Positions 1 to 64,000 of a stretch of DNA of 64,000 nt are shown piece by piece. The stretch spans positions 952,902 to 1,016,901 of the forward strand of contig JAKVOB010000001.1 of the NCBI GenBank assembly GCA_022483015.1, read 5' to 3'. Source of the stretch: Atopobiaceae bacterium. Lineage in GTDB: Bacteria; Actinomycetota; Coriobacteriia; Coriobacteriales; Atopobiaceae. The number at the start of each line of letters is the position of its first letter. The stretch's first letter is position 1. The notes under the pieces were generated by a model. The model saw only the letters and a list, made by a program, of their open reading frames with translations, was not told where the DNA came from and did no database searches. The position numbers and the translations under genes are program-made.

Positions 1-346
1 GGCCGGCAAGGGCGCCGAGGGGCAGGCGGGGACGGGTGCCGGCGGTCCCGGGAGCGCCGACGCCCCCAGGACCGGGGGCCCTGCACTGCGCTCCGGTGAG
101 GCGCGGGCCGGCGCCACCAGGGGAGCGGGAGGGAGGTCGCGCACGTCCGTCCTGCGCGCGACCCGCGCCAGGCATGCGGGGCATGCGACGAGAGCACGGG
201 GAGCATCGCGTGCCCTCGCGTCGCGGAGGGCGGCGAGTGCCGCAGCCGCCTCACGGGCGCAGGCAGCGGCCACCGGCGCGGCGGCCAAGGCGGGCGGCAC
301 CGCGGTCGCCGCGGCGGCACCGGCAGCGGCCGTCCCGGTCGCCGGC

Positions 347-1315
347 GTGCTCGCCGGCATCCTCGCGTTCGTGCTCGCCTCGGTGGTCGTCTCCCAGCTC
401 CTGGGATCGGTCTTCGGGTTCTGGGAGAACGAGGAGTCCAAGCGGTCGGTCGCGGGACTGCCTCCCTACATCACCTACTCGATGGTGGAGGAGGCCCTGC
501 GCTGCCAGGAGGAGTACGGGCACCCGGCGGGCTGCACCATCGCCCAGATCATCCTCGAGTCCGGGGTGGGCGACCACCTCTCGGGGCTCGCCACGCGGGA
601 CAACAACCTCTTCGGCATCAAGTGGGCCTCGAGCTTCGCCTCGTGCCCGGAGGTCACCGGCAAGGAGTCCTGGCAGACGGGCGAGGAATACGACGGGCAG
701 TCGGTGACCATCACCGACGCCTTCACGTGCTTCGCGTCGTACGAGGACTGCATCAGGTTCCGCTCGCGGGTGCTGCTGCAGAACAGCCGCTACGCCGACA
801 ACGCGCTCATCCGGCAGGCGATCTCCGAGCACAGCTCCGACCTCATGGCGGAGGGGCTCAAGGACGCCGGCTACGCGACGTCCTCCTCCTACGTCGACTC
901 GCTCAAGTCGGTCATGGACACCTACGGGCTCAGGCGCTTCGACGCGATGACCGTGGCCGACCTCGCCTCATCCACGTCCGCGGACGGGGGCACGGTGGTC
1001 GCGGCGGCCATGACCCAGCTCGGCACGCCGTACGTCTGGGGAGGGACGACGCCCTACGTCGGCCTCGACTGCTCGGGACTCACGCAGTGGTGCTACGCGC
1101 AAGCCGGCATCTCGATACCGAGGAACAGCGAGGACCAGCATGCCGCGGGGACGTCGGTCCCGCTCTCGGAGGCACGTGCCGGCGACATCCTCTGGAAGCC
1201 CGGCCACGTCGCCATCTACCTCGGCGGCAACTCGTACATACATGCACCGAAGCCCGGCGACCACGTGCGCGTGGCCGAGGGGATCAGCTACTTCACCTGC
1301 GCCGTCAGGTTCTAG
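347..1315 (+). CDS. Bifunctional peptidoglycan hydrolase (glucosaminidase/lysozyme-like domain + C-terminal NlpC/P60 endopeptidase), conjugation-associated (CwlT/Orf14-like)
   Basis: TM helix AGILAFVLASVVVSQLL. Muramidase/glucosaminidase-like AQIILESGVG...NNLFGIK. NlpC/P60-like YVWGG...GLDCSGL...GHVAIYLG. The frame is open back to nt 2 and 347 is only the first GTG, so the true start may lie left of the window. Confidence 0.85.
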   Translation: MLAGILAFVLASVVVSQLLGSVFGFWENEESKRSVAGLPPYITYSMVEEALRCQEEYGHPAGCTIAQIILESGVGDHLSGLATRDNNLFGIKWASSFASCPEVTGKESWQTGEEYDGQSVTITDAFTCFASYEDCIRFRSRVLLQNSRYADNALIRQAISEHSSDLMAEGLKDAGYATSSSYVDSLKSVMDTYGLRRFDAMTVADLASSTSADGGTVVAAAMTQLGTPYVWGGTTPYVGLDCSGLTQWCYAQAGISIPRNSEDQHAAGTSVPLSEARAGDILWKPGHVAIYLGGNSYIHAPKPGDHVRVAEGISYFTCAVRF

Positions 1316-1329
1316 ACGAAGGAGACCAC

Positions 1330-2043
1330 ATGGAACGGAAGAACAAGGTCATGGCCGTCGCGGCGGCAGGCGCCGTCGCGGTCCTCGTGCTCGCGAGCGT
1401 CGCGAGGTGCTCGGCGACGGGGCGGGCGGACGCGGCGGCAGCCACCGAGGCGGCCACGGGCGAGGCCGCCCAGCCCACGGCCGCCACCACCACCGAGACG
1501 CCCACGGCGACCGAGAGGCTGGCATCGCGCGAGTGGATGTCGCCGGACGACGCCGGCAGACGCATGACGCTCTCGGACGGCAGGCTGGTGGAGACGGACG
1601 GGACCAACACCTACACGTGCTCCTACGAGGTCGTCTCGGACGGCACGGGCGGATGCGAGCTCGACGTGCTCAGGGCCGACGGGAGCAGGGTCACCGCCGT
1701 CGTCACCGTCACGGGGTCGGGCGACGGCATGCGCGCGTCCTCGGACGCCTTCCAGGTGTCCCGGTCCTGGGTCCCCGCCCCCGAGGACGGCGGCACGGTG
1801 ACGGTCACGGGCGTCGACAGGGCGTACCTCGACCTGGTCGGGGGAGACGGGCCCGGGCTCGAGGCCGCCGTGGCCTCCTGGTGCTCGGCCCACGCGCTCG
1901 CGGCCAGCGAGGCCACGTTCGACGGGGAGGTCTACCTCGACACGAAGGCAGGCGACGTGACGGCGACGCTCACGTGCGACGACCCGGGCAGGACCATCCT
2001 GTCGGTCACCTGGTCCGACGGTGCGTTCTCGGTGGCAGGCTAG
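1330..2043 (+). CDS. Secreted protein or lipoprotein of unknown function (ICE)
   Basis: ATG 1330 lies 5 nt after GAAGGAG (1318-1324). Signal-peptide-like MAVAAAGAVAVLVLASVARCSATG with a possible lipobox Cys. Tightly packed between the hydrolase and the VirB6-like gene. Confidence 0.6.
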   Translation: MERKNKVMAVAAAGAVAVLVLASVARCSATGRADAAAATEAATGEAAQPTAATTTETPTATERLASREWMSPDDAGRRMTLSDGRLVETDGTNTYTCSYEVVSDGTGGCELDVLRADGSRVTAVVTVTGSGDGMRASSDAFQVSRSWVPAPEDGGTVTVTGVDRAYLDLVGGDGPGLEAAVASWCSAHALAASEATFDGEVYLDTKAGDVTATLTCDDPGRTILSVTWSDGAFSVAG

Positions 2044-2045
2044 CC

Positions 2046-3044
2046 ATGGGGGCCATGACCGCACGTGCGACCCGCATGAGGGTCGCGCTCACCGCGACGC
2101 TCACGTTCGCCGTCCTCGCGTGCCTCCTCGCGCCGACCCCCGCCTGGGCGTCGATCGCGGACGACATCAACTCGTGGATGTGCGGGGTCCTGCGCGACAC
2201 CTGCAACTGGATATTCGGGGCCCAGGCCGACGTGCTGGGGTCGATCGGGGTGGACGGGGTGCTCTCGAAGCCCTTCGACCAGATGCTCGGCACGGCCGGC
2301 GGGACCACGCTCCACGACATGGCCCACGGCGTGTGGGAGACGGCGGTCCTGCCGATCGGCTGCGGGGTCCTGTCACTGGTCTTCACCATCCAACTCATCC
2401 ACGTGTCCCAGCGCATGGACGGCAACGCGAGCATGCCAGGGGTGCGCGAGGTCGTGTTCCTGCTCGTGTTCTTCGCCGTCTTCCTCTTCCTGGTGCAGCA
2501 CTCCTTCGACCTCATGGGTGCGCTCTACGAGGTCGTGCGGCTCGCAATCACCAGGACCACGTCGCTGTTCGGGGCGGGCGGCGCCATGGACCTCGACGCG
2601 GTGAGCATCGTCACAACGGAGGACGACGTCGCGGCCCTCCTCGCGATGATCGTGGTCGCGCTGGTGAGCTGGCTGGTGGTGCTCGTCGCCTACGTGGTCG
2701 CGCTCGTGGTCACGTGGGCGCGGGCGATCCAGCTCTACCTCATGGCGGCCCTGAGCCCGATCCCGCTCTCGCTCATCTCGCTCGAGGAGACCCGGCAGAT
2801 GGGCGTGGGCTACCTCAAGCACTTCGCCGCCGTGTGCCTCGCGGGCCTGATCGTGGTCGTCCTGCTCATCTCGTTCCCCGTGGTGCTCGGCGGCCTCAAC
2901 GCCGCGAGCGCCGGCACCGGGACGGCCGTGGACTCGGTCGTGGGCGGCCTCAGCTACGCACTGCAGTACCTCGCCATGTGCATCCTGCTCATCCTCTCGC
3001 TCGTCAAGAGCGGGGCATGGGCCAGGGACGTGCTCGGCGGCTAG
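2046..3044 (+). CDS. Polytopic membrane protein, TrbL/VirB6-like conjugal transfer component
   Basis: Signal peptide (LLAPTPAWASIADD) followed by at least 5 long hydrophobic helices. The start is 2 nt after the upstream stop. The position is typical of Gram-positive T4SS clusters. Assignment is by architecture, not motif. Confidence 0.65.
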   Translation: MGAMTARATRMRVALTATLTFAVLACLLAPTPAWASIADDINSWMCGVLRDTCNWIFGAQADVLGSIGVDGVLSKPFDQMLGTAGGTTLHDMAHGVWETAVLPIGCGVLSLVFTIQLIHVSQRMDGNASMPGVREVVFLLVFFAVFLFLVQHSFDLMGALYEVVRLAITRTTSLFGAGGAMDLDAVSIVTTEDDVAALLAMIVVALVSWLVVLVAYVVALVVTWARAIQLYLMAALSPIPLSLISLEETRQMGVGYLKHFAAVCLAGLIVVVLLISFPVVLGGLNAASAGTGTAVDSVVGGLSYALQYLAMCILLILSLVKSGAWARDVLGG

Positions 3045-3100
3045 ACATACCTGCCGACAAGGGCCCCGCCGGGGCCCCGGAGAAGAAGGGAGCAAGACAG

Positions 3101-3589
3101 ATGGCAGAAGGGGAGAGGGAGAAGGTCTACCTGACCTTCCACAGGAGCTTCGTGAGGGAGCACATAGGCTACACGGACGCCCTCACGGGCGAGGAGCGCA
3201 CGTTCAACGTGGTGACGGTCCCACCGGGCACCGTCATCGACGGGAGGGACATGGGCGGCTGGGAGTTCAGCCCCCTGTTCGTGAACCCCTCGCGCTACAA
3301 GGGCGAGGACTTCCGGGACGTGCCCCTGCTCGCGGACCGGGAGGTGTGGCTCCGTCGAGACGTCCTAGACGCAGACGGCAACCCCATGCCCGACGGCAAC
3401 GGCAGGAACGAGCGGGAGACCGTCAAGGTCATGCCGTCCGCCATCAGGCAGGCGATGGCGGAGGAGCGGGCCGCATGGGCCAGGGAGCACGCGACGGACA
3501 GGACGCTGGGCGAGAGGGCCCAGGAGGCACGGTCGGCATCCGACGTGATGGCGGGCACGCAGGTGCCCGCCGGGACACAGGAGAGGTAG
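3101..3589 (+). CDS. Hypothetical ICE protein (162 aa)
   Basis: ATG 3101 after AGAAGAAGGGAG. Coherent non-low-complexity translation (MAEGEREKVYLTFHRSFVREHIGYTDALTGEERTF...). The stop is 5 nt before the adhesin start. Confidence 0.55.
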   Translation: MAEGEREKVYLTFHRSFVREHIGYTDALTGEERTFNVVTVPPGTVIDGRDMGGWEFSPLFVNPSRYKGEDFRDVPLLADREVWLRRDVLDADGNPMPDGNGRNERETVKVMPSAIRQAMAEERAAWAREHATDRTLGERAQEARSASDVMAGTQVPAGTQER

Positions 3590-3594
3590 GGAGC

Positions 3595-6500
3595 ATGTCA
3601 TCAAAGGGAAGAGGGGCGGCCGAGGCCGTCCGCAGGCACGTGAGAGGGGCGTTGCGCGGCGGCACCGCGGCACGGGTGGCCGTCGTCATGGCGGCCGTCG
3701 CATGCCTGGTGGGGCAGACCCTGGGCGTCTCGGGGGCCACGCCCGCGCTCGCGCAGGGAGAGCAGGCGTCCTACTACAACGACCACGGGGGAGACGTGGG
3801 GCCGTACGAGGCATCGAGCTTCGGCTGCTACCAGAGGACGGACGACGGGTCCGACTCCGGGGTGGCCTACTGCATGGACGGCGAGAAGCACGGGCCAAAC
3901 GCCGAGGTCACATACACGAGCGAGGGCGGCTCGGACACCGTGCTCAGCTACCTCGTCGCCTATGGCTACCCCAACGGGACGACGATCTGCGGCCGCACGC
4001 TCAGCGCCGGCGAGGCGAGGTCCGTGACGCAGATCGCGATCTGGTACCACCGTGGCTACGACCTCACGGCCCAGGGGCTCTCCGGGGAGAGGCTCGACCT
4101 CGCGCAGCTGGGGATACGGTTCTGCCAGGAGGCCGAGGCCTACGAGGCCTCCGGCGGGGCCAACCTCGGGTGCGGCACGGTCTGGTACGCCAACGACTCG
4201 AGCCAGCGCATGCTCCTCACCTCCGAGGCCAAGGGTGGCGTGGAGCTCACCAAGTCCTCGGCCAACCACGAGGTGACGGACGCCAACGGGAGCTACTCGC
4301 TGGCTGGTGCGGTCTACACCGTCTACTCGGACGCGGCATGCACCAAGGCGGTCGCGACCATCACCACCGACGCGGCCGGGAGGGGGTCGGCCTCCGGGCT
4401 CGTCCAGGGGAGCTACTGGGCGAAGGAGACCACGCCAGCGAGCAACTACGCGCTCTCGGGCGACGTCATAGCCTTCAAGGTGGCCGGCGGCCAGGTCACC
4501 CAGGTCGCCGCCGAGGACGCGCCCCAGGTGAACGACCTCGGGACCGTCCTCGCCAAGCTCGACGCCGAGACCGGCAGGGCCTCCGCGCTCGGTGCCGGCA
4601 CGCTGGGCGGCGCCACCTTCGAGGTCGGCTACTACGACGGCCAGTACGACGCAGAGAGCCTCCCGCCCAAGGCGACGCGCACCTGGACCGTGACCACCGA
4701 GACGGACGGCACGGCCGACCTCTCGTCCGCCAAGGGCGACGCGCTCTACCACGACGCGGCCGGCAGGGCCTGCGTCCCCGTGGGCACCGTCACCGTCCGC
4801 GAGACGGCGGCACCCGAGGGCTACCTCGCCACCGGCGGGACGCAGGTCGCGCACGTGACCTCGTCTGGCACCGCCGAGCTCGTCTCGGCCTACGTCGCGC
4901 CGAAGGTCCCGGAGCAGGTCAAGCGCGGCGACCTGTCGCTCGTCAAGGTCCGCGAGGGCAGCATGGCCCGCCTTGCCGGCGTGCCGTTCCTCATCACGTC
5001 CAAGAGCACCGGCGAGGCCCACGTGGTCGTGACCGACGCCAACGGCGAGGCCAGCACCTCGTCGTCCTGGAACGCCCACACCTCGGGCACCAACTCGAAC
5101 GACGACGCGACCACAGGTGCCGCCACCTCCGCCGCGGCGGGGGTGTGGTTCTCGGGGAGCACCTCGCAGGCCACCGCGGCGGACGACTCCAAGGGGGCGC
5201 TGCCCTACGACACCTACTCCGTGACCGAGCTCCGCTGCGAGGCGAACGAGGGGCTCGACCTCGTGAGCTTCGACGTCACGGTCACCCGTGACGCCACGTG
5301 CGTCAACGGCGGCACCGTCGACGACCAGGAGGGCCCGGCCATCGCCACCACCCTCACGGGGGAGGGTGGCGAGCACATGGCCCAGGCCGACGCCACGGCC
5401 ACGCTCACCGACACGGTCGAGTACGAGAACCTCACGGTCGGCAGGGAGTACGAGCTAACGGGAACCCTCATGGACCGCTCCACGGGCAAGGCCGTGACCG
5501 ACGCGGATGGCGACGCCGTCACGGCGACCACCACGTTCACCCCGCGGCTCTCCACGGGCACGACGACCGTCACCTTCGAGCTCGACACGTCGGCACTCGC
5601 CGGCCGCTCGGTCGTCGCGTTCGAGAGCCTGACCCTCGACGGGAAGGTCGTGGCCACCCACGCCGACATCGACGACGACTGGCAGACCGTGGACATCCCG
5701 AAGGTCGGGACCACGGCCACGGACGCCGAGGACGGCGCCCACGACGCCTGTGCCGACGGGGACGTCACCCTCGAGGACGTCGTGGCCTACGAGAACCTCG
5801 TCCCGGGCAAGGAGTACCAGATCACCGGCACCCTCATGGACAAGGGGACCGGCGAGGAGGTCACGGGTCCCGACGGCGAGCCCGTCACCTCGACCACCAC
5901 GTTCACGCCCGAGGCGCCGTCCGGCAGCGAGACCGTGACCTTCAGGTTCGACCCGAGCCTCATGGCCGGCCGAACGGTGGTCGCCTTCGAGGAGCTCACG
6001 CACGAGGGCCGCACGTACGCGGTCCACGCCGACATCGACGACGAGGGGCAGAGCGTGACGTTCCCCAAGGTGTCGACCACCGCGACCGACGCGGCCGACG
6101 GCGACAAGCTCGTCGACGCCACCGAGGGTGGCGAGGTCGTCGACGTGGTCTCCTACGAGGGCGTCACGCCCGGCAAGGCCTACGTCGTGTCCGGCACCCT
6201 GGTCGACTCCGGGACGGGCGACGTGCTCTCCACCGGCACCACGGAGCTCGTCCCCGACGGGGAGTCGGGCACCTGCGAGGTCAGGTTCGAGGTGGATGCG
6301 ACCGGCATGGAGGGCCGCTCCCTCGTCTGCACCGAGGAGCTGAGCCGCGGCGGCAAGGTCGTGGCCACGCACGCGGACCTCTCCGACGAGGGGCAGACCG
6401 TGGGCGTGCCCGCCATCGGCACGACGGCCACCGACGCGGCCGACGGCGACCACGAGGCCGAGGCCTCCGCCGAGGTCACCATCGTCGACACGGTCGAGTA

Positions 6501-6942
6501 CTCGGGGCTCGTCCCCGGGCGCGAGTACGAGGTCACGGGGACGCTCGTGGACAAGGGGACGGGCGGTGACGTGACAGGTGCTGACGGCGGCAAGGTCACC
6601 TCGTCGGCGACGTTCACGCCGGAGGCCACCGAGGGCACCGTGGACGTCACCTTCACCTTCGACGGCACGTCCCTGGCCGGCCACGACGTGGTCGCCTTCG
6701 AGACCGTCACGCACGAGGGCCGCGTGGTGGCCACGCATGCGGACCTGTCCGACGAGGGACAGACCGTGGGCATCGTCGAGGTGCCGGTCGTCCCAACGGA
6801 GGGCCTCCCCAAGACCGGCGACGAGGGGCTCCCGCTCGTCCCGGCCGCCGCGCTGGCGCCCTGCGCGGTCGGTGCCGTCGCGGGCTCGTGGGCCCTCCGA
6901 CGTCACGTGGCCCGCGACAGGGGAGGTGAGGGGGATGAGTAA
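3595..6942 (+). CDS. LPXTG-anchored surface adhesin with N-terminal thioester (TQXA-type) domain, Cna-B/SpaA-like domains and four VaFE-type ester-bond repeats
   Basis: Signal peptide. Cys in GVAYCMDGEKHGP (TGC 3871-3873) and Gln in SVTQIAIWYH (CAG 4030-4032). Repeats contain VVAFE and HxDxxDxxQ. LPKTG (6805-6819) is followed by a hydrophobic stretch and a basic tail. Confidence 0.9.
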   Translation: MSSKGRGAAEAVRRHVRGALRGGTAARVAVVMAAVACLVGQTLGVSGATPALAQGEQASYYNDHGGDVGPYEASSFGCYQRTDDGSDSGVAYCMDGEKHGPNAEVTYTSEGGSDTVLSYLVAYGYPNGTTICGRTLSAGEARSVTQIAIWYHRGYDLTAQGLSGERLDLAQLGIRFCQEAEAYEASGGANLGCGTVWYANDSSQRMLLTSEAKGGVELTKSSANHEVTDANGSYSLAGAVYTVYSDAACTKAVATITTDAAGRGSASGLVQGSYWAKETTPASNYALSGDVIAFKVAGGQVTQVAAEDAPQVNDLGTVLAKLDAETGRASALGAGTLGGATFEVGYYDGQYDAESLPPKATRTWTVTTETDGTADLSSAKGDALYHDAAGRACVPVGTVTVRETAAPEGYLATGGTQVAHVTSSGTAELVSAYVAPKVPEQVKRGDLSLVKVREGSMARLAGVPFLITSKSTGEAHVVVTDANGEASTSSSWNAHTSGTNSNDDATTGAATSAAAGVWFSGSTSQATAADDSKGALPYDTYSVTELRCEANEGLDLVSFDVTVTRDATCVNGGTVDDQEGPAIATTLTGEGGEHMAQADATATLTDTVEYENLTVGREYELTGTLMDRSTGKAVTDADGDAVTATTTFTPRLSTGTTTVTFELDTSALAGRSVVAFESLTLDGKVVATHADIDDDWQTVDIPKVGTTATDAEDGAHDACADGDVTLEDVVAYENLVPGKEYQITGTLMDKGTGEEVTGPDGEPVTSTTTFTPEAPSGSETVTFRFDPSLMAGRTVVAFEELTHEGRTYAVHADIDDEGQSVTFPKVSTTATDAADGDKLVDATEGGEVVDVVSYEGVTPGKAYVVSGTLVDSGTGDVLSTGTTELVPDGESGTCEVRFEVDATGMEGRSLVCTEELSRGGKVVATHADLSDEGQTVGVPAIGTTATDAADGDHEAEASAEVTIVDTVEYSGLVPGREYEVTGTLVDKGTGGDVTGADGGKVTSSATFTPEATEGTVDVTFTFDGTSLAGHDVVAFETVTHEGRVVATHADLSDEGQTVGIVEVPVVPTEGLPKTGDEGLPLVPAAALAPCAVGAVAGSWALRRHVARDRGGEGDE
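5341..6783 (+). repeat. Four tandem ~120-aa (~360-nt) intragenic VaFE/ester-bond domain repeats
   Basis: Each unit runs (G/S)TTATDA...V(E/S)YE(N/G)L.PG.EY...GTL.D..TG...VVAFE.L...G..VA.HAD..D.(G/W)Q.V. Boundaries are approximately 5341/5707/6070/6421/6783. Confidence 0.85.
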
Positions 6943-7057
6943 CCCCTACGCCACGCTCGCCTGGTTCTTCGGCGGGCAGTTCGTGGCCTGCGTATGGATC
7001 TTCACGTACGCATGTTGCAGGGCGTCCGCGATCGCGGACGGCCCTGGCAGGGAGTGA
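6935..7057 (+). CDS. Possible 40-aa small membrane protein (MSNPYATLAWFFGGQFVACVWIFTYACCRASAIADGPGRE)
   Basis: The ATG overlaps the adhesin stop (GGGGATGAGTAA). GGAGG lies 8 nt upstream. One hydrophobic helix. Followed by the hairpin at 7063-7094. Below the ORF-track size cutoff as an independent ORF. Confidence 0.35.
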   Translation: MSNPYATLAWFFGGQFVACVWIFTYACCRASAIADGPGRE

Positions 7058-7062
7058 CGACA

Positions 7063-7094
7063 GGAGGGGGCGGGCACAATCGCCCGCCCCCTCC
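7063..7094 (+). terminator. GC-rich stem-loop after the adhesin operon
   Basis: GGAGGGGGCGGGC-acaatc-GCCCGCCCCCTCC, a 13-bp perfect stem. There is no U-tract, which is common in high-GC Gram-positives. Confidence 0.55.
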
Positions 7095-7126
7095 GCTTAT
7101 CGGGCGGTTGACCGAGGGAGGATGGC

Positions 7127-8251
7127 ATGGCGAAGGGCAGGGGAGGGGCGAACGACGCGATCGCGGAGGGCCGTGCGGAGGTCGTCTCGCAGATAGCGGA
7201 GGCCATGGAGAGGGACGGGCTCGCGTGGGCGGCCGAGTGGAAGGGATGCTGGTCGCCGACGAACCCCACGACTGGGAGGGCCTATCGCGGCCTCAACAGG
7301 GTCTCCCTCGCTGCGGCGATGCACCACGGAGGCTTCGAGGATCCGCGCTGGTGCACGTTCAACCAGATACGGGGCGCCGGGTGGCACGTGGAGCGTGGCG
7401 CCAAGGCCACGGGCTCAGTGGAGTTCTGGAGCTGGTACGTGCCGACCAAGCGCTTCGGCGGGACGCGTGTCGTGACGCTCCAGAGGGCCGAGCAGCTCGT
7501 GCGGGACGGCAGGCTCCCAGAGGAGGCCCTCGGCGGCGCGTTCCTGAGTGGCAGGCTACACCACGTGTTCAACGGATCGCAGATCGTGGGGATAGGGCCC
7601 TTCGACGTGAGCGCCCATGCATCTGCGTCTTCCGAGGTCGAGCGTATAGCCGACGAGTTCATAGCGTCATCACGGTGTCCCGTGGCAGAGGTCGCGGGGG
7701 ACAGGGCCTTCTACCGCCCCTCCGAGGACAGGATCTACCTGCCGAGGCGTGCGCAGTTCACGACCATGGACGGCTTCGCGAGGACGGCGCTCCACGAGAT
7801 GTGCCACTCGACGGCACGTGAGGTGGGCCGTGAGGTCGAGCGGGGGCGGGAGGGATATGCGCGCGAGGAGCTCGTGGCCGAGCTGGGGAGCGTGTTCGCC
7901 GCAGCGGACGCCGGGCTCGACATGGGGGCCTTCGCCAACGCCGACATGGGGCAGACGTTCCTCGAGAACCATGCCGCCTACCTCAGGAGCTGGCTCGGTG
8001 CGATAAAGGACGACCCAGAGGCGCTCGCGAGGGCGGCGACGGCCGCGAGCAAGGCCGCGAGCTACGTCGGGGATAGGAGGGAGGGTCTGCTCGAGGAGCG
8101 CACGAGGGCCATCGCCCTGGATGCCAGGCAGGCCGTGCCAACCGATGTGAGGTCGCTCTCCGAGCGCGCCGGGACCGCGCGGGCTGCGGGCGGGCCCGTC
8201 CATGCGGGACCGTGCCGCGCCATGGGGGAGCCAGGGCCGCTTGAGCCTTGA
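7127..8251 (+). CDS. ardC: ArdC-like antirestriction protein (N-terminal ssDNA-binding domain + C-terminal zincin metallopeptidase)
   Basis: N-terminal region typical of ArdC/DUF1738 (GLNRVSLAAAMHHGGFEDPRWCTFNQIRGAGWHVERG). HExxH motif HEMCH at 7793-7807. Located in a conjugative element. Confidence 0.85.
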   Translation: MAKGRGGANDAIAEGRAEVVSQIAEAMERDGLAWAAEWKGCWSPTNPTTGRAYRGLNRVSLAAAMHHGGFEDPRWCTFNQIRGAGWHVERGAKATGSVEFWSWYVPTKRFGGTRVVTLQRAEQLVRDGRLPEEALGGAFLSGRLHHVFNGSQIVGIGPFDVSAHASASSEVERIADEFIASSRCPVAEVAGDRAFYRPSEDRIYLPRRAQFTTMDGFARTALHEMCHSTAREVGREVERGREGYAREELVAELGSVFAAADAGLDMGAFANADMGQTFLENHAAYLRSWLGAIKDDPEALARAATAASKAASYVGDRREGLLEERTRAIALDARQAVPTDVRSLSERAGTARAAGGPVHAGPCRAMGEPGPLEP

Positions 8252-8382
8252 CATCGACAGCGCGGCATCCCCGCCACGTCGATGCGGCGTTTCTCTAACA
8301 TGCAGGTGGACTAGCCAACAGGAGCCCCTCTGAAGGCTGGCTGCACTCTCGCTGAGCCAGGTGCCCACGGTTTCGGGCCCGC

Positions 8383-8490
8383 TCACATGACGAAGCGGAA
8401 CACCATCCGGAACAGCCAACGTATGAGCCTCATCATGACCAGGATCACCCCGAGAAGCACTCTCCCCAGAGTCCCCAACACCCTTCGCAT
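8383..8490 (-). CDS. Unannotated 35-aa hydrophobic, Arg-rich peptide (MRRVLGTLGRVLLGVILVMMRLIRWLFRMVFRFVM)
   Basis: Hand-translated. ATG at 8490 is preceded by GGAGGAG with a 4-nt spacer. It starts 30 nt after the stop of the 169-aa gene on the same strand. Below the ORF-track cutoff. Confidence 0.4.
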   Translation of the reverse strand: MRRVLGTLGRVLLGVILVMMRLIRWLFRMVFRFVM

Positions 8491-8520
8491 CGTCTCCTCC
8501 GTCTCCGGCCCTAGGACGGC

Positions 8521-9030
8521 TCAGATGATAGCGACGAGGTCGGACAGGTACTCGTAGCTCGACCGCGTCATGCCGAGCATGGCGCAGAGCTCCGTCTCGC
8601 CGTCCCGTGTGCCCAGGAGCTCCGGGTGCGCCTGACAGGCGAGATCGTGGAGCCAAGTCGCGAGCTGTGCGAGCGAGCCCCCGCCTGGGTGCCATGTCGC
8701 CCCAAGCTCTCGCAGGCGCTCCACGTCGGCGAGGTCGGGGCCGATGCGGAGCCACCTCGTGATCCCATCGATGGCCACGGAGAGCACCAGCGGGGCCTCC
8801 TCGTGCGAGATGAGCAGGAACGACCAGCCCCTGCGTCTCCTCGCGGTTGCACCGGTTTCCACGTCTCGGACGTCATAGCAGTCGGCGCAGAGGACCATGG
8901 AGCCGTCCTCGCGGAACGCGAGGGTGAAGTCGGCGAGCATGCTCTTCGCGGCAAAGGGCTCGGGCCTCGTGAACCTGTCGGTATCGAGGGACTCGAGCCT
9001 GCCGTCATCGTAGGAGACGTCGATCCTCAT
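8521..9030 (-). CDS. Hypothetical protein (169 aa), translationally coupled to the relaxase
   Basis: Its ATG overlaps the relaxase stop (ATGA overlap at 9027-9030). Non-repetitive translation. No recognisable motif. Confidence 0.6.
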   Translation of the reverse strand: MRIDVSYDDGRLESLDTDRFTRPEPFAAKSMLADFTLAFREDGSMVLCADCYDVRDVETGATARRRRGWSFLLISHEEAPLVLSVAIDGITRWLRIGPDLADVERLRELGATWHPGGGSLAQLATWLHDLACQAHPELLGTRDGETELCAMLGMTRSSYEYLSDLVAII

Positions 9031-10262
9031 CGTTCCTGGCCCCTCTCCTCGCGCTGCGGCTGCCGTGCAGGTGCGTTGCCCTTCATGCTCGTCGGTCCTA
9101 GCCCGCGGATGGTGTCGATCGTGCTACTGGTGCTTTCGCCGGGTGTCTTGCCAGGGCTGTCGTCATGCTCGGGGAGGATGCCATTCCTACTCGCGTAGGC
9201 GCGTGCCCGCGTGATCCTGCGCACGGCTCCCTCGTCGTTCCTCGACCTGGCCCTTGTCGCTCCGGCGTCGAGCTGTTCTAGGGACGTCGCATGGTTCTCC
9301 CGGGCTGTGCCCACGGTTTCGGCGAGGCGACGGAGCTCCGCCAGGTCCCGTACCTCCATGGCGTCTCGGGCGATCGCTTCGATGCGTCCCCGGGAGCCCT
9401 CGGGGGTCTTCGCCCTGCGAGGACTCGACAGCTCGCGGGTCACGTTCGGCCTCTGGTAGTCGGTGCCGAGCCGCGTGCCGGTGACGCATCGGGACGGCTG
9501 GGCGGAGAGCGCGAACTTCCAGTCCCCGTTCCTGGTGTCCTCGACCGTGATGCCCATCGTGGAGAGGACGTCCCTGAGGTCGTCCGCATCTCGTGCGACG
9601 CCCCTTGCGATGTCGACTCGGGCCCGGATGTCGGTAACCCAGGAGTAGCCGTCTCTCTCTGCAATCTCGGACTCCTCGCGCCCGACGTGGACCCTCTGGT
9701 AGTCCGTCCGCGCCCCAGTCTCGCGCGTGTCGCGATGGTCCGGGTCGAGCCTTCCCTCGAAGTGAGAGAGACCCATCTCTTGCGAGATCGCCTGGAGTCG
9801 TCCGTTGAGCGCCCCTGGGTCTGGGTCCTGCAGGCGCCGGCCCGTCCTCACGTTGGTGTTGTTCACGATCACATGGGCGTGGGGGACGTGGTTCTCGTTG
9901 TCGTCGTGGTAGACGATGGCGACCTGGAAGTCGAGGAAGGAATCCCTCGCCCAGGATGTCGCCATCACCCTGAGCCGAGCGAGCGTGACGGCGTCGGCTG
10001 GGTCGGGGGAGAGGACGTAGTGCTTGTAGGTGCGAGCCTGTCGCCCTCGCCACGGCGAGTTGTTTCCCTCCGCGGCACGCCGGTCGTCCATGGCCTCGTC
10101 CCAGGCATAGTCCTCGTACACGGGGAGCCCGTCCTCGTCCTCTCCGATGACAGGGGCGTCGAGTTCGAGGTAGTCATGCGCCAAGGCTCGACCGTCCCGT
10201 TCGAAGTAGCGTCTTGCGCCTGCGAGGCCGGTGTGACCCGATATGGGCTTCACGTACGTCAT
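9027..10262 (-). CDS. Relaxase/mobilization nuclease (MobP-type, Pfam Relaxase-like)
   Basis: MTYVKPISGHTGLAGARRYFERDGR... with histidine triad YHDDNENHVPHAHVIVNN. Start taken at ATG 10262, 8 nt after the mobC stop, rather than at track start 10418. Confidence 0.9.
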   Translation of the reverse strand: MTYVKPISGHTGLAGARRYFERDGRALAHDYLELDAPVIGEDEDGLPVYEDYAWDEAMDDRRAAEGNNSPWRGRQARTYKHYVLSPDPADAVTLARLRVMATSWARDSFLDFQVAIVYHDDNENHVPHAHVIVNNTNVRTGRRLQDPDPGALNGRLQAISQEMGLSHFEGRLDPDHRDTRETGARTDYQRVHVGREESEIAERDGYSWVTDIRARVDIARGVARDADDLRDVLSTMGITVEDTRNGDWKFALSAQPSRCVTGTRLGTDYQRPNVTRELSSPRRAKTPEGSRGRIEAIARDAMEVRDLAELRRLAETVGTARENHATSLEQLDAGATRARSRNDEGAVRRITRARAYASRNGILPEHDDSPGKTPGESTSSTIDTIRGLGPTSMKGNAPARQPQREERGQER

Positions 10263-10269
10263 CGTACGC

Positions 10270-10692
10270 TCACCAGACGAAGAAGCTGGGTCGGTCCGAC
10301 ATCGCAGAGACGTCCTCGCGGAGGCAGCCGAGCGAGTCCTTGACGAAGGACATGTCCGCATGGACGAGCGAGAGCACCTCCGCGACGTCCTCGGGGTCCG
10401 CATCGCCCTCTCGAACACCCTTGGCCATGGTGTTGAGGGCTCGCACGGACTGGTTGTAGAGCGTGCCTATGGCATGGAGGTTGTAGGAGACCTCGTGGGA
10501 GGTTGCGTAGTCGAACACGATCGGCGCGCCGGAGAGAAGATGGGTGCATGGCAGCTGCACGTAGTGGGCGAAGAGGCGGACGAGGTCGGTCTTGTTGACG
10601 CCATATGCCTCTGCGGCCTTCGCAAGGGCGTCGTCCTCCTCTACCGAGAGCCGCAGCCACAGGCGTCTTGGCCTCGTCTCGTTGCCAACCAT
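10270..10692 (-). CDS. mobC: MobC-family relaxosome accessory protein (ribbon-helix-helix)
   Basis: RLWLRLSVEEDDALAKAAEAYGVNKTDLVR (RHH-like) and GTLYNQSVRALN (MobC N-x-NQ-like motif). Immediately upstream of the relaxase. An alternative start is at 10749. Confidence 0.75.
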   Translation of the reverse strand: MVGNETRPRRLWLRLSVEEDDALAKAAEAYGVNKTDLVRLFAHYVQLPCTHLLSGAPIVFDYATSHEVSYNLHAIGTLYNQSVRALNTMAKGVREGDADPEDVAEVLSLVHADMSFVKDSLGCLREDVSAMSDRPSFFVW

Positions 10693-10838
10693 TCGGATCA
10701 CCCCAGGGGCGCGGGGGCTCCCCCGCAACGCTTCGCATGGAGCCGACACGCGCGACCGCGAGACGCCTCCCCGACAGACGACAGTCTGAGGGGAGCGCGG
10801 CGCGGCCGTGGCGCTGTTGGCGAGAATGGCGAACGAGT

Positions 10839-10870
10839 CCTATTCCGCACACTTGTGTGCACGGAATAGG
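10839..10870. promoter_or_regulatory. Inverted repeat upstream of mobC; candidate oriT or operator
   Basis: CCTATTCCG-cacacttgtgtgca-CGGAATAGG, with the spacer itself partly palindromic. It lies in the mobC upstream region exactly at the GC-content break. Confidence 0.3.
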
Positions 10871-10954
10871 CTACTTGCTGACTGGGCGCGTAGAATGAGG
10901 CAGCTACAAATTGTCAATACAGGATTGCAAAGAAACTTCGAATTGAACGGCGGT

Positions 10955-13900
10955 ATGATGGATTCAACTCAATCTAATCTCGGCCAAGCGGTGTTTGATA
11001 TCGCGCAGGCCGCCAATAACTCAGCAAATGAGGAACAGCTAAAAGTCGCTATTGAGGGAGTTCTTCGTACCCTTTGTGTGTCTCACGACGTGTTCTGGAA
11101 TCCGTATACTCTTGAAAAGAGCTTTCTCGGAGGAAGAAAACGACTCGACGTGGTTCATGGTGCAGTCGTAATCGAGTACGAGCCCCCTCGGTCGTTCAAT
11201 GCCAAGATTAATGCTCAACTACGCCATGCAAGGAAACAGGTCGAAGAGTATTCGGTTTTACTTTCATCTGAAGAGGGACGTGCAATTGAGGAATATACCC
11301 TAATTGTATTCGACGGCGTAACAATTGATTATGGAAAATGGACTCAAGGCAGTGTCGTCTGGGAGACACAGAAGCCATTCGATAAGGAAGACTTGGTCCG
11401 AGTACTGAGGAGCATCGAGGAAAACGGTAATCCTCTTGTAAGTCCTGCGCTGCTAACACAAATCGTTGGTCCAGACACGAAAGTCGGAAGAGCGCTGCTT
11501 CCCGCCCTTTATAAGCTGGTTGTTGCTGCGTGCGATTCAAAAGAGACTACAAGAACGAAACTCATTTTTACTGAGTGGGAGAGGCTCTTTGGTGAAGTCG
11601 ACGGTGATGCAACCTCACGCCTTGATGACTATCTGAGACAGATTAGCAAAGAGCATAGTGTCGAGTATTCTCACAATCCGCAAGCGTACGTGTTCGCTTT
11701 GAACACGTATATTGCCATTGTGGCGAAGCTCGTATCAGCGTTCACTCTTCAAGTGAGTCGGGAGTTCATTCAAAACCAGTCGCTTCCTACGCTCGATTTC
11801 TTCGAGTTGGTTGAGAGAGGAGATTTCTTTGCTGACTCAGGAATCAAGAACATGCTATCTGTTGACTTCTTTTCATGGTATGTCTCCGAAGAGGGATCAG
11901 ACCAATTAGTAGAAGGACTCTCTCTGCTTCTGAATGAGCTCAGGCTCGTAAACTTCGACATCACCCGGAAGAGTCCCTCCTCGGTTCGCGATTTGTTTAA
12001 GGGCCTCTATATGGGCTTTACTCCATCTGCATTGCGGCATGCGCTTGGAGAGTATTACACCCCGGATTGGCTTGCCGATCATGTGGTGAACTGTTCTGGG
12101 TGGAAGACCGAAGAGTCATTCCTTGACCCAACTTGTGGATCCGGCACTTTCGTTCTAGAAGCGTTAAAGAGACGCATTGAGAAAGCAAGTCCCGAGGATA
12201 CAGCAGAGAAGCTGCTGGATGGCCTTTTTGGATTTGACCTAAACCCCCTAGCCGTTCTTACGACAAGAGCATCGATTGTGGTGTTCTTATCAGATAGATT
12301 TGATGCTGCGCATCCAGTTCTTCTCCCCATCTATCTTGCTGATGCAATCAATACCGCAGATCCAATTATGGGCACCTTTCGGCATTCGTTTCTCACTGAG
12401 CGGGGCGAGAGATCCTTTCTAATACCTGAGGCCCTGGCGCGCGATGATGAGTTTTATGATGTCATGAACTCTTTGAAGAATCTAATAGATGGTGATGCTT
12501 CATCCGATAAGTGTCTGAAGTCGCTAACGCGGTTTATCAGTGTACGAAACCTCTCCTCACTGGACAGCGCTCATCTTGCTGAGACGGTTGGCAGCCTGGT
12601 GTCCCTTCATAAAGACCACTGGAATGGAATATGGTGCTCGATCCTCTTCGATCGAATTGCTGCCGGTTGTGTACATGATATTGATGCCGTTGTCGGTAAT
12701 CCTCCATGGGTGAAATGGAGCAATTTGCCTCGCGCGTATGCTGAATTCATCAAGCCAATATGTAACGACATGGAGATATTTAGCGAGGACACTTGGGTCG
12801 GTGGTATTCAATCTGATATTTCGACGGTAGTGTTCTACAAGGATTTTGGGCGGTTCGTAAAGCGCGGCGGGACACTCGCATTTCTAATTACTGGGTCAGT
12901 TTTCAAAAACGAGTCGAGTCAAGGGTTTCGTAGATGGACCCTGGTTCATCAGGATGACTCAGGAGAGATTGTTAAAGAGCCGTTTTCGGTCTCTTTTGTC
13001 GAGGACTATCAAGCAGTGAAACCATTCGATGGCGTTGCAGCAAATTGGCCTACGCTAATTGTGGCTAGGAGAGACGGGTCTTCTACGGGTTATCCGGTGC
13101 CGTATCGGCGTTGGGCCCCTGGTATAGCATCCTCCAAGCACTACTCAGATGATGCTGAGTTTTCCGAGTCTTGTGAAAGGGAGGACCTAGTTGCTATTCC
13201 TGTGCCAGGAACTGATGCGGGGCCATGGCTTGATGGCTGCCCTGCAGATATACAGATTTGGAATCAGTTGTTTACGAGGCACGGCGAGTCTTCTGAATAT
13301 GCGGCTCGCAAGGGGATTACAACAGATGCCAACGGAATCTACTTTGTGGACACCTCGGAGGCACATGGTTGCTCTGGGATGGTTAGGGTTGCCAATAACC
13401 CAGATAACGGTAGAAGAAGGGATATACGGCGTCTGGCCACAGAAATAGAAACGGACTGTGTCTATCCCTTGCTAAAGGGACGGGGCATCAGCAGGTTTAA
13501 CGCATCGGTTGGACAGCACTCCGGAGTGATAGTCCCGCAGACCGGCATGAGCGGTGACGAAGATTTGCCAGTGAATTGTCCAAGTACGTTTGGGTTTCTC
13601 AGCCAGTTTAAGAAGGTACTTATTCAGCGTTCAAGCTATCGTCGGTTCCAACAGGGGAAACCGTATTGGTCGGTTTGGTCAACTGGACCCTATACGTTCT
13701 CTCCATATAAGGTTGTGTGGAAAGAGATGAGTGGCAGGAATTTTGTTGCTGCATATGTTGGGTCTGTCGCCATCAACGGCATGGACAAAAGAGTTGTGGT
13801 ACCTGATCATAAAGTCTATTTTGTGCCCGTGGAAACTCTTGAAGAGGCCGCCTATCTATGCGGATTCTTGAATGCTCCGATTGTCTCCCGGGCAATCTCG

Positions 13901-14092
13901 TCCTACGCGCCAGCCCTTAGTCTTGGCACTAGTGTGACGGAGTATCTTGCCATTCCCCCTTTTAATAAGGATTGCAGGGAGATGAGGGAGTTGTCAGACC
14001 TAGCGATTGCTATTACTGAGGGAGATACTTCCTATGATGATGAGGGGGATAGCCTGTCTCTGCTGGTTGATAGCCTCTTACATGAGGAATGA
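10955..14092 (+). CDS. Type IIG/Eco57I-like N6-adenine DNA methyltransferase fusion (N-terminal nuclease-like region, gamma-class MTase core, TaqI_C-like C-terminal region)
   Basis: YYTPDWLA, motif I DPTCGSGTF (12125-12151), motif IV NPPW (12698-12709). N-terminal LDVVHGAVVIEYEPP. Start is uncertain (ATG 10955 or 10895). The track start 10808 runs through the GC-rich IR and is unlikely. Confidence 0.85.
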   Translation: MMDSTQSNLGQAVFDIAQAANNSANEEQLKVAIEGVLRTLCVSHDVFWNPYTLEKSFLGGRKRLDVVHGAVVIEYEPPRSFNAKINAQLRHARKQVEEYSVLLSSEEGRAIEEYTLIVFDGVTIDYGKWTQGSVVWETQKPFDKEDLVRVLRSIEENGNPLVSPALLTQIVGPDTKVGRALLPALYKLVVAACDSKETTRTKLIFTEWERLFGEVDGDATSRLDDYLRQISKEHSVEYSHNPQAYVFALNTYIAIVAKLVSAFTLQVSREFIQNQSLPTLDFFELVERGDFFADSGIKNMLSVDFFSWYVSEEGSDQLVEGLSLLLNELRLVNFDITRKSPSSVRDLFKGLYMGFTPSALRHALGEYYTPDWLADHVVNCSGWKTEESFLDPTCGSGTFVLEALKRRIEKASPEDTAEKLLDGLFGFDLNPLAVLTTRASIVVFLSDRFDAAHPVLLPIYLADAINTADPIMGTFRHSFLTERGERSFLIPEALARDDEFYDVMNSLKNLIDGDASSDKCLKSLTRFISVRNLSSLDSAHLAETVGSLVSLHKDHWNGIWCSILFDRIAAGCVHDIDAVVGNPPWVKWSNLPRAYAEFIKPICNDMEIFSEDTWVGGIQSDISTVVFYKDFGRFVKRGGTLAFLITGSVFKNESSQGFRRWTLVHQDDSGEIVKEPFSVSFVEDYQAVKPFDGVAANWPTLIVARRDGSSTGYPVPYRRWAPGIASSKHYSDDAEFSESCEREDLVAIPVPGTDAGPWLDGCPADIQIWNQLFTRHGESSEYAARKGITTDANGIYFVDTSEAHGCSGMVRVANNPDNGRRRDIRRLATEIETDCVYPLLKGRGISRFNASVGQHSGVIVPQTGMSGDEDLPVNCPSTFGFLSQFKKVLIQRSSYRRFQQGKPYWSVWSTGPYTFSPYKVVWKEMSGRNFVAAYVGSVAINGMDKRVVVPDHKVYFVPVETLEEAAYLCGFLNAPIVSRAISSYAPALSLGTSVTEYLAIPPFNKDCREMRELSDLAIAITEGDTSYDDEGDSLSLLVDSLLHEE

Positions 14093-14658
14093 ATCTAGCC
14101 ACCTATGCCGATAGATGTGGGCTTTGACAGCTTCCCTCGTGTGTCGAGCGCTCCATGCGTGGAGGGGGTGGGGACGGCAGACGCGAGAGCCCAACTGAGG
14201 CCTCATTATCCAAATTCCTGTGCAGATCGGTCTTGGCAAAGTCGTACCACGCGTCCGACTGCTACCGGGAATGTTGTCCATATTGGAAGAACGGAGATGG
14301 TTATTATCGACTATTGGTGACCCATTGACCTGGTGATGATTCTCCTGAATTCGCAAGTAGTCTCGTACGCGGTGTTGTCTTAGGTACTTGCCCTCGGGAG
14401 TTCTTGGAACGGAATCGTCTTTTAGTGGAGGGGCAGGCGTGTATGAACTCACATCAGTAATAAGTGCCGCTCGCCCGATAGTACAATTAGCCGTGAATCA
14501 AAGTGCGCCCCTTTGTACATGCACCATTGAGTGCAAGAAGAGGCGGAATGCCATCGCATTCTGAGAGGCGTGGGGCAATGCCTGCTTCATCGTTTCCGAA
14601 CGCCGGACATTGATATCGAGCATGACGTCACAGCCATGTATGGATAGGTTGGTGCTTC

Positions 14659-16368
14659 TTGCGACTTCATGAGTTAACCATACAGAACTACCGCGGTCTG
14701 AAGAACTGCCGCATCTTGTTAGGGGACGATTCTCCGCTCTCATGTCTGATTGGTCCAGGTGACTCCGGAAAGAGCACTGTCCTGTCTGCCGTGGAGTGGG
14801 CCTTTTGGCCGCGTTATAACCTGGGTGTCGGCGATGTCGACTTCTACAAATGCGATACGTCACAGCCAATTGTGATTGCAGCGTCGGTGAGCGGGTTTCC
14901 AGACGAGCTGTTGAAGGAGAGTAAGTTTGCGCTCTACCAGAGAGGTCTTCCACTTGATGGCGGAGGATTCGGCGAAGACGATGATCCCAAGGACGGGCGG
15001 CGCGTGCTAACCGTCAGACTTACCATTGGGAGTGATCTTGAGCCTTCGTGGGAAGTTATCAAGAACAATCGCGAGCCGAAACGAATCGGTGCTTCAGATA
15101 GGGCCATGATTCCCGTCTGCGTGGTTGGCAGCGGCGCTGGTAAAGACACGACATGGGGAAGGCATTCGCTACTCCAGAGATATGCGACATCAAATAGCGC
15201 AATGAAATCGACCTCTATCGAGGCACTCCGTCGACTCAGTACGCTGGAACTCTCGGATCTCGATGCGGCGACAGCCGAGCTGCCTAAACAGGTTGAATCG
15301 TTTGGCGTGAATGTCAGTGGCGATTCCTTTGTGAACCGGTTTCTGATGACTGGCGCTCAGCTCCCCTCGCAGGCAGGACTATTTGACGGTGATGCTCCTC
15401 TTGCGCTGCTTGGTACGGGATCAAGAAGGCTGTTCTCCATAGCCATGGGATTCCGCCTGTCCCAAAACGGTTCTCTAGTTCTAGTTGATGAGATTGAGAG
15501 CGGCCTTGAGCCCCATAGGCTATGCAACCTAATCCAGCTTCTAAGAGCTATGGGGTCTGACGTCCATTCGCACGTGATTTTCACGACTCACTCTCCCGTA
15601 GCACTTAGAGAGATGCAAAGCGATGAACTGTACGCGTTCCATTGCTTAGGCGGGATAGCCCAATCGCATCCGCTCGCTTCAGATGACAACGAAATCTCAA
15701 ACGATGTTCAGGCTCAGCTGCGTAAATCAGCGGAGTCATTTCTCGCCAAACGTGTTGTGGTTTGCGAAGGAAGCACCGAAGTGGGGGTTCTTCGGGCGAT
15801 TGACTGTAGCATTCGCGAGAAAGATGATTATGGAATCACCGCGGCCGGGGTCGCTCCATCGGACGCGGGAGGTGGAAAAAACATGTTCAAGTATGCCCGG
15901 CACTTTAAAGATGCTGGCTATGACGTGTGCATTTTTATGGACTCTGACAAACCCTACGAAGATGACAAGAAGGCAATGAGGGACAACGGCATTTCCGTGT
16001 TTGACTGTGACGAGGGGCTCTTTCTGGAGCAGCAGGTTTTCACAGATGTGGATTTCGAAGGGGTAAGGGAGCTCCTCTACTATGTTGAAAAGAAGATCGG
16101 AAAGCAGCGTGTCGGCGATCAGCTGAGATGCCAGGGATTGCACCTGGACGAGATCTTTGCTCCTGGCCAGGATGGTCTGACCCTGGTGCTTCGCCAGCGT
16201 CTTGGAAAGATTGCGGGCGAGAAGGGATGGTTCAAGTCCGTTACGGGCGGCGAGATACTCGGAACCATTGCTCTAAAACATCTTCGGGTCAACGAAGGTC
16301 CTGATGGCAATACGACCCTTGCCAATCACTTCGCCGGGATTTCGAGGTGGGCAATTGGGCAGGATTGA
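14659..16368 (+). CDS. gajA: OLD-family ATP-dependent endonuclease (ABC-type ATPase + TOPRIM), Gabija GajA-like
   Basis: TTG start giving MRLHELTIQNYRGL. Walker A GPGDSGKST (14752-14778). Walker B LVLVDEIESGLEP. TOPRIM Glu in VVVCEGSTE (15766-15768) and DSD (15940-15948). Followed by a UvrD-like helicase. Confidence 0.85.
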   Translation: MRLHELTIQNYRGLKNCRILLGDDSPLSCLIGPGDSGKSTVLSAVEWAFWPRYNLGVGDVDFYKCDTSQPIVIAASVSGFPDELLKESKFALYQRGLPLDGGGFGEDDDPKDGRRVLTVRLTIGSDLEPSWEVIKNNREPKRIGASDRAMIPVCVVGSGAGKDTTWGRHSLLQRYATSNSAMKSTSIEALRRLSTLELSDLDAATAELPKQVESFGVNVSGDSFVNRFLMTGAQLPSQAGLFDGDAPLALLGTGSRRLFSIAMGFRLSQNGSLVLVDEIESGLEPHRLCNLIQLLRAMGSDVHSHVIFTTHSPVALREMQSDELYAFHCLGGIAQSHPLASDDNEISNDVQAQLRKSAESFLAKRVVVCEGSTEVGVLRAIDCSIREKDDYGITAAGVAPSDAGGGKNMFKYARHFKDAGYDVCIFMDSDKPYEDDKKAMRDNGISVFDCDEGLFLEQQVFTDVDFEGVRELLYYVEKKIGKQRVGDQLRCQGLHLDEIFAPGQDGLTLVLRQRLGKIAGEKGWFKSVTGGEILGTIALKHLRVNEGPDGNTTLANHFAGISRWAIGQD

Positions 16369-16387
16369 GCTGTTGTCTGATGCCGAC

Positions 16388-17779
16388 ATGTGCTTGCAGC
16401 GAGTTGCTGCTGTTGCGCCTGCGGGGTTTGGAAAGACTGAGCGCATAGCTGGGGCAGTGGCATCTCCCAATGCGAGGACCTTGATTCTGACTCACACGAA
16501 CGCGGGTGTTCGTGCTCTGAGGCAACGCATCTACTCGAAGGAGGTCCCGGCGTTCTCGTATCGTGTTGCGACGATTGCCGGGTGGTGCGAGTCTTGGGTG
16601 TCCACATATCGTGCGACGACCGGATATTCCTCGTTTGCAGAGTTAAAGGGAGCGTCTCCCAGCGCCTACTATCCAAGGGTTTACGCTGCCATGAAGAAGC
16701 TTCTCGGGTGCGAATGGGTGGCAGACTCGTTAAAATCCTCCTACTCGAGAGTGCTTGTTGACGAGTACCAGGATTGCACCATGACACAGAATGAGCTCAT
16801 TCTGTCGCTCTCCGAAACCATCCCCATTACTGTCTTCGGCGACCCAATGCAAGGTATCTTCTACTGGACGAAAGACGACCAGCTGGTGAACTGGGGATGC
16901 CTCAACATGCCCATACGGGATATGGGCGGGAAGCCGTGGCGTTGGATAAACTCTGGGCATGAGAGCTTAGGCAGATACGTTCAAGAGGTGAGAGAGATGC
17001 TCCTGCCTACTCTAGATGGGCGGGATGTTTCGTTGACGCTCAAGACAGATTGCTCCGATGTCCAGATTATTAGTAAAGATGAACTGCGTAAGTGGCAACC
17101 TGAGCGTAATGACGGGAGTGCTGTATTTCTTTCGACGATTAAGGGAGTACAGAACGGGTTCTCGAACCGTCACCATGGCTTCCAATCGAACGAGGCAGTG
17201 GATAATCCTGAGGCAAAGGAATTCTGTGAACGTGTAGACAGCGAGGTCGGCACCGATCTCGCTCTGGTGGTGCTCGGTTTTCTCGGCAGATGCTATACGC
17301 GAATGAACCAGCAGATGTCTTCGTATGTTCGCCACTTGAAAAACGGTGATTTCGACTTCAGGCGAATTAGCAAACATAGTGACGTCGGGAGGACCCTCAC
17401 CGTCCTCGAGAGCCACTCTACTATTGAAGCGGTATGGAACATCATCTCTGCAGTAAATGAGTGCAAGGATTTCAGGCTTTATCGCGGTGTCTTGGTCTGG
17501 GAGGTCACCAAGGCCCTCGAGCTTGCTATGGAAAATCAGACCACTGCTCTTGAGGGGCTGGAGCTTTGCAGGAGCAGAGGAGTGTCTTTCAGGGATTACT
17601 GTCCGTTTCCCCGCTTGTCATCCAGAACTGTGCTCTCCAAGGGGTTGGAATACGATACCTCCATCGTGGATGTGTCGAGCATGCCAGACCCAAGAGATCT
17701 CTACGTTGCGATATCTCGCTGCAAAAAGAAGCTGGTTCTCGTTTCGGATTGTCAAACGCTGCAGCTCCGTGGAATCTAA
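16388..17779 (+). CDS. gajB: UvrD/Rep-like superfamily-1 helicase, Gabija GajB-like
   Basis: APAGFGKT, VLVDEYQD (16760-16774), VFGDPMQGIF, SKGLEYDTSIV, LYVAISRCKKKLVLV. Start is ATG 16388, or CTG/TTG at 16370/16373 directly after the gajA stop. Confidence 0.85.
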   Translation: MCLQRVAAVAPAGFGKTERIAGAVASPNARTLILTHTNAGVRALRQRIYSKEVPAFSYRVATIAGWCESWVSTYRATTGYSSFAELKGASPSAYYPRVYAAMKKLLGCEWVADSLKSSYSRVLVDEYQDCTMTQNELILSLSETIPITVFGDPMQGIFYWTKDDQLVNWGCLNMPIRDMGGKPWRWINSGHESLGRYVQEVREMLLPTLDGRDVSLTLKTDCSDVQIISKDELRKWQPERNDGSAVFLSTIKGVQNGFSNRHHGFQSNEAVDNPEAKEFCERVDSEVGTDLALVVLGFLGRCYTRMNQQMSSYVRHLKNGDFDFRRISKHSDVGRTLTVLESHSTIEAVWNIISAVNECKDFRLYRGVLVWEVTKALELAMENQTTALEGLELCRSRGVSFRDYCPFPRLSSRTVLSKGLEYDTSIVDVSSMPDPRDLYVAISRCKKKLVLVSDCQTLQLRGI

Positions 17780-17823
17780 GTGCGTCGACTCTCATACTCC
17801 CGAGACGGATGGTCTCGCATTTT

Positions 17824-17858
17824 CCCTCACGCGCGTTAGGTGTTCCTGCGCGTGAGGG
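17824..17858 (+). terminator. Stem-loop closing the AT-rich cargo block
   Basis: CCCTCACGCGC-13 nt-GCGCGTGAGGG, 45 nt after the gajB stop. Confidence 0.5.
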
Positions 17859-17974
17859 GAGCGGCCGCGGGAGGGCTTGGCTGCGGCCGTGGCGGTGGAA
17901 AAGGGGGTGCCGCCCACGTTCTCCGTGGACGGCACCTTTGCCACCGTGGGCGGTCAGTCCTTTGTCCTAGGGTC

Positions 17975-18424
17975 TCATTCCTCCCACGAGTAGGCACCGA
18001 TGAGGTGACGTAGGCGGGCGCAGCGCTCTCCTACGATGGCGATGGATATGACGTCGACGCGTGCCTTCTTGCACTCTGGGTGCGCGAACAGGTAGCGCAT
18101 GGCGAGCCTGCGGTATGACTCCTGTCCCTCGACGTCGACGGCGAGCTCCGGCATGTAGGACTCCTCACCCAGGCGCACGTGCGTCCTGACGTCCACGAGG
18201 ACGACCTCCCCCTCGCTGTCGTCCGACGCCACGACGGGCACGCTGCCCTCCTCGCACGCGAAGCCGTCGTCGCCGACGACGTAGCCGCGCCTCTGGAGGT
18301 AGAGCCTGGTGAGCTTCTCTCCCTCGGACTCGACCTCGGTTGGCGTCATCTCGGCCACGGGCGTGGTCGCCTGCTCTTCCTGGTTGCCTGTTGCCTGCTG
18401 CTTGGTGCTCTCGTTGCTGCTCAT
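17975..18424 (-). CDS. YraN/UPF0102-family (PD-(D/E)xK-fold) protein with acidic N-terminal extension
   Basis: LTRLYLQRRGYVV...GEVVLVDVRTH...YRRLAMRYL...RVDVISIAI matches the family layout. Core positions look diverged (GSVPVV, LVDVRT). GC-rich again. Confidence 0.6.
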   Translation of the reverse strand: MSSNESTKQQATGNQEEQATTPVAEMTPTEVESEGEKLTRLYLQRRGYVVGDDGFACEEGSVPVVASDDSEGEVVLVDVRTHVRLGEESYMPELAVDVEGQESYRRLAMRYLFAHPECKKARVDVISIAIVGERCARLRHLIGAYSWEE

Positions 18425-18431
18425 GTTGGCT

Positions 18432-18635
18432 CCCTAGGACTTGGGGGGCCCTTTGCCCCCTCGATTAAGAGAGCAAGCAAGGTCCCTCCTCCCCGTCCGC
18501 GCGTCCTTGCGGGCGTGGCGCGGCGCGGACGGGGAGGAGGGACCGTCGGGGAGCGGGAAGAGGTGCTTGCTCCCCGTGCTAGCGTCTTAATCGAGGGGGC
18601 GAGACGTCGCGAGCGAAGCGAGCCCGCCCTAGGAC
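18432..18635. repeat. About 200-bp nested-palindrome element bounded by 9-bp direct repeats (CCCTAGGAC)
   Basis: Outer arms GCCCCCTCGATTAAGA (18455-18470) / TCTTAATCGAGGGGGC (18585-18600). Inner 22-bp arms 18481-18502 / 18523-18544. Direct repeats at 18432-18440 and 18627-18635. Confidence 0.45.
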
Positions 18636-18753
18636 CTGTCGTCTTGCTTGCGCTGGGCGGTTCATACGTATCTCCTGACGTAACACCTCGATATATGGTC
18701 TTTCCTTGGGTACGATATGAAGCGATAGTCCGACAACGGCGAAGGCGGCTGCC

Positions 18754-19101
18754 ATGGAGTGGGTCTACCAAGATGTCGTTGTCGAGACGGTCGACTGGTT
18801 TGCGCGAAGGGCCATTCCCGATTCAGGTAACTGGCATGGTGAGAGCTACCGAATCCAGCAGGTAGCAATGATTGGCGGGAGCGCTTGGAGGGTCGAGATC
18901 GACATTCCTACCTCCGCTGAGGATGCTTGGCTGAGTTTCATCATCGAGGCCTCTGATGAGACTGGCGAGACGTCCGTTTCCGACATTGAGTGTGTGCGTG
19001 GAGGACGTGCTGAGCATTTCTACGAGACATATAGCTGGAATGACAACTCGGGGGAGTGGGCAGTAATTGATCTCTTGGATGGTGACTCCTCTCAATCTTG
19101 A
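18754..19101 (+). CDS. Hypothetical acidic protein (115 aa)
   Basis: Coherent translation in a lower-GC block. Same strand as, and 109 nt upstream of, the 368-aa ORF. No recognisable motif. Confidence 0.5.
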   Translation: MEWVYQDVVVETVDWFARRAIPDSGNWHGESYRIQQVAMIGGSAWRVEIDIPTSAEDAWLSFIIEASDETGETSVSDIECVRGGRAEHFYETYSWNDNSGEWAVIDLLDGDSSQS

Positions 19102-19210
19102 TTGTATGGTCTATCTGAGGTCCTTGCCTATATGCTGATGGGCCTACTGTTTTGAACGGTGCTTTCGATATGGGCCGTGAGCTGCCTGGCGATTTAGCGA
19201 GAGGGATAGT

Positions 19211-20317
19211 ATGCCTGACGATATGGAAGAATCGCCTGTCTGTAGCGAGGTCGGCATGCCCGACTACTTGGGGGTCTTCACCACATCAATGAAGACCTAC
19301 AGGCGGTTCTCCGAACACCTGCCGGTGAATGGCCATGTTGTCGATCTGGCTAATGGCGCGAAGAAGGCATCGGACGTTGTTGGCGAGACCAACGAATCAG
19401 ACTACTTTGGTGTCATGATTCGTCTCATGCTCCAGAGGAAGTACTTCCAACGTGGCGGGGATCACAAGAAGCCCAATCCCCTGTTTATAAGAAACCTTGT
19501 CAAGACCGCGCAGGGCAGTTATCCAGATCAGTCTGACACGTGGCAGCACGTCCTAGAGAGACTCGATGATCTCAAAAAATGCGAGGTTCAAGTCTCTCTC
19601 CCGGATGGAACAGTTCAAGCTGGTTTCTTTGATAACGTCCAGGATGTTACATATGGAGCACTTCTTCATGCCGATCCAGACAAGCTCGAACGGGTTGCCC
19701 AGATTCCGGAGTCTATGCAGACCATATATGTCGGTGAATACGTTATGGCGCGGGAGAGAATACTGGTCGACTTTTCTGATGCCCTGCAGGCGTCGGGAGT
19801 GAAGACGCTTGATTCTCATAAGACCGAACGGAAGGCGTCGGTCTACATGGGACTTCAGGAGGGGTCTGTTGGGAGATCCATCTCTGGGTCGCCTTGTTGG
19901 TCAGGTCTTGTGGGTCGAGATATGGACGATGATGAAATTGCAGACACCGTTTTAAAGAGTGACAGCCTAGAAGACCTATATGTAATTCAAGTCTGCAGCC
20001 AGTTCGTTTCAGAGCTTCTTGAGGACCAACCTGACGTAACAAAGCTAAGCGCAATGGTTGCTCCATGGCTTAGAGAAGAGTGGGGGGACTTTTCGGAGGC
20101 AGCCCAAAAGGTTAAGAACGTTCGCAACATTGGGTTTTCACATACTGTCGATTATAGGGATGGTGGCATTGGAGCCGTCGTTAAGATGCTGCCTGATGTA
20201 GAAGCGGCGTTTTGTGTCGAGGGGCCTCAGCTAATCGAAGACGGTGAGGTCGGTTTAGTCAAAACCGGCCAGGGATGGAAAGTGATGCGCCTCTATCCCC
20301 CACAATATGGACAATGA
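19211..20317 (+). CDS. Hypothetical protein (368 aa), no recognisable domain
   Basis: Long non-repetitive ORF in a lower-GC block with no competing ORF of similar quality. GAGAGGGATAG lies before the ATG. Confidence 0.65.
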   Translation: MPDDMEESPVCSEVGMPDYLGVFTTSMKTYRRFSEHLPVNGHVVDLANGAKKASDVVGETNESDYFGVMIRLMLQRKYFQRGGDHKKPNPLFIRNLVKTAQGSYPDQSDTWQHVLERLDDLKKCEVQVSLPDGTVQAGFFDNVQDVTYGALLHADPDKLERVAQIPESMQTIYVGEYVMARERILVDFSDALQASGVKTLDSHKTERKASVYMGLQEGSVGRSISGSPCWSGLVGRDMDDDEIADTVLKSDSLEDLYVIQVCSQFVSELLEDQPDVTKLSAMVAPWLREEWGDFSEAAQKVKNVRNIGFSHTVDYRDGGIGAVVKMLPDVEAAFCVEGPQLIEDGEVGLVKTGQGWKVMRLYPPQYGQ

Positions 20318-20377
20318 TCATAGGCTGTTCTGGTTCAATTTGTACGTTAAAGAATCAGGCGAATGCCTCATGCGATG

Positions 20378-21643
20378 CTATTTCGCCTTGGCTGTTTTGT
20401 TACTCCGGCCGTCCGTGCTTGGGAACAGTAGAACCGTGCCTCCCTTGTCGGGTTCCGGCCTCCTGCTCATGACATCGTCGATGGTCTTCGCCGCGGCCCT
20501 CTTGGAGGCCGGGTCTGCGCTCGCGTAGATGTCGAGCGTCATCGAGGCGTTGGCATGCCCCAGGATCGAGCTCACGGTCTTCACGTCCACGCCCTCGGCG
20601 ATGGCGAAGGTGGCGAACGTGTGCCTGAGGTCGTGGAACGAGGGTACCCTGCCCTGCGTGCCCACGAGCCCCATCGAGCTCGCGAGCGCGTTCCACTGCT
20701 TCCAGACGGTGAAGACGCTCGCATATCCCCCGCGGACGTCGCCCAGCACGTAGAGCTGCGCCATGCGCTCGCGGGAGTCGTCGAGGTCGGCCTCGAGCCG
20801 CTCGGCCCTCATCTCGCGGTAGCGGTGTCGGAGCGGCCCCACGAGCGCCTCGGCCATGGGGACGTCGCGCCTGCCGCTCGCCGTCTTGGGCTCCTTCACG
20901 TAGGTCCTGCCGCCGTCGCGGGCGATGGCGCGCCTCACCCACACGGTCCTCGCGTCGAAGTCGACGTCGCCCCACCTGAGCGCGCAGATCTCGCCCTGCC
21001 TCATGCCGGTCATGAGGGCGATGGTGACGGCGAGGTTGAAGGGCGTGTCGGCCGCCGCCTCGAGGTAGGCGAGGAGCGTCCTCCTCTGGTCGTCCGGGAG
21101 CGCGTTCGGCATCGTGCGGGCGACCTTCGGCGCCCTCACGCGTGCGACGGGGTTGCGGTCGAGCAGGCCGTCCTCTATGGCCTCCTCGCACACGGTCTTG
21201 AGGAGGACGTGCGCCTTCCTCACGGTCTTGGGGGAGAGGCCGCGTTCGGGACCCATGAGGTCCGCCTCCCATGCCTGGACGTCCTCCGTCGTGAGGTCAC
21301 GCATCGCTATGCCGCAGAGCCCCTCGTCGGCATAGCCTACGTCGCATCGGTAGCCGCGAATCGTGGTCCTCTCCACGGACCTGGACGTCTCGAGCGTGTC
21401 GACGTAGTGGCTCATGTAGTCGATGACGGTGATGTCCGGCCTCATCGACGTCCTCGGCTTGCGCCCTCCCGCACGCCTCTCGAGCGTCGCTCGCACCTCG
21501 GCGAGCTCCCGTTTGGCGTCGCGCATGTTGGACGCCTCGAGCGTGCGGCTCGTCTGGTGCCACCGCCCGTCGCCGTCCTTGTACTTGAAGATCCCGCGGT
21601 AGGGAGGGACGTCTCCCCGGACGAAGCAGTTCGTATATAACAT
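20378..21643 (-). CDS. int: Tyrosine recombinase / integrase of the ICE
   Basis: C-terminal catalytic region ...GMRQGEICALRWGDVD...HDLRHTFATFAIAEGVDVKTVSSILGHANASMTLDIYA. Adjacent to the tRNA-derived att repeat. Confidence 0.93.
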   Translation of the reverse strand: MLYTNCFVRGDVPPYRGIFKYKDGDGRWHQTSRTLEASNMRDAKRELAEVRATLERRAGGRKPRTSMRPDITVIDYMSHYVDTLETSRSVERTTIRGYRCDVGYADEGLCGIAMRDLTTEDVQAWEADLMGPERGLSPKTVRKAHVLLKTVCEEAIEDGLLDRNPVARVRAPKVARTMPNALPDDQRRTLLAYLEAAADTPFNLAVTIALMTGMRQGEICALRWGDVDFDARTVWVRRAIARDGGRTYVKEPKTASGRRDVPMAEALVGPLRHRYREMRAERLEADLDDSRERMAQLYVLGDVRGGYASVFTVWKQWNALASSMGLVGTQGRVPSFHDLRHTFATFAIAEGVDVKTVSSILGHANASMTLDIYASADPASKRAAAKTIDDVMSRRPEPDKGGTVLLFPSTDGRSNKTAKAK

Positions 21644-21659
21644 TCATTCCACCTCTTAT

Positions 21660-21692
21660 GCACCAAGGGGCCTTGGTGCGCGCGCACCAAAT
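21660..21692. promoter_or_regulatory. Overlapping-palindrome motif (three GCACCAA half-sites) in the integrase upstream region, copy 1 of 3
   Basis: GCACCAAGGGGCCTTGGTGCGCGCGCACCAAAT, 17 nt upstream of the int start. The same motif occurs at 24135-24166 and 44201-44233. Confidence 0.5.
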
Positions 21693-21744
21693 CCCGATTA
21701 CCGTGCAGTCCTGTCTTGGCAAAGTTGTACCACGCTGTCCTGGT

Positions 21745-21930
21745 ACCAGCGGCGACGTTGGCCGTATTGGCGAGCATGGCGAGAACGAACATCAAATATT
21801 ATCGACTCATAACCCGGAGGTCGTTGGTTCAAATCCAGCCCCCGCGACCAAAAACATGCAGGTCATCGACGAGAGTCGGTGGCCTGTTTTTGTGTTGGTA
21901 CTACGTTGGTACTGCTTTGGTACTACAGGC
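21745..21930 (+). repeat. Extended att-region direct repeat (arm + tRNA core + hairpin + 3x TTGGTACT)
   Basis: Near-identical to 34551-34735. The first 106 nt are also near-identical to 44286-44391. Confidence 0.85.
21806..21850 (+). repeat. att core: 3' 45 nt of an initiator-like tRNA-Met(CAU), not a complete tRNA
   Basis: CTCATAACCCGGAGGTCGTTGGTTCAAATCCAGCCCCCGCGACCA contains the anticodon loop, the 3' anticodon stem CCC, the T-arm and the acceptor 3' strand + CCA. No matching 5' half (CGCGGGG...) lies upstream. Confidence 0.85.
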
Positions 21931-22218
21931 CATAGTGGTCGTACAACCCAGAATAAGTGCATAACCTGTGGCGCCGTGGTTCCCTTGGGACAGGGACGGA
22001 TGGTCCCCCTCCCGCCGGGCCCACCATCCACGGACCGAGACACACGAACACGACGGTCCTCTCGAAGTGGGCACCAAGACGACGATGGGCATAGCGAGGC
22101 TGACCCGATTCCATTGGTGGGAGCATCTCCATGTGTCGGTTCCGGTCTTGCTGGTACCATTGACAAATGATGGGCCATGGGCAGATGGAGCAGTGCCCAG
22201 AAGATGATGCGAGGACAT

Positions 22219-23661
22219 ATGACACAGTGCCCGGTGACAGACAACGATGTCAGTAAGCTCTCTGCGGCAAAGGAGAACCATTACTATGACCGCAAGAGCG
22301 CGCGTATCAAGCCGGACCATCTGGCGCAGCACATCGTCGCCCTCGCCAACGCAGCAGGCGGGAAGCTTGCTATCGGGATCGAGGACGACGGCGAGGTAAC
22401 GGGATTCAAGGCTGACGGCGCACAGACCATCGAGGGCTTCGAGCAATGTGCAATCATGGACTGTCTGCCTGCTCCGGACGTGACCTCTATCCGCATTCCC
22501 GTCATAAATTCAAGGGGTCAGGAGGATCTCGTCCTCGTACTCGACGTCGCGCCATCGAGCGATCGGGTCATCGGCCGCAAGAAGGACGGCAAGGTGTTCT
22601 TGAGGCAGGGCGACAAGAGCCCGGAGCTCAGCCATGAGCAGATTCGTGCCCTCGAGTACGACAAGAGCCAGCGTGTCTTCGAGGACGAGCTCGTCCCCGA
22701 CTCATCGATCGGAGACGTCGACCACGAGGTGCTCGACCGCTACAAGGTGATCCTCGGCACAGATGCTACGGACGAGCAGGTGCTCGAGAGCCGTAGGTTC
22801 ATGCGTGACGGCAGGCTCACCGTCGCGGGTGCCCTGCTGTTCGCCGAGGACCCCTCGTCCTTCATGCCCCAGGCGCGTGTCAGGGTGCTCCGCTTCGACG
22901 GGACGAAGATGGAGACCGGAGAGCGACTCAACATATCGAAGGACAGGACCTTCGACGGCCCCATTCCCAAGGTCGTGGACGGTGCCTATACCCTCATCTC
23001 GAGCATGCTCAGGGAGTTCCAGTTCCTTGGCCCGGACGGCAAGTTCCAGGTCGTTCCGGAGTATCCCGAGTTCGCCTGGTTCGAGGGTATCGTCAACGCG
23101 GTGACTCACAGGGACTATGCCTTCCGTGGCGACTACATCCGTGTCTCCATGTACGATGACAGGCTGGAGATACTGAGCCCCGGCAAGCTCCCCAACACGG
23201 TGACGCTCGACAACATGCGCACCACCCGCTACTCCCGTAACCCCAGGATCGCCCGGACCCTCGTCGAGTTCGGCTGGGTGCGCGAGCTCAACGAGGGGGT
23301 CCAGCGTATCTACTCTGAGATGCAGCGAATGCTGCTCAACGATCCGGTCTACACCGAACCGGAGGGGTCGAGGGTGCAGCTCACCTTGGAGAACAACATC
23401 GTCGCTCGCACGGTCAGGCGTAAGGAGGCCCTCGACGACAGGCTGTCCGAGGAAGTCATGTCGAGCCTCGGGGAGTATGAGCTTGCCGCTGTCCAGCTTG
23501 CCTTCGCGAACGGACATGTCACCACGAGGGAGTTGGCCGGCCGCATCGGACGGAGCACCCGTTCGGCCAGCAAGGCTCTCAAGGACCTGGCCTCACGTGG
23601 AATTCTGCACTGGCATGGGAGCTCGAGGAACGATCCCGCCCAACGCTACTCCCTTGACTGA
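22219..23661 (+). CDS. Schlafen/AlbA_2-domain + HATPase_c_4-like putative DNA-binding ATP-binding protein with C-terminal wHTH
   Basis: HIVALANAAGGKLAIGIEDDGEVTGF (AlbA_2-like). NAVTHRDYAFRGDYIRVSMYDDRLEILSPGKLPN...SRNPRIARTL (RecG C-terminal-like ATPase fold). Start chosen at ATG 22219. Confidence 0.75.
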   Translation: MTQCPVTDNDVSKLSAAKENHYYDRKSARIKPDHLAQHIVALANAAGGKLAIGIEDDGEVTGFKADGAQTIEGFEQCAIMDCLPAPDVTSIRIPVINSRGQEDLVLVLDVAPSSDRVIGRKKDGKVFLRQGDKSPELSHEQIRALEYDKSQRVFEDELVPDSSIGDVDHEVLDRYKVILGTDATDEQVLESRRFMRDGRLTVAGALLFAEDPSSFMPQARVRVLRFDGTKMETGERLNISKDRTFDGPIPKVVDGAYTLISSMLREFQFLGPDGKFQVVPEYPEFAWFEGIVNAVTHRDYAFRGDYIRVSMYDDRLEILSPGKLPNTVTLDNMRTTRYSRNPRIARTLVEFGWVRELNEGVQRIYSEMQRMLLNDPVYTEPEGSRVQLTLENNIVARTVRRKEALDDRLSEEVMSSLGEYELAAVQLAFANGHVTTRELAGRIGRSTRSASKALKDLASRGILHWHGSSRNDPAQRYSLD

Positions 23662-23672
23662 GCCACCTGTTC

Positions 23673-23723
23673 ATTTCGGAGTATTTCGGAGTATTTCGGA
23701 GTAGTTTCGGAGTATTTCGGAGT
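23673..23723 (+). repeat. Five tandem 10/11-bp direct repeats (ATTTCGGAGT)
   Basis: ATTTCGGAGT x3, AGTTTCGGAGT, ATTTCGGAGT, starting 12 nt after the stop at 23661. Confidence 0.9.
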
Positions 23724-23788
23724 GTCCGGGGAGAGAGCCTATGACGGTCATTTGGCAATCGGGTCCTGGGGAGAACCCATAGACAGGG

Positions 23789-23822
23789 CCTCTCGATTAT
23801 GCCCATGGGCATAATCGAGAGG
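23789..23822. repeat. Perfect 34-bp palindrome
   Basis: CCTCTCGATTATGCCCATGGGCATAATCGAGAGG, self-complementary over its full length. Confidence 0.9.
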
Positions 23823-24043
23823 AGAGCCATGGAAATGGCCCTCGAATTGGCTACAGGGACGATGGCGGCCGCTTCCGGTCAGGGGAGTGCTCGCCCATGG
23901 CCCATCCGCGTGTGAAGAATTCCCGTCCAATACCACCGTACGAAGAATCGGCGAAGAGAGCCCTGACAAAGGACGACAGGGGAGGCACGAGGTAAGGCGA
24001 CCGATACCACCGTTCGATACGGTCGGGTAACCCTCATATCGAG

Positions 24044-24087
24044 CCATAACCCGGAGGCCGTTTGTTCAAATCCAGCCCCCGCGACCA
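24044..24087 (+). repeat. att core copy 2 (diverged tRNA-Met 3' fragment)
   Basis: CCATAACCCGGAGGCCGTTTGTTCAAATCCAGCCCCCGCGACCA, followed by the hairpin GGCCATCGG-cttgtc-CGATGGCC. Confidence 0.8.
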
Positions 24088-24134
24088 AAGGCACGCAGGC
24101 CATCGGCTTGTCCGATGGCCTGGATTAGTGTCTT

Positions 24135-24166
24135 GCACCAAGGCCCTTGGTGCGCGCGCACCAAAT
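24135..24166. promoter_or_regulatory. Overlapping-palindrome motif, copy 2 of 3 (no adjacent integrase)
   Basis: GCACCAAGGCCCTTGGTGCGCGCGCACCAAAT. Confidence 0.45.
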
Positions 24167-24521
24167 AGCGTGCGAATGGGCTTTCTATGGAGGCCAATCC
24201 GCTGCAAGTTATCCCGACGCCGTCAACGGTGCCAGACAATCCCAAACCGCCTCAAATCGGTCATCGGAGGACGTCCTCGACGTCCCCGCAGGTCTTCGCC
24301 AAGAGCGCGAGAATGGTCGTTCTGTGACTCCTGGCCCTGCAAGATGCTAGGAGACCCTAGACCCTTCTCTTTGTGATGCCGCATGGGCAGGTCGTCCTGG
24401 TCTGCCCTTTGCACCAAGTCGACGGCAGGAGATCGGAGCAAGGATGACAGCGAGTCACATGGCACCAAACGGTGAGGTCGGAGTTTCTCCAAGGCGCGAG
24501 CCAGAGCTTATAGGCGTGAGA

Positions 24522-24552
24522 GAGGCGGGGGAATAAGTGATCCCCCCGCCTC
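24522..24552. terminator. Stem-loop downstream of rhaD
   Basis: GAGGCGGGGG-aataagtgatc-CCCCCGCCTC. Confidence 0.55.
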
Positions 24553-24634
24553 CCTGAAGCTCGAAGCAGCTTCTTTAGCTGTCGTGGATAATGCTATTGA
24601 CTTGGCCCCTTGACCCAGTCAAAGGGCTGATGTC

Positions 24635-25468
24635 CTAGTCAACAAACGTCTCATTGATGCTGATGCCAAAGTCGTGGCAAGTGTCTTTGAGTCCCTGATC
24701 TGGAATTGTGTTCATGAAGCCATCGGACCCACCATTCGCAGCGCGTGTGGCGATGTAGAGCTCGGCCGCCTTCTCGATGGTGTGGACGAGTCCGAACGTG
24801 GTATCGAAGTCGGGGCCCGTACCAAAGAGGCCATGCTGGGCCCAGACGGCCGCATCGTAGGTCTTCATGACCTCTGAGGTGGCCTTCGCAATGGCAGGGC
24901 CACCGGGCACCATCCAAGGCACCACACCGACTCCCTGTGGGAACACGACTACGCACTCCGTCATCATCTGCCAGAGGATGCGCGTGAATGTGCGGTTCTC
25001 AAGCGGCACGAGGTAGCTCATCTCGATGATGCCTGGTGTGTGGGCGTGGTAGATCACACGGTTCTCCCCATTGGTGCGTGCCATGGTGACCGAGTGGTTC
25101 ATGAAGTGACTCTCGAACTCACTCGTGGGGCGGGCCCCGTCGAGCAGACCCCAGACGATGCGGAAGGCATCGCCGGTCTCGCTGATCTCTATGATGCCAA
25201 TGTTGTGTTCCGGGTCCTCGAGCACGTTGTGCATGAACTTGCCGGAGCCGGTGGTCACGAAGAAGGCGTTGCGCAGGTTGTTGGCTGAGACACCCATCTG
25301 CGTCCACTCCCGTGGTGCATCGTCAAAGAAGGCGCGGGCTTGCTCGACCTCCTCGTCGCGCATGCGATAGGTGAGGTTGCCGCCGTTGCGCTCATGCCAT
25401 CCCAACTGGTCACCGTGCTGGCACATGAGGCAGAATCTCTGGATGAACTGTAGGTTGTGCATTGCCAT
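24635..25468 (-). CDS. rhaD: Rhamnulose-1-phosphate aldolase (class II aldolase)
   Basis: 277 aa. ...GWHERNGGNLTYRM...VIYHAHTPG...VWAQHGLFGTG. Last gene of the rhaB-rhaA-rhaD string. Confidence 0.85.
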   Translation of the reverse strand: MAMHNLQFIQRFCLMCQHGDQLGWHERNGGNLTYRMRDEEVEQARAFFDDAPREWTQMGVSANNLRNAFFVTTGSGKFMHNVLEDPEHNIGIIEISETGDAFRIVWGLLDGARPTSEFESHFMNHSVTMARTNGENRVIYHAHTPGIIEMSYLVPLENRTFTRILWQMMTECVVVFPQGVGVVPWMVPGGPAIAKATSEVMKTYDAAVWAQHGLFGTGPDFDTTFGLVHTIEKAAELYIATRAANGGSDGFMNTIPDQGLKDTCHDFGISINETFVD

Positions 25469-25561
25469 GATGTTCTGATCCCTTCTTTGGTCAGTCGACC
25501 GTCAGCATCTTCGGGCTGGGGTGTGTTACTTGCACCCGGCATGGGACGGCGGCTCCTGTTT

Positions 25562-26821
25562 CTAGGCTCGCTTGGAGAGGATCTCGTCCTCGTACTCCTT
25601 AACCGCACCCCAGAGGTCACTGTCAAGGGGAGTGTTGGCACGGCTGCAATACTCGTCCCATACGGCTCCGAACGGCATGCTCTTGAACTGCTCGGTGACC
25701 ATCATCTTCTCGGAGAACTGATAAGTGTCCTGCAGCTCCTTGAGCCGTGCATGGGGCTGGAGCATCTCGAAGAGGAGCGACTTCTCCATGGCCCGCATGC
25801 CCGTGGCCCATGCCCCGATGCGGTTGATGGAGGCATCGAAGAAGTCGAGTCCGACGAGGACCTTGTCCATCCCACCAGGGCAGCGCACGACCTCGCTCGC
25901 GATGTCGCGAATGGTGTCATCGAACAGGACCACATGGTCGGAGTCCCAGTGCATCGGACGCGTGACATGGAGGGGCACGTAGGGGAAGAACTGCAGGAGC
26001 GACGGGAGCTTGTCGGCGATGCTCTCGGTGGGGTTGAAGTGGCCTGCGTCTATGAGGACCACGAGGTTGCCCCCGTGCTTGGCGGCATAGGAGATGTAGA
26101 ACTCGTTGTTGCCGACGGTGAATCCCTCGAGGCCAATGCCGAAGACCTTCTGCTCGACCGCATCGATGACATGCGGCGTCTCGAAGGCATAGATCTGGTC
26201 AAGGGAGTCCTTGAGACGCGCGCGCATGCCATAGCGGTCAGCCGGGATGTCCTTGAGGCCATCAGGTATCCAGAAATTGTTCAGGACCATGTCATCGGTC
26301 TCTTCGCCAATTCTCTCCGCAATCCTGCGACAGGCGATGCAATGGCGGATCCAGAAGTCTCGGGTTCCCTCGTCGGGAGACGAGACGGAGCAGTTGTGAT
26401 TCATCCTAGGGTGCGAGAAGATCGTGGGGTTGAAGTCGATGCCGTATCCTTTGTCCTGGGCCCACTTGACCCATGGCTCGAAGTGCTTGTACTCAAGCTG
26501 GTCCCGGTCGACCCAGGGGTTCTCTGCGGTGAAGACGGCGTAGCTCGCGTGCAGATTGATGCGCTTCTTGCCGGGGATGAGGCTTGCCGCCTTCTCGAAG
26601 TCCGCCGTCAGCTCGCCGAAGTTGCGGGCTCTCCCCGGATAGTTCCCTGTCGTGAGTATCCCCCCCGAGGCGGCGTTTCCCTTCTGGTCGAAGCCGCAGA
26701 CGTCATCTCCTTGCCAGCAATGCATGGAAATCGCCTTCCCGGCGAGGTCCTCCATGATCTTCTCGGTGTCGATGCCACAAGTGGCATAGGATGCCTTCGC
26801 GAGCTCATACGCAGTCGACAT
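25562..26821 (-). CDS. rhaA: L-rhamnose isomerase
   Basis: 419 aa. ...AISMHCWQGDDVCGF...INLHASYA...WDSDHVV, characteristic of RhaA. Confidence 0.88.
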   Translation of the reverse strand: MSTAYELAKASYATCGIDTEKIMEDLAGKAISMHCWQGDDVCGFDQKGNAASGGILTTGNYPGRARNFGELTADFEKAASLIPGKKRINLHASYAVFTAENPWVDRDQLEYKHFEPWVKWAQDKGYGIDFNPTIFSHPRMNHNCSVSSPDEGTRDFWIRHCIACRRIAERIGEETDDMVLNNFWIPDGLKDIPADRYGMRARLKDSLDQIYAFETPHVIDAVEQKVFGIGLEGFTVGNNEFYISYAAKHGGNLVVLIDAGHFNPTESIADKLPSLLQFFPYVPLHVTRPMHWDSDHVVLFDDTIRDIASEVVRCPGGMDKVLVGLDFFDASINRIGAWATGMRAMEKSLLFEMLQPHARLKELQDTYQFSEKMMVTEQFKSMPFGAVWDEYCSRANTPLDSDLWGAVKEYEDEILSKRA

Positions 26822-26902
26822 GTTCTTGACTCCCGTCGTCGCGCTGCCATAGCGGCAGCTCTCCTGTTGCGTTCCATCTTGTCTTGCCTTGTTCTGGTAT
26901 GC

Positions 26903-28369
26903 CTATCTCACGAGCCTGACGTCAAACGAGGATGCGATGGTATCGCGGGCCTCCGAGACGGACGAGAACTCGTCAGCCACAATCATCTGTGCCACGAGGT
27001 TGCCGATGGACGTCGCCTCGACCGGGCCTGCATGAACGGGCATCTGACATGCCTGCGCGGTGAGTTCGTTGAGGTATGCGTCCTGGCATCCCCCGCCGAC
27101 GATGTTGATGGCGGAGAAGTCTCGTCCTGTGAGGGCGTGGAGGTCAGAGACGGCATCCGCATACGAACGGGAGAGGCTGCGATAGATGGTCTGGAGGACC
27201 TGGCCGATCGTGCATGGTATGGGCTGACCGTCATCGCGACACGCGTTTCTGACCTCCTCGATCATGGAGTCAGGTGTGAGGAATCGGTCGTCATCTACGT
27301 TTACGACGGCTTTGAAATCGTGCTCATCGCGAGCCAATCCTATGAGTTCGGTGAAGCTGAACTCATGATCGCTCTGAGCAACGAGCGACGTCTTGCCCTT
27401 GACGTAGTCCACACCGTTGATCTCGCGACGGACACACTGGATCATCCAGAGCCCCATGATGTTCTTGAGGTACCTGTACCGCCTCTCATAACCTCCCTCG
27501 TTCGTGAGGTTATGAAGTCGGCCGGCGGCGCTTATGAGGGGCTTCGCGTTCTCGATTCCGATGAGGCTCCAGGTGCCAGACGAGATGAAGACGGAGCTTT
27601 CGTCGTGGGTAGGCACGGCGAGGAACGCGGATCCCGTGTCATGAGTTGCTGGGAGCACCACCTTCGCGTCATAGCCCACCACTTCTGCGACTTCGGGAAG
27701 GAGCCCTCCCAGAGTGGTTCCCGGCATCAGGGGTGTCCGGAAGAGCTTGGAAGGGATTCCACACGCCTCAATGACCTTGGGGTCCCAGTCGCACAAACGC
27801 GCGTTCACGAGACCGGTCGTCGTCGCGTTCGTATACTCGTTGGTCTTTACACCAGTCAGACGCCAGTTGAGGTAATCGGGGATCATGAGGAAGGTCTGCG
27901 CACGCTCGACCTGCTCGGGATGCTCGCGGGCAAGGGCGATGAGCTGATAGATCGTGTTGAACGGTTGGCGCTGGACGCCCGTGTGCTCGTAGAGGGTCCC
28001 GGGGTCGATGAGCTTGTCAACGAGTTCGGGAATGTCCTCCGTGCGCCTGTCGCGATAGGCGACGGCATCACCAAGGACGTGGTCATTCTCGTCGAGTAGG
28101 ACGAAGTCGACGCCCCAGGTATCGATTCCGATGCTCTCAGGGACACGGCCGAACTCGCTGCTGCAGGCGGCAAGGCCCCTCTCGACTTGGTCGAAGAGCT
28201 CCTCTACGTCCCAACAGTCATGATTGTCGATGCGCCTCTGTGAGTTGGCGAAGCGATAGACCTCCTGGAACCCAATCCTGCCGTCATCGACCCATCCAAT
28301 CAGGACACGTCCACTTGATGCTCCTATGTCTACGGCGGCATGGCACCTCATGTTGGAGGGATCGTCCAT
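26903..28369 (-). CDS. rhaB: Rhamnulokinase (FGGY carbohydrate kinase)
   Basis: 488 aa. AAVDIGASSGRV...GIDTWGVDFVLLD...FSAINIVGGGCQ. Synteny with rhaA/rhaD. Confidence 0.85.
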   Translation of the reverse strand: MDDPSNMRCHAAVDIGASSGRVLIGWVDDGRIGFQEVYRFANSQRRIDNHDCWDVEELFDQVERGLAACSSEFGRVPESIGIDTWGVDFVLLDENDHVLGDAVAYRDRRTEDIPELVDKLIDPGTLYEHTGVQRQPFNTIYQLIALAREHPEQVERAQTFLMIPDYLNWRLTGVKTNEYTNATTTGLVNARLCDWDPKVIEACGIPSKLFRTPLMPGTTLGGLLPEVAEVVGYDAKVVLPATHDTGSAFLAVPTHDESSVFISSGTWSLIGIENAKPLISAAGRLHNLTNEGGYERRYRYLKNIMGLWMIQCVRREINGVDYVKGKTSLVAQSDHEFSFTELIGLARDEHDFKAVVNVDDDRFLTPDSMIEEVRNACRDDGQPIPCTIGQVLQTIYRSLSRSYADAVSDLHALTGRDFSAINIVGGGCQDAYLNELTAQACQMPVHAGPVEATSIGNLVAQMIVADEFSSVSEARDTIASSFDVRLVR

Positions 28370-28697
28370 GATGTTTCCCTTCGCTTGAAAACCACGGCCA
28401 TTTGATTTTGTAGGCCAATCCTACCAGGATGTAAAAATGGATTTCGCAGGAAGAGTCTATCACAGAAACCAATTTCTTATTGAAGATGGGCATGACGAAA
28501 GAGGTAGAGGCCACCTTTTCGTCAAATAGCAGACTGGAGAACCCAAGACACGAATCTGCAAATGGTCGAGGAACAACTGCGAACGGCTATCACCAGGGAC
28601 TGATATCGAAGTTGAAGTCCATACGGCTGAAACACCTCTCATGTACCTTCCAGCGCGGTGCCGCCAGGGCTCGTCGTTGCACGCGTCATATCACCTA

Positions 28698-29561
28698 TCA
28701 GTCAGTGTCGGCCGTCTTGTCGAGGGCAAAAGACTTGTTGAAGATACGGAGGTATTCCCCTACGTCAAGCGAGTCGTGGAAGAGGAGAAGCACCAGGAGC
28801 TCGATAACGAAGTCAATCGAGCTGTACGAGAACGAGAAGTCGCCGGCAAGGAGACGGTCCCGCGAGACGGCAGCCAAGACATGATCCGCCCTGCGCGCGA
28901 GCGTGCTCGCCCCGTTGCCCGTGATGATAGCCGTAGGTATGGCGGAATCGGCTGCCTCATCCATGATGATGCCCAGACGCTTGGACTCGCCGGAGCTCGA
29001 GATGAAGAGGATGCAGTCAGAACCCGTGAGCAACTGTGTGAGCACAGTGGCGGCATCAGAGGAGACTGGGGATATGGCGCGAATGCCCACATGAGTCAGC
29101 TTCACGGCAGCCGTCTGGGCGACCGAGAGCGAGGTCCCCACACCAACGACCAACACGGTTCCGGCCCCTTGGAGGAGACGGGTAATGGCGGTTACCTCAT
29201 CGGGGTCGAGAGAAGCCACCGTATCCTCGAGCTCGTGTACCTTCTGGTCGAGGTAGAAGCGCATCGAGGATGAGACGTCATCGAGTGAGATGACGGCAGC
29301 TCCCTCGCTTGGCTCCTGGCGCGAGGCCTCCTCTCTGGAGAGGGCCAGGCGGAGTTGAGCAAAGCTCTCGTATCCTAACGTGTGGACGAAACGCGAAACC
29401 GTGGTGTTGGAGGTATGGCATTTCTGGGCTATCTCACTTGCCATGAGCGAAGAGACCTGCTCGTCATCAGTGAGGATGAAGTTCGCAATGCGCTGCTCGG
29501 AATCCGAGAAACGCTTATATGACGAGAGAATCTGGCTCGTTACGGTTGATTCCTGGCCCAT
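28698..29561 (-). CDS. RpiR/MurR-family transcriptional regulator (HTH_6 + SIS)
   Basis: SEQRIANFILTD...IAQKCHTSNTTVSRFVHTLGYESFAQLR, then a SIS domain VLVVGVGTS. ATG 29561 is preceded by GGGAGG. Confidence 0.85.
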   Translation of the reverse strand: MGQESTVTSQILSSYKRFSDSEQRIANFILTDDEQVSSLMASEIAQKCHTSNTTVSRFVHTLGYESFAQLRLALSREEASRQEPSEGAAVISLDDVSSSMRFYLDQKVHELEDTVASLDPDEVTAITRLLQGAGTVLVVGVGTSLSVAQTAAVKLTHVGIRAISPVSSDAATVLTQLLTGSDCILFISSSGESKRLGIIMDEAADSAIPTAIITGNGASTLARRADHVLAAVSRDRLLAGDFSFSYSSIDFVIELLVLLLFHDSLDVGEYLRIFNKSFALDKTADTD

Positions 29562-29619
29562 GGATACCTCCCTTGATAGACGACATGACCAGACCAAACC
29601 TGTACGAGAGTACTCTTTT

Positions 29620-29646
29620 GTCGCTTGTCGCTTGTCGCTTGTCGCT
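29620..29646 (+). repeat. Heptanucleotide microsatellite (GTCGCTT x3.9)
   Basis: GTCGCTTGTCGCTTGTCGCTTGTCGCT in the divergent rpiR / PTS intergenic region. Confidence 0.9.
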
Positions 29647-30297
29647 GATTGGTAGAGTTGGGATAGGCACTGGGCACCGTACCAATCTTAAGCACCAGGG
29701 ACAAGTTCTCATGGAAACGTCCCGATAGTCCAGTGATGTATAGCCGAGCAGTTCCATGGCCTTGTAATCGATGTCGCAGGGGTCGTGCAATACCGCCCGC
29801 GGTCTTCAGACAACCGTTCACGGAGATACCCGGTAGTCGGAAAATGAGTAACCATCCATCCAGAATGACCGTTTTAGCAGGACTAAGTTTATCCCTGGGT
29901 CGAAAAACGCTACCGCATGACAAAGATAGAACAAAAATCACTTTCATACTTTGCTATTATCGAATGCGGCAGATGGGCTTATGGATACGTGACGAGCATG
30001 AATCTGCCAGGCAAGTGTTATTTGCAGTGCAACCATCATAAGGGCCAGAGGGAGATTTGGGTTATCTGGCAATGAGTGACGTATCGGTTTTGGTTAGCAG
30101 TATGGAGCGTTGTACCGGTCAACGTACCTTCTGATTGCTATATGGGACTGAGCGGGGGGAGGCTCGAGGAAAGACGTAAGCGTATATGCCATGTCTTCTG
30201 CTCGATGTCATCAAGGAACCGATTGATCTTCGGTGACAAGTAGATTGCTTGGTCCACTAATCACAAAGAAGAAGTGATATGAGAGGTCGTGCGAAAT

Positions 30298-31752
30298 ATG
30301 GCAACTGATTACTATGGCATAGCCGAGCAGTGCGTCAAGCTCTCAGGCGGCAAAGACAATATCACCTATGTGGCTCATTGCATGACGCGCCTCCGTTTTC
30401 GTCTCAAGGACGATTCGCTGTATCAGCGCGAAGAGATTGATAAGATCGATTCCCTTTTCGGTACGGCGGAGATGAACGGAGAGCACCAGATTATCGTTGG
30501 GCCTGGTGCCGTCAACAAGGTCTATGACGCGGTCCTGAGCATCACCGGACAAGAGGGACAAGGCAGCGTTGATGATCCGGAGGCGGAGAAGGCAGATACT
30601 CAGAGGACCGAGAAAAAAGAAATCACGGGGCCGAAGAAGCTCAAAGGTGTCGGCGGGAAAATACTCGATGTTATCTCGAGTGTGTTCATTCCCATCATTC
30701 CCCTAGTTGCTGCAGCGGGAACCCTCAAAGGATTTCTCTCTATATTCGTTCAGCTCGGTCTTCTCACATCGACGGATACCACATACGTCATTCTCTATGC
30801 GGTTGCCGATGCCGTGTTCTATTTCCTCCCAATCGTGATTGGCTATACGGCGGGGAAGAGGTTTGGTGCGAATCCCTTCTACACGATGATTCTTGGCGCC
30901 TTTCTTGTTTACCCGACCATTGTCTCCGCCTATTCCGACGGTACCGACGTCACGTTTCTCGGCATCCCTGTCGTGATGGTGAGCTATACATCAAGTGTAC
31001 TTCCCATCATCTTCGCATCATGGATTGCCGCAAAGCTGCAGAAGTTCTTTGAAAAGGTATTGCCAGTCGTGACTCAGCTGATCTTTGTCCCGTTCCTTAC
31101 GCTTGTCATTTCTGCTCCACTGACGTTGATCATTGTCGGTCCTGTGCTGACATGGGTGAACGATGGGCTCTGTGCAGGCGTGAATGCGCTGTATGAGTTT
31201 GCTCCTCTTCTCTGTGGGGCTGTCATGGGCGGTGTCTGGCAGGCCGCTGTGCTCTCAGGCATCGGCTGGGGCTTCATCTCGGTCTTCCTCGCACAGATTG
31301 CAACGAACGGAGGAAGCCAGCTCCTGGCCTGTCTCGCGTGCACGGTCTTTGCTCAAGGCGGCGCTGCTCTTGCGGCTGGTCTCGGTGCGAAGAGCAAGAA
31401 GTTCCGCTCGCTTGGCATCAGTGCAGGCATAACCGCTCTGCTGGGTGTTACCGAGCCCTCGATTTACGGTATCAACGTCCCTGCAAGGAAGCCCTTCTTC
31501 ATCGGTCTCGCTGCTGGCGCGGTTGGCGGTCTGATTACGGCTATCTTTGGAACGTCGCAGTATGCCCTTGGTCCTTCGGGTATCTTCGTTATCCCCGTCC
31601 TGATTGGTTCCAACGGAATTGACATGGCGGTGATTGGCGGGATTATCGCTTGTATCGTTTCCTATGTTCTTGCATTTGTCCTGACATGGCTGTTCGGTCG
31701 CAAGAACACGATTCTGGATAAGTCCGATTCCGAGCTGGCTGCTGCTGAGTAG
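30298..31752 (+). CDS. PTS sugar transporter, EIIB(Glc-type)-EIIC fusion
   Basis: EIIB active-site context ITYVAHCMTRLRF, followed by a polytopic EIIC. No EIIA domain. An alternative GTG start is at 30289. Confidence 0.85.
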   Translation: MATDYYGIAEQCVKLSGGKDNITYVAHCMTRLRFRLKDDSLYQREEIDKIDSLFGTAEMNGEHQIIVGPGAVNKVYDAVLSITGQEGQGSVDDPEAEKADTQRTEKKEITGPKKLKGVGGKILDVISSVFIPIIPLVAAAGTLKGFLSIFVQLGLLTSTDTTYVILYAVADAVFYFLPIVIGYTAGKRFGANPFYTMILGAFLVYPTIVSAYSDGTDVTFLGIPVVMVSYTSSVLPIIFASWIAAKLQKFFEKVLPVVTQLIFVPFLTLVISAPLTLIIVGPVLTWVNDGLCAGVNALYEFAPLLCGAVMGGVWQAAVLSGIGWGFISVFLAQIATNGGSQLLACLACTVFAQGGAALAAGLGAKSKKFRSLGISAGITALLGVTEPSIYGINVPARKPFFIGLAAGAVGGLITAIFGTSQYALGPSGIFVIPVLIGSNGIDMAVIGGIIACIVSYVLAFVLTWLFGRKNTILDKSDSELAAAE

Positions 31753-31763
31753 AGTGGTTCCAG

Positions 31764-31800
31764 ATGCTGCCGGCCGTCAGCGTTTGACGGCCGGCAGCAT
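31764..31800 (+). terminator. Stem-loop after the PTS gene
   Basis: ATGCTGCCGGCCGTCA-gcgtt-TGACGGCCGGCAGCAT, a 16-bp perfect stem. Confidence 0.7.
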
Positions 31801-31859
31801 GGCATCTCTGCAACCCATGGCTAATCTAGAGGTCAGTTGAGGAAAGAGGATCGAGAGCA

Positions 31860-34485
31860 ATGGCATCAGATCAGATATTCCCCTTCCTTTGGCTCAAGGG
31901 AGAATCAGGAGCCACCATCAAAGACGAGATCTCTAGGATTGACTCTTGTGGCATCAAGGCCTTCTGTGTCGAATCCCGTCCACACCCTGACTTCATGGGT
32001 TCGAAATGGTGGGAAGATCTCGACCTGATCATGGGGGAGGCGAAGAAGCGCGGCATGCGCGTGTGGCTTCTCGACGATTCGCACTTTCCCACGGGCTTCT
32101 GCAATGGTGCCATCCGTGACAAGTATCCAGAGAGACGGAAGCGCTATATCGACTACAACATAGCTGACGTCTGGGGCAAGTCCACCGAGATGGAGCTAAA
32201 CATCGGCTCCATGCTCGCAAAGAGACGATCATGGCGGAACAAGACCTCTCAGGCTGACCTTGACGAGCAGAAGAACAACAAGCTGGTTGCGGTCGTAGCC
32301 TACCCAGTCGTCGAGGGCAGGAAGGTGGATGAGAGCCAGGGAATAGACCTTACGCATGAAGTGGACGACGGATGGCTCAAGCATCGCTTTTCGGCCAAGC
32401 CCTGGCGTGTCTTCGTGGTGTTCGAAACGAGGTGTGGCGGAGGAAACCCCGACTACATCGATCTTCTGAACGAGCAGTCAGTAAAAACACTGATTGACGA
32501 GATTTATGAGCCGCATTACCAGCGCTACAAAGAGGAATTCGGAAAGACCTTCGCGGGCTTCTTCTCTGATGAGCCAGGCTTTGGTAACTCATCAGGGTTC
32601 GACAAAGACGAGCGAATTGGGGTAAAGCAGATGCCACTCCCTTGGAGTGACGAGGTCTGTGATTCCATGAATGCCCTATATGGGCGTGAATGGCGTTTGT
32701 ATCTGCCCTTCCTGTGGACACCGTCTATCCAGGACAACTGGGCGTGCGCCGCCCGGGTGAACTACATGGACATTGTGACGAGTATCGCCTCTAGGAACTT
32801 TGGCGGACAGATCGGCACTTGGTGCAGTAAGAGGGGGGTGGAGTACACGGGTCATGTGATTGAGGACAACAACCAACATGACCATCTCGGCTGTGGACCC
32901 GGGCACTACTTCCGTTTCATGGAAGGCCAACAGATAGCGGGCATTGATACCATTGGGTGCCAGATTGCATATGGAGGGAACCTCTGCACAAGAGGGAACT
33001 CGTCGAAATCAGATGGAGAGTTCTTCCAGTATGCCCTTGCGAAGCTCGGGTCATCCTCGGGTGCGCTTGATGCCAACAAGGCCGGGAGAACGATGTGCGA
33101 GCTGTTTGGTGCCTATGGATGGGGGCTATCGGTCCGTGATATGAAGTGGATTGCCGACTCGCTTCTTGTCCGCGGTGTTAACCACTTTGTCCCCCCATGC
33201 CTTCTCCATGCATGATTATCCGGACCCTGATTGTCCCGCACACTTCTACGCAAGGGGAAACAATCCGCAGTTCCCCTTCTTCGCCGAGCTCATGGGATAT
33301 CTTGGTAGGGTCGGTGAACTTATCAGTGGTGGAAGGCCTCAGGTGCAAGTAGCCGTTCTCTATCAAGGTGAGCAAGAATGGGCGGGGAATTACATGCCCA
33401 TGCAGAAGCCCGCGAGAATCCTGAGCCAGCATCAGATTGATTTCCTGTTTGTGTCTGCAGATATGTTGGCGGAGCGTGCGGAGGTGGATGGGGACCGATT
33501 CGTGATCAACGGCGTTGAATTCGATGCCCTGGTCGTTCCATACTCCGATGTCATCACAGACAAGACCATGCGGTTCATTCGGCGATACGTCGATGGAGCC
33601 GTTATTTTTGTCGATCGATATCCCAGCCGTGTTGTTGCCAAGGGCAGTACGGTATCCTTCGAGCCATGTACCTGTTGTAGCGTCACTCCTCTCGATGACC
33701 TGCCATCTGCTTGCCACGCGGTCCTGCTTGACCCCATCGAGCTCGACCAGCCTTTTCTCGAGCTTGCCGCGTACCACTATGTCAGGAGTGACTCTGAGCT
33801 GTTCCTCCTTCATAACGAGTCATCAAGTGAGGCCTATGAGGGAGGCATAAGCCTTCCAACCGATAAGTCCCTCTCGTCCTACGATGGATTCACCGATGGC
33901 TATACGCACCTTAACGCTCAGGTCGAGGAGGGAAGAAGCGAGATCTCTGTTGCGATTGAGCCGTATGGCATGCTCGTGCTCGTTGCTGGAGACAAGGGAT
34001 ACGGCCAAGTGGCGGAGTCGTCGCCCAACAAGGCAAGTAATCATGAGACACACGCTGATCTCACGGGGCCTTGGAGCGTATCAAGTTGTCGAAGTATAGA
34101 TTATCCTCGCTTTGTCGATGCGGGGAAGTCGGATGAGCTCACAGCCTTCTCCGACAGTCACGAGGCATTCTCTGGATACATTCGATATGAGACAGAAGTC
34201 GTGCTGGATTGCGATTGCGAAGAGGCACTTCTCGAGGCGGAGAATGTGGAGGACGCGGCACGAGTGTGGGTAGATGATGCTCTAGTGTCTAGTAGGCTAT
34301 ATCCACCCTTCCGTTTTGCACTTGGCGACTTGAAGTCGGGTGCCCATATGATTCGCATCGAGGTGTCAACTACATTGGAAAGAGAAAACGCATTCTCCGA
34401 GCACCCGTCTCTGCCGCCATCCTTTGAGGCGCTTCGTCCAACGGGGATGTTTGGGGGGGTCACTCTCCGATATAGGGAGGTCTGA
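31860..34485 (+). pseudogene. Putative glycoside hydrolase (~875 aa) split by a +1 frameshift in a C6 tract
   Basis: ORFs 31860-33215 and 33151-34485 overlap. Reading ...GVNHFVP then HAFSMHDYPDP... becomes continuous if one C of CCCCCC (33191-33196) is removed. Confidence 0.7.
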
Positions 34486-34550
34486 TTAGATCCCACCGCC
34501 AGAGTATCGGGTTCCCTCGGGATAGTGCGAGACAATTGCAGCGTCTGATC

Positions 34551-34735
34551 ACCAGCGGCGACGTTGGCCGTATTGGCGAGCATGGCGAGAATGAACATCA
34601 AATATTGTCGACTCATAACCCGGAGGTCGTTGGTTCAAATCCAGCCCCCGCGACCAAAAACATGCAGGTCATCGGCTTGTCCGATGGCCTGTTTTTGTGT
34701 TGGTACTACGTTGGTACTGCTTTGGTACTACAGGC
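34551..34735 (+). repeat. Extended att-region direct repeat (copy of 21745-21930)
   Basis: Same arm, core and 3x TTGGTACT (34700, 34711, 34722). Only the hairpin loop differs. Confidence 0.85.
34612..34656 (+). repeat. att core copy 3 (tRNA-Met 3' fragment)
   Basis: Identical 45-mer to 21806-21850. Confidence 0.85.
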
Positions 34736-34857
34736 TACGACTGTCGTCCTGTAGCTCTCAAATTCCATCCTCCCTAGCCTCTGAGTCATGGTGGATGGTA
34801 TTGATGAAGTACTATGTCTCTGGTCCGTACAATGTCCCAATAATCGGGAGGTCGCAA

Positions 34858-35847
34858 ATGCCGCTATCACTCAATGCTCTCATGCGGCATCTTCGACAAG
34901 CTCCAATTTCCATGGACATCAAAGGCACACGGCAGAAGAGGCTTCTCAAGAATCTAGGCTACTATCACGGTTACAAAGGTTACCGGTTCCTTGGAATCTC
35001 AGAGAATCGGATTGACCTAACTAGTTTTGATGATCTTGTTGCGGTTTCGTCGTTTGATATGGAACTTAAGAGTCTCATTTACCCTGAGATTATGTTTATC
35101 GAGACGGCGCTCAAGAACTATGTGCTTGAAGCTGTTCTTGCAAACTCTCACTCTGCAGTGTTTGAGGACGTATATGCGAGGTCAATGACTCGCTATAGAG
35201 AAAAGGACTCCACCGGCAAAAACGGAAGCAAGTTCTATCGCGACGAGCTCAGAAGACGCCTCAGGGCAAGAAGCGATATCAACGGCATTCTATATGCCAA
35301 CTGCGGTAGCGCGGCTGGCGGTGATCCAGTCATTTGGCACTTTCTGGAGCAGGGGAAGGCGGTTCCTATCTGGGCCTTATTCGAGGAACTCACACTCGGG
35401 CAGTTTGGAAACTTCTATCTGACCCTAGGAAGTAATGTCAAAGCTGCAGTTGCCTCCGACCTTGGTCTGCCTCGTTCATGCGATGGGGGCAAGATTCTAG
35501 GAAATATGATTTTCGTTCTTAAAGATCTCAGAAATGCCATTGCTCACAATAGGCCAATTTTTGACCTTCGCTTCAAGAGGGAGAATCCAGGAAAACCCGT
35601 AAGAAATTGTCTGCAATTTGGAGCGGGGGTAACGAACGTCAACTTTGATGTAATCACTGACTACATTGTTCTTATGACCTACTTACTGCGGCGTATGGGG
35701 AGGAGCAAGACAGACTGCAAGCGCTTTGCGAATAGTTATCTAAAGCTTGTGAGCGATAAGTGGAATGGCCTGCCCGGAACAACCGCAGCCGAAGTCGCTG
35801 GCACAGATGTCAGAAAGAAGATTGCGCAGCTAGTTGCTGCATTATGA
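34858..35847 (+). CDS. Abi_2 (AbiD/AbiF-like) abortive-infection family protein
   Basis: LLKNLGYYHGYKGYRF...IETALKNYV...LKDLRNAIAHNRPIFD. ATG 34858 is preceded by GGGAGG. The track start 34564 runs through the att repeat and is rejected. Confidence 0.8.
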   Translation: MPLSLNALMRHLRQAPISMDIKGTRQKRLLKNLGYYHGYKGYRFLGISENRIDLTSFDDLVAVSSFDMELKSLIYPEIMFIETALKNYVLEAVLANSHSAVFEDVYARSMTRYREKDSTGKNGSKFYRDELRRRLRARSDINGILYANCGSAAGGDPVIWHFLEQGKAVPIWALFEELTLGQFGNFYLTLGSNVKAAVASDLGLPRSCDGGKILGNMIFVLKDLRNAIAHNRPIFDLRFKRENPGKPVRNCLQFGAGVTNVNFDVITDYIVLMTYLLRRMGRSKTDCKRFANSYLKLVSDKWNGLPGTTAAEVAGTDVRKKIAQLVAAL

Positions 35848-35941
35848 AATCCGTCTAGTATTTTCGGGTTACTCTAGACAGCCTATTCATGGGTCTGTAC
35901 ACTTAGAGCAATCGCGGTGGATACCTGAGGGGTCCACCTGA

Positions 35942-35971
35942 AGAGGTCCGACACGTCGGGCCTCTTTTTTT
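35942..35971 (+). terminator. Rho-independent terminator after the Abi_2 gene
   Basis: AGAGGTCCGAC..GTCGGGCCTCT followed by T7. Confidence 0.75.
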
Positions 35972-36038
35972 GTGGGTTAAAGGACAAAACGTGTTGCTGT
36001 TCCTTCACGCCCTTGCAGGTAGGACCCAAAGAAACCAT

Positions 36039-36068
36039 CCTCGTAGTTGGCCGGCCCCAACTATGAGG
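36039..36068 (-). terminator. Stem-loop downstream of the minus-strand 280-aa gene
   Basis: CCTCGTAGTTGG-ccggcc-CCAACTATGAGG (one G-U pair). Confidence 0.5.
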
Positions 36069-36116
36069 AGGGACCGCGCGACATGGACCTTGCTACGGAC
36101 CAATATAGGGACGGCC

Positions 36117-36959
36117 TTATTGTGAGGCTTCTCGCAAGCGCTTCTGGTGTGAGCTGACCCTGCAACTGTCGCTGCAGAAGATACGTCGGTGGCCATCGTT
36201 CGGTACCAGGAGAGACCTTCCACAGTTTGGACACGTCAGGAAGCGGGTGTTGTCATCATGGTCACGGATGGCTGACCACAGTGCACAGGGGAGGTCATCA
36301 AAGACCAGGGTCATGTCACGGTGACCGCACTGAGTACCCGGAGCACAGTCGATGCTGGGTGAGTAGAGTGCATGTTCGAAGGCGTTGACGATTCTGTTTG
36401 CAAGCTCGATCTGAAGGTCACTAGATGCTGAGGCTGACGGGTCGTTGCACCTGACGAAAAGATAGAGCCACTTGTCACTTGGGCGACTTGTCTCTCTTTT
36501 CATGTGCGGTAGCACTGTCGAATTGCGACGGTTGGTTACGAAGAGTTTTACGGAGTCATCTACTCCCATGGTCCATGTGGTTCCGCTGCCGTCGACGCGG
36601 GCTATTCGACTGAGCAGGGGATGACGAGAGCGCGATGTCTGCTGCTCATCGGCTGAAATAGTGTTCAAAGCCATTGGGATGACGAATCCGTTGGTATTCG
36701 GACCGAGTCCGATTGGTAGGAAACGCTCACTGGCAAATGAGAATCCGGCAGCTAGTAGAAGTGGCTGAGGCCCTGTCATCGAATGTCCGAATGTGCAAAG
36801 ACGCATCGTCAAGGACGGAATACGCCGGAGCAGACACCAGTCCCATAGCGGATCGGACCGAAGGGAATATAACCTGCCATCAAGGTCAAACTCACCCGAA
36901 GCCGCTGCGGATACCAGGCCAGATGCCGAAACGATATGAGGAAGATCCTTGAGTCTCAC
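36117..36959 (-). CDS. Hypothetical protein with C-terminal zinc-ribbon (CPNCG...CSDSC)
   Basis: 280-aa ORF with a GTG start. C-terminal FLTCPNCGRSLLVPNDGHRRIFCSDSCRVSSHQKR. The N-terminal ~230 aa have no recognisable motif. Confidence 0.6.
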   Translation of the reverse strand: MRLKDLPHIVSASGLVSAAASGEFDLDGRLYSLRSDPLWDWCLLRRIPSLTMRLCTFGHSMTGPQPLLLAAGFSFASERFLPIGLGPNTNGFVIPMALNTISADEQQTSRSRHPLLSRIARVDGSGTTWTMGVDDSVKLFVTNRRNSTVLPHMKRETSRPSDKWLYLFVRCNDPSASASSDLQIELANRIVNAFEHALYSPSIDCAPGTQCGHRDMTLVFDDLPCALWSAIRDHDDNTRFLTCPNCGRSLLVPNDGHRRIFCSDSCRVSSHQKRLREASQ

Positions 36960-37242
36960 TTGAGTTGTGCAAAGGAGAGGGGATCCTTTTGGGATTGGTC
37001 GGCTCCTTGATGTCGAGGAACAGCTCTTGCGCGCATGTGGCGCGTGCGACCTGGCCTATTGGTGCAAGACTCTTTGACCAATCGTTCAAATCCGCGTCTT
37101 TGACAAGGTCAGGGGACTCGTTCGCGAGCATCTCACGCAACTTGCTTGGGTCCAATGCCGAAGCGTCAGTGCCGGAATCACCTGGGAACATGACGTCCAG
37201 GTTCGAAATGGCGGGAATTAAAGTGCCGATATCACGTGCCAT
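36892..37242 (-). CDS. Hypothetical protein (116 aa) overlapping the next gene by 68 nt in another frame
   Basis: MARDIGTLIPAISNLDVMFPGDSG.... ATG 37242 lies 7 nt from the IS3 left end. It may be the 5' part of one frameshifted gene with 36117-36959. Confidence 0.4.
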   Translation of the reverse strand: MARDIGTLIPAISNLDVMFPGDSGTDASALDPSKLREMLANESPDLVKDADLNDWSKSLAPIGQVARATCAQELFLDIKEPTNPKRIPSPLHNSSETQGSSSYRFGIWPGIRSGFG

Positions 37243-37299
37243 CAGGAAATGATATGACCCACGAACCTTGGACACCAAGACGACTTGGAAGGAGTCGCG

Positions 37300-37779
37300 A
37301 TGTCCACCAACGAGAGGGTCACCCATTACCACCATCACCATATGCCCGAGGAGATCATGCAAGCCTTCACCTACGAGGAGGAGGGCTACACGATCCGGGA
37401 GACAGCGTCGCGCTGTGGGGTGTCCGAGTCCACGGTCAAGGACTGGAACAGGCAGTACCTCATCCGTGGCAAGGCGATGCTCAAGTCCAGGAAGAGGACC
37501 TACTCGCGCTACCCGGAGGCAACCAAGTCCTCCGCCGTCAGGGCCTACCTCTCGGGCGAGGACGCCAACACCGTCGCAGAGAGGTTCGGTATCCTGAGGG
37601 TGCAGAGCATCTACGTGTGGTCGCACGACGACGGGTACAGGGGCTGTGTCGCGATGGAGGACGAGCGCAAGGCACCCAGGACCAACCGCAAGGTCAGTGC
37701 CCGGGACGAGCAGGAGGGCATGTCCCCCGAGGAGGAGCTCGAGTACCTCCGAATGGAGAACGCCATACTAAAAAACTAG
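37300..37779 (+). CDS. IS3 transposase OrfA (HTH)
   Basis: ATG 37300 after GGAAGGAG. ...ETASRCGVSESTVKDWNRQY.... Ends LRMENAILKN* at the A6 slippery run (37770-37775). Confidence 0.85.
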   Translation: MSTNERVTHYHHHHMPEEIMQAFTYEEEGYTIRETASRCGVSESTVKDWNRQYLIRGKAMLKSRKRTYSRYPEATKSSAVRAYLSGEDANTVAERFGILRVQSIYVWSHDDGYRGCVAMEDERKAPRTNRKVSARDEQEGMSPEEELEYLRMENAILKN

Positions 37780-37834
37780 AGGCCTTGAGGTCGGAGCGGC
37801 GCCGACCGCGGAGAAGGTAGCGGTTGTCCGGGCC

Positions 37835-38665
37835 TTGAGGCGTGACTTCCCGTTTGGGGCGCTCCTTGCCTACGTAGGGCTTCCCAGGTCGACCTTCTAC
37901 TATCGTGCCTCGCACTCGGCGGTCGACCGCCATGCCCCTGTCCGACCGCTGGTCCGCTCGGTGTTCGAGGGCTCACGCGGGGCCTATGGCTATCGGAGGG
38001 TGGCCCTGGCGCTGGAGAGGGACTACGGCGTGCGGTTCGATTGCAAGACCGTGGCGAAGATCATGCGCGCCGAGGGGCTCCGGGCGAGGGGCAGGCGGAG
38101 GAGCAGGTACAACTCGTACAGGGGCACCATGGGTAGGGTGGCCCCGAACCTCCTCGAGAGGCACTTCACGGCGGAGGTGCCCATGTGCAGGCTGGTGAGC
38201 GACATCACCCAGTTCAACGTCGGTGACAGGCGGGTCTACCTCTCGCTTCTCATCGACCTCTACAACGGGGAGGTCGTCTCCTGGAGGATCGGTCCCGGCC
38301 CCGACGTCGAGTCCGCGCTCGGCATGCTCGCCGATGCCGCCGGTAGGCTCCAGGAAAGCGGGGCCGTGATACACACCGACCAGGGGTTCCAGTACCAGAT
38401 GCCCAGGTGGCGCGACAGGCTGGCGTCGCTAGGCTGCACGCAGTCGATGTCGAGGAAGGCGACCTGCCTCGACAACGCGCCGGCCGAGAGCTTCTTCGGC
38501 AGGCTCAAGACGGAGTTCTCCGACGGCTCCGACTACACACAGCCCAAAAGGGTCGCCAGGGACCTCGATGCCTGGATAGTCTGGTACAACACCGATAGGA
38601 TCAGGGGGTCACTCGGAGGTTTCGCCCCTGTAGAATACAGGTTGGCCGACCAGCGGCTGGCCTAG
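37835..38665 (+). CDS. IS3 transposase OrfB (DDE/rve integrase core)
   Basis: ...LVSDITQFNV...IHTDQGFQYQ...DNAPAESFFGRLKTE.... The frame is open from 37772. It lies in the +1, not the -1, frame relative to OrfA. Confidence 0.85.
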   Translation: MRRDFPFGALLAYVGLPRSTFYYRASHSAVDRHAPVRPLVRSVFEGSRGAYGYRRVALALERDYGVRFDCKTVAKIMRAEGLRARGRRRSRYNSYRGTMGRVAPNLLERHFTAEVPMCRLVSDITQFNVGDRRVYLSLLIDLYNGEVVSWRIGPGPDVESALGMLADAAGRLQESGAVIHTDQGFQYQMPRWRDRLASLGCTQSMSRKATCLDNAPAESFFGRLKTEFSDGSDYTQPKRVARDLDAWIVWYNTDRIRGSLGGFAPVEYRLADQRLA

Positions 38666-38899
38666 GAACATGTACAAGATCGACGGGTCACATCAAGCGA
38701 GACCCCCCCCAGAGCTCTCCATTCTCGTGACTAAATCGGTATGAGAAGGTGTGCGGTAGTTAAGGAAATGATTCTAGCCCGCGCCGACGGGAGAGAATGT
38801 ATGTCGAGCGTTCCACGGTAGTGCCTGGCTCGGGCACATCTCTCACTCAAGGTAAAAGTTAAAGCTCTTATTGCCGTAATGGTCAGGTCGCAAGAGGCT

Positions 38900-38947
38900 C
38901 ATCCGTACAGCGGTTAAGGGGACGTGCCCCTTAACCTCGTACGGATG
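38900..38947. promoter_or_regulatory. Imperfect 48-nt hairpin upstream of the second mobC; candidate oriT
   Basis: CATCCGTAC-agcg-GTTAAGGGG-acgtg-CCCCTTAAC-ctc-GTACGGATG, 140 nt upstream of the mobC-like gene. Confidence 0.35.
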
Positions 38948-39087
38948 ACGGGGCTCTGCCCCCACCCTGGCCCCGACCCTACGGGTCGGCGAAGGACATG
39001 GACGACGGGCGCCGCAGACTCGCCGTCATCAAGACCGAGGGGAGAGGGAAGATGAAAGATGTCGATTAGGAGGCCCGTCACCGGGCT

Positions 39088-39543
39088 GTGTCCCTGAAGG
39101 GGCAGAAGGGTGCACTCCGTCGCAAGCGGAGGAGGAAGTCCTCCGATGGCGGAATCCGAAAGCCGGAGATCTCGTTCAGGGTCTCTGAGAAGGAGCGCGA
39201 TCTTCTCAGGTCCGCCGCGAGGGAAGCGGGGGTCTCGATGACCGACTACGTTCTAGCCCGGTGCCTGTACGCAGATGACATCCCGCCGATGCCACCGAGG
39301 GATGAGCTGCGCGAGACGCGGCTTGAGCTCACACGTCAGGGCGTCAACCTCAACCAGCTCGCCAAAGCCGCCCACCGCCTCGTGGCTGTCGCCTACGGTG
39401 ACGAGGCGCCGGCCGCGGAGGTCGGCGAGCTGGTGGACGAGCTCCTCGCCATGAAGGAGGATCTTCTGCCTGACGCGAACGAGGCCGACAGGACGTATCG
39501 CAGGCTCCTCGCCTTTGCAAACATTCACGCGAGGAGGCGGTAG
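39088..39543 (+). CDS. mobC: MobC-family relaxosome protein (RHH)
   Basis: GTG start. ISFRVSEKERDLLRSAAREAGVSMTDYVL and GVNLNQLAKAAH. Confidence 0.75.
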   Translation: MSLKGQKGALRRKRRRKSSDGGIRKPEISFRVSEKERDLLRSAAREAGVSMTDYVLARCLYADDIPPMPPRDELRETRLELTRQGVNLNQLAKAAHRLVAVAYGDEAPAAEVGELVDELLAMKEDLLPDANEADRTYRRLLAFANIHARRR

Positions 39544-39545
39544 CC

Positions 39546-40602
39546 ATGTCGATGATTAAGACGCTCTCGGAGCCGAAGGATGACCGAGCGGGTCTCGGCA
39601 TCGAGACGTATCTCCATCACGGGTCCAAGGGCGACAGGCGCGAAAGGGCGCTCGCGCTCGCGGCCTCGGCCGACGTGGAGAAGGAGCTCGGGGAAGAGAC
39701 GCATGGATGGCACGGCATCATGGACGAGACCCAGCAGGAAATAGGGAATGACAAGTGCCGTCGCATCTATCACTTCATGATCTCCCCTGACCCCGAGGAC
39801 CACGTCACCGTCGAGGAGGTGCTTGACATGGCACGTGAGTGGGCCGAGCGAGCCCATCCGGACGGGCAGTGGGTCATCGTCATCCACGACGACAAGCAGA
39901 ACCCCGCCCCCCCATGCCCACGTCGTCCTCAACTCAATCATTCCGGCGACTGGGATGAAGATCCATAGGGACAGGAAGGACCTCGACTTCGAGGCTGCCG
40001 CGCTCCAAGAGGTGAGCGCGGCCCACGGCCTCGGGGTGATGGAGGACCTCGCCGACAGGAGAGGAAAGCTGGCCGAGGAGAGGAAGCACTAGGATTCAGG
40101 TCAGTGGGTCAGAACCGACAAGGCCGAGCAGGCCATGAGACGCGAGGGCCGACTGAGCTGGAAGGCCTACATACGCGACGCCGTCGACAGGACGAAGGAA
40201 TCGGAGACCACCTGGGCGGGCTTCGTGAGGACGCTGCCGACGGCGTTTGGCGTGACGGTCACCGAGGGCCGCAGCGGGGTGGTCTACCATCATCTCCTCG
40301 CCAGGAGCGACCATGAGATGCGCATCAAGGGGACGACCCTCGATTTCGGGTACGGCAAGGTCGGCGTGGAGAGGACCGTGGAGGTCGACTTCGACTTGCT
40401 ACTTGCACCGACGGGGAGACCATCATGTCCCGGGTTCACGCCCCACGGGGACGCGGAGATAGCGCTGAGGAGGGTCATCCGATGGGCCACGAGGAGGACT
40501 CCCGAGGAGGCATCCGGTCACACGACCATCGAGACATGGCTGGAGAAGCAGGAGAGGAGGACCCACGGCTCGGTCGCTCACGGGCGATCCTCGACGCGAT
40601 AG
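39546..40602 (+). pseudogene. Relaxase pseudogene (frameshift in a C7 tract + in-frame TAG)
   Basis: IHDDKQNPAP then, in another frame, HAHVVLNSI: the histidine triad is split at CCCCCCC 39907-39913. TAG at 40090-40092 interrupts ...AEERKH*DSGQWVRTDKAEQAMRREGRLSWKAYIRD. Confidence 0.8.
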
Positions 40603-40623
40603 GGACGGTCAAGCGGGGAGGGC

Positions 40624-41351
40624 GTGACCTCTTCCATCGACCTTAGGAATCAGGCGGATGAGCTCACCGTCCGCGTCTCGGAACTCGAGTCCGACATTGC
40701 CGACGACGAGCGATGGGTCGACAGAGCCATCGCGGTCAAGGAGAAATGGGAGACGGCCCAGGCCGCACGCAAGGAGGCGAGCAGTCTCGAGGGTGGTGCC
40801 CTGCACCCGGCGGAGAGGAAGGGGCGCAACGCCCTCATCGCGAGCGCAGAGGCCAATGAGGCGTGCGCGAGGGGCAGGTCGAATCCGCGAGACCATGGCT
40901 CGAGCGCGATGGGAGGAAGCCATCGGACGCACACGCCGCGGCGGTCGAGTTGGAGCCGGCCTTCTACGACCGTCTCGGTGAGACGAGGAAGGACCTCGAT
41001 TCCCTCTCAGCGAGGGCGGAGGCCATGCGGAAGGCCAGGGGCGTCGCGGAGGTAATCCTTGCGGACGAGAAGCCACCTGAGCACAAGGGGACGAGAGCCA
41101 TGGGGGCACCTGTGTCCGCGAGGACCATCGAGGGGGCGGAACGCAAGGCGAAGCCGAGGGATGCGAGGGCGGCTGGCTACCAGACATTCCTGATGGAGCA
41201 GGCTCGTCTTGACAGGGAGCTCCAAAATGGGCAAGTGGTGAGCTGCGGTGTCATGCAGACCACGAGTCAGAGCGTCACACGGTCGGGCCGGGAGACGGGT
41301 GCTTCATCAACGTATCATCCATGCAGCGACTTGATTGGTTCACTCGGGTAG
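40624..41351 (+). other. Possible degraded coiled-coil gene downstream of the relaxase (coding frame ambiguous)
   Basis: Three overlapping ORFs in different frames (40624-41055, 40658-40981, 40863-41351). Each is plausible in part and none is continuous. Confidence 0.25.
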
Positions 41352-41356
41352 GGGGG

Positions 41357-42505
41357 CTAAAAAGGTACATTAAGACAGTCCAGTATCATAAACCAGAATA
41401 TGCCGAAGGTAACAACAGCTGCCGATACAATCACGACGTTATTCTTTAATGATAAAGATAGAAAGTACCTGACGAAATGTTCCATTCGTAGTACATAACG
41501 AGATGTTCCTTCTGCGTTTGATACTCCTTCGGGTTCGGTTGCAATGTCACATTGACTAGTCATCCGATTTAGGTAATTGATAATCGGAGGTAGGTTAAAC
41601 AGCAGCCAAAACAGTTGGAAGACCAATACAAATATGAACACGAAAAGAAGAAACGGGGCAGTAGCTTCTAAGACTTTAACGAGCAGTTGGTCTCTTATGT
41701 AAAGGTATAAACAGCTAAATAATGCCCCGAGCATAGCCGAAATAATGAGGATGCCTGGATGCCAGGGTTTTAGATGTGATAACTTTTCTTTACAACCATG
41801 TGCATCACGGATTGAAACAGCAGGAGTAAATGTCCAGTAATGCGCAAATGCTGTGCCGAAATACAAACAGCAGTAGTAGCACTTTAGTGGGAGCTTAGGA
41901 GAGTCAGTCCCGAGACCCTGAGCCGCGATAATTATTTGGCAAATCCATGCTCTTAGAAGAAAAAAGCTTGTAACAAGAACAATAAAGGACATAGAGGAAG
42001 TCGAACTCTTTCCTGGAAGATCTTGTTTTGTCTTTAGGTTTCTAAGCCGGTTGTAAACACTATTGTAATAAGATCCATATGATATCCCTATGAGTAGAAG
42101 CATGACGCTAATGAATACAAAGCCGCCTATCCAGGAGGTCCAGTCCGATTCATTCCCTGATATGCAGAATGCCAATCTGGGGAGAAGACTGTTATCGTTT
42201 ACTTTATAAAGAGTTCCATATGCTCTGTAGAGAAACTCAAGGATGGACACGAAAAGTACTGCAAGAAATGAAATGCATGTAAGAATGAGTCCGCAATAGC
42301 TAGGATTAGTAATTATTATAAGGAAGGCTTCCAAGCCGCCGACGTGCGTACGGTCCCCTTTTCTGTTTCCAGTCCAAATGTAATGCCAGTTATTTTTTAA
42401 ATCATCATGTGTCAGCGGGGAATGGTTACTTAAGATTTCGTCGACCCTGGAAGCTACGTTTCCTCCACTCTTTCCATCAGACACGTCGATTTGTGACTGT
42501 TGCAT
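41357..42505 (-). CDS. Orphan polytopic membrane protein (382 aa), strongly AT-rich
   Basis: About 9-10 hydrophobic helices and a soluble N-terminal ~50 aa. Composition is very different from all neighbours. No recognisable motif. Confidence 0.7.
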   Translation of the reverse strand: MQQSQIDVSDGKSGGNVASRVDEILSNHSPLTHDDLKNNWHYIWTGNRKGDRTHVGGLEAFLIIITNPSYCGLILTCISFLAVLFVSILEFLYRAYGTLYKVNDNSLLPRLAFCISGNESDWTSWIGGFVFISVMLLLIGISYGSYYNSVYNRLRNLKTKQDLPGKSSTSSMSFIVLVTSFFLLRAWICQIIIAAQGLGTDSPKLPLKCYYCCLYFGTAFAHYWTFTPAVSIRDAHGCKEKLSHLKPWHPGILIISAMLGALFSCLYLYIRDQLLVKVLEATAPFLLFVFIFVLVFQLFWLLFNLPPIINYLNRMTSQCDIATEPEGVSNAEGTSRYVLRMEHFVRYFLSLSLKNNVVIVSAAVVTFGIFWFMILDCLNVPF

Positions 42506-42996
42506 ATGTTCTCCTAAACATCCAAAAGCATAATAACGCCGTTCAATAATAGGTTCATTCTGTGACAGTTGTGGCCAGAACGCCTTTTGAAGCGCAAGTA
42601 GTATGTCAAGGTTATGCTCATGGCTCCGAGGCCCATGAGTCGGTTGACATCCAGAACTGTTTTGTCGTCACACATGAGACCTGAAAAGGGTGGCGTGAGT
42701 CCAATCGAACCGCGAGTGGCAAGGAGACCGGTAGCTGAATCGTTGCCATTGTTGCGAGCTCGTCGCCACGGGGAGCGGCGATGTCACTCGTGTTCGGGCA
42801 TGAGGCCGGGGTTCGCGGCGTTGCGGTCGGCGAGACCCTCCATGTCACCATGAAACCCTGGGTCTAGAGAGACCAGCCGATGATTCGTCATGCCCTATGA
42901 ACCTACTGGCAGATGAGTCAACATAATCGATTCTAAGGTCATGCCAGGTGTAGTTTGGACATATGGTGCGGGGACATTGGCTTCCGGAACGCTTTC

Positions 42997-44184
42997 TTAT
43001 CTTCCGGTGAGCACTTCGTCCATGTGGTCGGCCACTGTCCTCTTGCCGCTCTTGAGGTGGTCGGCGTAGACGTCGAGTGTCATCGAGTCTCTCGCGTGAC
43101 CCAGTAGGGCGCTTGTCGTCTTCACGTCCTCGCCGTTCCCGATCGCCAGGTTGGCGAACGTGTGCCTGAGGTCATGGAACGAGGGGACCCTGCCCTGCGT
43201 GCCTATGAATCCCATCGAGCTCGCGAGTGCGTTCCACTGCTTCCAGACCGTGAAGACGCTCGCATAATCCCCACGGATGTCTCCCAGCACGTAGAGCTGT
43301 GCCATGCGCTCGCGCGAGTCGTCGAGGTCGGCCTCCAGGCGGAGCGTCCTCATCTCGCGGTAGCGGCGGCGGAGTGGCTCCACGAGCGCCTCGGCCATGG
43401 GGATGTCACGTCGGCCGCTCGCGGTCTTGGGCTCCTTCACGTAGGTCTTGCCGCCGTCGCGGGCAATGGCGCGCCGCACCCACACGGTCCTCGCGTCGAA
43501 GTCGACGTCGCCCCACCTGAGCGCGCAGATCTCGCCCTGCCTCATGCCGGTCATGAGGGCGATGGTGACGGCGAGGTTGAAGGGCGTGTCGGCTGCCGCC
43601 TCGAGGTAGGCGAGGAGCGTCCTCCTCTGGTCGTCCGGGAGGGCGTTCGGCATCGTGCGGGCGACCTTCGGCGCCCTCACGCGCGCGACGGGGTTGCGGT
43701 CGAGCAGACCGTCCTCGATGGCCTCCTCGCACACGGTCTTGAGGAGGACGTGCGCCTTCCTCACGGTCTTGGGGGAGAGGTGGCGCTCCTCACCCAGGAG
43801 CTCCGCCTCCCAGGCCTGCACGTCCTCGGTCACGAGGTCGCGCATGGCCACGCCGCAGAGCCCCTCGTCAACGTAGTTGATGATGGCACGGTAGCCGTAG
43901 ACGGTGGTCCTCTCCACCGACATCGACGTCTCGAGCGCGTCGACGTAGCGGCGCATGTAGTCCACGACCGATATGTCCGGCCTCATGCCCGTGCGGGGCT
44001 TGCGGCCTCCGCTCCGCCTCTCGAGCATCGCGCGGACCTCGGCGAGCTCCCGTTTGGCATCGCGCATGTTGCCCGCCTCGAGCGTGCGGCTCGTCTGGTG
44101 CCAGCGTCCCTCGCCGTCCTTGTACTTGAAGATTCCGCGGTAGGGAGGGACGTCTCCCCGGACGAAGCAGTTCGTATATAACAT
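42997..44184 (-). CDS. int: Tyrosine recombinase / integrase of element D
   Basis: Close paralogue of 20378-21643, with more than 100 consecutive identical residues in the centre. HDLRHTFANLAI...LLGHARDSMTLDVYA. ATG 44184 chosen by analogy (GTG 44193 is possible). Confidence 0.92.
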   Translation of the reverse strand: MLYTNCFVRGDVPPYRGIFKYKDGEGRWHQTSRTLEAGNMRDAKRELAEVRAMLERRSGGRKPRTGMRPDISVVDYMRRYVDALETSMSVERTTVYGYRAIINYVDEGLCGVAMRDLVTEDVQAWEAELLGEERHLSPKTVRKAHVLLKTVCEEAIEDGLLDRNPVARVRAPKVARTMPNALPDDQRRTLLAYLEAAADTPFNLAVTIALMTGMRQGEICALRWGDVDFDARTVWVRRAIARDGGKTYVKEPKTASGRRDIPMAEALVEPLRRRYREMRTLRLEADLDDSRERMAQLYVLGDIRGDYASVFTVWKQWNALASSMGFIGTQGRVPSFHDLRHTFANLAIGNGEDVKTTSALLGHARDSMTLDVYADHLKSGKRTVADHMDEVLTGR

Positions 44185-44200
44185 CCATTCCACCTCTTAT

Positions 44201-44233
44201 GCACCAAGGGGCCTTGGTGCGCGCGCACCAAAT
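44201..44233. promoter_or_regulatory. Overlapping-palindrome motif, copy 3 of 3
   Basis: GCACCAAGGGGCCTTGGTGCGCGCGCACCAAAT, 17 nt upstream of int. Confidence 0.5.
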
Positions 44234-44285
44234 CCCGGTTACCGTGCAGGCCTGTCTTGGCTAAGTTGTACCACGCTGTCCTGTT

Positions 44286-44391
44286 ACCAGCGGCGACGTT
44301 GGCCGCATTGGCGAGCATAGCGAGAATGAACATCAAATATTGTCGACTCATAACCCGGAGGTCGTTGGTTCAAATCCAGCCCCCGCGACCA
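44286..44391 (+). repeat. att arm + core, copy 4
   Basis: Near-identical to 21745-21850 and 34551-34656. Confidence 0.85.
44347..44391 (+). repeat. att core copy 4 (tRNA-Met 3' fragment) at the junction with core chromosome
   Basis: Identical 45-mer, followed by the hairpin CAGGCCATCGAC-gaga-GTCGGTGGCCTG. Confidence 0.85.
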
Positions 44392-44547
44392 AAGACATGC
44401 AGGCCATCGACGAGAGTCGGTGGCCTGTTCTGGTGTCGGTGGATGGCACCTGGACGGGCTGGGTCTTCGCCAGGCTCCCGTCCCCTCCCAATCAATAATC
44501 GTTACGGTATATTTGGTATTGATTGATACCAATGCCAGGGGGTAGCG

Positions 44548-45303
44548 ATGTTTCTCAAGGAGCGGCAGGACGCCATCGTCGAGCAGATCAACGCCTGTGG
44601 TCGCGTGACCGTGAGTGACCTCGCGGCGCGCTACGAGGTCACCGAGGACTGCATCCGCAAGGACCTCAAGACCCTGGCCGACCAGGGCGTGCTCAAGCGG
44701 GTCTATGGCGGTGCCATCATCGTGAGGGCGAAGCCCGAGCTGAACGCCCGCAAGCGAATCGGCACCAATGCCACCCAGAAGCGCGCCATCGCCGAGAAGG
44801 CCCTCGCGCAGATCGAGGATGGCGACACCATCTTTCTCGACGTCTCGACCACCAACCTCGCCCTGGCGCAGGCCATCGCCGCCAGCCAGCGCACGCTCAC
44901 CGTCGTCTCCAACATGGTCGACATCCTCCAGGCTCTCGCCGTGAGCGACGCCGTGACCGCCATCGGCACCGGCGGCACCATGAACCTCGACCAGGACGGC
45001 TTCTATGGGGCTTACACGCAGGAGTTCCTGCGGGCGCTCCACTTCGACCGCGCCTTCATCGGCGCCCTCGGCGTCGACCTCGGGTCCGGCGACGTCCTCA
45101 CGTTCGACCTCGACGACGGCCTCACCAAGCGGGCTGCCATGCAGAACGCGGCCTGCGCCTACCTCATGGTCGATGCCAACAAGTTCGGTGCCGGCGGGAC
45201 CTATCGCTTTGCCACGCTCGAGGACTTCGACGTCGTGGTGACCGACAAGGCGACGCCCGCGACCAGGCGAGCCATCAAGAGGGCAAGCGCCACCTGCCTC
45301 TAG
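44548..45303 (+). CDS. DeoR-family transcriptional regulator
   Basis: MFLKERQDAIVEQINACGRVTVSDLAARYEVTEDCIRKDLKTLADQGVLKRVYGGA + a DeoR C-terminal sensor. Confidence 0.88.
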   Translation: MFLKERQDAIVEQINACGRVTVSDLAARYEVTEDCIRKDLKTLADQGVLKRVYGGAIIVRAKPELNARKRIGTNATQKRAIAEKALAQIEDGDTIFLDVSTTNLALAQAIAASQRTLTVVSNMVDILQALAVSDAVTAIGTGGTMNLDQDGFYGAYTQEFLRALHFDRAFIGALGVDLGSGDVLTFDLDDGLTKRAAMQNAACAYLMVDANKFGAGGTYRFATLEDFDVVVTDKATPATRRAIKRASATCL

Positions 45304-45356
45304 CCCGCAGATGACGCTCGTCCGTCAACACACTGGTCCTTGTCGCGCACCGGTCC

Positions 45357-46022
45357 CTAGACCAGGGTGGTGCGTCCGTACGCCGCCTTCCAGTTGGCGC
45401 TGAACTCGTTCACGGCGATCTGGGTGCCGGGATGGTCGATCATCGCGAAGGCAACCGCCGGCGGGATCGTCACGGCCTGGATACCGGCAAGGATGAGCTG
45501 GTGGACCTGGTCGGTGTTCTTGAAGGACGCCGCGACCACCTTGGTGGGGAGGTCCTGGACGGCGAGCATGTCGACGAGCTCGGCCACAGCTCCCACGCCG
45601 TCGCCGTAGTTGCACATGCGGTTGACGTAGGGGGCCAGGTAGTCCGCCCCGTTCATGGCGGCCATGAAGCCCTCGTCGGCAGAGTAGATGGCCGTGGCGA
45701 GCACGCCCAGCCCCTCGGCCTTCGCGGCCTTTATGGCGCGCAGTCCGTCATGGGTGACGGGGATCTTGACGTACATGTTCTTCGGCCTGAGCCCGCAGAT
45801 GTGCCGGGCCTCGGCCATCATGCCGTCGAAGTCGGTCTGGACGGTCTGGACGAAGATCTTCTGCTCGGGCCTCAGCTGTTCCACGAGCCCGCCGATGACC
45901 TCCTCGGGGGTGCGGCCGCTCTTGGCGATGATGGACGGGTTGGTGGTGATGCCGCTCACGTCCAGGAGCCCGTCGAGCTCCTTGATGGCGCCGAGGTCTG
46001 CCGTGTCGAGGATGAGTTCCAT
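45357..46022 (-). CDS. Fructose-6-phosphate aldolase / short transaldolase (family 3B)
   Basis: MELILDTADLGAIKEL...GITTNPSIIAKSG...YVKIPVT. ATG 46022 after AAGGAGA. Confidence 0.85.
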   Translation of the reverse strand: MELILDTADLGAIKELDGLLDVSGITTNPSIIAKSGRTPEEVIGGLVEQLRPEQKIFVQTVQTDFDGMMAEARHICGLRPKNMYVKIPVTHDGLRAIKAAKAEGLGVLATAIYSADEGFMAAMNGADYLAPYVNRMCNYGDGVGAVAELVDMLAVQDLPTKVVAASFKNTDQVHQLILAGIQAVTIPPAVAFAMIDHPGTQIAVNEFSANWKAAYGRTTLV

Positions 46023-46117
46023 GTCTGTCTCCTTTGTCTGTCGGGGACCCGTGTCCCCGCTTCTGCCCTTAGGACTGCTGCCATTGGCGAGAGGAACGGT
46101 CCCTCTCGCGGACCCGC

Positions 46118-47011
46118 TCATTCACCGTGCACCACCGCCTTGATGCCTGCGACCTCGCAGGCATCCGCGACCCAGGCGACGTCCGCCTCGGTGAGCTGGG
46201 CAATGTCGCCCATGGAGTAGTCACGCCCCACGGTGGCGTACTTCGTCTCGCCCAGCTGGTGGAAGGGGAGCACGTCGGCCCGGCCGATTCCCAGGTCGAG
46301 CATCGTGGCTATGTTCGCGTCGACGTTCTCTGCCGTGTCCGTGAAGCCAGGGATGATGGGCATGCGCGCGATGACGTGCGCGCCCAGCGCGAGCACGCGA
46401 CGGAGGTTGTCGTCGCGCAGGTCGCAGTCGATGCCGCACACCTCGAGGCTGCGCTCCCGGTCGGCGACCTTGAGGTCGACGAGCAGCTCGTCGCAGGAGC
46501 CCAGGAGCGCCTCGGGATCCGCGATCGGAACCGCGAGGGTGGTCTCGATGGCGGTGTGGATGCCCCGTTCGTGGCAGGCTTCCATGAGCGCCACGCAGAA
46601 CATCTGGTCAAGGAGGCATTCGCCGCCCGAGATGGTCATGCCGCCCCCGCTCTCCTCGAAGAACGGCGTGTCGCGCGCCACCTCGGCCGCCACGTCGTCG
46701 ACGCCCCGCATCCGGCCCACGAGCCTCTTGGCCTCTGTGGGGCATCTCTCGGGTGGGGTGGTGCACAGGCCGTCCGGGCCCATCGGCGAGCAGTGGATGC
46801 AGAGGCGCTCGGTGTACGAGACCTCCGGCGCGGCCGAGAGGTTCTCGGGGTTGCAGCACCACGGGCATCTGAACGGGCAGCCCTTGAGGAAGACGACCGT
46901 GCGGATGCCTCCGCCGTCGTGGAGCGAGAAGCGCTGCAGGTTCGAGACACACCCCTCGGGGGCGCGTCCCGACCGGACCTGGTCGTCCCTCTCCATGGCC
47001 TGCCCCCTCAC
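46118..47011 (-). CDS. Glycyl-radical enzyme activating protein (radical SAM)
   Basis: CPFRCPWCCNPE (CxxxCxxC) plus additional Cys clusters. Overlaps the GRE stop by 4 nt. Confidence 0.9.
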   Translation of the reverse strand: MRGQAMERDDQVRSGRAPEGCVSNLQRFSLHDGGGIRTVVFLKGCPFRCPWCCNPENLSAAPEVSYTERLCIHCSPMGPDGLCTTPPERCPTEAKRLVGRMRGVDDVAAEVARDTPFFEESGGGMTISGGECLLDQMFCVALMEACHERGIHTAIETTLAVPIADPEALLGSCDELLVDLKVADRERSLEVCGIDCDLRDDNLRRVLALGAHVIARMPIIPGFTDTAENVDANIATMLDLGIGRADVLPFHQLGETKYATVGRDYSMGDIAQLTEADVAWVADACEVAGIKAVVHGE

Positions 47012-49392
47012 AGCGTGTGCTCGGTGCGGTTGATGATGTCGTCCTGGATGGCGCGCGAGAGCTCGACGAACATCGCCGAGTAGCCGGCCACGCGCACCAC
47101 GAGGTCCTGGTGGTCCTCGGGGTGGGCCTGAGCGTCGAGCAGGGTCGCGCGGTCCACCACGTTGAACTGGATGTGCTGGACCTTGAGGCGCGAGAAGGTC
47201 CTGAGGTAGGCCATGAGCTTGTCGAGGCCGCCGTCACCGGCGAGCGTGGCCGGCGAGAACTTCACGTTGAGCAGGCTGCCGTTGGAGTCGAGGGCGTTGT
47301 CGAGCTTGGAGACCGACCGCAGGCTTGCCGTCGGGCCATGGGTGTCGCGGCCGACCATGGGGGAGAGGCCCCCGTCGGCCAGTTGCTCTCCGGCGCGGCG
47401 TCCGTCAGGGGTGGCCCCCACCACGGCGCCGAGCGGGATGTGCGCAGAGACGGTGTAGCTGCCGGGCTGGAAGCGGCCGCCTCGGGGGTTCTGATAGCGT
47501 GCGACCTCGCTGCCGTAGTGGGCCAGGAAGCGCTCGCCGATCTGGTCCACCTCATCGACGTCGTTGCCATACTTCGGGTAGCGGTGGATGAGGCGCTGGC
47601 GGCAGGCCTCGTCGCCCTCGCCCTGCCAGTCGCGCGCGAGCATGGCCATGAGGCCGGCGTAGCCCATGCTCCTCTCGTCGAAGAGGACCTTGCGCATGAC
47701 CTCGAGGGAGTCGGCCAGGTTCGCCGTGCCCACACCTTGGACGCCCGAGGGGTTGTAGCGGGCGCCACCGGCGGTGATGTCGGTGCCCTTCGCGACCGAG
47801 TCATGCACGAGCGTGGAGAGCAGTGGCGTGGGGCTCGTCTCGCGGTGGGCCTCGTCGCAGGTGTTGCATCCCTCGACCATGAGGGCGACGTAGCGGTCGA
47901 TGACCTCCATGACGCTGGACTCGAGGCCATCGTAGGTGGCGAAGCCGTCGGGGTGCTCGGCCAGGGCGATCTCGAGGCAGCGCATCATGTTGAACATGCA
48001 GATGTCGTGCAGGCCGTACATGCGGCCTGGGATCGAGAGCTCCACGCAACCCACCACCGCGTAGTCGCGTGCGTCGGCCAGGCTCACGCCCCGGTTGGTG
48101 AAGGCCAGGACGTTGGCCTCGTCGTTGAAGACCTGGGGCACACCGTCGCCCAGGCGGATGATCCTGCATGCCTCCCTCAGGAGCGGTGCCGGGGTGTTGT
48201 CGTGCAGGCGCAGCGACAGGTTGGGCTGCGGGAGGCGCGTGTCGGCCTGCACGTCGAGCAGCAGGCTCGAGAGCTCGTTGGTGCAGTCGTGCCCGTGCTC
48301 GTCGAGCCCGCCGACCACCAGGTTGAAGCCTATGGGGAAGCCGGCGAAGAAGCGCGCGCTCTCGGTCGAGCGGATGGCCACGATGGTGTTGCACTTGAGG
48401 TAGAAGCACTGGATGAGCTCGCGGACGCGGGCGGCCGCCTCGTCCGGGGCAAGGCCTGCCTGGGCAAGCTCGTCCATCGTGGCCTGGTAGTAGGGCCAGA
48501 GGTACTGGTCGGCCCGACCGAGCGAGAAGGAACTCGCGTTGGACTCGTGCTGGAGCACGACCTCGACGAGCCACACCAGCTGCAGGGCGTCATAGAGGTC
48601 GCGCGCCGGCTGGCGTGCGATGTGGGCGAGGACCTCCGCCATGCGGGTGAGCTCGCCGGCGCGGGCGGCGGAGGTGCCAGGGGTGGCCGCCAGCGTGCGG
48701 ACCTCGTGCTCGTAGCGGCCGACGTAGGCGATCACGGCCTCGAGGCAGATCCTGGAGGCGGCGTAGAAGTCATTGTCGGGGTAGGTCGTGGCGAGGGCCG
48801 CGACGTCGTCGAGGATGGCGCCGAAGCCGCGCTCGAGCACCATGGGGAAGTCGCAGATGATGTGCCCCTGGCCCTTGTCGGTCTGGGCCACGGCGAAGAC
48901 CTTGGTCCTCTCGGCCTCCAGGACGTCCGGGGCCACATGGGCGCGGTACCAGTCGTTGAGGCTCCGGCCTGCCCAGAAGGGGTAGAGGACGTCGCGATAG
49001 AACGCCTTGTCCTCCTCGCTCATCTCGAAGGTGTCCTGGGGCCGGGTGGGGAAGTCGTCGAGCTCGTCCAGGATCCAGTACGGACTCATCTCAGGGGAGA
49101 CCACGCCGGCGCGTGGCTTGGCACTGCGGTTCCCTACCAGGAGGTCATGGTCGTCGATCACGATTCTGTGGTTCTCGAGCAGGTGGCGCAGGGCCTTGGC
49201 GCGCCTGATGACGGGGGCCTCGCCCTCCGTCTGCTGGTAGCTCTCCATGTAGAGGGTGGCGCGCTCGAGCGAGACCTGGCGCCTCTCGGAAAAGAGCGAG
49301 TCCCTGATTGCCTGCGTGCGCTTGGTGAGCATCTTCGAGCCTCCGTCCGCGTAAGGGCACGTGCCGAAGTCACGCCATGCCGTGACTATCAT
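47008..49392 (-). CDS. Glycyl radical enzyme, PFL-like dehydratase/lyase type (substrate unknown)
   Basis: 794 aa. C-terminal glycine-radical motif VVRVAGYSAMFVEL. Single-Cys loop VVGCVELSIPG rather than the PFL Cys-Cys. Confidence 0.9.
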   Translation of the reverse strand: MIVTAWRDFGTCPYADGGSKMLTKRTQAIRDSLFSERRQVSLERATLYMESYQQTEGEAPVIRRAKALRHLLENHRIVIDDHDLLVGNRSAKPRAGVVSPEMSPYWILDELDDFPTRPQDTFEMSEEDKAFYRDVLYPFWAGRSLNDWYRAHVAPDVLEAERTKVFAVAQTDKGQGHIICDFPMVLERGFGAILDDVAALATTYPDNDFYAASRICLEAVIAYVGRYEHEVRTLAATPGTSAARAGELTRMAEVLAHIARQPARDLYDALQLVWLVEVVLQHESNASSFSLGRADQYLWPYYQATMDELAQAGLAPDEAAARVRELIQCFYLKCNTIVAIRSTESARFFAGFPIGFNLVVGGLDEHGHDCTNELSSLLLDVQADTRLPQPNLSLRLHDNTPAPLLREACRIIRLGDGVPQVFNDEANVLAFTNRGVSLADARDYAVVGCVELSIPGRMYGLHDICMFNMMRCLEIALAEHPDGFATYDGLESSVMEVIDRYVALMVEGCNTCDEAHRETSPTPLLSTLVHDSVAKGTDITAGGARYNPSGVQGVGTANLADSLEVMRKVLFDERSMGYAGLMAMLARDWQGEGDEACRQRLIHRYPKYGNDVDEVDQIGERFLAHYGSEVARYQNPRGGRFQPGSYTVSAHIPLGAVVGATPDGRRAGEQLADGGLSPMVGRDTHGPTASLRSVSKLDNALDSNGSLLNVKFSPATLAGDGGLDKLMAYLRTFSRLKVQHIQFNVVDRATLLDAQAHPEDHQDLVVRVAGYSAMFVELSRAIQDDIINRTEHTL

Positions 49393-49557
49393 TTGCCATT
49401 AGTCTATCGCGTTTCATCTTGTTTCGCAAGAGGGCCGTCGGCAGGTAAGATGGGTGCCGAGAGGACCACTTCTCGCCCCTGTGGCCGAAGGCCCTTCGCG
49501 TCCCGCTGCCAGGTGGCCGCATCTAGGCATATACGACTGGACCTGAGAAGGGCAGAC

Positions 49558-51750
49558 ATGAAGACCATCACCCTCACGACCGACCATGCCACCTACCAGA
49601 TGGGCGTGACCGATGCCGGCCGTCTGCTCCACACATACTTCGGCCCCAGGGTCCCTGACGACATGGGATATGCGATTGCATCTCCTGACAGGCCCTTCTC
49701 GGGGAACCCGGCCGATGGGCTTGACCCAGCCTTCTCCCTTGACGTCCTGCCGCTCGAGTACCCCACCTATGGCGTGGGCGACTACCGGCGCGCCGCCCTC
49801 GACGTGCGCACGGCAGACGGGACTGACGGCTGTGACCTGCGCGTGGTCTCGTGGGACCAGCACGAGGGGAAGTACGCGCTCGACGGCCTGCCTGCCGTCC
49901 ATGCCGCCGCCGCGGATGCCTCGACGCTCGAGGTCAAGCTCGCGGACGAGCTCATCGGCCTCGAGGTCACCCTCCGCTATGGGGTCATTCCTGGCCTTGA
50001 TGCGATCTGTCGCTCCGCCACGGTGACCAATGTCGGCACCGAGCCGCTCGTGGTCTCGCGTGCGCTCTCGGCCAGCCTCGACCTCGTGGGCGGCCCCTAT
50101 GACCTCATCACCTTCCCTGGGCGCTACGGCATGGAGCGCATCCCCGAGCGTTCGGCGGTGGGACATGCCTTGGCCTCGGTCGGCAGCATCCGCGGGGCCT
50201 CGAGCCACCAGGCCAACCCCTTCGCGATTCTCGCGGAGCATGGGTGCGACGAGGACCACGGCACGTGCTGGTCGATGTCGTTCCTCTACAGCGGCAACTT
50301 CACCTGCGAGGCCCAGCAGGACCAGTTCGGCATGACGCGCTGGGCGATGGGCCTGTCCGACCAGATGTTCGAGTACCCGCTCGCCCCCGGCGAGAGCCTC
50401 GTCTGCCCCGAGGTCGCCATGGCCTTCTCGGCAGATGGCCTCGCGCACCTCTCGCACCTGAACCACAGGCTGGTCCGCGAGCACGTCTGCCGCGGCCCCT
50501 GGGCGCTCCGCCGTCGTCCCGTGCTCATCAACAACTGGGAGGCCACCGGCTTCGACTTCACCGGCGAGAAGATCTACGACATCGCGAGGGAGGCAGCCGA
50601 CCTTGGCATCGAGATGGTCGTGCTCGACGACGGTTGGTTCGGCGCGCGCGATGGCGACCGTGCCGGTCTGGGCGACTGGGTCGTGAACGAGGGCAAGCTC
50701 GGCGGCACGCTCGGGGAACTCTCCCGGCGCATCGAGGGCCTCGGCATGGGCTTCGGCCTCTGGATCGAGCCCGAGATGGTCAACGAGGACAGCGACCTCT
50801 ACCGGGCACATCCCGACTGGGCCCTCACAGTGCCGGGACGCGAGCCCATCCGCGGCCGCAACCAGCTCGTGCTCGACTTCTCGCGGCCCGAGGTGGTCGA
50901 CGCGGTGTTCGAGGCCATCTGCAAGGTGGTCGATGCCGCGCACGTGTCGTACCTCAAGATGGACTGCAACCGCAGCATGGCGGACGTGTATTCGCACGCC
51001 GTCGTCCACCAGAGCTTCGGAAAGACCATGTACCGCTTCGTGCTCGGCACCTACTCCTTCCTCGAGCGCCTGATCGAGCGCTATCCGCAGATGCTCATCG
51101 AGGGCTGCTGCGGCGGAGGCGGGCGCTTCGACGCCGGGATGATGTACTACACGCCGCAGGTCTGGTGCTCGGACGACACGGATGCCATCGAGCGCGTGCG
51201 CATCCAGGGCGGCACCTCCTATGGCTATCCTGCTTCGGCCGTGGGCTCGCACGTCTCGGCGGTGCCCAACGCGCAGATAGGGCGCAGCGTCGACCTCGAG
51301 ACGCGCGGCGTCGTGGCGATGTCGGGGACGTTCGGCTACGAGCTCGACCCGGCTCGGCTCACGGATGCCGAGTGCGACGTCGTGAGGCGACAGGTCGTCG
51401 ACTACAAGCGGCTCTGGCCCCTCATCGCGGAAGGCGACTACTACCGGCTCGGCGCTCAGGACGGGCATGGTGACTTCGCTGCCTGGGGGTTCGTCTCACC
51501 TGATGCAGGGCAGGCCCTGCTTGACGTCGTCTCGCTCGATGCCCGCTGCAACGCCCCGGTCTCATACGTGCGCTGCAAGGGGCTCGACCCTGCGGTCGTA
51601 TACTCGCTGGAACTCCTGTGTGGGGAAGGTGGAGGCCAGGCCATGCCGACCGAGCTTTCGGGTGCCGCTCTCATGGCGTGTGGGGTGCCTGTGCCCCAGG
51701 TCCCCGGCGAGTACCACGCGTGGCAGTGGGTCCTCTCGGCACGCGGCTAG
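49558..51750 (+). CDS. Alpha-galactosidase (GH36)
   Basis: ...NNWEATGFDFTGEKI...VLDDGWFG.RDGD...GLWIEPEMVN...YLKMDCNR.... Only the 3' 2.2 kb of track ORF 47017-51750 is real. Confidence 0.9.
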   Translation: MKTITLTTDHATYQMGVTDAGRLLHTYFGPRVPDDMGYAIASPDRPFSGNPADGLDPAFSLDVLPLEYPTYGVGDYRRAALDVRTADGTDGCDLRVVSWDQHEGKYALDGLPAVHAAAADASTLEVKLADELIGLEVTLRYGVIPGLDAICRSATVTNVGTEPLVVSRALSASLDLVGGPYDLITFPGRYGMERIPERSAVGHALASVGSIRGASSHQANPFAILAEHGCDEDHGTCWSMSFLYSGNFTCEAQQDQFGMTRWAMGLSDQMFEYPLAPGESLVCPEVAMAFSADGLAHLSHLNHRLVREHVCRGPWALRRRPVLINNWEATGFDFTGEKIYDIAREAADLGIEMVVLDDGWFGARDGDRAGLGDWVVNEGKLGGTLGELSRRIEGLGMGFGLWIEPEMVNEDSDLYRAHPDWALTVPGREPIRGRNQLVLDFSRPEVVDAVFEAICKVVDAAHVSYLKMDCNRSMADVYSHAVVHQSFGKTMYRFVLGTYSFLERLIERYPQMLIEGCCGGGGRFDAGMMYYTPQVWCSDDTDAIERVRIQGGTSYGYPASAVGSHVSAVPNAQIGRSVDLETRGVVAMSGTFGYELDPARLTDAECDVVRRQVVDYKRLWPLIAEGDYYRLGAQDGHGDFAAWGFVSPDAGQALLDVVSLDARCNAPVSYVRCKGLDPAVVYSLELLCGEGGGQAMPTELSGAALMACGVPVPQVPGEYHAWQWVLSARG

Positions 51751-52060
51751 GTTCGTCCCTGGGCATCGGACCGTCGTTCGCGCGTGTTCCATCGCAAGGG
51801 TGCTTCGCTATGATGCCGTCGCGTCGGCCTCCTGGGCATCGCCTCCACGACGGGCGGGACATTCTTCAAGGGACCATTCGAGACGGTGGGCATCGAGGTC
51901 GTCACACCCGATGCCGCTGCCAGACGAGACGAGTCCCGTACCCTGCTTGGACACGATGGTCGCCCATGTGGACCGCCTTGTGGGCATGATCACGGGGAAC
52001 GTCGAGATGACGCGGCGTCCTTGCAGTTGGGCCTGGCATGTCCGCATCCTGCTCGAGGCG

Positions 52061-52744
52061 CTAGCGTCTCTTCGTGAGGTCCGTCCCCGTCAGGGTGAAC
52101 CTGCTCCTCTCGAAGCGTAGGGCCCCCTCGTCTCGCAGACGCCCCAGCTCGCTCGACATGGCGCTGCGGTCCACGCAGAGGTAGTCCGCGAGCTGCTGGC
52201 GGTTGAAGGGGATCTCGAACGAGGAGGACCCCTGCCGCTGTGACTCCGCCGACAGGTATGAGAGGAGCTTCTCCCTGGTCGTACGCTGTGCCATGCATTC
52301 GAGCTTGCGCGTGAGCATCAGGTTCTTCCGGGCGCTGACGTCGAGGAGGTTGCGGATGAGCCTCGTATGGAACGCGCAGGCCGAGGAGCAGGTCGTGAGG
52401 ATGCGTCTGACATCGAGGAACAGCACCTCGCTCTTCTCGGCGGCGATGACGCTCACCTCGAGGGGCTCTGATGGCATGGCGGCATAGGTCTCGCCGAAGA
52501 GGCCGCCGGCCTCGACCTCCGACAGGATCGTGCGGTTTCCCCAGAAGTCCTCCTTGACCACGTGGACACGTCCCGAGAGGATCTCTCCCACCTGTGTGGT
52601 GACATCGCCTGCGCGGAGGACGAAGCGGCCCTTGGCGTAGCGGTGCGTCGTCGCCGAGAGGCAGTCCAGCAGCGATGCGAGCTCATCGGGGTCGATGCCG
52701 TCGAAGAGCCGTGACTGGCCTACCAGCCCGAGGTCTGGACCCAT
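52061..52744 (-). CDS. Crp/Fnr-family regulator (HcpR-like by context)
   Basis: cNMP-binding-like N-terminus and C-terminal HTH (RTTREKLLSYL...QQLADYLCVDRSAMSSELGRL). Divergent from the hcp cluster. Confidence 0.8.
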   Translation of the reverse strand: MGPDLGLVGQSRLFDGIDPDELASLLDCLSATTHRYAKGRFVLRAGDVTTQVGEILSGRVHVVKEDFWGNRTILSEVEAGGLFGETYAAMPSEPLEVSVIAAEKSEVLFLDVRRILTTCSSACAFHTRLIRNLLDVSARKNLMLTRKLECMAQRTTREKLLSYLSAESQRQGSSSFEIPFNRQQLADYLCVDRSAMSSELGRLRDEGALRFERSRFTLTGTDLTKRR

Positions 52745-52836
52745 TCTGTTCCTCTCGTTGTAAATACAACAGACATCTGATTCTAGCCACATAGAGTGGG
52801 ACGTGACAAGCGGAGGTCCGACCAGAGGAGAGGGAT

Positions 52837-53541
52837 ATGAGGCGCAAGATCATCCAGATCGACGAGGACAGGTGCACCGGATGTGGGGCGTGCGCGCAGG
52901 CGTGTCACGAGGGTGCCATCGGCATGGTGAACGGCAAGGCGAGGCTGCTGCGCGACGACTACTGCGACGGACTGGGCGACTGCCTGCCGACCTGTCCAGC
53001 CGATGCCATCCACTTCGTGGAGCGGGACGCCGCGGCCTACGATGCCGCAGCCGTTCGGGAGGCCAAGGCGGCCAAGCGGGAGGTCGTCCAGCCGCTGGCA
53101 TGCGGCTGTCCGGGGACCAGGTCCCGCGAGATACGGCATGGGAGGGAGGAGCGTCCGACTGCTGCCGTGGCTCCCACCTCCCAACTCTCGCAATGGCCGG
53201 TCCAGATCAAGCTGGCCCCTCCCACGGCGCCCTACTTCGACGGGGCTGACCTGCTCGTCGCGGCGACCTGCTCGGCCTACGCCTTCGCCGACTTCCATGA
53301 CCACTTCATCCGCGGCCGCGTCACGCTCGTGGGCTGCCCCAAGCTCGATGGCGTCGACTACACCGAGAAGCTCGCCACGATCATCAAGGGCAACGACATC
53401 AGGAGCCTGACGGTCGTGCGTATGGAGGTCCCCTGCTGCGGTGGCCTGGAACATGCTGCTACCGAGGCGGTCCGTCTGAGCGGCAGGGACGTCCCCTGCA
53501 CGGTCGTCACGGTCTCGACCGAGGGCGAGATCCTTGGCTGA
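52837..53541 (+). CDS. 4Fe-4S dicluster ferredoxin-domain protein
   Basis: CTGCGACAQACHEGAI ... CDGLGDCLPTCP. Confidence 0.8.
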   Translation: MRRKIIQIDEDRCTGCGACAQACHEGAIGMVNGKARLLRDDYCDGLGDCLPTCPADAIHFVERDAAAYDAAAVREAKAAKREVVQPLACGCPGTRSREIRHGREERPTAAVAPTSQLSQWPVQIKLAPPTAPYFDGADLLVAATCSAYAFADFHDHFIRGRVTLVGCPKLDGVDYTEKLATIIKGNDIRSLTVVRMEVPCCGGLEHAATEAVRLSGRDVPCTVVTVSTEGEILG

Positions 53542-53929
53542 GCAGGGGGCTTCCGGGCAAGGGGGACGGCTGCTGGTGCGGCGCGTGTACCAGCAGGATC
53601 GACCCGCCGGAGAGACCCGGGTCCTGGTCGACCGGCTTTGGCCTCGTGGCATCAGGAAGGACGACGTCGACCAGTGGCACAAGGAGGTCGCGCCCACGGA
53701 CGGGCTGCGCAGGTGGTTCGGCCACGAGAGCTCGAGGTTCGACGAGTTCGCGCGGAGGTATCGATGTGAGCTGGATGCCAACGAGGCCACGGACGGATTC
53801 GTGCTCCTCTGCGCTCGTCTGCTCGAGGCCCAGGACGTCGCGCTCCTCTTTGCCGCGCGTGACTGCGAGCACAACAACGCCGTCGTCCTGGCCGGCTATG
53901 TCCAGGGACGACTCGACAAGCACCTCTAG
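53534..53929 (+). CDS. DUF488-family protein
   Basis: VLVDRLWPRGIRKDDV..WHKEVAPTDGLRRWFGH....F..F...Y..EL pattern. 8-nt overlap with the upstream gene. Confidence 0.7.
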   Translation: MAEQGASGQGGRLLVRRVYQQDRPAGETRVLVDRLWPRGIRKDDVDQWHKEVAPTDGLRRWFGHESSRFDEFARRYRCELDANEATDGFVLLCARLLEAQDVALLFAARDCEHNNAVVLAGYVQGRLDKHL

Positions 53930-53944
53930 AGAAGGAGACATGTC

Positions 53945-55522
53945 ATGGAGACCAAGATGTTCTGCTACCAGTGCGAGCAGACGGCTGGGTGCACGGGATG
54001 CACCGGTGCGGCAGGGACCTGCGGGAAGAAGGCAGCGACCGCAAGGCTTCAGGACGAGCTGACCGGGGCGCTGGTCGGCCTCGCCCGTGCTGCCGGGGAT
54101 GGCACGGACGCGACCGAGGGCACATGGCGCACGCTCATCGAGGGCCTGTTCTGCACCATCACCAACGTCAGCTTCGATGACGAGGCAATCGCCAGGCAGA
54201 TAGCCGTGACGCACGCCGAGAGGGACCGGCTCGTCTCGCAGGGTGCGCCCTGTGGTGGCGACCTCGACATGGGCGAGCTGTGGGGTGCCGACGAGGACGT
54301 CCGCTCGCTCAAGTCACTCATCCTGTTCGGCCTGCGCGGGATGGCGGCCTATGCCTACCATGCCCTCATGCTCGGGTATTCGGACGACGAGGTGTGCCAC
54401 TTCTTTGGCGAGGGGCTCCGCGCGGTGGGGGATGACCTCTCCACGGACGGGCTCCTCTCGCTCGCCCTCAAGGTGGGCGAGGTCAACCTCACATGTATGG
54501 CCCTGCTGGACAAGGCGAACACACAGACCTATGGCGTGCCTGCTCCCGCCACGGTTCCCTTGGACGTCGAGGCGGGGCCGTTCATCGTCGTCACCGGCCA
54601 CGACCTCAAGGACCTGCAGCTGCTCCTGGAGCAGACCGAGGGGAAGGGCGTCAACGTCTATACCCATGGAGAGATGCTCCCCGCTCATGCCTATCCAGAG
54701 CTCCGCAAGTACCCTCACCTCAAGGGCAACTTCGGCACCGCGTGGCAGAACCAGCGCAAGGAGTTCGACTCCCTCCCAGCTCCCATCCTCTTCACGACCA
54801 ACTGCCTGATGCCCCCCGCCAAGAGCTATGAGGATCGGGTCTTCACCACCGAGGTCGTCTCGTTCCCCGGGGCCATCCACATCGGTCCCGAGAAGGACTT
54901 CGCTCCCGTGATTGAGCGCGCGCTCGCACTGGGAGGCTATCCCGAGGACAGGACGTTCACCGGCATCAACGGCGGCACGCAGGTCACGACGGGATTCGGC
55001 CATGGGGCCATCCTGTCCGTCGCCGACAAGGTGGTCGATGCCGTGAAGGCGGGCGACATCAGCCACTTCTTCCTCGTCGCCGGTTGCGACGGTGCGAGGC
55101 CAGGGCGAAACTACTACACCGAGCTCGTGCGTCAGACGCCTGCGGACTCCATCGTACTCACGCTCGCCTGCGGCAAGTACCGCTTCAACGACCTCGACCT
55201 CGGCGAGATAGATGGTCTTCCACGCCTGATGGACATGGGACAGTGCAACGACGCCTACGGCGCCATACGGGTCGCGATCGCGCTGGCCGAGGCCTTCGGC
55301 TGCGGCGTGAACGACCTACCGCTCTCGTTCGTTCTGTCGTGGTATGAGCAGAAGGCCGTCTGCATTCTGCTGACGCTGCTCAATCTTGGGATCAAGGACA
55401 TCCATCTCGGTCCGACACTGCCGGCCTTCCTCTCGCCGAACGTCCTCGACATCCTGGTCAAGAGGTATGGCATCTCGCCCATCAGCACGCCCGAGGCCGA
55501 CCTGGTGCAGATGCTCGGCTAG
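53945..55522 (+). CDS. hcp: Hybrid cluster protein / hydroxylamine reductase
   Basis: N-terminal MFCYQCEQTAGCTGCTG cluster motif, length ~525 aa. Confidence 0.92.
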   Translation: METKMFCYQCEQTAGCTGCTGAAGTCGKKAATARLQDELTGALVGLARAAGDGTDATEGTWRTLIEGLFCTITNVSFDDEAIARQIAVTHAERDRLVSQGAPCGGDLDMGELWGADEDVRSLKSLILFGLRGMAAYAYHALMLGYSDDEVCHFFGEGLRAVGDDLSTDGLLSLALKVGEVNLTCMALLDKANTQTYGVPAPATVPLDVEAGPFIVVTGHDLKDLQLLLEQTEGKGVNVYTHGEMLPAHAYPELRKYPHLKGNFGTAWQNQRKEFDSLPAPILFTTNCLMPPAKSYEDRVFTTEVVSFPGAIHIGPEKDFAPVIERALALGGYPEDRTFTGINGGTQVTTGFGHGAILSVADKVVDAVKAGDISHFFLVAGCDGARPGRNYYTELVRQTPADSIVLTLACGKYRFNDLDLGEIDGLPRLMDMGQCNDAYGAIRVAIALAEAFGCGVNDLPLSFVLSWYEQKAVCILLTLLNLGIKDIHLGPTLPAFLSPNVLDILVKRYGISPISTPEADLVQMLG

Positions 55523-55763
55523 GGACTATGGGATGTCGGGGGTCGGGCACACCTGCCGCCTGACGCATCAGGAAAGCCCGGTCCATGCAGCCGCCGCAGG
55601 TGGATGGCCATGGGCCGGGTCGTGGCCTCGGCGGTGGCTGCGCATGTCCGTGTCATCGCTGTCTGATCTGTGTAGATAAAACGTTTTGGCGTCTATAAAT
55701 GACCGTTCACCGACGAATGGGATACACTTCATTTGACAAACAAGTAGAAGAGAGGAGGTATAC

Positions 55764-55991
55764 ATGATGAAGAGCAAGATGACAGACGCGCAGGACAGGA
55801 AGGTCCTGCAGGCCTGCCGCAACGGTTGGTTCATGAGCGGCACGTACAGGGTCCTCTTTGACAACCATGAGCGCACGTTCGACGCGGATTCCACGGGAAT
55901 CCTGTTCAGCTCCGTCAACAAGTGGTTCAAGAGCCACAAGGCCCGTCACGCCAATGCGGACGTGGTCGTGAAGTGCATCAAGGCCTGCTAG
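55764..55991 (+). CDS. Small hypothetical protein (75 aa)
   Basis: ATG after GAGAGGAGG. Followed by the terminator at 56024-56043. Lower GC than its neighbours. Confidence 0.55.
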   Translation: MMKSKMTDAQDRKVLQACRNGWFMSGTYRVLFDNHERTFDADSTGILFSSVNKWFKSHKARHANADVVVKCIKAC

Positions 55992-56023
55992 CTAGCAGTG
56001 CCAAGATGTACGAGAGGGAACGG

Positions 56024-56043
56024 CCGGCGAAAGCCGGTTTTTT
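56024..56043 (+). terminator. Rho-independent terminator
   Basis: CCGGC-gaaa-GCCGG followed by T6. Confidence 0.6.
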
Positions 56044-56614
56044 CTTACCCATCGAACGCGCTAAGCCTGGGAGCCCTCCTCCTGATGTCCGGTCGGCCGA
56101 CTCGTTTGGCAGACGTGAGGTATGGCACAAAATCGAAGTTAGCCATCGTCGTTCGAGACCAACTCGCGATGTTCAATAGCTGATGTATAGCAGGCAAACG
56201 TTCTGCCTGCGGTTCCTTGAAATCAAGAATCAACGTATTTGGTATGGGCCTAGAGGAACAATGTCTAAGTTCGATTTTGGGCCAGGGCCGGATTACTCAT
56301 GACGCCACGAAGAGCCTCCAACTGGGAGTTTTCGCTTCCGTCTCAGGAGGTGGCTCGGCCTGGTGGCCATAGCCCATGAGGTCCTCTGCGATAACTTGCA
56401 GCTCGGCCGTGCGCTGGCCAGTCGTGGTGCCCTGAGACCAATGAGGTCGGGCCTTGCTCGAAGCCATATTCCCTGCTGCGGCAGTTGGGCGAACGGTTGT
56501 CGCCGTTCGCCTTGCGCATGGGTCCAGCTCAGGGATAGGTCGCTTACCATCAATGAAGAAGCGAGCCTTGCACGGGGGTCCCGCTACCCGTGCCACCGAC
56601 AGGACGGAGAGGAC

Positions 56615-58054
56615 ATGCCGCATCCGATGGACATCTCACGCAGGGAGTTCCTTGCCGGCTCTGCGGCGATGGGGGCAGCGGCGGCCCTCGGGCTCACCGC
56701 ATGCTCGGCGCAAGGCACGTCCGAGGCGGCCGCGACGAGCGCTGCCACGCAATCTGGTCAGTCGGTCCGTGACATGATCTATGGCATCGACGAGAAGGTC
56801 ACACTCGCGGACGGTTCGCAGAGGGCTGCCGTCTGCTTCGACAACGCCGCCACGACACCGGCCTTCAAGGCCGTGAAGGACGAGGTGGACACCGAGCTCC
56901 TCTCCTATGGGTCGATCGGCAGGGGAGCAGGCCAGAAGTCGACCCATTGCAACGACGTCTACACGAACGGGCGGCAGACGATATTGGACTTCCTTGGCGC
57001 GGGCTCTGACAAGTACACGGCCATCTACACCGCCAACACCACCGACGGACTCAACAAGCTCGCGCGCTCCCTCGTCACTTCGAAGGACCAGGTCGTCATC
57101 TCCACCCGCATGGAACATCATGCGAACGACCTTCCCTGGAGAGACGTCGCCACGATGCTCTATGCGGATGTGGATGCCCAAGGGCGCCTCAAGATGGATG
57201 ACATCGAGGCCCTCCTTGCTGCCAACGAGGGGAAGGTCCGTCTCGTGACCGTGACGGCGGCATCCAACGTGACCGGCTGCTTCAACGACATCCACGCCAT
57301 CGCGAAGCTCGCGCACGCTCACGGAGCGATGATCGTCGTGGACGGGGCACAGGCCGTCGCTCACCGGAGCCTCAGCATGCGTGGTGATTCCGAGGATGCA
57401 GACATCGACTTCATCGCGTTCTCGGCACATAAGATGTACGCCCCCTACGGAGGGGGCGCCATCGTGGGCCTCACGAGCGTGCTCAACACGGCGGCCCCGC
57501 CGGTCCTGGGCGGAGGCATCGTCGACCTCGTCACCGAGAACGACGCGGTCTTCCTGCCCGCACCTGCTCGCTTCGAGGCGGGGTCTCCCAACTATCCCGG
57601 TGTGGTGTCGATGCTCAAGGCTATGGGTATCATCCAAGGCATCGGGTTCGACTACATCGAGAACCACGAGCATGAACTGCTGCAGAGGACCCTCGACGGC
57701 TTGAGGCAGATCGATGGCGCGACGCTCTACGGCGATTGCGACGACATCGATGACCGAGGGGGCATCGTCGTCTTCAACATCGATGGCCACTGGTGCACCG
57801 ATGTGGCGAAGACCCTTGCGGACGAGGCTGGCATCGCCGTGCGCGCGGGGATGTTCTGCTCCCACGTCTACTCGTCGCGCCTGCTCGGTGTCTCAGATGC
57901 CGAGATCGAGGCGAACAAGAGCAACGCGAGCTACCGCTTCCCCAACATGGTCAGGGCGAGTATCGGCATCTACAACACGGCCGACGAGGTCGACACCCTG
58001 GTGGACGAGGTCGCTCGAATCGCCGCGGACACGGCATCGGCCACGACGGTCTAG
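56615..58054 (+). CDS. Class-V aminotransferase / cysteine-desulfurase-like PLP enzyme with Tat signal and lipobox
   Basis: MPHPMDISRREFLAGSAAMGAAAALGLTAC (twin-arginine + LTAC). PLP-lysine context FSAHKMYAPYGGG. ATG 56615 after GGACGGAGAGG. Confidence 0.85.
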   Translation: MPHPMDISRREFLAGSAAMGAAAALGLTACSAQGTSEAAATSAATQSGQSVRDMIYGIDEKVTLADGSQRAAVCFDNAATTPAFKAVKDEVDTELLSYGSIGRGAGQKSTHCNDVYTNGRQTILDFLGAGSDKYTAIYTANTTDGLNKLARSLVTSKDQVVISTRMEHHANDLPWRDVATMLYADVDAQGRLKMDDIEALLAANEGKVRLVTVTAASNVTGCFNDIHAIAKLAHAHGAMIVVDGAQAVAHRSLSMRGDSEDADIDFIAFSAHKMYAPYGGGAIVGLTSVLNTAAPPVLGGGIVDLVTENDAVFLPAPARFEAGSPNYPGVVSMLKAMGIIQGIGFDYIENHEHELLQRTLDGLRQIDGATLYGDCDDIDDRGGIVVFNIDGHWCTDVAKTLADEAGIAVRAGMFCSHVYSSRLLGVSDAEIEANKSNASYRFPNMVRASIGIYNTADEVDTLVDEVARIAADTASATTV

Positions 58055-58063
58055 CCTCGTCAT

Positions 58064-58285
58064 CTACTTGCCTCGAGGGTCATCGTGAGGATGCGAGCCG
58101 CTACGTCCCCATGCCTGGTAGAGGCTGTGGGCAGCATCGTAGCCCCGCTCGCCCTCCTCAGAGAAGATGTCGAGGTCATAGAGGCCGAGGTCCTCAAGAT
58201 TCCTCATGTGCTCCTCGCGGTGCAGGCGGTCCTTGGCCTCCTGGAAGGGGATGACGTTCGTTCTCTGCATAGTGAGTGCCTCCAA
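58064..58285 (-). CDS. Small hypothetical protein (68-73 aa)
   Basis: MQRTNVIPFQEAKDRLHREEHMRNLEDLGLYDLDIF.... Convergent with the PLP enzyme. Confidence 0.45.
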   Translation of the reverse strand: MEALTMQRTNVIPFQEAKDRLHREEHMRNLEDLGLYDLDIFSEEGERGYDAAHSLYQAWGRSGSHPHDDPRGK

Positions 58286-58508
58286 TCAAGGCCCTGCAAG
58301 TCAGCCTGCGCGTCGGCCATGTGCTGGCAGGACCATTCGACAGCTACCATACGCTGTCTGTCGGACAGAATGGCCTGCCCTGCTCGGCGTCACGGCACCC
58401 GGTTCGATAAGGGCATCGACCAAGTCGAGAGGAACAGACCCGTTGCGAAGCGTATGATTGAATCCAAGATGTAATGGCCGTGAGGTCATGAGGATTGATG
58501 GAGGCAGC

Positions 58509-59717
58509 ATGTACTGCACTCGCTGTGGCGCCGAGATCGAGGACGGATCTCATTTCTGTACTGCGTGCGGCGCACCCGTGGAGACCGTGCATGCGGCCGA
58601 TGCGGACCAGACGCAGGTGGCTCCCATGTCAGCGGCCGCTTCGACTCCGCCCACGCCCGTGGTGACGCCTCCCATGCCAGCGTCAGCGAGGGTTCCGATG
58701 GCTCCGAACGTATCGCCAGCCAGTCCCGATCGGCGGCGCGTCACCATCGCCGTGGCCGTCATCCTCGTCGCAGCGGTGGCGCTGATCGGCATCCTCGCCG
58801 TTCTTACCAAGGGCTTCGGCCTCTTGGGTGCCTCGACCTCCTCGACTTCTGCTTCGGTGGCAACGGCCTCGTCTGTCGATGCTGTCGCCAGCGACTCATC
58901 TGCCGCCACGACATCGTCTTCTGCCGTCACGGTACGGACCTCCCTTGCCGACTACTCGTGGGATGACCTCTCCAAGATCTCGAAGGACCTCGAGGCGTGC
59001 GGGAGCCGTGCCAAGGCTCTTGAGCTCGCGAAGACCTACAACCTCGTGACCTCGAACAACAAGATCACGACCTCCACCAAGCCCGTCAAGCTCACGGACG
59101 GTACGACCGTCGACGTCCGCATCGCGGACATCTACCACGATGCGCTGTCGTCAGGCGCGGGTACCGCGGGGCTTACCTTCATCTGCACCTCTTCGGTCGC
59201 ATCACGTCAGATGGAGTCGAGCGACACCAACGTCGGTGGCTGGAGCTCTTCAGAGATGCGCTCGTGGCTGGCGTCCACCGAGGCCAAGAACCTTCCCTCG
59301 GACCTCTCGTCGGCCATCGTCTCGGTCAAGAAGAGCACCGATAACACCGGGCAGACGACATCCGTCTCGTCGGTGACCAAGACCGATGACAAGCTGTGGC
59401 TCCTCTCGGTGGCGGAGGTCGTCGGATCCCCGTCATGGGACTGGGACTCAGACCCGACGAATAGCTCGAGCTACAACGCGATCCTCGGCGCGGAGGGGAC
59501 GCAGTACGCCTGCTTCTCGGACATGGGGCTCAACACGAGCGAGGCGAACGCATCCCTCGTGATGAGGTCCTCTGCCGGTACGGCGACCGACTGGTGGCTG
59601 CGCTCGACCTCGCCAAGCGTCTCGCGACATTTCCGTAGTGTCGACGCATCGGGTGACCCAAGCTGCTTCGATGCGGCCAATGATGCGCACGGTGTCGTGT
59701 TCGGCTTCTGCATATAG
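58509..59717 (+). CDS. Zinc-ribbon / single-pass membrane protein with extracellular C-terminal domain
   Basis: MYCTRCGAEIEDGSHFCTACGAP, a Pro/Ala linker, a TM helix (VTIAVAVILVAAVALIGILAVL), a Ser-rich linker, and a C-terminal domain with the WWLRS motif. Confidence 0.75.
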   Translation: MYCTRCGAEIEDGSHFCTACGAPVETVHAADADQTQVAPMSAAASTPPTPVVTPPMPASARVPMAPNVSPASPDRRRVTIAVAVILVAAVALIGILAVLTKGFGLLGASTSSTSASVATASSVDAVASDSSAATTSSSAVTVRTSLADYSWDDLSKISKDLEACGSRAKALELAKTYNLVTSNNKITTSTKPVKLTDGTTVDVRIADIYHDALSSGAGTAGLTFICTSSVASRQMESSDTNVGGWSSSEMRSWLASTEAKNLPSDLSSAIVSVKKSTDNTGQTTSVSSVTKTDDKLWLLSVAEVVGSPSWDWDSDPTNSSSYNAILGAEGTQYACFSDMGLNTSEANASLVMRSSAGTATDWWLRSTSPSVSRHFRSVDASGDPSCFDAANDAHGVVFGFCI

Positions 59718-59891
59718 GTGCAAGGCGGGCATCGAGGGGAACCAGCTTAGGAGGCGAACCCGTGCCCACTCCCCAAGGCAGAACCGCTCGAGCACTGGTT
59801 TGCCCAGGTGGGTGCCGAGCGCGTCGACGAGACCGTGGACCAGAAGATGGCATAGATCGTGCGCTCGAGACGTACCTGGCGAAGGGGTCAG

Positions 59892-60185
59892 CTATCGGGA
59901 AATCCTCAATAGCTGACCAAGCCGGTGGGAATCCTCCAGCGCCATGACGTTGTCTGCCTTGGTGTCGAGCTTCTGTATCTGGTCCGTATAGGTGGAGGGT
60001 GTCGAGGCCCAGTTCGCTACGGGGATTGCCGAAATCAATGCGACAATCACTAGCACGACAGGTATGACCATCGACTGGGCCATCCGCCGATGACCGTTTC
60101 TTATGCCCATCGGCTGCTGGCTTTCGTGGTTGGCTGGGCCATTCTGGGATTGCCCTATCCCGTCGAGGTCATCTGAGGTGGTCAT
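59892..60185 (-). CDS. Hypothetical single-pass membrane protein (97 aa)
   Basis: TM helix MVIPVVLVIVALISAIPV. No motif. Confidence 0.45.
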   Translation of the reverse strand: MTTSDDLDGIGQSQNGPANHESQQPMGIRNGHRRMAQSMVIPVVLVIVALISAIPVANWASTPSTYTDQIQKLDTKADNVMALEDSHRLGQLLRISR

Positions 60186-60522
60186 GTCGTATTCTCCCTG
60201 GTTGACAAGTGGCTAACAGACTCTGAATTAGAGAAGATCTCAGCGCTCTTATTAGGCCATTGATGCCTCGAGGGGATTACAACGGTCCGACCGCTTGGGA
60301 TAAGCATGGTCAGAACCACCTATGGATTCTCTGACTATTTTCTGAATGGCCAATTATCCACGGTGGGGGGCAAGGATTGATACTTGCCTTCTTGTTTTGT
60401 CATCTCGTCCAAGGAACGCGTGTTGGAGAGGCCTTAGGCCAAAACCGGGTACAGCATGCTGCCCTGACGCACGGAACCGCCCCAAGGCCTGTCTGGGCCA
60501 GGGGGACGGCTCCGTGCCTGCC

Positions 60523-62070
60523 CTATGACCTGATGTGCGACGGCTGCCGGCCTGCCGTCTGCGGCCCTTCGTTCACCTCGTCATGCAGCGGGTTCGCATC
60601 CTCCGCCTTCTCGGCGTCGCTTCGCTGGTCCCACGAGGGTCTGCGGGCCGCATAGAAGACCAGCGGGGGAGTCCCCAACACGATGACGACCAGCGCCACG
60701 ACGATCGGATAGACCATGTCGGGGATGCCCGTGTCACTCGACGAGGGCACGAACGAGATGACGAGGCCTATCACGCAGGCGATGATGCCGATCCCTGCCA
60801 CGAGCCCCAGCGCCGGCACCTTGTACCCGCGCCTCACGTCCGCGGCTTTGCGCCGGAGCACCAGCACGGCAGCGAACATGATGACGTACATGATGATGTA
60901 GAGGGCGGCCGCCATGTCGATCAGCGCCATGAACACCGATGACACGTTGGGCACGATCACATAGATGAGGGCGAGGAGGGTCACGATGATGCCCTGCACC
61001 ATCAGGATCCCCACCTGCACGCCGTGCTTGTTGCGCCTCTGCAACACGGGAGGAAGCAGCCCTCCGCGTGCGGCGATGAGCAGACCCTTCGAGGGACCTG
61101 CCACCCAGGTGATCACCGACGCGAGCGCCCCGAAGACGATGGCCCCTGCGACGACGTTCGAGGCCCAGCCGATCCCGAACTGGTCGAAGAAGGTCTGGAA
61201 GGCCACGTTGATGCCGTTGCTCATGCCGATCTTGTCGGCTGGGACCGCGATCGAGATGGCCAGCGTGGGAACTATGAACACGACGAGGATGAGGACGAGG
61301 GCGATGACGATGGCCTTCGGATAGTCCTTGCGGGGATTCCTCATGTCCCCGGCGTGGACCGCGTTCATCTCCATGCCTGCATAGGCGAGCACGTTCGAGA
61401 TGATGAGCACCACCGACCCGACGGACGTGACGCCTGGGGACAGCCAGGTGCTCTGCGTGAACGACTGGGTGATGGGTTGTGCGGTGGCGACCCAGACGGC
61501 ACCGAGGACGATGAGGAGCCCAGCGGGAATCAGCGTGCCGATGAGGCCGCCCCATGACCCGAGCTTCGCGAAGAGGTCCCCGCCCTTGAGCGCCACGAGC
61601 GTGGCGAGCCAGTAGACGACGATGATGATGACGCCCGTGTAGAGGCCGGAGTTCGAGAGGCTGTCATCTCCCAGCATGAAGGCGAGTGCTGCGGCGATGA
61701 ACGCCAGCTGGATGGGGAACCATACGACGTTCTGAATCCACTGAAGCCAGATCGAGACGAACCCCAGGCGTTCGCCGAAGGCCTCCCGCACCCAGACGTA
61801 GATGCCACCCTTGAACGTCGTGGCGAGCTCGGCTGCGACGAGGGCCGTGGGTAGGAGGAAGAGGAACGCAGGAACGAGGTACATGATCACTGACGAGAGG
61901 CCATTCTCGGCCATGGCGGGCAGCGACCTCAGCGATGCCACCGATATGGTGGTCATGATGGCGATCTGGGGGACGCTCAAGGTGAACTTCTTCTTGGTGG
62001 GTGCTTCGTCAATGCCGGTGACCGGTCGAGCCGGTCCTTCGTGCGCATGTGTGGCCATGATGCGGGTCAC
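60523..62070 (-). CDS. gadC: Glutamate:GABA antiporter (APC family)
   Basis: FTLSVPQIAIMTTISVASLRSLPAMAENGLS...VWVREAFGERLGFVSIWLQW. Immediately downstream of gadB. Confidence 0.85.
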   Translation of the reverse strand: MTRIMATHAHEGPARPVTGIDEAPTKKKFTLSVPQIAIMTTISVASLRSLPAMAENGLSSVIMYLVPAFLFLLPTALVAAELATTFKGGIYVWVREAFGERLGFVSIWLQWIQNVVWFPIQLAFIAAALAFMLGDDSLSNSGLYTGVIIIVVYWLATLVALKGGDLFAKLGSWGGLIGTLIPAGLLIVLGAVWVATAQPITQSFTQSTWLSPGVTSVGSVVLIISNVLAYAGMEMNAVHAGDMRNPRKDYPKAIVIALVLILVVFIVPTLAISIAVPADKIGMSNGINVAFQTFFDQFGIGWASNVVAGAIVFGALASVITWVAGPSKGLLIAARGGLLPPVLQRRNKHGVQVGILMVQGIIVTLLALIYVIVPNVSSVFMALIDMAAALYIIMYVIMFAAVLVLRRKAADVRRGYKVPALGLVAGIGIIACVIGLVISFVPSSSDTGIPDMVYPIVVALVVIVLGTPPLVFYAARRPSWDQRSDAEKAEDANPLHDEVNEGPQTAGRQPSHIRS

Positions 62071-62140
62071 GCCCTTTCATATGGTGCTGACGGTTGTCCT
62101 AGACAACCTCCTTCAATTGGGTCGGGGAGCCTCGTGCGAC

Positions 62141-63514
62141 CTAGTGGTGGAAGGCGGCGTTGCTCGGCTTGGTCCTCACGGTGTGGTTCTCGTCGAGCCA
62201 CGCGACCTCGGTGCGTATGACGTCCAGGAGGTCGTCGGCAAGGTCCATCCCGAGGCCGTTCCTCACGACGATGCGCTGGACGGTGAGGTCGGCAAGGTCG
62301 TCAGGCATGGGATAGGCGGGGACCTGCCAACCCTTCATGCGCAGCCGGTCCGAGAGGTCATAGAGGGTCCAGGCGCGTTTCGGGTCATCCTTGAGCATCC
62401 ATGCGAAGACCGGGATGTCGGAGGCGTCGTTCCATAGCTCGAAGGGCCCCATCTTCGCGATCTCGCCGGCGAGATGGCGTGCGACGTCGATGGTCGACTG
62501 CTGGACCTTCTGGTATCCCTCGAACCCATAGCGTAGGAAGGCCCAATACTGCAGCAGTATCTGGGCGCCGGGGCGCGAGAAGTTCAGGGCGAACGTGGGC
62601 ATCTCGCCGCCGAGGTAGCTCACCTTGAAGACGAGGGAGTCGGGCAGGAGCGACTTGTCGCGCCAGACCACCCAGCCGATGCCCGGGTAGACGAGTCCGT
62701 ACTTATGGCCTGAGGTGCTGATGGACGAGACGCGTGCCAGGCGGAAGTCCCAGACGAGGTCGGGCTGGATGAAGGGGGCGATCATGGCTCCCGAGGCACC
62801 GTCGACATGGATGGGGATGTCGAGGCCGGTCTTGCCCTGTATGGTGTCGAGGGCATGTGCGACCTTGGCCACGGGCTCGTACATGCCCGTGTAGGTGACG
62901 CCCATGATCACGACGACGCCGATGGTGTTCTCGTCGACGTTGTCCTCGAGCCTGTAACCGTCGAGGACCTTGTGCTCAAGGCTGATGGGGACGTAGCGGG
63001 CCTCTATGTCGAAGTAGTCGCAGAACTTCTCCCAGCAGACCTGTACGGCGCTGGTCATGATGAGGTTGGGCCTGTCGCACGGCTTGCCCTCCTTGCGGCG
63101 CCTCTCCTGCCAGCGGCGCTTGAGGGCGAGGCCTCCCAGCATGCAGGCCTCCGACGAGCCCGTGGTGGAGCAGCCCATCGCTTCCATGGGGTCGGGCGCA
63201 TGCCAGAGGTCTGCCAGCATGTGCCAGCAGTAGCTCTCCATGGCGGCGGTACGGGGGTACTCGTCCTTGTCGATGGCGTTCTTGTCGTATGCCTCCGAGT
63301 AGAGCTTGTCGGCATATCCGTCCATCCAGGTCGACACGAAGGTCGCGAGGTTGAGGCGGGCGTTACCGTCGAGCATCGAGTCGTCGTGCACTATCTGGTA
63401 GGCGGTCTCTGGGAGCATCGACTTCTTCGGGAACGTGAAACGGGGTGCCGACTCGACCTCTCCAGGGCGGGAGAAGATCGGATTGAGCTCGACACGATTC
63501 TGACGACTTGTCAT
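62141..63514 (-). CDS. gadB: Glutamate decarboxylase (PLP)
   Basis: ...HDDSMLDGNARLNLATFVSTW...SISTSGHKYGLVYPGIGWVVWRD. ATG 63514 after AAGGAGG. Confidence 0.9.
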   Translation of the reverse strand: MTSRQNRVELNPIFSRPGEVESAPRFTFPKKSMLPETAYQIVHDDSMLDGNARLNLATFVSTWMDGYADKLYSEAYDKNAIDKDEYPRTAAMESYCWHMLADLWHAPDPMEAMGCSTTGSSEACMLGGLALKRRWQERRRKEGKPCDRPNLIMTSAVQVCWEKFCDYFDIEARYVPISLEHKVLDGYRLEDNVDENTIGVVVIMGVTYTGMYEPVAKVAHALDTIQGKTGLDIPIHVDGASGAMIAPFIQPDLVWDFRLARVSSISTSGHKYGLVYPGIGWVVWRDKSLLPDSLVFKVSYLGGEMPTFALNFSRPGAQILLQYWAFLRYGFEGYQKVQQSTIDVARHLAGEIAKMGPFELWNDASDIPVFAWMLKDDPKRAWTLYDLSDRLRMKGWQVPAYPMPDDLADLTVQRIVVRNGLGMDLADDLLDVIRTEVAWLDENHTVRTKPSNAAFHH

Positions 63515-63929
63515 GATGAGCCTCCTTGTTTCGATTGGTCTGCCCTGATGCACCTCATTCCCAGCAGATGAATAAAACTGTCGCATACGCGTAATCTGCA
63601 TAATGTGCGACATATTAGACAGATTAACGGTATAAAGACCCTGCAGAACAGGGATAATCCCTTACACTATCGAGGTCAGAGATGTGCCATGACCTCCTGA
63701 ACCGCTCTCTGGATTATGCTTTGGTCAAGAGGATGGATTGGGATGAGGTGAATATTCCATCCATGTGGATGGGGGCGTCTGACACGACGGACCGACGTGG
63801 GCAAGGGGCTTGGCATCGGTCGAATGAACTATGATGTTAGATGCAACGAGCCCTCTGGGCCATCAAACAGGGCCCCAATCTATCCCATCATGTCGATGAT
63901 GCGTGTCAGAAGCTCCTCCTGCTTCTTTG

Positions 63930-64000
63930 TTACGCGCTGCCCTTCTCGGCCGTCCCCTTGAGCGTCGGCAGCTGTGCCACGACGACGCCGGCAAGGATGA
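63930..64000 (-). CDS. 3' end of a minus-strand gene truncated by the window edge
   Basis: Reverse translation ...ILAGVVVAQLPTLKGTAEKGSA* with TAA at 63930-63932. Too short to identify. Confidence 0.25.
   Translation of the reverse strand, partial: ILAGVVVAQLPTLKGTAEKGSA

Follow-up and report, generated by a model that had tools for sequence, protein, structure and literature searches.

Described systems closest to the locus

Gabija consists of two proteins, GajA, an NTP-inhibited nicking endonuclease, and GajB, a sensor of DNA termini (PMC8136825; 10.1101/2023.05.02.539174). Both Gabija and PARIS have been described as embedded in modification-based systems, with the phage protein Ocr as the rationale for a trigger (bioRxiv 10.1101/2024.01.29.577857). 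The MADS locus contains the methyltransferase (MTase) Mad2, the ABC ATPase Mad3, the Toprim/DUF4276 protein Mad4 and others (PMC12065111). In this study, a low-GC block carrying gene 1, gajA and gajB was analysed in an ICE of a gut actinobacterium (Atopobiaceae), within a window of 64 kb, which is the whole stretch of DNA analysed. We consider it probable that this block was acquired horizontally as a defence islet, predicted from sequence to hold two autonomous, already known anti-phage systems in tandem, a type IIG restriction-modification (R-M) enzyme and Gabija. The best reading is an ordinary stacking of defence genes, and the islet would be a further case of defence cargo on a conjugative element.

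Gene 1 has the same domain order as the type IIG/IIL enzymes (MmeI, DrdV; profile PDLC03630), namely a putative cleavage domain, an MTase and a target-recognition domain, and its subclade needs no partner gene, like the single-chain enzymes. However, its identity to the solved members is only about 11-13%, and its putative catalytic motif is D-x8-E-x-E, not D...ExK. The proteobacterial subclade of the gene-1 family has an extra upstream m5C MTase, which is absent at this locus. The gajAB pair shares gene order, domains and translational coupling with the Gabija of Bacillus cereus VD045 (a class 2 OLD nuclease and a UvrD-like helicase), and the Walker A/B, TOPRIM E...DxD and SF1 motifs of the prototype are all present. 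It differs in belonging to a distant lineage with separate PADLOC profiles (PDLC04168, PDLC04173), in which R-M genes are enriched directly upstream.

In embedded or guard defences, such as PrrC in EcoprrI and Gabija, PARIS or HEC in Hma, BREX or type I R-M systems (Payne et al., 10.1101/2024.01.29.577857), an ABC-ATPase nuclease is co-directional with a methylation-based system, as it is here. At this locus one gene makes up the whole R-M system, so Gabija stands beside it and not inside it, and the gap of 566 nt is larger than in typical embedded cases. Like the block, MADS brings together an MTase, an ATPase of OLD-like type and a Toprim nuclease at a single locus. In the block, however, one protein combines ATPase and Toprim, a UvrD helicase accompanies it, and none of the other mad genes occurs. 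Membership of MADS was rejected because the NCBIfam models scored 28.1 bits for MAD2 (cut-off 720) and 31.3 bits for MAD3 (cut-off 420) and no further mad genes were found. BREX was rejected as well: the BREX-2 PglX model of NCBIfam gave 24 bits (cut-off 400), and gene 1 lies between a relaxase and gajA.

Composition and borders of the islet

The block extends over approximately 10.81-17.89 kb with a GC content of 47-55%, compared with 65-72% in the ICE backbone, and holds three genes on the same strand. The GC content of 1-kb windows was 0.63-0.73 across 1-11 kb and 0.47-0.55 across 11-18 kb, and at 100-nt resolution the borders lie at about 10.8-10.9 kb on the left and about 17.8 kb on the right. 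These data bear out the abrupt drop at about 10.86 kb and the recovery past the hairpin that had been noticed by eye. The GC content of gene 1, gajA and gajB was 0.485, 0.532 and 0.527, respectively, while that of the relaxase, the mobC-like ORF, the UPF0102 gene and the integrase in the backbone was 0.665, 0.646, 0.658 and 0.675. GC3 ranged from 0.48 to 0.61 for genes of the block and from 0.81 to 0.92 for the backbone; within the block it was 0.48 for gene 1, compared with 0.57 and 0.61 for gajA and gajB. The forward-strand ORFs of the block run from 10808 or 10955 to 14092, from 14659 to 16368, and from 16304 or 16388 to 17779. The mobC-like ORF at 10270-10749 on the reverse strand, which the original prediction had named mobC, adjoins the relaxase and had no match in Pfam or PADLOC to back that name. 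The features of the block are listed in Table 1.

Table 1. Features of the low-GC block, in window coordinates
Feature	Position	Strand	Remarks
Left copy of bipartite direct repeat, GAGGGGAGCG-N4-GCGGCCGTGGCG	10788..10813	+	Left edge of low-GC block
Palindromic hairpin, CCTATTCCGCACACTTGTGTGCACGGAATAGG	10839..10870	.	Between mobC-like gene and gene 1
Gene 1, predicted type IIG restriction-modification enzyme, 1045 aa	10955..14092	+	PADLOC REase_MTase_IIG, Pfam, alignment, AF2 model
Spacer between gene 1 and gajA, 566 nt, GC 0.527	14093..14658	.	
gajA, predicted OLD-family ABC ATPase and TOPRIM nuclease, 569 aa, TTG start	14659..16368	+	PADLOC GajA, Pfam, PDB profile match
gajB, predicted UvrD-like SF1 helicase, 474 aa (TTG 16355) or 463 aa (ATG 16388)	16355..17779	+	PADLOC GajB, Pfam
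Two hairpins 3' of gajB	17801..17858	+	17801-17817 then CATTTTCCCT; 12-bp-stem hairpin 17824-17858
Right copy of bipartite direct repeat, GAGGGGAGCG-N19-GCGGCCGTGGCG	17854..17894	+	Right edge of block

The bipartite repeat pattern, which was chosen post hoc, has exactly two copies in the window, one at each edge of the block, and did not occur in any of 100 shuffles. Since this repeat brackets both systems and the low GC content is common to both, R-M and Gabija may have arrived together, which is a point against two autonomous systems. The 51 nt around the left hairpin (10830-10880) had a folding energy of -21.4 kcal/mol, and this hairpin could act as a terminator or operator or belong to oriT. 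The hairpin at 17824-17858, already pointed out in the original prediction, is real: it has a 12-bp G+C stem, and the surrounding 91 nt fold at -45.6 kcal/mol (z = -3.3). Together with the hairpin before it, it is likely a bidirectional terminator common to gajB and the convergent UPF0102 gene. The 566-nt spacer contained no terminator-like or sigma-70-like site, no Rfam match and, by tblastn, no remnant of any neighbouring gene. As no terminator-like site was found in it, co-transcription of gene 1 and gajAB is possible, a further point against two autonomous systems.

Gene 1 and the gajAB pair

Every motif quoted in the original prediction for the three same-strand genes was found in the translations, and the Pfam and PADLOC profiles agree on the domains. 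Gene 1 contains YYTPD, DPTCGSGTF and GNPPW; DPTCGSGTF (residues 391-399) and NPPW (582-585) were invariant in an alignment of 64 homologues. The Pfam domains above the cut-off were N6_Mtase, Eco57I and UPF0020. The PADLOC profile REase_MTase_IIG PDLC03630 matched residues 7-1022 at its positions 6-1050 of 1100 (E 1.2e-183). The layout comprises an N-terminal putative nuclease domain, a gamma-class N6-adenine MTase and a C-terminal target-recognition domain. The AF2 model had a pLDDT of 88, and Foldseek matched it to CamA, M.BseCI, PglX and DrdV (E 1e-13 to 1e-16 across the four), aligning about 720 columns with CamA and M.BseCI (MTase plus target-recognition domain) and the full length with DrdV and PglX. 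The family has more than 2,000 homologues, and a conserved m5C MTase partner is located upstream in 18 of 80 relatives, which is R-M-type behaviour.

It is unlikely that gene 1 represents a type IIG relative that has decayed or acts as a methylase only, in other words an orphan MTase, which would leave Gabija as the sole active defence in the islet. Such decay would fit the N-terminal motif, which is D...ExE and not the textbook D...ExK. It would also fit the Foldseek search with the isolated N-terminal domain, which found nothing at E<0.1 and only weak hints (E 0.4-0.5) towards NucC and towards a putative REase domain. This missing Foldseek confirmation of the nuclease fold is also a point against two autonomous systems. 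On the other side, the domain is conserved over about 340 aa and intact, with 46 invariant positions in 31 sequences (38-52% identity), including D65, H68, G69, E74 and E76. In the predicted secondary structure, D65 and E74/E76 of the putative motif D65...E74-x-E76 lie on neighbouring beta-strands followed by a long helix, like PD-(D/E)XK cores. The ORF is of full length without a frameshift, and the match to the IIG profile begins at profile position 6. The data point to gene 1 as a self-contained type IIG R-M enzyme with a putative nuclease domain. The earlier description as a type IIG-like methyltransferase fusion was right about the MTase motifs, but the view of an MTase alone gives way to that of a whole R-M enzyme, given the end-to-end IIG profile match and the N-terminal domain.

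The second and third genes match Gabija profiles over their full length, as had been proposed for them. PADLOC GajA PDLC04168 aligned with residues 1-565 of gajA at its positions 1-567 of 570 (E 2.5e-134), and GajB PDLC04173 matched gajB over the full length (E 1.3e-95). The Pfam domains were AAA_15, AAA_21 and OLD-like_TOPRIM in gajA, and UvrD-helicase and AAA_19 in gajB. GajA carries GPGDSGKST (Walker A), LVLVDEIE (Walker B), and VVCEGSTE and IFMDSD (TOPRIM), and its residues K38, D277, E278, E370, D428 and D430 were invariant in 25 homologues. GajB carries APAGFGKT, VLVDEYQD, FGDPMQG and LYVAISRCKKKL. When the PDB was searched with a profile of the clade, the B. cereus GajA structures were the best matches (8jq9, 8wy4 etc., E 5e-19); single-sequence matches to the solved GajA and GajB were only local (E 1e-5 and 2e-4). 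The two genes are thus predicted to be a complete Gabija pair whose lineage is far removed from the B. cereus prototype.

The TTG at 14659 is the correct start of gajA, with homologues aligning from residue 1. For gajB, the ATG at 16388, about 20 nt past the gajA stop, had been taken as the start. A Shine-Dalgarno sequence, GAGGTGG, lies 5 nt before the TTG at 16355, and other assemblies annotate gajB from this codon as well (474 aa). This TTG is most likely the real start, which gives gajB an overlap of 14 nt with the gajA stop. The public annotation of gene 1 is only "N-6 DNA methylase", and public gene calls of gajA have 493-550 aa, cutting off the Walker A motif. The annotation presented here has value for records that under-name gene 1 and shorten GajA at Walker A.

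If gene 1 acts like its family, its C-terminal domain would recognise a DNA site, its gamma-class MTase would methylate adenine in the host sites and its N-terminal nuclease domain would cut incoming unmethylated DNA. By analogy with the B. cereus prototype, GajA and GajB would form a complex in which cellular NTPs keep the nuclease inactive until infection releases it, with no need of DNA modification. The order of R-M and gajAB would most likely provide a layered defence with shared transcription, and Gabija could be a back-up that fires once restriction is evaded or inhibited.

Genes that accompany each family

The original prediction had weighed the stacking of two unrelated systems in a single acquired islet against a methylation-linked Gabija variant in which the MTase marks self DNA, and proposed conserved synteny in unrelated genomes as the check. 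GajA or GajB was found within 10 kb of gene-1 relatives at none of 80 genomic loci, even at E<=1, over 1,165 kb of flank; the positive control of this search passed. Conversely, a set of 80 metagenomic loci from this Gabija clade contained no member of the gene-1 family, while GajB lay directly 3' of GajA at all 77 testable loci (the remaining 3 had no sequence there). Other occurrences of the trio were copies of the same ICE only. The methylation-linked variant fails on these counts, and stacking of a self-contained type IIG enzyme beside a complete Gabija is the alternative that is supported.

It is highly improbable that the gene-1 MTase marks host DNA, GajA spares methylated sites and the trio is one R-M-like system. 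The three genes are adjacent on one strand in one low-GC islet, and the trio is kept in several samples, though all of the same ICE. However, the families never occur together outside this element, gene 1, a member of a type IIG family, has a conserved nuclease-type domain of its own, and the MADS models score far under their cut-offs, as given above. MTases near related Gabija loci are of unrelated classes with m6A and m5C chemistries, which makes it implausible that a single conserved nuclease would read a mark dedicated to it. A dedicated system of this kind is therefore unsupported at both sets of 80 loci, and the MTase of gene 1 is no dedicated Gabija component.

The upstream side of this Gabija clade gave an unexpected result. 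MTase-like genes were present within 5 kb of gajAB on the upstream side at 30 loci, in 263 kb of flank, and on the downstream side at 3 loci, in 194 kb. When the loci were dereplicated at a GajA identity of 70% (58 clusters), an R-M MTase lay within 5 kb in 19 of 34 clusters upstream and 3 of 19 downstream (Fisher test, p=0.008), and within 1.5 kb in 13 of 42 upstream and 1 of 31 downstream (p=0.003). The upstream MTases were co-directional with gajAB in 30 of 32 cases, and the gap from the R-M gene to gajA was often 4-100 nt or an overlap. They belong to types I, II, IIG (of a family other than that of gene 1) and III. Among the closest relatives (46-53% identity), an R-M module stood directly upstream in 4 of 5 distinct contexts, while the first downstream neighbour was R-M-like in only 1-2 of 51. 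Of 61 upstream neighbours, at most 3 came from any one family. The order of R-M followed directly 3' by gajAB on the same strand is typical of this Gabija lineage. The asymmetry indicates that the adjacency is not purely random, and chance stacking does not predict it. As R-M genes of many unrelated types are enriched upstream in the same direction, some regulatory or functional coupling between R-M and this lineage is plausible.

It is possible, if tentatively so, that the two families are separate but form one functional unit, with gajAB co-transcribed with the upstream R-M gene as a second line. The trigger could be anti-restriction proteins (Ocr-like DNA mimics) or restriction-made DNA ends sensed by GajB. 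The polarity, co-direction and short gaps described above speak for such coupling, and so do the published activation of Gabija by Ocr, with a possible back-up role of embedded ABC-ATPase systems (10.1101/2024.01.29.577857), and the sensing of DNA termini by GajB (10.1101/2023.05.02.539174). The enrichment agrees with the proposal in the literature that modification-based systems have ABC-ATPase defences as their back-up. Against it, the sample is small (58 clusters) with crude ORF-based gene calls, and the 566-nt gap here is the widest among MTase-positive loci. About half of the clade loci have no upstream MTase, and Hma, metabolic and unknown genes are also found among the upstream neighbours. 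The polarity could also stem from promoter sharing or insertion preference alone, and in published work B. cereus Gabija functions alone after transplantation. The broader claim, that the normal place of this lineage is the 3' end of R-M operons of whatever type (I, II, IIG or III), where it would be co-expressed as a functionally coupled two-layer unit triggered by phage anti-restriction factors or restriction DNA ends, seems doubtful to us.

The original prediction had called a methylation-linked Gabija undescribed. The idea has precedents, as embedded Gabija and PARIS (10.1101/2024.01.29.577857) and MADS (PMC12065111) have been reported. If the polar enrichment is upheld in a larger, phylogeny-corrected survey, it would be a concrete, testable case of first-line and second-line wiring, with restriction as the first line and Gabija as an abortive or second-line defence. 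If true, it would extend the idea of embedded defence to single-gene and type II/III R-M systems.

In five other assemblies of this element, the same gajAB pair (99.9% identical) is interrupted at codon 27 of gajA by an insertion element of the IS256 family. This indicates that the loss of Gabija is evidently tolerated.

Composition and gene content of the low-GC block

The block carries a stacked type IIG restriction-modification (R-M) enzyme and Gabija islet, and both systems are of known kinds. The original prediction had offered this reading next to a methylation-linked Gabija in which the methyltransferase (MTase) marks self DNA, and its first reading was supported. The drop in base composition, the three ORFs with all the motifs quoted for them, and the hairpin behind gajB were confirmed in the window. 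GC content was 0.63-0.73 upstream, 0.47-0.55 over 11-18 kb and 0.63 at 18-19 kb. The values of gene 1, gajA and gajB were 0.485, 0.532 and 0.527, compared with 0.65-0.68 for the backbone genes, and GC3 was 0.48-0.61 in the block genes compared with 0.81-0.92 in the backbone. A smaller T-tailed hairpin stands just before the confirmed one. Because the block has a copy of a bipartite direct repeat, GAGGGGAGCG-N(4/19)-GCGGCCGTGGCG, at each end, the sequence suggests that the whole block occupies a single insertion site in the backbone, and the repeat may be the footprint of cargo entry into the ICE backbone. This pattern, which was defined post hoc, occurred in two copies only in the window and in none of the shuffles. 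In the spacer between gene 1 and gajA, searches for promoters, terminators, RNA families and hidden genes or gene remnants found nothing.

Features of the block and the surrounding element (window coordinates)
Feature	Position	Strand	Remark
Thioester/TQ surface adhesin	3346-6942		
ArdC-type anti-restriction protein	7127-8251		ArdcN + zincin-like metallopeptidase
MobA/VirD2 relaxase	9027-10418	minus	
Bipartite repeat, left copy	10788-10813		N4
Perfect palindromic hairpin	10839-10870		CCTATTCCG-CACACTTGTGTGCA-CGGAATAGG
Gene 1	10955-14092	plus	1045 aa, type IIG
Spacer	14093-14658		566 nt
gajA	14659-16368	plus	TTG start
gajB	16355-17779	plus	probable TTG start, 14-nt overlap with gajA
Hairpin	17824-17858		
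Bipartite repeat, right copy	17854-17894		N19
Second low-GC islet	18754-20317	plus	ORFs of 115 and 368 aa
Tyrosine integrase	20378-21643	minus	
Integrase gene and flank	20523-21899		repeated at 43064-44440, ~90% identity
186-nt piece	21745-21930		recurs at 34551-34735 (95%)
69-nt piece	21800-21868		recurs at 24037-24105 (88%)
Schlafen/AlbA_2 + HATPase_c_4 protein	22177-23661		494 aa

Gene 1 matched the REBASE-derived PADLOC profile REase_MTase_IIG (PDLC03630) over residues 7-1022 (profile 6-1050 of 1100, E 1.2e-183), and in Pfam the MTase core alone was recognised. More than 2,000 homologues were found; the nearest non-identical ones, which belong to gut Coriobacteriia, Bifidobacterium and Clostridia, have 57% identity. 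A 64-sequence alignment of the family showed an invariant N-terminal D65-x8-E74-x-E76 with H68 and G69, together with the MTase motifs. In a confident AlphaFold model (pLDDT 88, pTM 0.87), D65 and E74/E76 are predicted to lie on neighbouring strands before a long helix. Foldseek aligned the entire chain with PglX and with DrdV, an enzyme of type IIL; its hits for the MTase and recognition domains were CamA and M.BseCI. A fold search for PD-(D/E)XK with the N-terminal domain alone found nothing significant in the PDB, so this domain is assigned as a putative nuclease from the protein's family and its conserved acidic motif.

GajA matched the PADLOC profile PDLC04168 over its full length (E 2.5e-134) and GajB matched PDLC04173 (E 1.3e-95). 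The pair retains the conserved Walker A/B, TOPRIM (E and DxD) and SF1 motifs. Pairwise matches to the solved B. cereus GajA and GajB were weak; the best PDB match of the GajA clade profile was B. cereus GajA (E 5e-19). TTG at 14659 is the right gajA start, and it restores the conserved N-terminus. Public calls of this GajA (MCH4276843.1, MCH3967831.1 and HBK59803.1) are 493, 525 or 550 aa long and begin either inside the Walker A region or beyond it; the stretch concerned is 14659-14791 in the window.

Association between the gene 1 family and Gabija

Eighty genomic loci with gene 1 relatives (43-57% identity, many phyla) were collected, with at most 10 kb of flank per side. The flanks totalled 1,165 kb, with space for gajAB on one side or both in 74 loci. 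They were searched with a GajA-clade HMM and by phmmer with GajA and GajB. No GajA or GajB was found near gene 1 relatives in the 80 loci, even at E≤1; as a positive control, the window's own genes were recovered at E 1e-191 and 0. The reverse search covered 80 metagenomic loci with GajA relatives (29-40% identity). GajB directly followed GajA in all 77 loci with enough downstream sequence, and the gene 1 family was near GajA in 0/80. Of the two weak family matches near Gabija loci, one was a TaqI_C fragment and the other a type I-like N6_Mtase, both of them other MTases. Further IIG-gajAB trios occurred only as identical copies of this ICE in other samples, one of them on a 2.27-Mb contig. 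Recurrence of the MTase family with gajAB, proposed as a sign of one system, was thus seen in 0/80 and 0/80 loci, and since the two did not co-occur outside this ICE in the loci searched, a dedicated MTase-Gabija system is not supported.

A C-5 cytosine (m5C) MTase lies directly upstream of gene 1 relatives on the same strand in 18 of the 80 loci, mostly in Proteobacteria (L029, L031, L033, L034, L047, L049, L050, L052 and 10 others). This enzyme is a typical R-M accessory, and it is absent at the window's gene 1. In five of these 18 loci, genes for a NERD helicase and for a DEAD helicase of 2,100 aa also lie downstream, on the other strand.

R-M genes upstream of the Gabija clade

The closest GajA relatives (46-53% identity) directly follow differing R-M modules on the same strand. 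Two loci have an Eco57I-type MTase with a T5orf172 protein of 1,080 aa; others have an HTH controller with a divergent m5C MTase and a 554-aa protein, or an RE_HindVP endonuclease with an m5C MTase. One context has unannotated genes instead. MTase-like genes were then called by motif and homology over 94 clade loci. On the upstream side, 30 loci had such a gene within 5 kb (263 kb of flank), against 3 loci on the downstream side (194 kb). Once the loci were dereplicated at 70% identity of GajA, 19/34 clusters had one upstream and 3/19 downstream (Fisher p=0.008); within 1.5 kb the figures were 13/42 and 1/31 (p=0.003). Thirty of the 32 upstream MTases were co-directional with gajAB. All ten representatives were strong PADLOC R-M methyltransferases (type I, one; type II, five; another IIG family, one; type III, three), and the first downstream neighbours were R-M-like in just 1 or 2 of 51. 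The first upstream ORF was on the same strand in 58/67 loci, often with a gap of 4-100 nt, and no upstream neighbour family exceeded 3/61.

The many MTase classes upstream argue against GajA reading one particular methyl mark. Together with the co-occurrence of 0/80 and 0/80, this diversity leaves the reading in which the MTase marks self DNA for Gabija unsupported. The upstream, co-directional polarity argues for co-expression or functional layering, and a looser R-M-Gabija coupling is a modest possibility. In L090 and L099, two clade loci, gajAB lies behind an Hma-type array made up of a large helicase-like gene, an MTase and the AAA+ ATPase HmaC (PADLOC HmaC E=0). Some other upstream neighbours in the clade match the MADS mad2 and mad5 profiles.

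The stacked arrangement fits known concepts. Gabija is described as a two-protein system, with GajA an NTP-inhibited nicking endonuclease (PMC8136825) and GajB a sensor of DNA termini that hydrolyses (d)A/(d)GTP (10.1101/2023.05.02.539174). Payne et al. described defence systems embedded in modification-based systems, co-oriented in 96.7%, proposed embedded ABC-ATPase systems as back-ups, and report that Ocr activates PARIS and Gabija (10.1101/2024.01.29.577857). An MTase, an ABC ATPase and a Toprim protein are already known together from MADS (PMC12065111). The window's proteins scored far under the cut-offs for MADS and BREX, and membership of either was rejected on these scores. The clade-wide upstream bias over all R-M types was computed here and was not found stated in the literature cited.

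The surrounding element and its IS256 variants

Judged by sequence, the genes around the block are consistent with an integrative element of the conjugative or mobilisable kind. A TrbL-like gene lies farther upstream in a longer copy of it, and MCH4276844.1, annotated 'N-6 DNA methylase' in an Atopobiaceae bacterium MAG (contig JAKVIT010000011.1, 75,152 bp), is identical to the gene 1 product. The label mobC, given in the original prediction, found no support in Pfam or PADLOC. No tRNA genes were found as attachment sites in the window. The ArdC-type gene lies on the ICE a few kb from the R-M/Gabija cargo. The perfect palindromic hairpin, between the mobC-like/relaxase operon and gene 1, could be part of an oriT or an operator.

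In five other metagenome or MAG contigs (L081-L085), gajAB and the downstream backbone are 98.7-99.97% identical to the window. The homologous part opens precisely at 14739, in codon 27 of gajA, with an IS256-family element upstream of this junction (5-1473 in L084) that has a 432-aa Transposase_mut and 23-nt terminal inverted repeats. Because gajA breaks there next to the IS, Gabija is disrupted in these populations. The contigs end within the IS; the left flank in L084 is 4 nt only, compatible with simple insertion or IS-mediated rearrangement.

Between gajB and the second low-GC islet (GC 0.51-0.54) lies a high-GC UPF0102 (YraN-like) gene on the opposite strand. The two ORFs of this islet had no match in Pfam or PADLOC; other samples have the islet conserved along with the element, and it may represent additional cargo that is still uncharacterised. 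The repeats of the integrase region suggest a tandem arrangement of several related integrative elements or of att-like sites. Just beyond the integrase, the Schlafen/AlbA_2 + HATPase_c_4 protein partially matched the PADLOC 'pAgo' profile (E 3.5e-45, profile 48-448 of 1121), and a gene with the same Pfam families lies downstream of gajAB at the unrelated locus L168.

Follow-up and report, generated by a model that had tools for sequence, protein, structure and literature searches.

A candidate defence-island protein family and an independent ICE end-module gene at the integrase end of an Atopobiaceae ICE

Type I hsd loci carry restriction-linked accessory genes, such as the PrrC anticodon nuclease of the EcoprrI locus and the rlo genes found in type I loci of Campylobacter. 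In the 64,000-nucleotide stretch of Atopobiaceae DNA analyzed here (the window), a lower-GC block flanked by a YraN-like gene and a tyrosine integrase gene carries two open reading frames, ORF-A and ORF-B, and the latter resembles the PrrC and rlo genes in its genomic setting. Homologues of ORF-B lie within restriction operons or are coupled to them (hsdS, type ISP, divergent hsdM), and RloA/RloB-type (AbiL) genes are present in the same Collinsella island as one of them. However, ORF-B has no sequence or domain similarity to PrrC/RloC or RloA/RloB and possesses neither an ABC-ATPase nor an anticodon-nuclease domain; its identification as a PrrC/RloC-type anticodon nuclease was rejected, as no member of the family gave a P-loop or ABC match in Pfam or PADLOC. 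The AbiD/Abi_2, AbiH, and Abi_C families are comparable to ORF-B in being of similar size, mostly helical, solo, patchily distributed, and found on mobile elements and in the same islands, although no PADLOC or Pfam HMM for such families matched any of 63 ORF-B members.

ORF-A and ORF-B lie at the attR end of an ICE of ~30.9 kb that sits in tRNA-Met (Table 1). The first-pass annotation had placed them in an integrase-proximal ICE cargo position, and the relaxase, the VirB4/TraC-like ATPase, the integrase, and the tRNA-Met repeat bear this out; an ArdC-like protein, a TQ/thioester adhesin, and a cell-wall hydrolase are also encoded by the element. A 25-nt core of the tRNA 3' half (21826-21850) recurs at 24063, 34632, and 44367, as well as in the intact tRNA-Met located ~9 kb left of the window (G000:C1:943805-943881). 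ARAGORN detected no full tRNA in the window, and an Rfam scan of 17500-24500 yielded no match. The annotated drop in GC content was reproduced, with values of 0.49-0.57 in the block versus 0.66-0.72 in the YraN-like and integrase genes on either side, and the two same-strand ORFs were recovered as called. The YraN-like protein shares 90% amino acid identity with the copy in a second element of the same genome, and its gene falls within a 91%-identical DNA block common to the window and a sister element, L015. The other cargo slot, located 3' of the YraN-like gene, is filled by Gabija, a known defence system.

Table 1. Coordinates of features at the integrase end of the ICE (window positions)
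Feature	Coordinates	Strand	Evidence
GajA (14659-16368) and GajB (16304-17779), Gabija	14659-17779	+	PADLOC GajA E 2.5e-134, GajB E 1.4e-95
YraN/UPF0102-like gene, conserved ICE end module	17975-18424	-	Pfam UPF0102 E 3e-10
Palindromic intergenic element between YraN-like gene and ORF-A	18432-18635		within 91%-identical block 17822-19038 common to L015/L016
ORF-A, 115 aa	18754-19101	+	open reading frame; dN/dS 0.13; AF2 pLDDT 84.6
Segment without detectable DNA homology to "empty" relatives	19038-20451		blastn breakpoints; 1413 bp vs 187 bp in L015
Weak terminator-like hairpin and T-run in ORF-A/ORF-B spacer	19126-19153	+	hairpin scan
ORF-B, 368 aa, single-gene cargo	19211-20317	+	conserved family; AF2 pLDDT 84.5
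ICE tyrosine integrase, convergent with ORF-B	20378-21643	-	Pfam Phage_integrase E 6e-27
attR, 3' half of tRNA-Met(CAT), anticodon arm to CCA end, right ICE border	21795-21850	+	sequence reading

The first-pass annotation had read the two ORFs as one cassette, but comparison with relatives separated them: ORF-A and ORF-B are two real, independent genes and not one functional system. In three YraN-ORF-A-integrase modules (L015/L016, L017, and the second element of the same genome, L041), ORF-A directly adjoins the integrase gene and ORF-B is absent. Homology between the window and L015 stops inside the 3' end of ORF-A and resumes in the integrase gene; the intervening segment comprises the diverged ORF-A 3' tail, ORF-B, and the 3' tail of int, and the extra DNA relative to the ORF-B-less modules, ~1.2 kb, carries ORF-B. 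The GC3 of ORF-B is 0.54, compared with 0.8-0.92 for backbone and host genes. We conclude that ORF-B arrived separately, on this lower-GC DNA between ORF-A and the integrase gene. Moreover, no ORF-A-like sequence was found at any other ORF-B homologue locus examined (more than 12 contexts); the P0003 homologue is preceded by a 98-aa ORF, but this was dismissed as an analogue of ORF-A, being low-complexity, Arg/Phe-rich, apparently spurious, and devoid of ORF-A similarity. The two genes are neighbors only in copies of the same element that share at least 97% DNA identity. Two other samples keep the adjacency, but they carry this very element (97-99.9% identity), so the adjacency counts as a single event.

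These observations weigh heavily against a toxin-antitoxin, toxin-immunity, or exclusion pair in which the acidic ORF-A neutralizes ORF-B, a reading we consider very improbable. The layout itself, in which a short gene for an acidic protein precedes a longer one on the same strand, is that of many type II toxin-antitoxin or immunity pairs, and the persistence of the adjacency in two other samples fits it. Some ORF-B homologues do have a small upstream partner, the overlapping CapH-like HTH gene of L032 being one, and in P0017 and P0027 the HTH is fused, features reminiscent of HipBA-like systems and of some HipA-family toxins. However, ORF-B contains no kinase or known toxin domain, its copy in the window lacks an HTH partner, and ORF-A, which is inherited independently of ORF-B, is no HTH protein. 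In the three other elements, where ORF-B is missing, ORF-A is also conserved by purifying selection in the equivalent position, and it occurs without ORF-B in two chromosomal contexts, while numerous ORF-B homologues are solo. A co-inherited two-gene cassette was rejected, since each gene occurs without the other among relatives, and so was a tight operon with a known antitoxin domain, given the 109-bp spacer and an ORF-A of pI 4.05 with no Pfam, NCBIfam, or PADLOC domain. The hairpin and T-run in the spacer also run counter to the pair, although they are only suggestive because the count of such sites does not exceed the shuffled expectation. Annotating or testing ORF-A and ORF-B as a toxin-antitoxin pair is not warranted.

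Within an Atopobiaceae ICE family, ORF-A forms part of the backbone, as a member of the conserved end module (YraN-like gene, palindrome, ORF-A, integrase gene), and is better studied as a backbone gene. Its Trp-rich protein is strongly acidic (23 D+E vs 6 K+R; net charge ~ -17 over 115 aa) and subject to purifying selection, with a dN/dS of ~0.13 against three homologous copies. No match was found in Pfam, NCBIfam, PHROGs, or PADLOC, and a PDB sequence search with the family profile returned zero matches at E values up to 10. The AF2 model predicts an antiparallel sheet of six strands against which a single N-terminal helix packs, and Foldseek against the PDB gave nothing significant for it; the best E value among the 50 best matches listed was 0.089, and the weak matches included cystatin, monellin, and adhiron. 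A homologue with 33-35% identity is flanked by NIF3-like and LCM-methyltransferase genes, mobile-element genes being absent nearby, and a metagenome scan recovered just one further copy, in the chromosomal NIF3/LCM context. The position of ORF-A next to int in sister elements raised the possibility of an excisionase or recombination directionality factor, but the model has a helix-on-sheet form, no HTH is present, and the protein is too acidic for an excisionase that binds DNA. Alternatively, and compatibly with our preferred explanation, ORF-A could act in the end module as a DNA mimic or protein-inhibitor accessory, for example in anti-restriction or enzyme inhibition. We regard this role as unlikely. 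The high negative charge, a compact fold broadly like that of small protein inhibitors, and retention of the gene in the ICE backbone under purifying selection speak for it; against it stand the homologue in a NIF3-like/LCM-methyltransferase context without mobile-element genes and the lack of significant sequence or structural matches to ArdA, Ocr, Ugi, SAUGI, or other mimics. ArdA, Ocr, and Ugi/SAUGI-like structures are absent from the 50 best Foldseek PDB matches listed, so that only the acidity fits.

As far as sequence comparison reaches, the ORF-B family is unnamed and without homology to any characterized protein. The earlier remark that neither ORF held a recognizable motif agrees with our Pfam, NCBIfam, PHROGs, PADLOC, and PDB sequence searches, which gave no meaningful match for either. 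ORF-B had no match in Pfam, NCBIfam, or PHROGs, and PADLOC returned only PDC-M03A (E 0.015), a match shared by none of the 62 other family members scanned and therefore attributable to chance. When all 63 members were scanned, no PADLOC model was matched by more than one member and no Pfam family was recurrent, and the family profile found zero PDB sequences at E values up to 10. Apart from PDC-M03A for ORF-B, PADLOC-DB 2.0 offered nothing for either ORF, and their assignment to a catalogued anti-phage system was rejected. A literature word search on the topic produced nothing specific. An exhaustive HMM search delineated 257 clusters at 50% identity (18 by word search), with a typical protein of ~340 aa, spread over Coriobacteriia, Erysipelotrichia, and an Enterococcus plasmid, the conjugative megaplasmid of E. 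faecium. The carriers are ICEs, this conjugative plasmid, and chromosomal defence islands; within the class, the distribution is patchy (5/401 genomes, one copy being frameshifted). No relatives appeared among 50,697 phage records, and a scan of IMG/VR with a single motif (LMLQRKY) confirmed none.

Additional domains and partner genes accompany some members of the family. An XRE HTH is fused to the N-terminus in P0017 (HTH_3 E 1.2e-7) and P0027, and the overlapping gene in L032 is of the CapH-like/XRE type; in most members, including the window copy, Pfam detected no DNA-binding domain. In the closest relatives (53% identity), the gene that comes next encodes an HExxH protein with only a weak SprT-like match (E 0.008), not M78/ImmA. 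This partner was sought in the window's own genome and found to be absent, so that ORF-B may be what is left of a larger, now incomplete module. Two apparent fusions, P0126 (OLD TOPRIM with the N-domain) and P0145 (the N-domain with a ThsB-like TIR), were rejected as real architectures. Both derive from short gene calls in metagenomes, and their N-terminal segment recurs in P0136 and P0047, where it runs into different, junk-like tails; the fusions are thus adjacency evidence at most.

The first-pass annotation had proposed structure prediction with a fold search for both proteins; this gave nothing significant for ORF-A, as described above, and weak matches for one part of ORF-B. The AF2 model of ORF-B predicts a helical N-domain (~1-235) and a C-domain (~240-365), the latter composed of helices (240-302) followed by six strands (308-362) modeled at pLDDT >85. 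Nearly all of the top Foldseek matches in the PDB are NTF2-like and cover the C-terminal ~120-150 residues, which align to the cone folds of NTF2-like/SnoaL-like structures, including the NTF2 domain of RsgI9 (7sjy), the intermembrane-space domain of ARC6 (5d9r), and the SEC-C/YchJ proteins 2jq5 and 9vxg. However, these matches are weak (E 0.01-0.3, best 0.011; TM ~0.2 on the query and 0.4-0.5 on the target), concern only one third of the protein, and have no counterpart in sequence; an NTF2-like C-domain is a plausible but tentative prediction. The N-domain had no structural match in the PDB or BFVD, and an "effector" role for it is therefore a guess; the BFVD search returned nothing viral for the model as a whole. 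Across 63-80 diverse members, R76, K77, Y148, and H153 are invariant and Y30, D155, E182, and W230 nearly so, with Y148, H153, and D155 forming part of a conserved YGxxLHxD motif (Y148-G-x-x-L-H153-x-D155). A HEPN nuclease was considered for the N-domain and rejected because the Rx4-6H motif is missing: a Tyr stands where HEPN has an Arg, and R76-K77 lies in a different helix. With respect to the two domains and the nature of the conserved site, we infer that the NTF2-like C-domain may serve as a ligand- or protein-binding sensor, and that the helical N-domain may provide an effector or binding site around R76-K77, Y148, and H153 together with the near-invariant D155 and E182.

The ORF-B family recurs inside or beside defence gene clusters in unrelated contexts. 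A recognized defence gene lies within 5 kb in ~11 of 15 independent contexts (raw count), and in five contexts the homologue adjoins or overlaps a type I, type ISP, or OLD-like gene. In one case, the homologue follows hsdR-hsdM-hsdS, and in another, a type ISP enzyme gene, each with a 4-bp overlap indicative of translational coupling; a further homologue is divergent from a type I hsdMSR operon. Approximately 10 Collinsella genomes maintain the order PIN_12, AbiD, OLD-like ATPase, ORF-B homologue, and AbiLi-AbiLii. Other neighbors of homologues are a PDC-S01-TIR gene, NOV_C, MutH-Dcm-SNF2, and Abi_C, and in Erysipelothrix, SIR2_2 with a DUF87 ATPase (SIR2-HerA-type) at a distance of 2.5 kb, while the HTH-fused form is divergent from the gene for a 1228-aa STAND NTPase, with ~214 bp between them. 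In the window, Gabija ends 1.4 kb upstream of ORF-B and no restriction gene adjoins it, and ~4 of the 15 contexts (L030, L055, pKO1, and partly L008) are without a recognized defence gene. Most homologues are chromosomal, situated inside restriction or Abi clusters and not in conjugation modules. Given the association in ~11 of 15 contexts, defence activity of ORF-B is a reasonable hypothesis; the annotated defence, toxin-immunity, or exclusion candidate thus retains its link to defence, which the search for homologues beside known defence genes revealed as recurrent, but for ORF-B and not for a pair with ORF-A.

Taken together, we favor, with a probability of about 0.5, the explanation that the two genes are independent, with ORF-B a stand-alone accessory protein of defence islands and ORF-A an ICE end-module gene. 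By analogy with restriction-linked accessory genes, ORF-B could then provide a second line beside restriction or OLD-type nucleases. A more specific proposal, which we consider doubtful, is that ORF-B represents a new family of restriction-coupled "guard" proteins. In this single polypeptide, a helical catalytic domain of a kind not seen before (R-K / Y / H-x-D / E site) would be kept in check by the NTF2-like sensor. The protein would dock on nucleases of type I, type ISP, or the OLD family, or monitor them, and would fire once their activity is blocked by a phage or plasmid, through a mechanism like that of PrrC-EcoprrI but with unrelated sequence and fold; it could also act alone on mobile elements, for example on this ICE.

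A different role within defence loci, unlikely but deserving some weight, is that of a sensor or regulator that modulates neighboring defence or restriction genes, as WYL/BrxR, CapW, and CapH-CapP do, rather than an effector. The XRE HTH fusions divergent from the STAND NTPase gene, the CapH-like gene overlapping the L032 homologue, the divergent arrangement with hsdM, and the common use of NTF2-like domains in binding small ligands are consistent with this role, and the HExxH protein after the closest relatives recalls CapP/ImmA-type partners. However, that protein is SprT-like only weakly and not M78/ImmA, a DNA-binding domain is not detected in most members or in the window copy, and the window offers no adjacent gene to regulate, the neighbors being ORF-A and the convergent integrase gene. 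It is even less probable, and in our estimation very improbable, that ORF-B serves the ICE itself, through entry exclusion, maintenance, or anti-restriction during transfer, instead of defending the host. Its position beside the integrase gene and the occurrence of the family on an ICE and a conjugative megaplasmid would suit such a service, but the prevalence of chromosomal homologues in restriction and Abi clusters does not, coupling to hsdS and a type ISP enzyme runs opposite to the expectation for an anti-restriction gene, and three sister elements manage without ORF-B. The AF2 model also gives no evident sign of the signal peptide or membrane segment expected of exclusion proteins.

Under our preferred explanation of two independent genes, the YraN-integrase end is, in this ICE family of gut Atopobiaceae, a hotspot that takes cargo on either side of the YraN-like gene. 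If active, ORF-B would add an unnamed family of ~250 clusters at 50% identity to the genes of defence islands. To our knowledge, few cases of accessory proteins working with restriction enzymes are understood, and the repeated coupling of an active ORF-B family to hsdS and a type ISP enzyme would provide a new, testable example of them.

Both open reading frames reported in the first-pass annotation, ORF-A and ORF-B, were present in the window exactly as described, and both are real genes, ORF-A with a dN/dS of ~0.13 (codons 1-88, compared with three copies) and ORF-B as a member of a family of 257 clusters. The observation is thus confirmed, and the interpretation attached to it, that the two form a defence, toxin-immunity or exclusion pair, was supported in part. 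The GC content of their block is 0.49-0.57, against 0.66-0.72 in both bounding genes (YraN-like and integrase), and the GC3 of ORF-B is 0.54, compared with 0.8-0.92 in backbone and host genes. ORF-A is strongly acidic (pI 4.05; D+E 23 versus K+R 6), with seven Trp counted in its translation, and the ATG of ORF-B is preceded 5 nt upstream by a good Shine-Dalgarno sequence, GAGAGGGA. Their assignment to the integrase-proximal cargo slot of an ICE was also correct, as judged by conjugation genes, an integrase and a tRNA-Met repeat as border. The genes upstream in the window encode a wall hydrolase (glucosaminidase + NlpC/P60), a TQ/thioester adhesin, an ArdC-like protein, a MobA/VirD2-type relaxase, a type IIG-like methyltransferase fusion and a complete Gabija pair (GajA, E 2.5e-134; GajB, E 1.4e-95), and a VirB4/TraC-like ATPase lies immediately left of the window. 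The final 25 nt of tRNA-Met(CAT) are repeated at 21826-21850, directly right of the integrase; the element, reaching from the tRNA to this repeat (21850), is therefore ~30.9 kb long, with ORF-A and ORF-B as the final genes ahead of its integrase. Five same-strand copies of this 25-nt 3' end were found (window 21826, 24063, 34632 and 44367, and G000:C1:943857 on the same contig), the leftmost alone being a full tRNA. The tRNA-Met locus holds a tandem array of islands, of which the studied ICE is the first unit. The AlbA_2 protein just beyond attR matches the N-terminal part of a PADLOC pAgo-associated model (E 3.5e-45), and similar genes also lie near the ORF-B homologues of one compared locus (L008).

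Features of the element and its relatives, and genomic contexts (a-k) of ORF-B homologues. Plain coordinates are window positions; G000:C1 is the contig in its own numbering; L numbers are compared loci.
Feature	Location	Strand	Description
tRNA-Met(CAT)	G000:C1:943805-943881		intact; just left of window
YraN/UPF0102-like gene	17975-18424	-	left bound of block
ORF-A	18754-19101	+	115 aa
ORF-B	19211-20317	+	368 aa
Tyrosine integrase	20378-21643	-	right bound of block
AlbA_2 Schlafen + HATPase_c_4 + wHTH protein	22177-23661		494 aa
Second related element (L041)	G000:C1:1962000-1981900		same genome, outside window
OLD-like ATPase + homologue pair	L024 8076-10987		Collinsella; also L021-L029, L033
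HExxH protein	L011 3720-4388; L018 9117-9776		219-222 aa
382-aa protein	L032 11034-12182		overlaps end of Eggerthella homologue
Context (a)			hsdR-hsdM-hsdS-homologue, 4-bp overlap with hsdS, then ATPase_2/DUF234 protein
Context (b)			1693-aa type ISP enzyme, homologue (4-bp overlap), 219-aa HExxH protein, Abi_C, YraN-like gene
Context (c)			MutH-Dcm-432 aa-SNF2-NOV_C, or NOV_C alone, then homologue, 222-aa HExxH protein, Abi_C, YraN-like gene
Context (d)			homologue divergent from hsdM-hsdS-hsdR across 273 bp
Context (e)	~ten Collinsella genomes		PIN_12, AbiD, 618-aa OLD-like AAA_15/AAA_21 ATPase, homologue 26 bp on, AbiLi+AbiLii
Context (f)			homologue divergent from 825-aa PDC-S01-TIR protein
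Context (g)			HTH_3-fused homologue, divergent from 1228-aa STAND-type NTPase
Context (h)	Eggerthella integrative element		CapH-like HTH gene overlapping homologue, then 382-aa protein with RNAFVH motif
Context (i)	Erysipelothrix		SIR2_2 + DUF87 ATPase at 2.5 kb
Context (j)	window		Gabija end 1.4 kb upstream of ORF-B
Contexts (k)	L030, L055, pKO1, largely L008		no recognised defence gene

The proposal that ORF-A and ORF-B form one cassette did not survive comparison, as ORF-A occurs without ORF-B in sister elements and the other loci of ORF-B homologues lack ORF-A. Relatives of ORF-A are very few (two clusters, at 96% and 80% identity, among 5.8 billion proteins), and the 80% relative, from Atopobiaceae MAGs, has the same YraN-like gene on one side and an integrase on the other with nothing between (L015, L016 and L017). 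A genome search located a second copy, ORF-A', at 81-84% identity in the window's own genome, directly convergent with the integrase of L041, an element whose proteins share 75% (relaxase), 96% (169-aa protein), 90% (YraN-like) and 57% (integrase) identity with those of the window. Alignment of window 17822-19038 with L015 9069-10285 gives 91% DNA identity; the homology breaks off among the final ~25 codons of ORF-A and restarts at 20451, in the 3' end of the integrase gene, where the identity is 69%. The interval left unmatched measures 1413 bp in the window versus 187 bp in L015, and ORF-B therefore lies on additional DNA compared with the sister elements. When the six members of the ORF-A family served as tblastn queries, no ORF-A-like sequence was detected in the other loci with an ORF-B homologue, and the two genes adjoin elsewhere only in L058 (97.3% DNA identity) and L059 (99.9%), which are copies of the window's own element. 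These distributions show that ORF-A and ORF-B are inherited independently; their pairing is an accident of insertion, and a toxin-immunity system built from the two, for which their adjacency might speak, is highly improbable.

The 91%-identical block comprises the YraN-like gene, the palindromic intergenic element and most of ORF-A, and the elements sharing it have integrases just 69% identical and entirely different cargo. This module, palindrome included, either moves as a unit or is conserved as one. L041 likewise carries cargo unlike that of the window element: on one side is a T5orf172-ResIII protein of 1112 aa with Eco57I-like methylase pieces, and on the other are AbiH, an AAA_21 ATPase and IS (rve) copies.

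The dN/dS of ORF-A, together with residues invariant in distant homologues, identifies it as a real gene: 20 such residues, including W3, an IPTS motif, AWL and four Trp, are kept in two homologues of 29-35% identity, one chromosomal between NIF3-like and LCM-methyltransferase genes and the other adjoining a candidate tRNA gene (suggested by the translated sequence of the neighbouring ORF). Its AF2 model (6-sequence alignment; pLDDT 84.6, pTM 0.77) places a single N-terminal helix on a six-stranded antiparallel sheet. Foldseek returned no significant PDB match (best E 0.089), the weak ones including cystatin, monellin and designed NTF2-like sheets, and an ORF-A profile had zero matches to PDB sequences. 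Its excessive acidity and the absence of any HTH make ORF-A an unlikely excisionase. A role as an inhibitor or DNA mimic, for which no match speaks, is possible but of low probability.

The ORF-B family is considerably broader. A word-indexed search yielded 18 clusters, and an exhaustive profile search yielded the 257 (at 50% identity, E < 1e-3; 90 with E < 1e-30), mostly of 330-370 aa, with members in Collinsella, Eggerthella, other Coriobacteriia and Erysipelothrix and on pKO1, a conjugative Enterococcus faecium megaplasmid. The family occurs in 5/401 genomes of the class, one of the five copies being frameshifted; none was found in 50,697 phage records, and none was confirmed in IMG/VR viral contigs by a single-motif LMLQRKY scan. 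No Pfam or PADLOC match recurred among 63 diverse members, and the family is therefore not catalogued. Among 63-80 members, R76, K77, Y148, L152, H153 and F265 are invariant, and Y30, G133, G149, D155, E182, W230, A322 and W356 are at least 90% conserved.

The defence part of the original claim is plausible for ORF-B but not for a pair with ORF-A: about 11 of 15 contexts (raw count) of the homologues have defence genes within 5 kb, and in five the homologue is coupled directly to a restriction or OLD-type gene. ORF-B is accordingly a mobile accessory gene, and the new family to which it belongs associates with defence loci, restriction operons above all. A YraN-like gene also adjoins the closest ORF-B relatives, but these lie on its opposite side, which in the window is occupied by Gabija and the type IIG enzyme; in this element family the gene thus has a cargo hotspot on each flank. 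In those closest relatives (53% identity), an HExxH protein (motif HEMIHLHE; weak SprT-like match, E 0.008) follows 39 bp on, with a 54-83-aa ORF next. No homologue of it was found in the window's genome, and the window ORF-B could be a partial module. The Collinsella ATPase-homologue pair, between AbiD and AbiLi/AbiLii, could by analogy be a two-gene OLD-plus-partner system with the ORF-B family in place of the UvrD (GajB) of Gabija. The L032 protein, with KLRNAFVH (Rx4H) near its C-terminus and no Pfam or PADLOC match, is a possible HEPN effector. In two short metagenomic gene calls the ORF-B N-domain is fused to another domain, a ThsB-like TIR following it in P0145 and an OLD-like TOPRIM preceding it in P0126. 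Both may be chimeras of assembly or frameshift, but they suggest that TIR and OLD genes adjoin the family in low-GC Firmicutes as well.

The AF2 model of ORF-B (18 sequences; pLDDT 84.5) revealed an all-helical domain (residues ~19-194) with an R-L-M-L-x-R-K-Y helix and a Y-G-x-x-L-H-x-D helix end, a linker containing S-P-x-W, and helices followed by a six-stranded sheet (~240-365). Nearly all its best PDB matches were NTF2-like or SnoaL-like and fell on the C-terminal third, although weakly (best E 0.011; TM 0.4-0.5 on target). The N-domain had no structural match in PDB or BFVD, and it is not an evident HEPN domain because the Rx4-6H motif is absent.

We infer that ORF-B is a stand-alone defence-island accessory protein, in which the NTF2-like domain would sense and the helical domain, centred on R76-K77/Y148/H153/D155/E182, would act as effector or in binding, working beside nucleases. 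PrrC and the rlo genes are such restriction-linked accessory genes; ORF-B is likened to them in manner of action, although it falls outside those families. The main rival, that ORF-B is a sensor or regulator, draws on the HTH fusions and divergent arrangements among homologues, whereas the window copy has neither a DNA-binding domain nor a regulated neighbour. ORF-B represents a plausible new defence-associated family.

Follow-up and report, generated by a model that had tools for sequence, protein, structure and literature searches.

The window analysed here is a 64,000-nt stretch from an Atopobiaceae bacterium (GCA_022483015.1 JAKVOB010000001.1:952902-1016901). Its left and central parts are punctuated by four direct copies of a tRNA 3' fragment, which we refer to as cores 1 to 4. 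The order is ICE A, core 1, segment B, core 2, segment C, core 3, segment D, core 4 and then chromosome (Table 1). About 53 kb long, the stack comprises a conjugative element, two remnants in decay and a small island that carries an integrase.

Table 1. Positions of elements, att-related sequences and selected genes, counted from the first nucleotide of the window
Feature	Position	Strand	Basis or remark
ICE A, in-window part	1-21805		element predicted to start about 9 kb left of window
ICE A relaxase, MobA/VirD2 nuclease domain	9027-10262	-	Pfam; 411 aa as called in L132
Type IIG restriction-modification enzyme, ICE A cargo	10895-14092	+	PADLOC REase_MTase_IIG, E 1e-183
Right (P) arm remnant inside ICE A	14208-14312	+	local alignment to 21691-21807
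Gabija pair, ICE A cargo	14791-17779	+	GajA 14791-16368, GajB 16355-17779
int1, tyrosine integrase of ICE A	20378-21643	-	PF00589, E 6e-27
Right (P) arm of ICE A	21659-21805	+	GCACCAAGG/CCTTGGTGC/GCACCAA motif at 21659-21692
Core 1	21806-21850	+	exact 45-nt tRNA-fMet 3' part
Segment B, 2.2-kb remnant	21851-24042		one gene, degenerate right arm
Terminator hairpin and left (P') arm of B	21851-21930	+	three TTGGTAC repeats
Core 2	24043-24087	+	decayed tRNA-fMet 3' fragment, 4 mismatches
Segment C, 10.5-kb CIME-like ICE remnant	24088-34611		Pfam, left-end alignment
Left end of C	24088-24532	+	hairpin, ICE-type left arm (GCACCAAGG motif), first ~90 nt of xis
61-nt right (P) arm at end of C	34551-34611	+	without integrase
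Core 3	34612-34656	+	45-mer, exact
Segment D, 9.7-kb decayed integrative mobilizable island	34657-44346		Pfam, PADLOC, homology searches
Left arm of D	34657-34735	+	three TTGGTAC repeats
AbiD/Abi_2 gene of D	34912-35847
IS3-family insertion in D	~37248-38695
NikA-like gene of D	39088-39543		intact
Relaxase of D, frameshifted	39696-40380		homology split over two reading frames at about 39910
int2, tyrosine integrase of D	42997-44193	-	PF00589, E 9e-23
Right (P) arm of D	44200-44346	+	motifs same as ICE A right arm
Core 4	44347-44391	+	45-mer, exact; outermost attR
Terminator hairpin, then unique chromosomal flank	44392-44436	+

Elements between the repeats

Pfam matches of ICE A in the window comprise a CwlT-like hydrolase, TrbL_2, a TQ/SpaA/TED adhesin, ArdC and the relaxase. 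Two loci identical to the window (L145 and L132) continue leftward and add a xis-like HTH_17 gene, an IstB-like gene, a T4CP, PrgI and VirB4. ICE A extends at least 8.6 kb left of the window, to the excisionase-like gene; L145 ends 26 nt before xis. A relaxase, a coupling protein, a VirB4 ATPase, other mating-pore genes and an integrase are all present, and from this complement, together with the xis-like gene, the hydrolase and TrbL, we predict that ICE A is a full conjugative element. The cargo includes a type IIG enzyme of low GC content (0.47-0.51) and a Gabija pair, for which PADLOC (GajA, E 3e-115; GajB, E 1e-95) and Pfam (OLD-TOPRIM/AAA and UvrD) agree. Between them lies a right-arm remnant with no tRNA core behind it, where homology ends 2 nt into the core position.

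Segment D has its own integrase and att sites, namely int2, both arms, and cores 3 and 4. Its relaxase is split over two frames and it carries an IS3 insertion, so its mobilization function is not intact and we regard it as a decayed IME. Beyond core 4, GC returns to 0.63-0.69 and the flank encodes a DeoR regulator (44548-45303), followed by TAL/FSA, PFL activase and a PFL-like enzyme.

int1 and int2 are the direct left neighbours of copies 1 and 4, respectively; both are encoded on the - strand and point away from the repeat, and HDLRH and LGH...Y motifs are visible in their translations. The first-pass annotation placed them correctly, but its description of them as near-identical is an overstatement, given 85% protein identity by BLASTP and 84% DNA identity over 300 nt. 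It had also reported a 61-nt upstream arm common to three copies, and alignment recovers this arm at 21745-21805, 34551-34611 and 44286-44346 with 95-98% identity. The ICE A copy contains three TGGC-type repeats.

Segment B contains a single gene (22177-23661) with Schlafen AlbA_2 and HATPase_c_4 domains, and similar genes occur in tRNA-fMet islets of other Coriobacteriia (L026, L058). It has a D-type left arm at core 1, about 98% identical to the left arm of D. At its other end there is only the decayed core 2 with a degenerate right arm, in which no family right arm is recognisable beyond a few bases. On the basis of the shared left arm, B probably derives from an ICE or IME by deletion.

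Segment C encodes a class II aldolase, RhaA, an FGGY kinase, RpiR and PTS EIIBC, at a GC content of 0.50-0.60 compared with 0.65-0.69 in the chromosome flank. It is bounded by core 2 and an ICE-type left arm on one side and by the 61-nt right arm and core 3 on the other. Positions 24045-24532 (about 490 nt, core 2 included) are 93% identical to three ICE left ends (L148, L151, L153), and alignment with the beginning of the ICE A xis (L145, 1-100) gives 94% identity for the left end of C. C is a deletion-derived ICE remnant, as shown by its ICE left end with a truncated xis and its terminal right arm.

A tblastn search with int1 found no integrase remnant in 21851-34611, which covers B and C, and Pfam matched only cargo genes there, with no transfer genes. 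The att-flanked arrangement without integrase or transfer genes suggests that both segments are CIMEs, for which mobilization in cis is predicted. The earlier proposal that B and C had lost their integrases is consistent with these results in that neither retains one and C is an ICE remnant; the history of B is less clear.

Identity of the 45-nt repeat

Exact matches to the 45-mer occur on the + strand at 21806, 34612 and 44347, as first annotated; the diverged copy placed at 24044 exists but begins one base earlier, at 24043. The chance expectation for the 45-mer in the window is none. Core 2 differs at two positions in the anticodon loop, at one in the variable region and at one that breaks the T stem. 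The 45-mer equals the part from anticodon loop to CCA of Coriobacteriia initiator tRNA-Met, corresponding to nucleotides 33-77 of intact 77-nt tRNA-Met(CAU) genes at 92 or more Coriobacteriia loci.

Three consecutive G:C pairs in the anticodon stem, an A11:U24 pair and a non-Watson-Crick 1:72 pair mark initiator tRNAs. The intact gene, TGCGGGGTGGAGCAGTCTGGTAGCTCGCCGGG followed by the 45-mer, has a CAU anticodon, G29-31 pairing with C39-41, and A11 with T24; T1 stands opposite G72, giving the non-Watson-Crick pair U1.G72. The fragment is therefore the 3' half of an initiator tRNA, being identical to the 3' 45 nt of genes with these marks, and the original reading of it as such stands.

The copies in the window are fragments. 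ARAGORN found no tRNA in the whole window; a complete tRNA overlapping one of the copies had been named among the observations that would speak against stacking. An Rfam search of the window gave no match at the gathering threshold or at E<=1, and the 5' half taken from the intact gene had no match in the window with up to 3 mismatches. All four cores lie on the + strand and a stable hairpin comes after every one of them (free energy -22.7 to -30.3 kcal/mol, z -4.3 to -6.8), in agreement with the initial description; a clear T run follows the hairpin at copies 1 and 3. Retention of a strong terminator hairpin at every fragment, together with three perfect copies, could mean that the fragments are expressed and functional in their own right, for instance as small RNAs that resemble tRNA halves and terminate at these hairpins. 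We give this idea hardly any credence, as core 2 is decayed and as perfect copies with hairpins are explained by the need of an element to rebuild a working, terminated tRNA gene upon integration.

A genome scan for the exact 45-mer returned, among the matches listed, at least 122 occurrences (92 intact genes, 21 fragments and 9 cut by contig ends), and 20 of the 107 assemblies among these matches carry initiator tRNA 3' fragments. An int1 homologue lies immediately upstream of 11 of the 21 foreign fragments listed and, in the orientation known from the window, points away from the fragment. In all four pairs found on the same contig, fragment and intact gene share a strand, with the fragment on the 3' side, and the islands enclosed measure 4.3 to 13.6 kb. 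The 3' end of tRNA-fMet is a frequent hotspot for mobile elements.

Assembly of the stack and its possible mobility

Looking across these observations, the four fragments are very probably attR-type right junctions of four integrative elements stacked at one initiator tRNA-Met gene. The identity of the tRNA, the direction rule in the same-contig pairs and the ICE origin of C all support successive insertion at one att site, as initially suggested. The intact tRNA gene of the source genome would lie about 9 kb left of the window, as judged from homologous ICE left ends and the direction rule. In L151, an ICE left end whose xis is 99% identical to that of ICE A abuts an intact tRNA-Met, and the left ends of L149, L152 and L154, of the same ICE type, open with GG or GGG ahead of the loop, which is what the anticodon stem predicts. 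In L153 the same ICE left end follows a tRNA fragment, which indicates a tandem.

In the mechanism that we propose, the attP of each element would include a 45-nt duplicate of the tRNA, anticodon loop through CCA, plus the tRNA terminator. A tyrosine integrase would recombine attP with the chromosomal tRNA gene, most likely within the anticodon loop, judging from the boundaries of the identity blocks. At the left junction the tRNA would stay intact by using the 3'-half copy of the element, and a promoterless 3' fragment would remain at the right junction. Repeated integration into one or other of the resulting att copies could then have built up the series ICE A-B-C-D. C, and probably B, would have become non-autonomous through internal deletion, leaving remnants that could be mobilized in cis, and D would have decayed through its frameshifted relaxase and IS insertion. 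The architecture of the stack, the match of the 45-mer to intact tRNA-fMet genes, the ICE ancestry of C and the recurrence of the layout in other genomes and at a tRNA-Val gene of this genome are shown by the sequences; where the crossover falls, where the arms are bound, that the integrases are still active, in which order the elements came and that an intact tRNA lies to the left are inferred.

Copies 1 and 3 also share their downstream arm, such that 21745-21930 and 34551-34735 are about 98% identical, and the loops of the post-core hairpins are mosaics of two loop types. One large island could have acquired these similarities by segmental duplication or by gene conversion, in which case the 124-186-nt repeat blocks would not delimit separate elements. 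The mosaic loops do indicate exchange among copies, so some conversion took place and reconstruction of the insertion order is blurred. Counter to this as a full explanation, each block lies exactly where the type of element changes, with element-specific arms on either side; C starts with an ICE left end including xis; and the layout of fragment and integrase recurs independently in many genomes and at tRNA-Val. We consider duplication within one island very improbable.

Alternatively, some or all of the units, such as B-C-D, may have been put together in another host and arrived as one composite in a single integration step. No empty site was found in relatives and no strain polymorphism was detected, the order B-C-D-DeoR being the same in every assembly of the species that reaches the region; this leaves room for en-bloc arrival of part of the array. 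The decay of core 2, next to perfect cores 1, 3 and 4, makes the B|C seam the oldest of the four, and CIME-ICE tandems are documented to move as one unit (PMC5704250). Arguing for separate events, D and ICE A each have an intact integrase and full arms, which makes independent integration equally simple. We regard arrival as a composite as rather unlikely; it modifies the accretion model without conflicting with it.

Pattern scans of metagenome and viral collections gave no sign of a circle or of excision. Any two of the perfect cores could serve as substrates for int2 or for the Int/Xis of ICE A. The same genome contains a paralogous ICE whose integrase is 57% identical to int1 and which has the same arm motifs, including the right-arm architecture of ICE A, beside an exact 45-nt fragment of tRNA-Val from anticodon loop to CCA. 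A MAG of the same species shows the intact tRNA-Val at the far end of this ICE; a further element with an integrase is stacked outside it. We tentatively suggest, with more doubt than conviction, a working nested stack together with an integrase lineage retargeted from tRNA-fMet to tRNA-Val within one genome, where only the 45-nt core may have been exchanged while the arm architecture was kept. If this is true, excision and transfer in cis as A, A+B+C or A+B+C+D would carry along the rhamnose/PTS remnant and the small defence islets, and the fMet and Val ICEs with their conserved arms would be a natural pair for mapping the tRNA specificity of recombinases.

Relation to known systems

Mobile elements of Coriobacteriia have been little described, and searching the literature for ICEs and tRNA in this class found nothing. 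The array is a worked example in a poorly studied group, in which one tRNA gene of a gut Atopobiaceae has collected about 53 kb of foreign DNA for sugar use (rhamnose, PTS) and anti-phage functions (type IIG restriction-modification, Gabija, AbiD and a Schlafen-like protein). It involves no new mechanism and leaves the understanding of such elements unchanged. It is a clear but ordinary case of well-known accretion and fits the ICE/IME/CIME model, including its three steps, in which an element integrates, decays to a CIME and is joined by another (PMC5704250).

The closest parallels that we considered involve other hosts. In ICESt1/ICESt3-CIME accretion in Streptococcus thermophilus (Pavlovic 2004; Bellanger 2011), as reviewed in PMC5704250, insertion is likewise site-specific at the 3' end of a conserved gene, the resident decays with loss of integrase and transfer genes while both att sites are kept, and a newcomer at one att site produces a tandem. 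Compared with that system as it is described there, the present array occupies a tRNA gene in an actinobacterium of the Coriobacteriia, the units number four rather than two, and cis-mobilization is predicted. The composite island at tRNA-Lys of Streptococcus agalactiae, a decayed ICE with IME_Sag2603_tRNAlys (PMC5704250), similarly combines an ICE and an integrase-bearing mobilizable island in tandem at one tRNA 3' end with a chimeric internal att. Its integrases are less than 30% identical and its att sites very different, whereas int1 and int2 have 85% identity and a right arm in common.

With respect to the target, Bifidobacterium prophages at tRNA-Met (Bb423phi2, 689b-1, Bbr-1 and Bl-1; PMC6109161) are also actinobacterial elements whose attB is the tRNA-Met 3' end, with a common core of about 39 bp. 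They are single prophages, neither conjugative elements nor arrays, and we liken them by target site, not by integrase homology. An attB reaching from anticodon loop to CCA is a described class (Williams 2002, as summarised in bioRxiv 10.1101/2020.11.02.365908). As in that summary, the identity block begins at the 5' edge of the anticodon loop and reaches the CCA, in the fMet and Val paralogues alike; unlike the class as outlined there, the block here runs about 45 nt further, through the terminator hairpin.

Copies of a tRNA 3' half and their source

Exact copies of the 45-mer CTCATAACCCGGAGGTCGTTGGTTCAAATCCAGCCCCCGCGACCA start at 21806, 34612 and 44347, all on the + strand, as the first-pass annotation had reported; 0 are expected by chance in the window. 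The diverged fourth copy that it described is also present, starting at 24043 rather than 24044. It differs from the 45-mer at four bases: the anticodon loop has two of the mismatches and the variable region one, and the fourth disrupts the T stem. All four copies are directly followed by a strong hairpin (-22.7 to -30.3 kcal/mol), in agreement with the earlier description. The absence of any tRNA 5' half was likewise borne out: ARAGORN found no tRNA in the window, and thus no complete gene overlapping a copy; Rfam gave no match at gathering score in the window and none at E<=1 within 20-46 kb; and the 5' half of the intact gene was not found in the window with up to three mismatches allowed.

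The 61-nt arm proposed to lie upstream of three copies is 95-98% conserved at copies 1, 3 and 4. Copies 1 and 3 have the downstream arm in common as well, so that ~186 nt (21745-21930 and 34551-34735) are repeated around them at ~98% identity. Integrase genes lie immediately left of copies 1 and 4, pointing away from them. This placement had been claimed correctly, but "near-identical" overstated the resemblance of the two integrases, int1 and int2, which share 85% protein identity.

To place the 45-mer, we scanned one genome per species, which returned at least 120 stretches in at least 107 assemblies, nearly all labelled Coriobacteriia and a few carrying other taxon labels. Among the matches listed, 92 of 122 occurrences of the 45-mer form the 3' end of intact 77-nt tRNA-Met(CAU) genes (5' half TGCGGGGTGGAGCAGTCTGGTAGCTCGCCGGG) and 21 are bare fragments; contig ends cut the other 9. 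The block opens with the first anticodon-loop base and closes with CCA. Bacterial initiator tRNAs are marked by three G:C pairs closing the anticodon stem, A11:U24 and U1 opposite G72. The intact gene has all of these, and the tRNA was therefore rightly called initiator-like.

Wherever the matches listed include an intact gene and a fragment on one contig (four genomes of four), both are on the same strand and the fragment is located on the 3' side of the gene; the pairs enclose 4.3 to 13.6 kb (9.8 kb in Slackia exigua). A homologue of int1 (25-40% identity) lies directly upstream, pointing away, at 11 of the 21 foreign fragments among these matches, an arrangement also seen in the window. Several foreign fragments are followed by a hairpin and then by short direct repeats resembling the TTGGTAC repeats of the window. 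We take these repeats to be left arms of one more element; by this reading, tandems at the tRNA-fMet site seem common.

Elements of the array

The four copies (cores 1-4) delimit, from left to right, ICE A, segments B, C and D, and the chromosome (Table). Here the right arm is the integrase-proximal side of a core and the left arm its far side, where the next element starts. The gene map draws on Pfam, PADLOC and locus gene tables.

Table. Features of the array and of the paralogous ICE loci
Feature	Position	Content
xis, first gene of ICE A	8.6 kb left of window	excisionase-like HTH_17
ICE A, after xis		IstB-like ATPase, T4CP, PrgI, VirB4, CwlT-like hydrolase, TrbL_2
ICE A, after TrbL_2		TQ/SpaA/thioester adhesin, ArdC, relaxase
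Large surface adhesin, inside transfer module	3346-6942	thioester domain, SpaA folds, four T-Q ester-bond domains; domains visible as 345-366-nt internal DNA repeats at 5659-6768
ICE A low-GC cargo, after relaxase		type IIG restriction-modification enzyme, GajA/GajB; then UPF0102, int1
Right-arm copy in ICE A	14208-14312	between restriction-modification gene and Gabija
int1 (-)	20378-21643	tyrosine integrase of ICE A
170-aa gene of one public annotation	21658-22170	spans right arm, core 1 and left arm of B; almost certainly a spurious ORF across the att site
Core 1 (+); hairpin	21806-21850; 21851-21895	
B	21851-24042	one gene, Schlafen AlbA_2/HATPase_c_4 protein
Core 2 (+); hairpin	24043-24087; 24088-24131	
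C	24088-34611	class II aldolase, RhaA, FGGY kinase, RpiR, PTS EIIBC
Core 3 (+); hairpin	34612-34656; 34657-34700	
D	34657-44346	AbiD, IS3-family insertion, NikA-like gene, relaxase split over two frames, int2
IS3-family element in D	~37248-38695	orfA/orfB
D relaxase	39546-40380	reading frame split near 39910
int2 (-)	42997-44193	tyrosine integrase of D
Core 4 (+); hairpin	44347-44391; 44392-44436	
Anti-phage genes	10895-17779, 22177-23661, 34912-35847	type IIG restriction-modification enzyme, Gabija (GajA/GajB), Schlafen AlbA_2 protein, AbiD
Paralogous ICE, L138/L141	1,945,636-1,977,499	Ga0527070_002
Paralogous ICE, L137/L142		GCA_028704445.1 contig 15

The window is identical to part of the 2.27-Mb JGI metagenome contig Ga0527070_002, on which its position 1 is 952906. 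Homologues are labelled Atopobiaceae. Scans of metagenomes with patterns for a tRNA joined to a D-type arm or to the hairpin stem gave no match, nor did a scan of viral contigs with the xis leader. As proxies for the left end of ICE A we used contigs from other metagenomes with an xis 99% identical to its own. In one (L151), an intact tRNA-Met gene is followed in turn by the hairpin, the motif TCTTGCACCAAGGCCCTTGGTGCGCGCGCACCAAAT and xis; in three others (L149, L152, L154), GG or GGG precedes the anticodon loop at the very start of the contig, as expected of the anticodon stem. In L153 the same ICE left end stands behind a bare tRNA fragment, an arrangement that indicates a tandem. Based on these proxies, the intact tRNA-fMet gene of the source genome is predicted at ~-9.0 kb relative to the window, ~360 nt left of xis.

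Across L148-L154, xis encodes one and the same protein, 99% identical to that of ICE A, and the tRNA 3' halves show three T-stem sequences. This fits a model in which every element retains a 3' half of its own; the host initiator tRNA would then be a chimera after integration.

Segment C has retained parts of both ends of an ICE. At the left, 24045-24532 (core 2 and 444 nt) matches the proxy ICE left ends at 93% identity, the first ~90 nt of xis included, and the beginning of the xis gene of ICE A itself at 94%; homology is lost within xis, ahead of the rhamnose genes. At its right end C retains the 61-nt right arm alone. These ends identify segment C as what is left of an ICE. B shares its left arm with D and retains just a degenerate right arm; other Coriobacteriia (L026, L058) have B-like genes in small islets at tRNA-fMet. 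B is probably also a remnant, with a history less clear than that of C. No integrase remnant was found in B or C, and the proposal that both had lost their integrases agrees with the evidence for C and is less secure for B.

The right-arm copy inside ICE A (82% over 45 nt) is alignable to 21691-21807 and has no adjoining integrase; its homology ends 2 nt into the expected start of the tRNA core, and a search for an integrase remnant at 14.2 kb found none. Either an older junction or recombination with a non-tRNA site may have left this copy as a scar. With its split frame, the relaxase gene of D is likely a pseudogene, and the other assemblies of the species show the same gene calls. The tRNA-Val array elsewhere in this genome has two copies of the IS3-family element, ~94% identical (L138, 4257-5725 and 8265-9729). 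Anti-phage genes are plentiful in the cargo of the stack. Among them, the Schlafen AlbA_2 protein matches the N-terminal portion of a pAgo-fusion model. The GC content of the ICE A cargo region is 15-20 points below that of the transfer module.

Right of 44391, GC content rises to 0.63-0.69 and the genes are ordinary metabolic ones (DeoR, TAL/FSA, a PFL-like enzyme and its activase). No locus in the genome sample has the same DeoR/TAL/PFL flank, and no empty site was found there; short DeoR-bearing contigs end within core 4 and are thus uninformative on this point.

A paralogous ICE at tRNA-Val

A VirB4 homologue 99% identical to that of ICE A led to a locus (L137) with a related ICE that starts directly behind an intact tRNA-Val(GAC). 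This suggested that ICE A itself, as a hybrid or rearranged element, might end at tRNA-Val, which would have gone against the first-pass annotation. That reading was rejected, as L137 represents a second, paralogous ICE: its 96% identity to the window is limited to the transfer module and stops before ArdC, no tRNA-Val fragment was found in the window, and the source genome has the paralogous ICE at ~1.95-1.98+ Mb, where separate integrases and a separate 45-nt tRNA-Val fragment accompany it.

The integrases at the tRNA-Val array are 57% (P0125) and 56% (P0133) identical to int1. Beside P0125 are the same GCACCAAGG...GCACCAA motif and the same three TGGC-type repeats as in the window, together with an exact 45-nt tRNA-Val fragment extending from the anticodon loop to CCA. 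A single geometry is thus used by one integrase lineage at tRNA-fMet and tRNA-Val alike. The element of P0133 is stacked outside the paralogous ICE; the tRNA-Val site is also stacked, with two integrase-bearing elements.

Proposed integration mechanism and known systems

At tRNA-fMet as well as at tRNA-Val, the block in which element and tRNA are identical starts exactly at the anticodon loop. Considering this edge together with the point at which homology ends in 14208-14312, strand exchange probably occurs within the anticodon loop, a described class of attB (bioRxiv 10.1101/2020.11.02.365908). The element would provide the tRNA 3' half and the terminator, so the gene would be whole at the left junction and a fragment would mark the right junction. 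The conserved TTGGT(A/G)C/GCACCAA and TGGC-type arm repeats are candidate arm-type binding sites. Core 2 is decayed and cores 1, 3 and 4 are perfect, which suggests that the B/C seam is older or no longer used.

The terminator hairpins are mosaics: the loop GACGAGAGTC is common to copies 1 and 4 and the loop GGCTTGTCC to copies 2 and 3, and the flanking bases group copy 1 with copy 3, apart from copies 2 and 4. Such a pattern points to exchange or conversion between att copies. Because two loop types are mixed in this way, the order of insertion is not reconstructable.

In the viral collection, arm plus core gave no match and int1 retrieved only 30%-identical integrases. The stack is the same accretion process as that described for ICESt1/ICESt3 with CIMEs and for the composite at tRNA-Lys of Streptococcus agalactiae (PMC5704250). 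Bifidobacterial prophages had already made tRNA-Met known as an att site in Actinobacteria (PMC6109161). The novelty lies in the host group, in a stack four units deep, in the frequent use of the initiator tRNA as a hotspot in Coriobacteriia, and in a pair of paralogues at fMet and Val within one genome.
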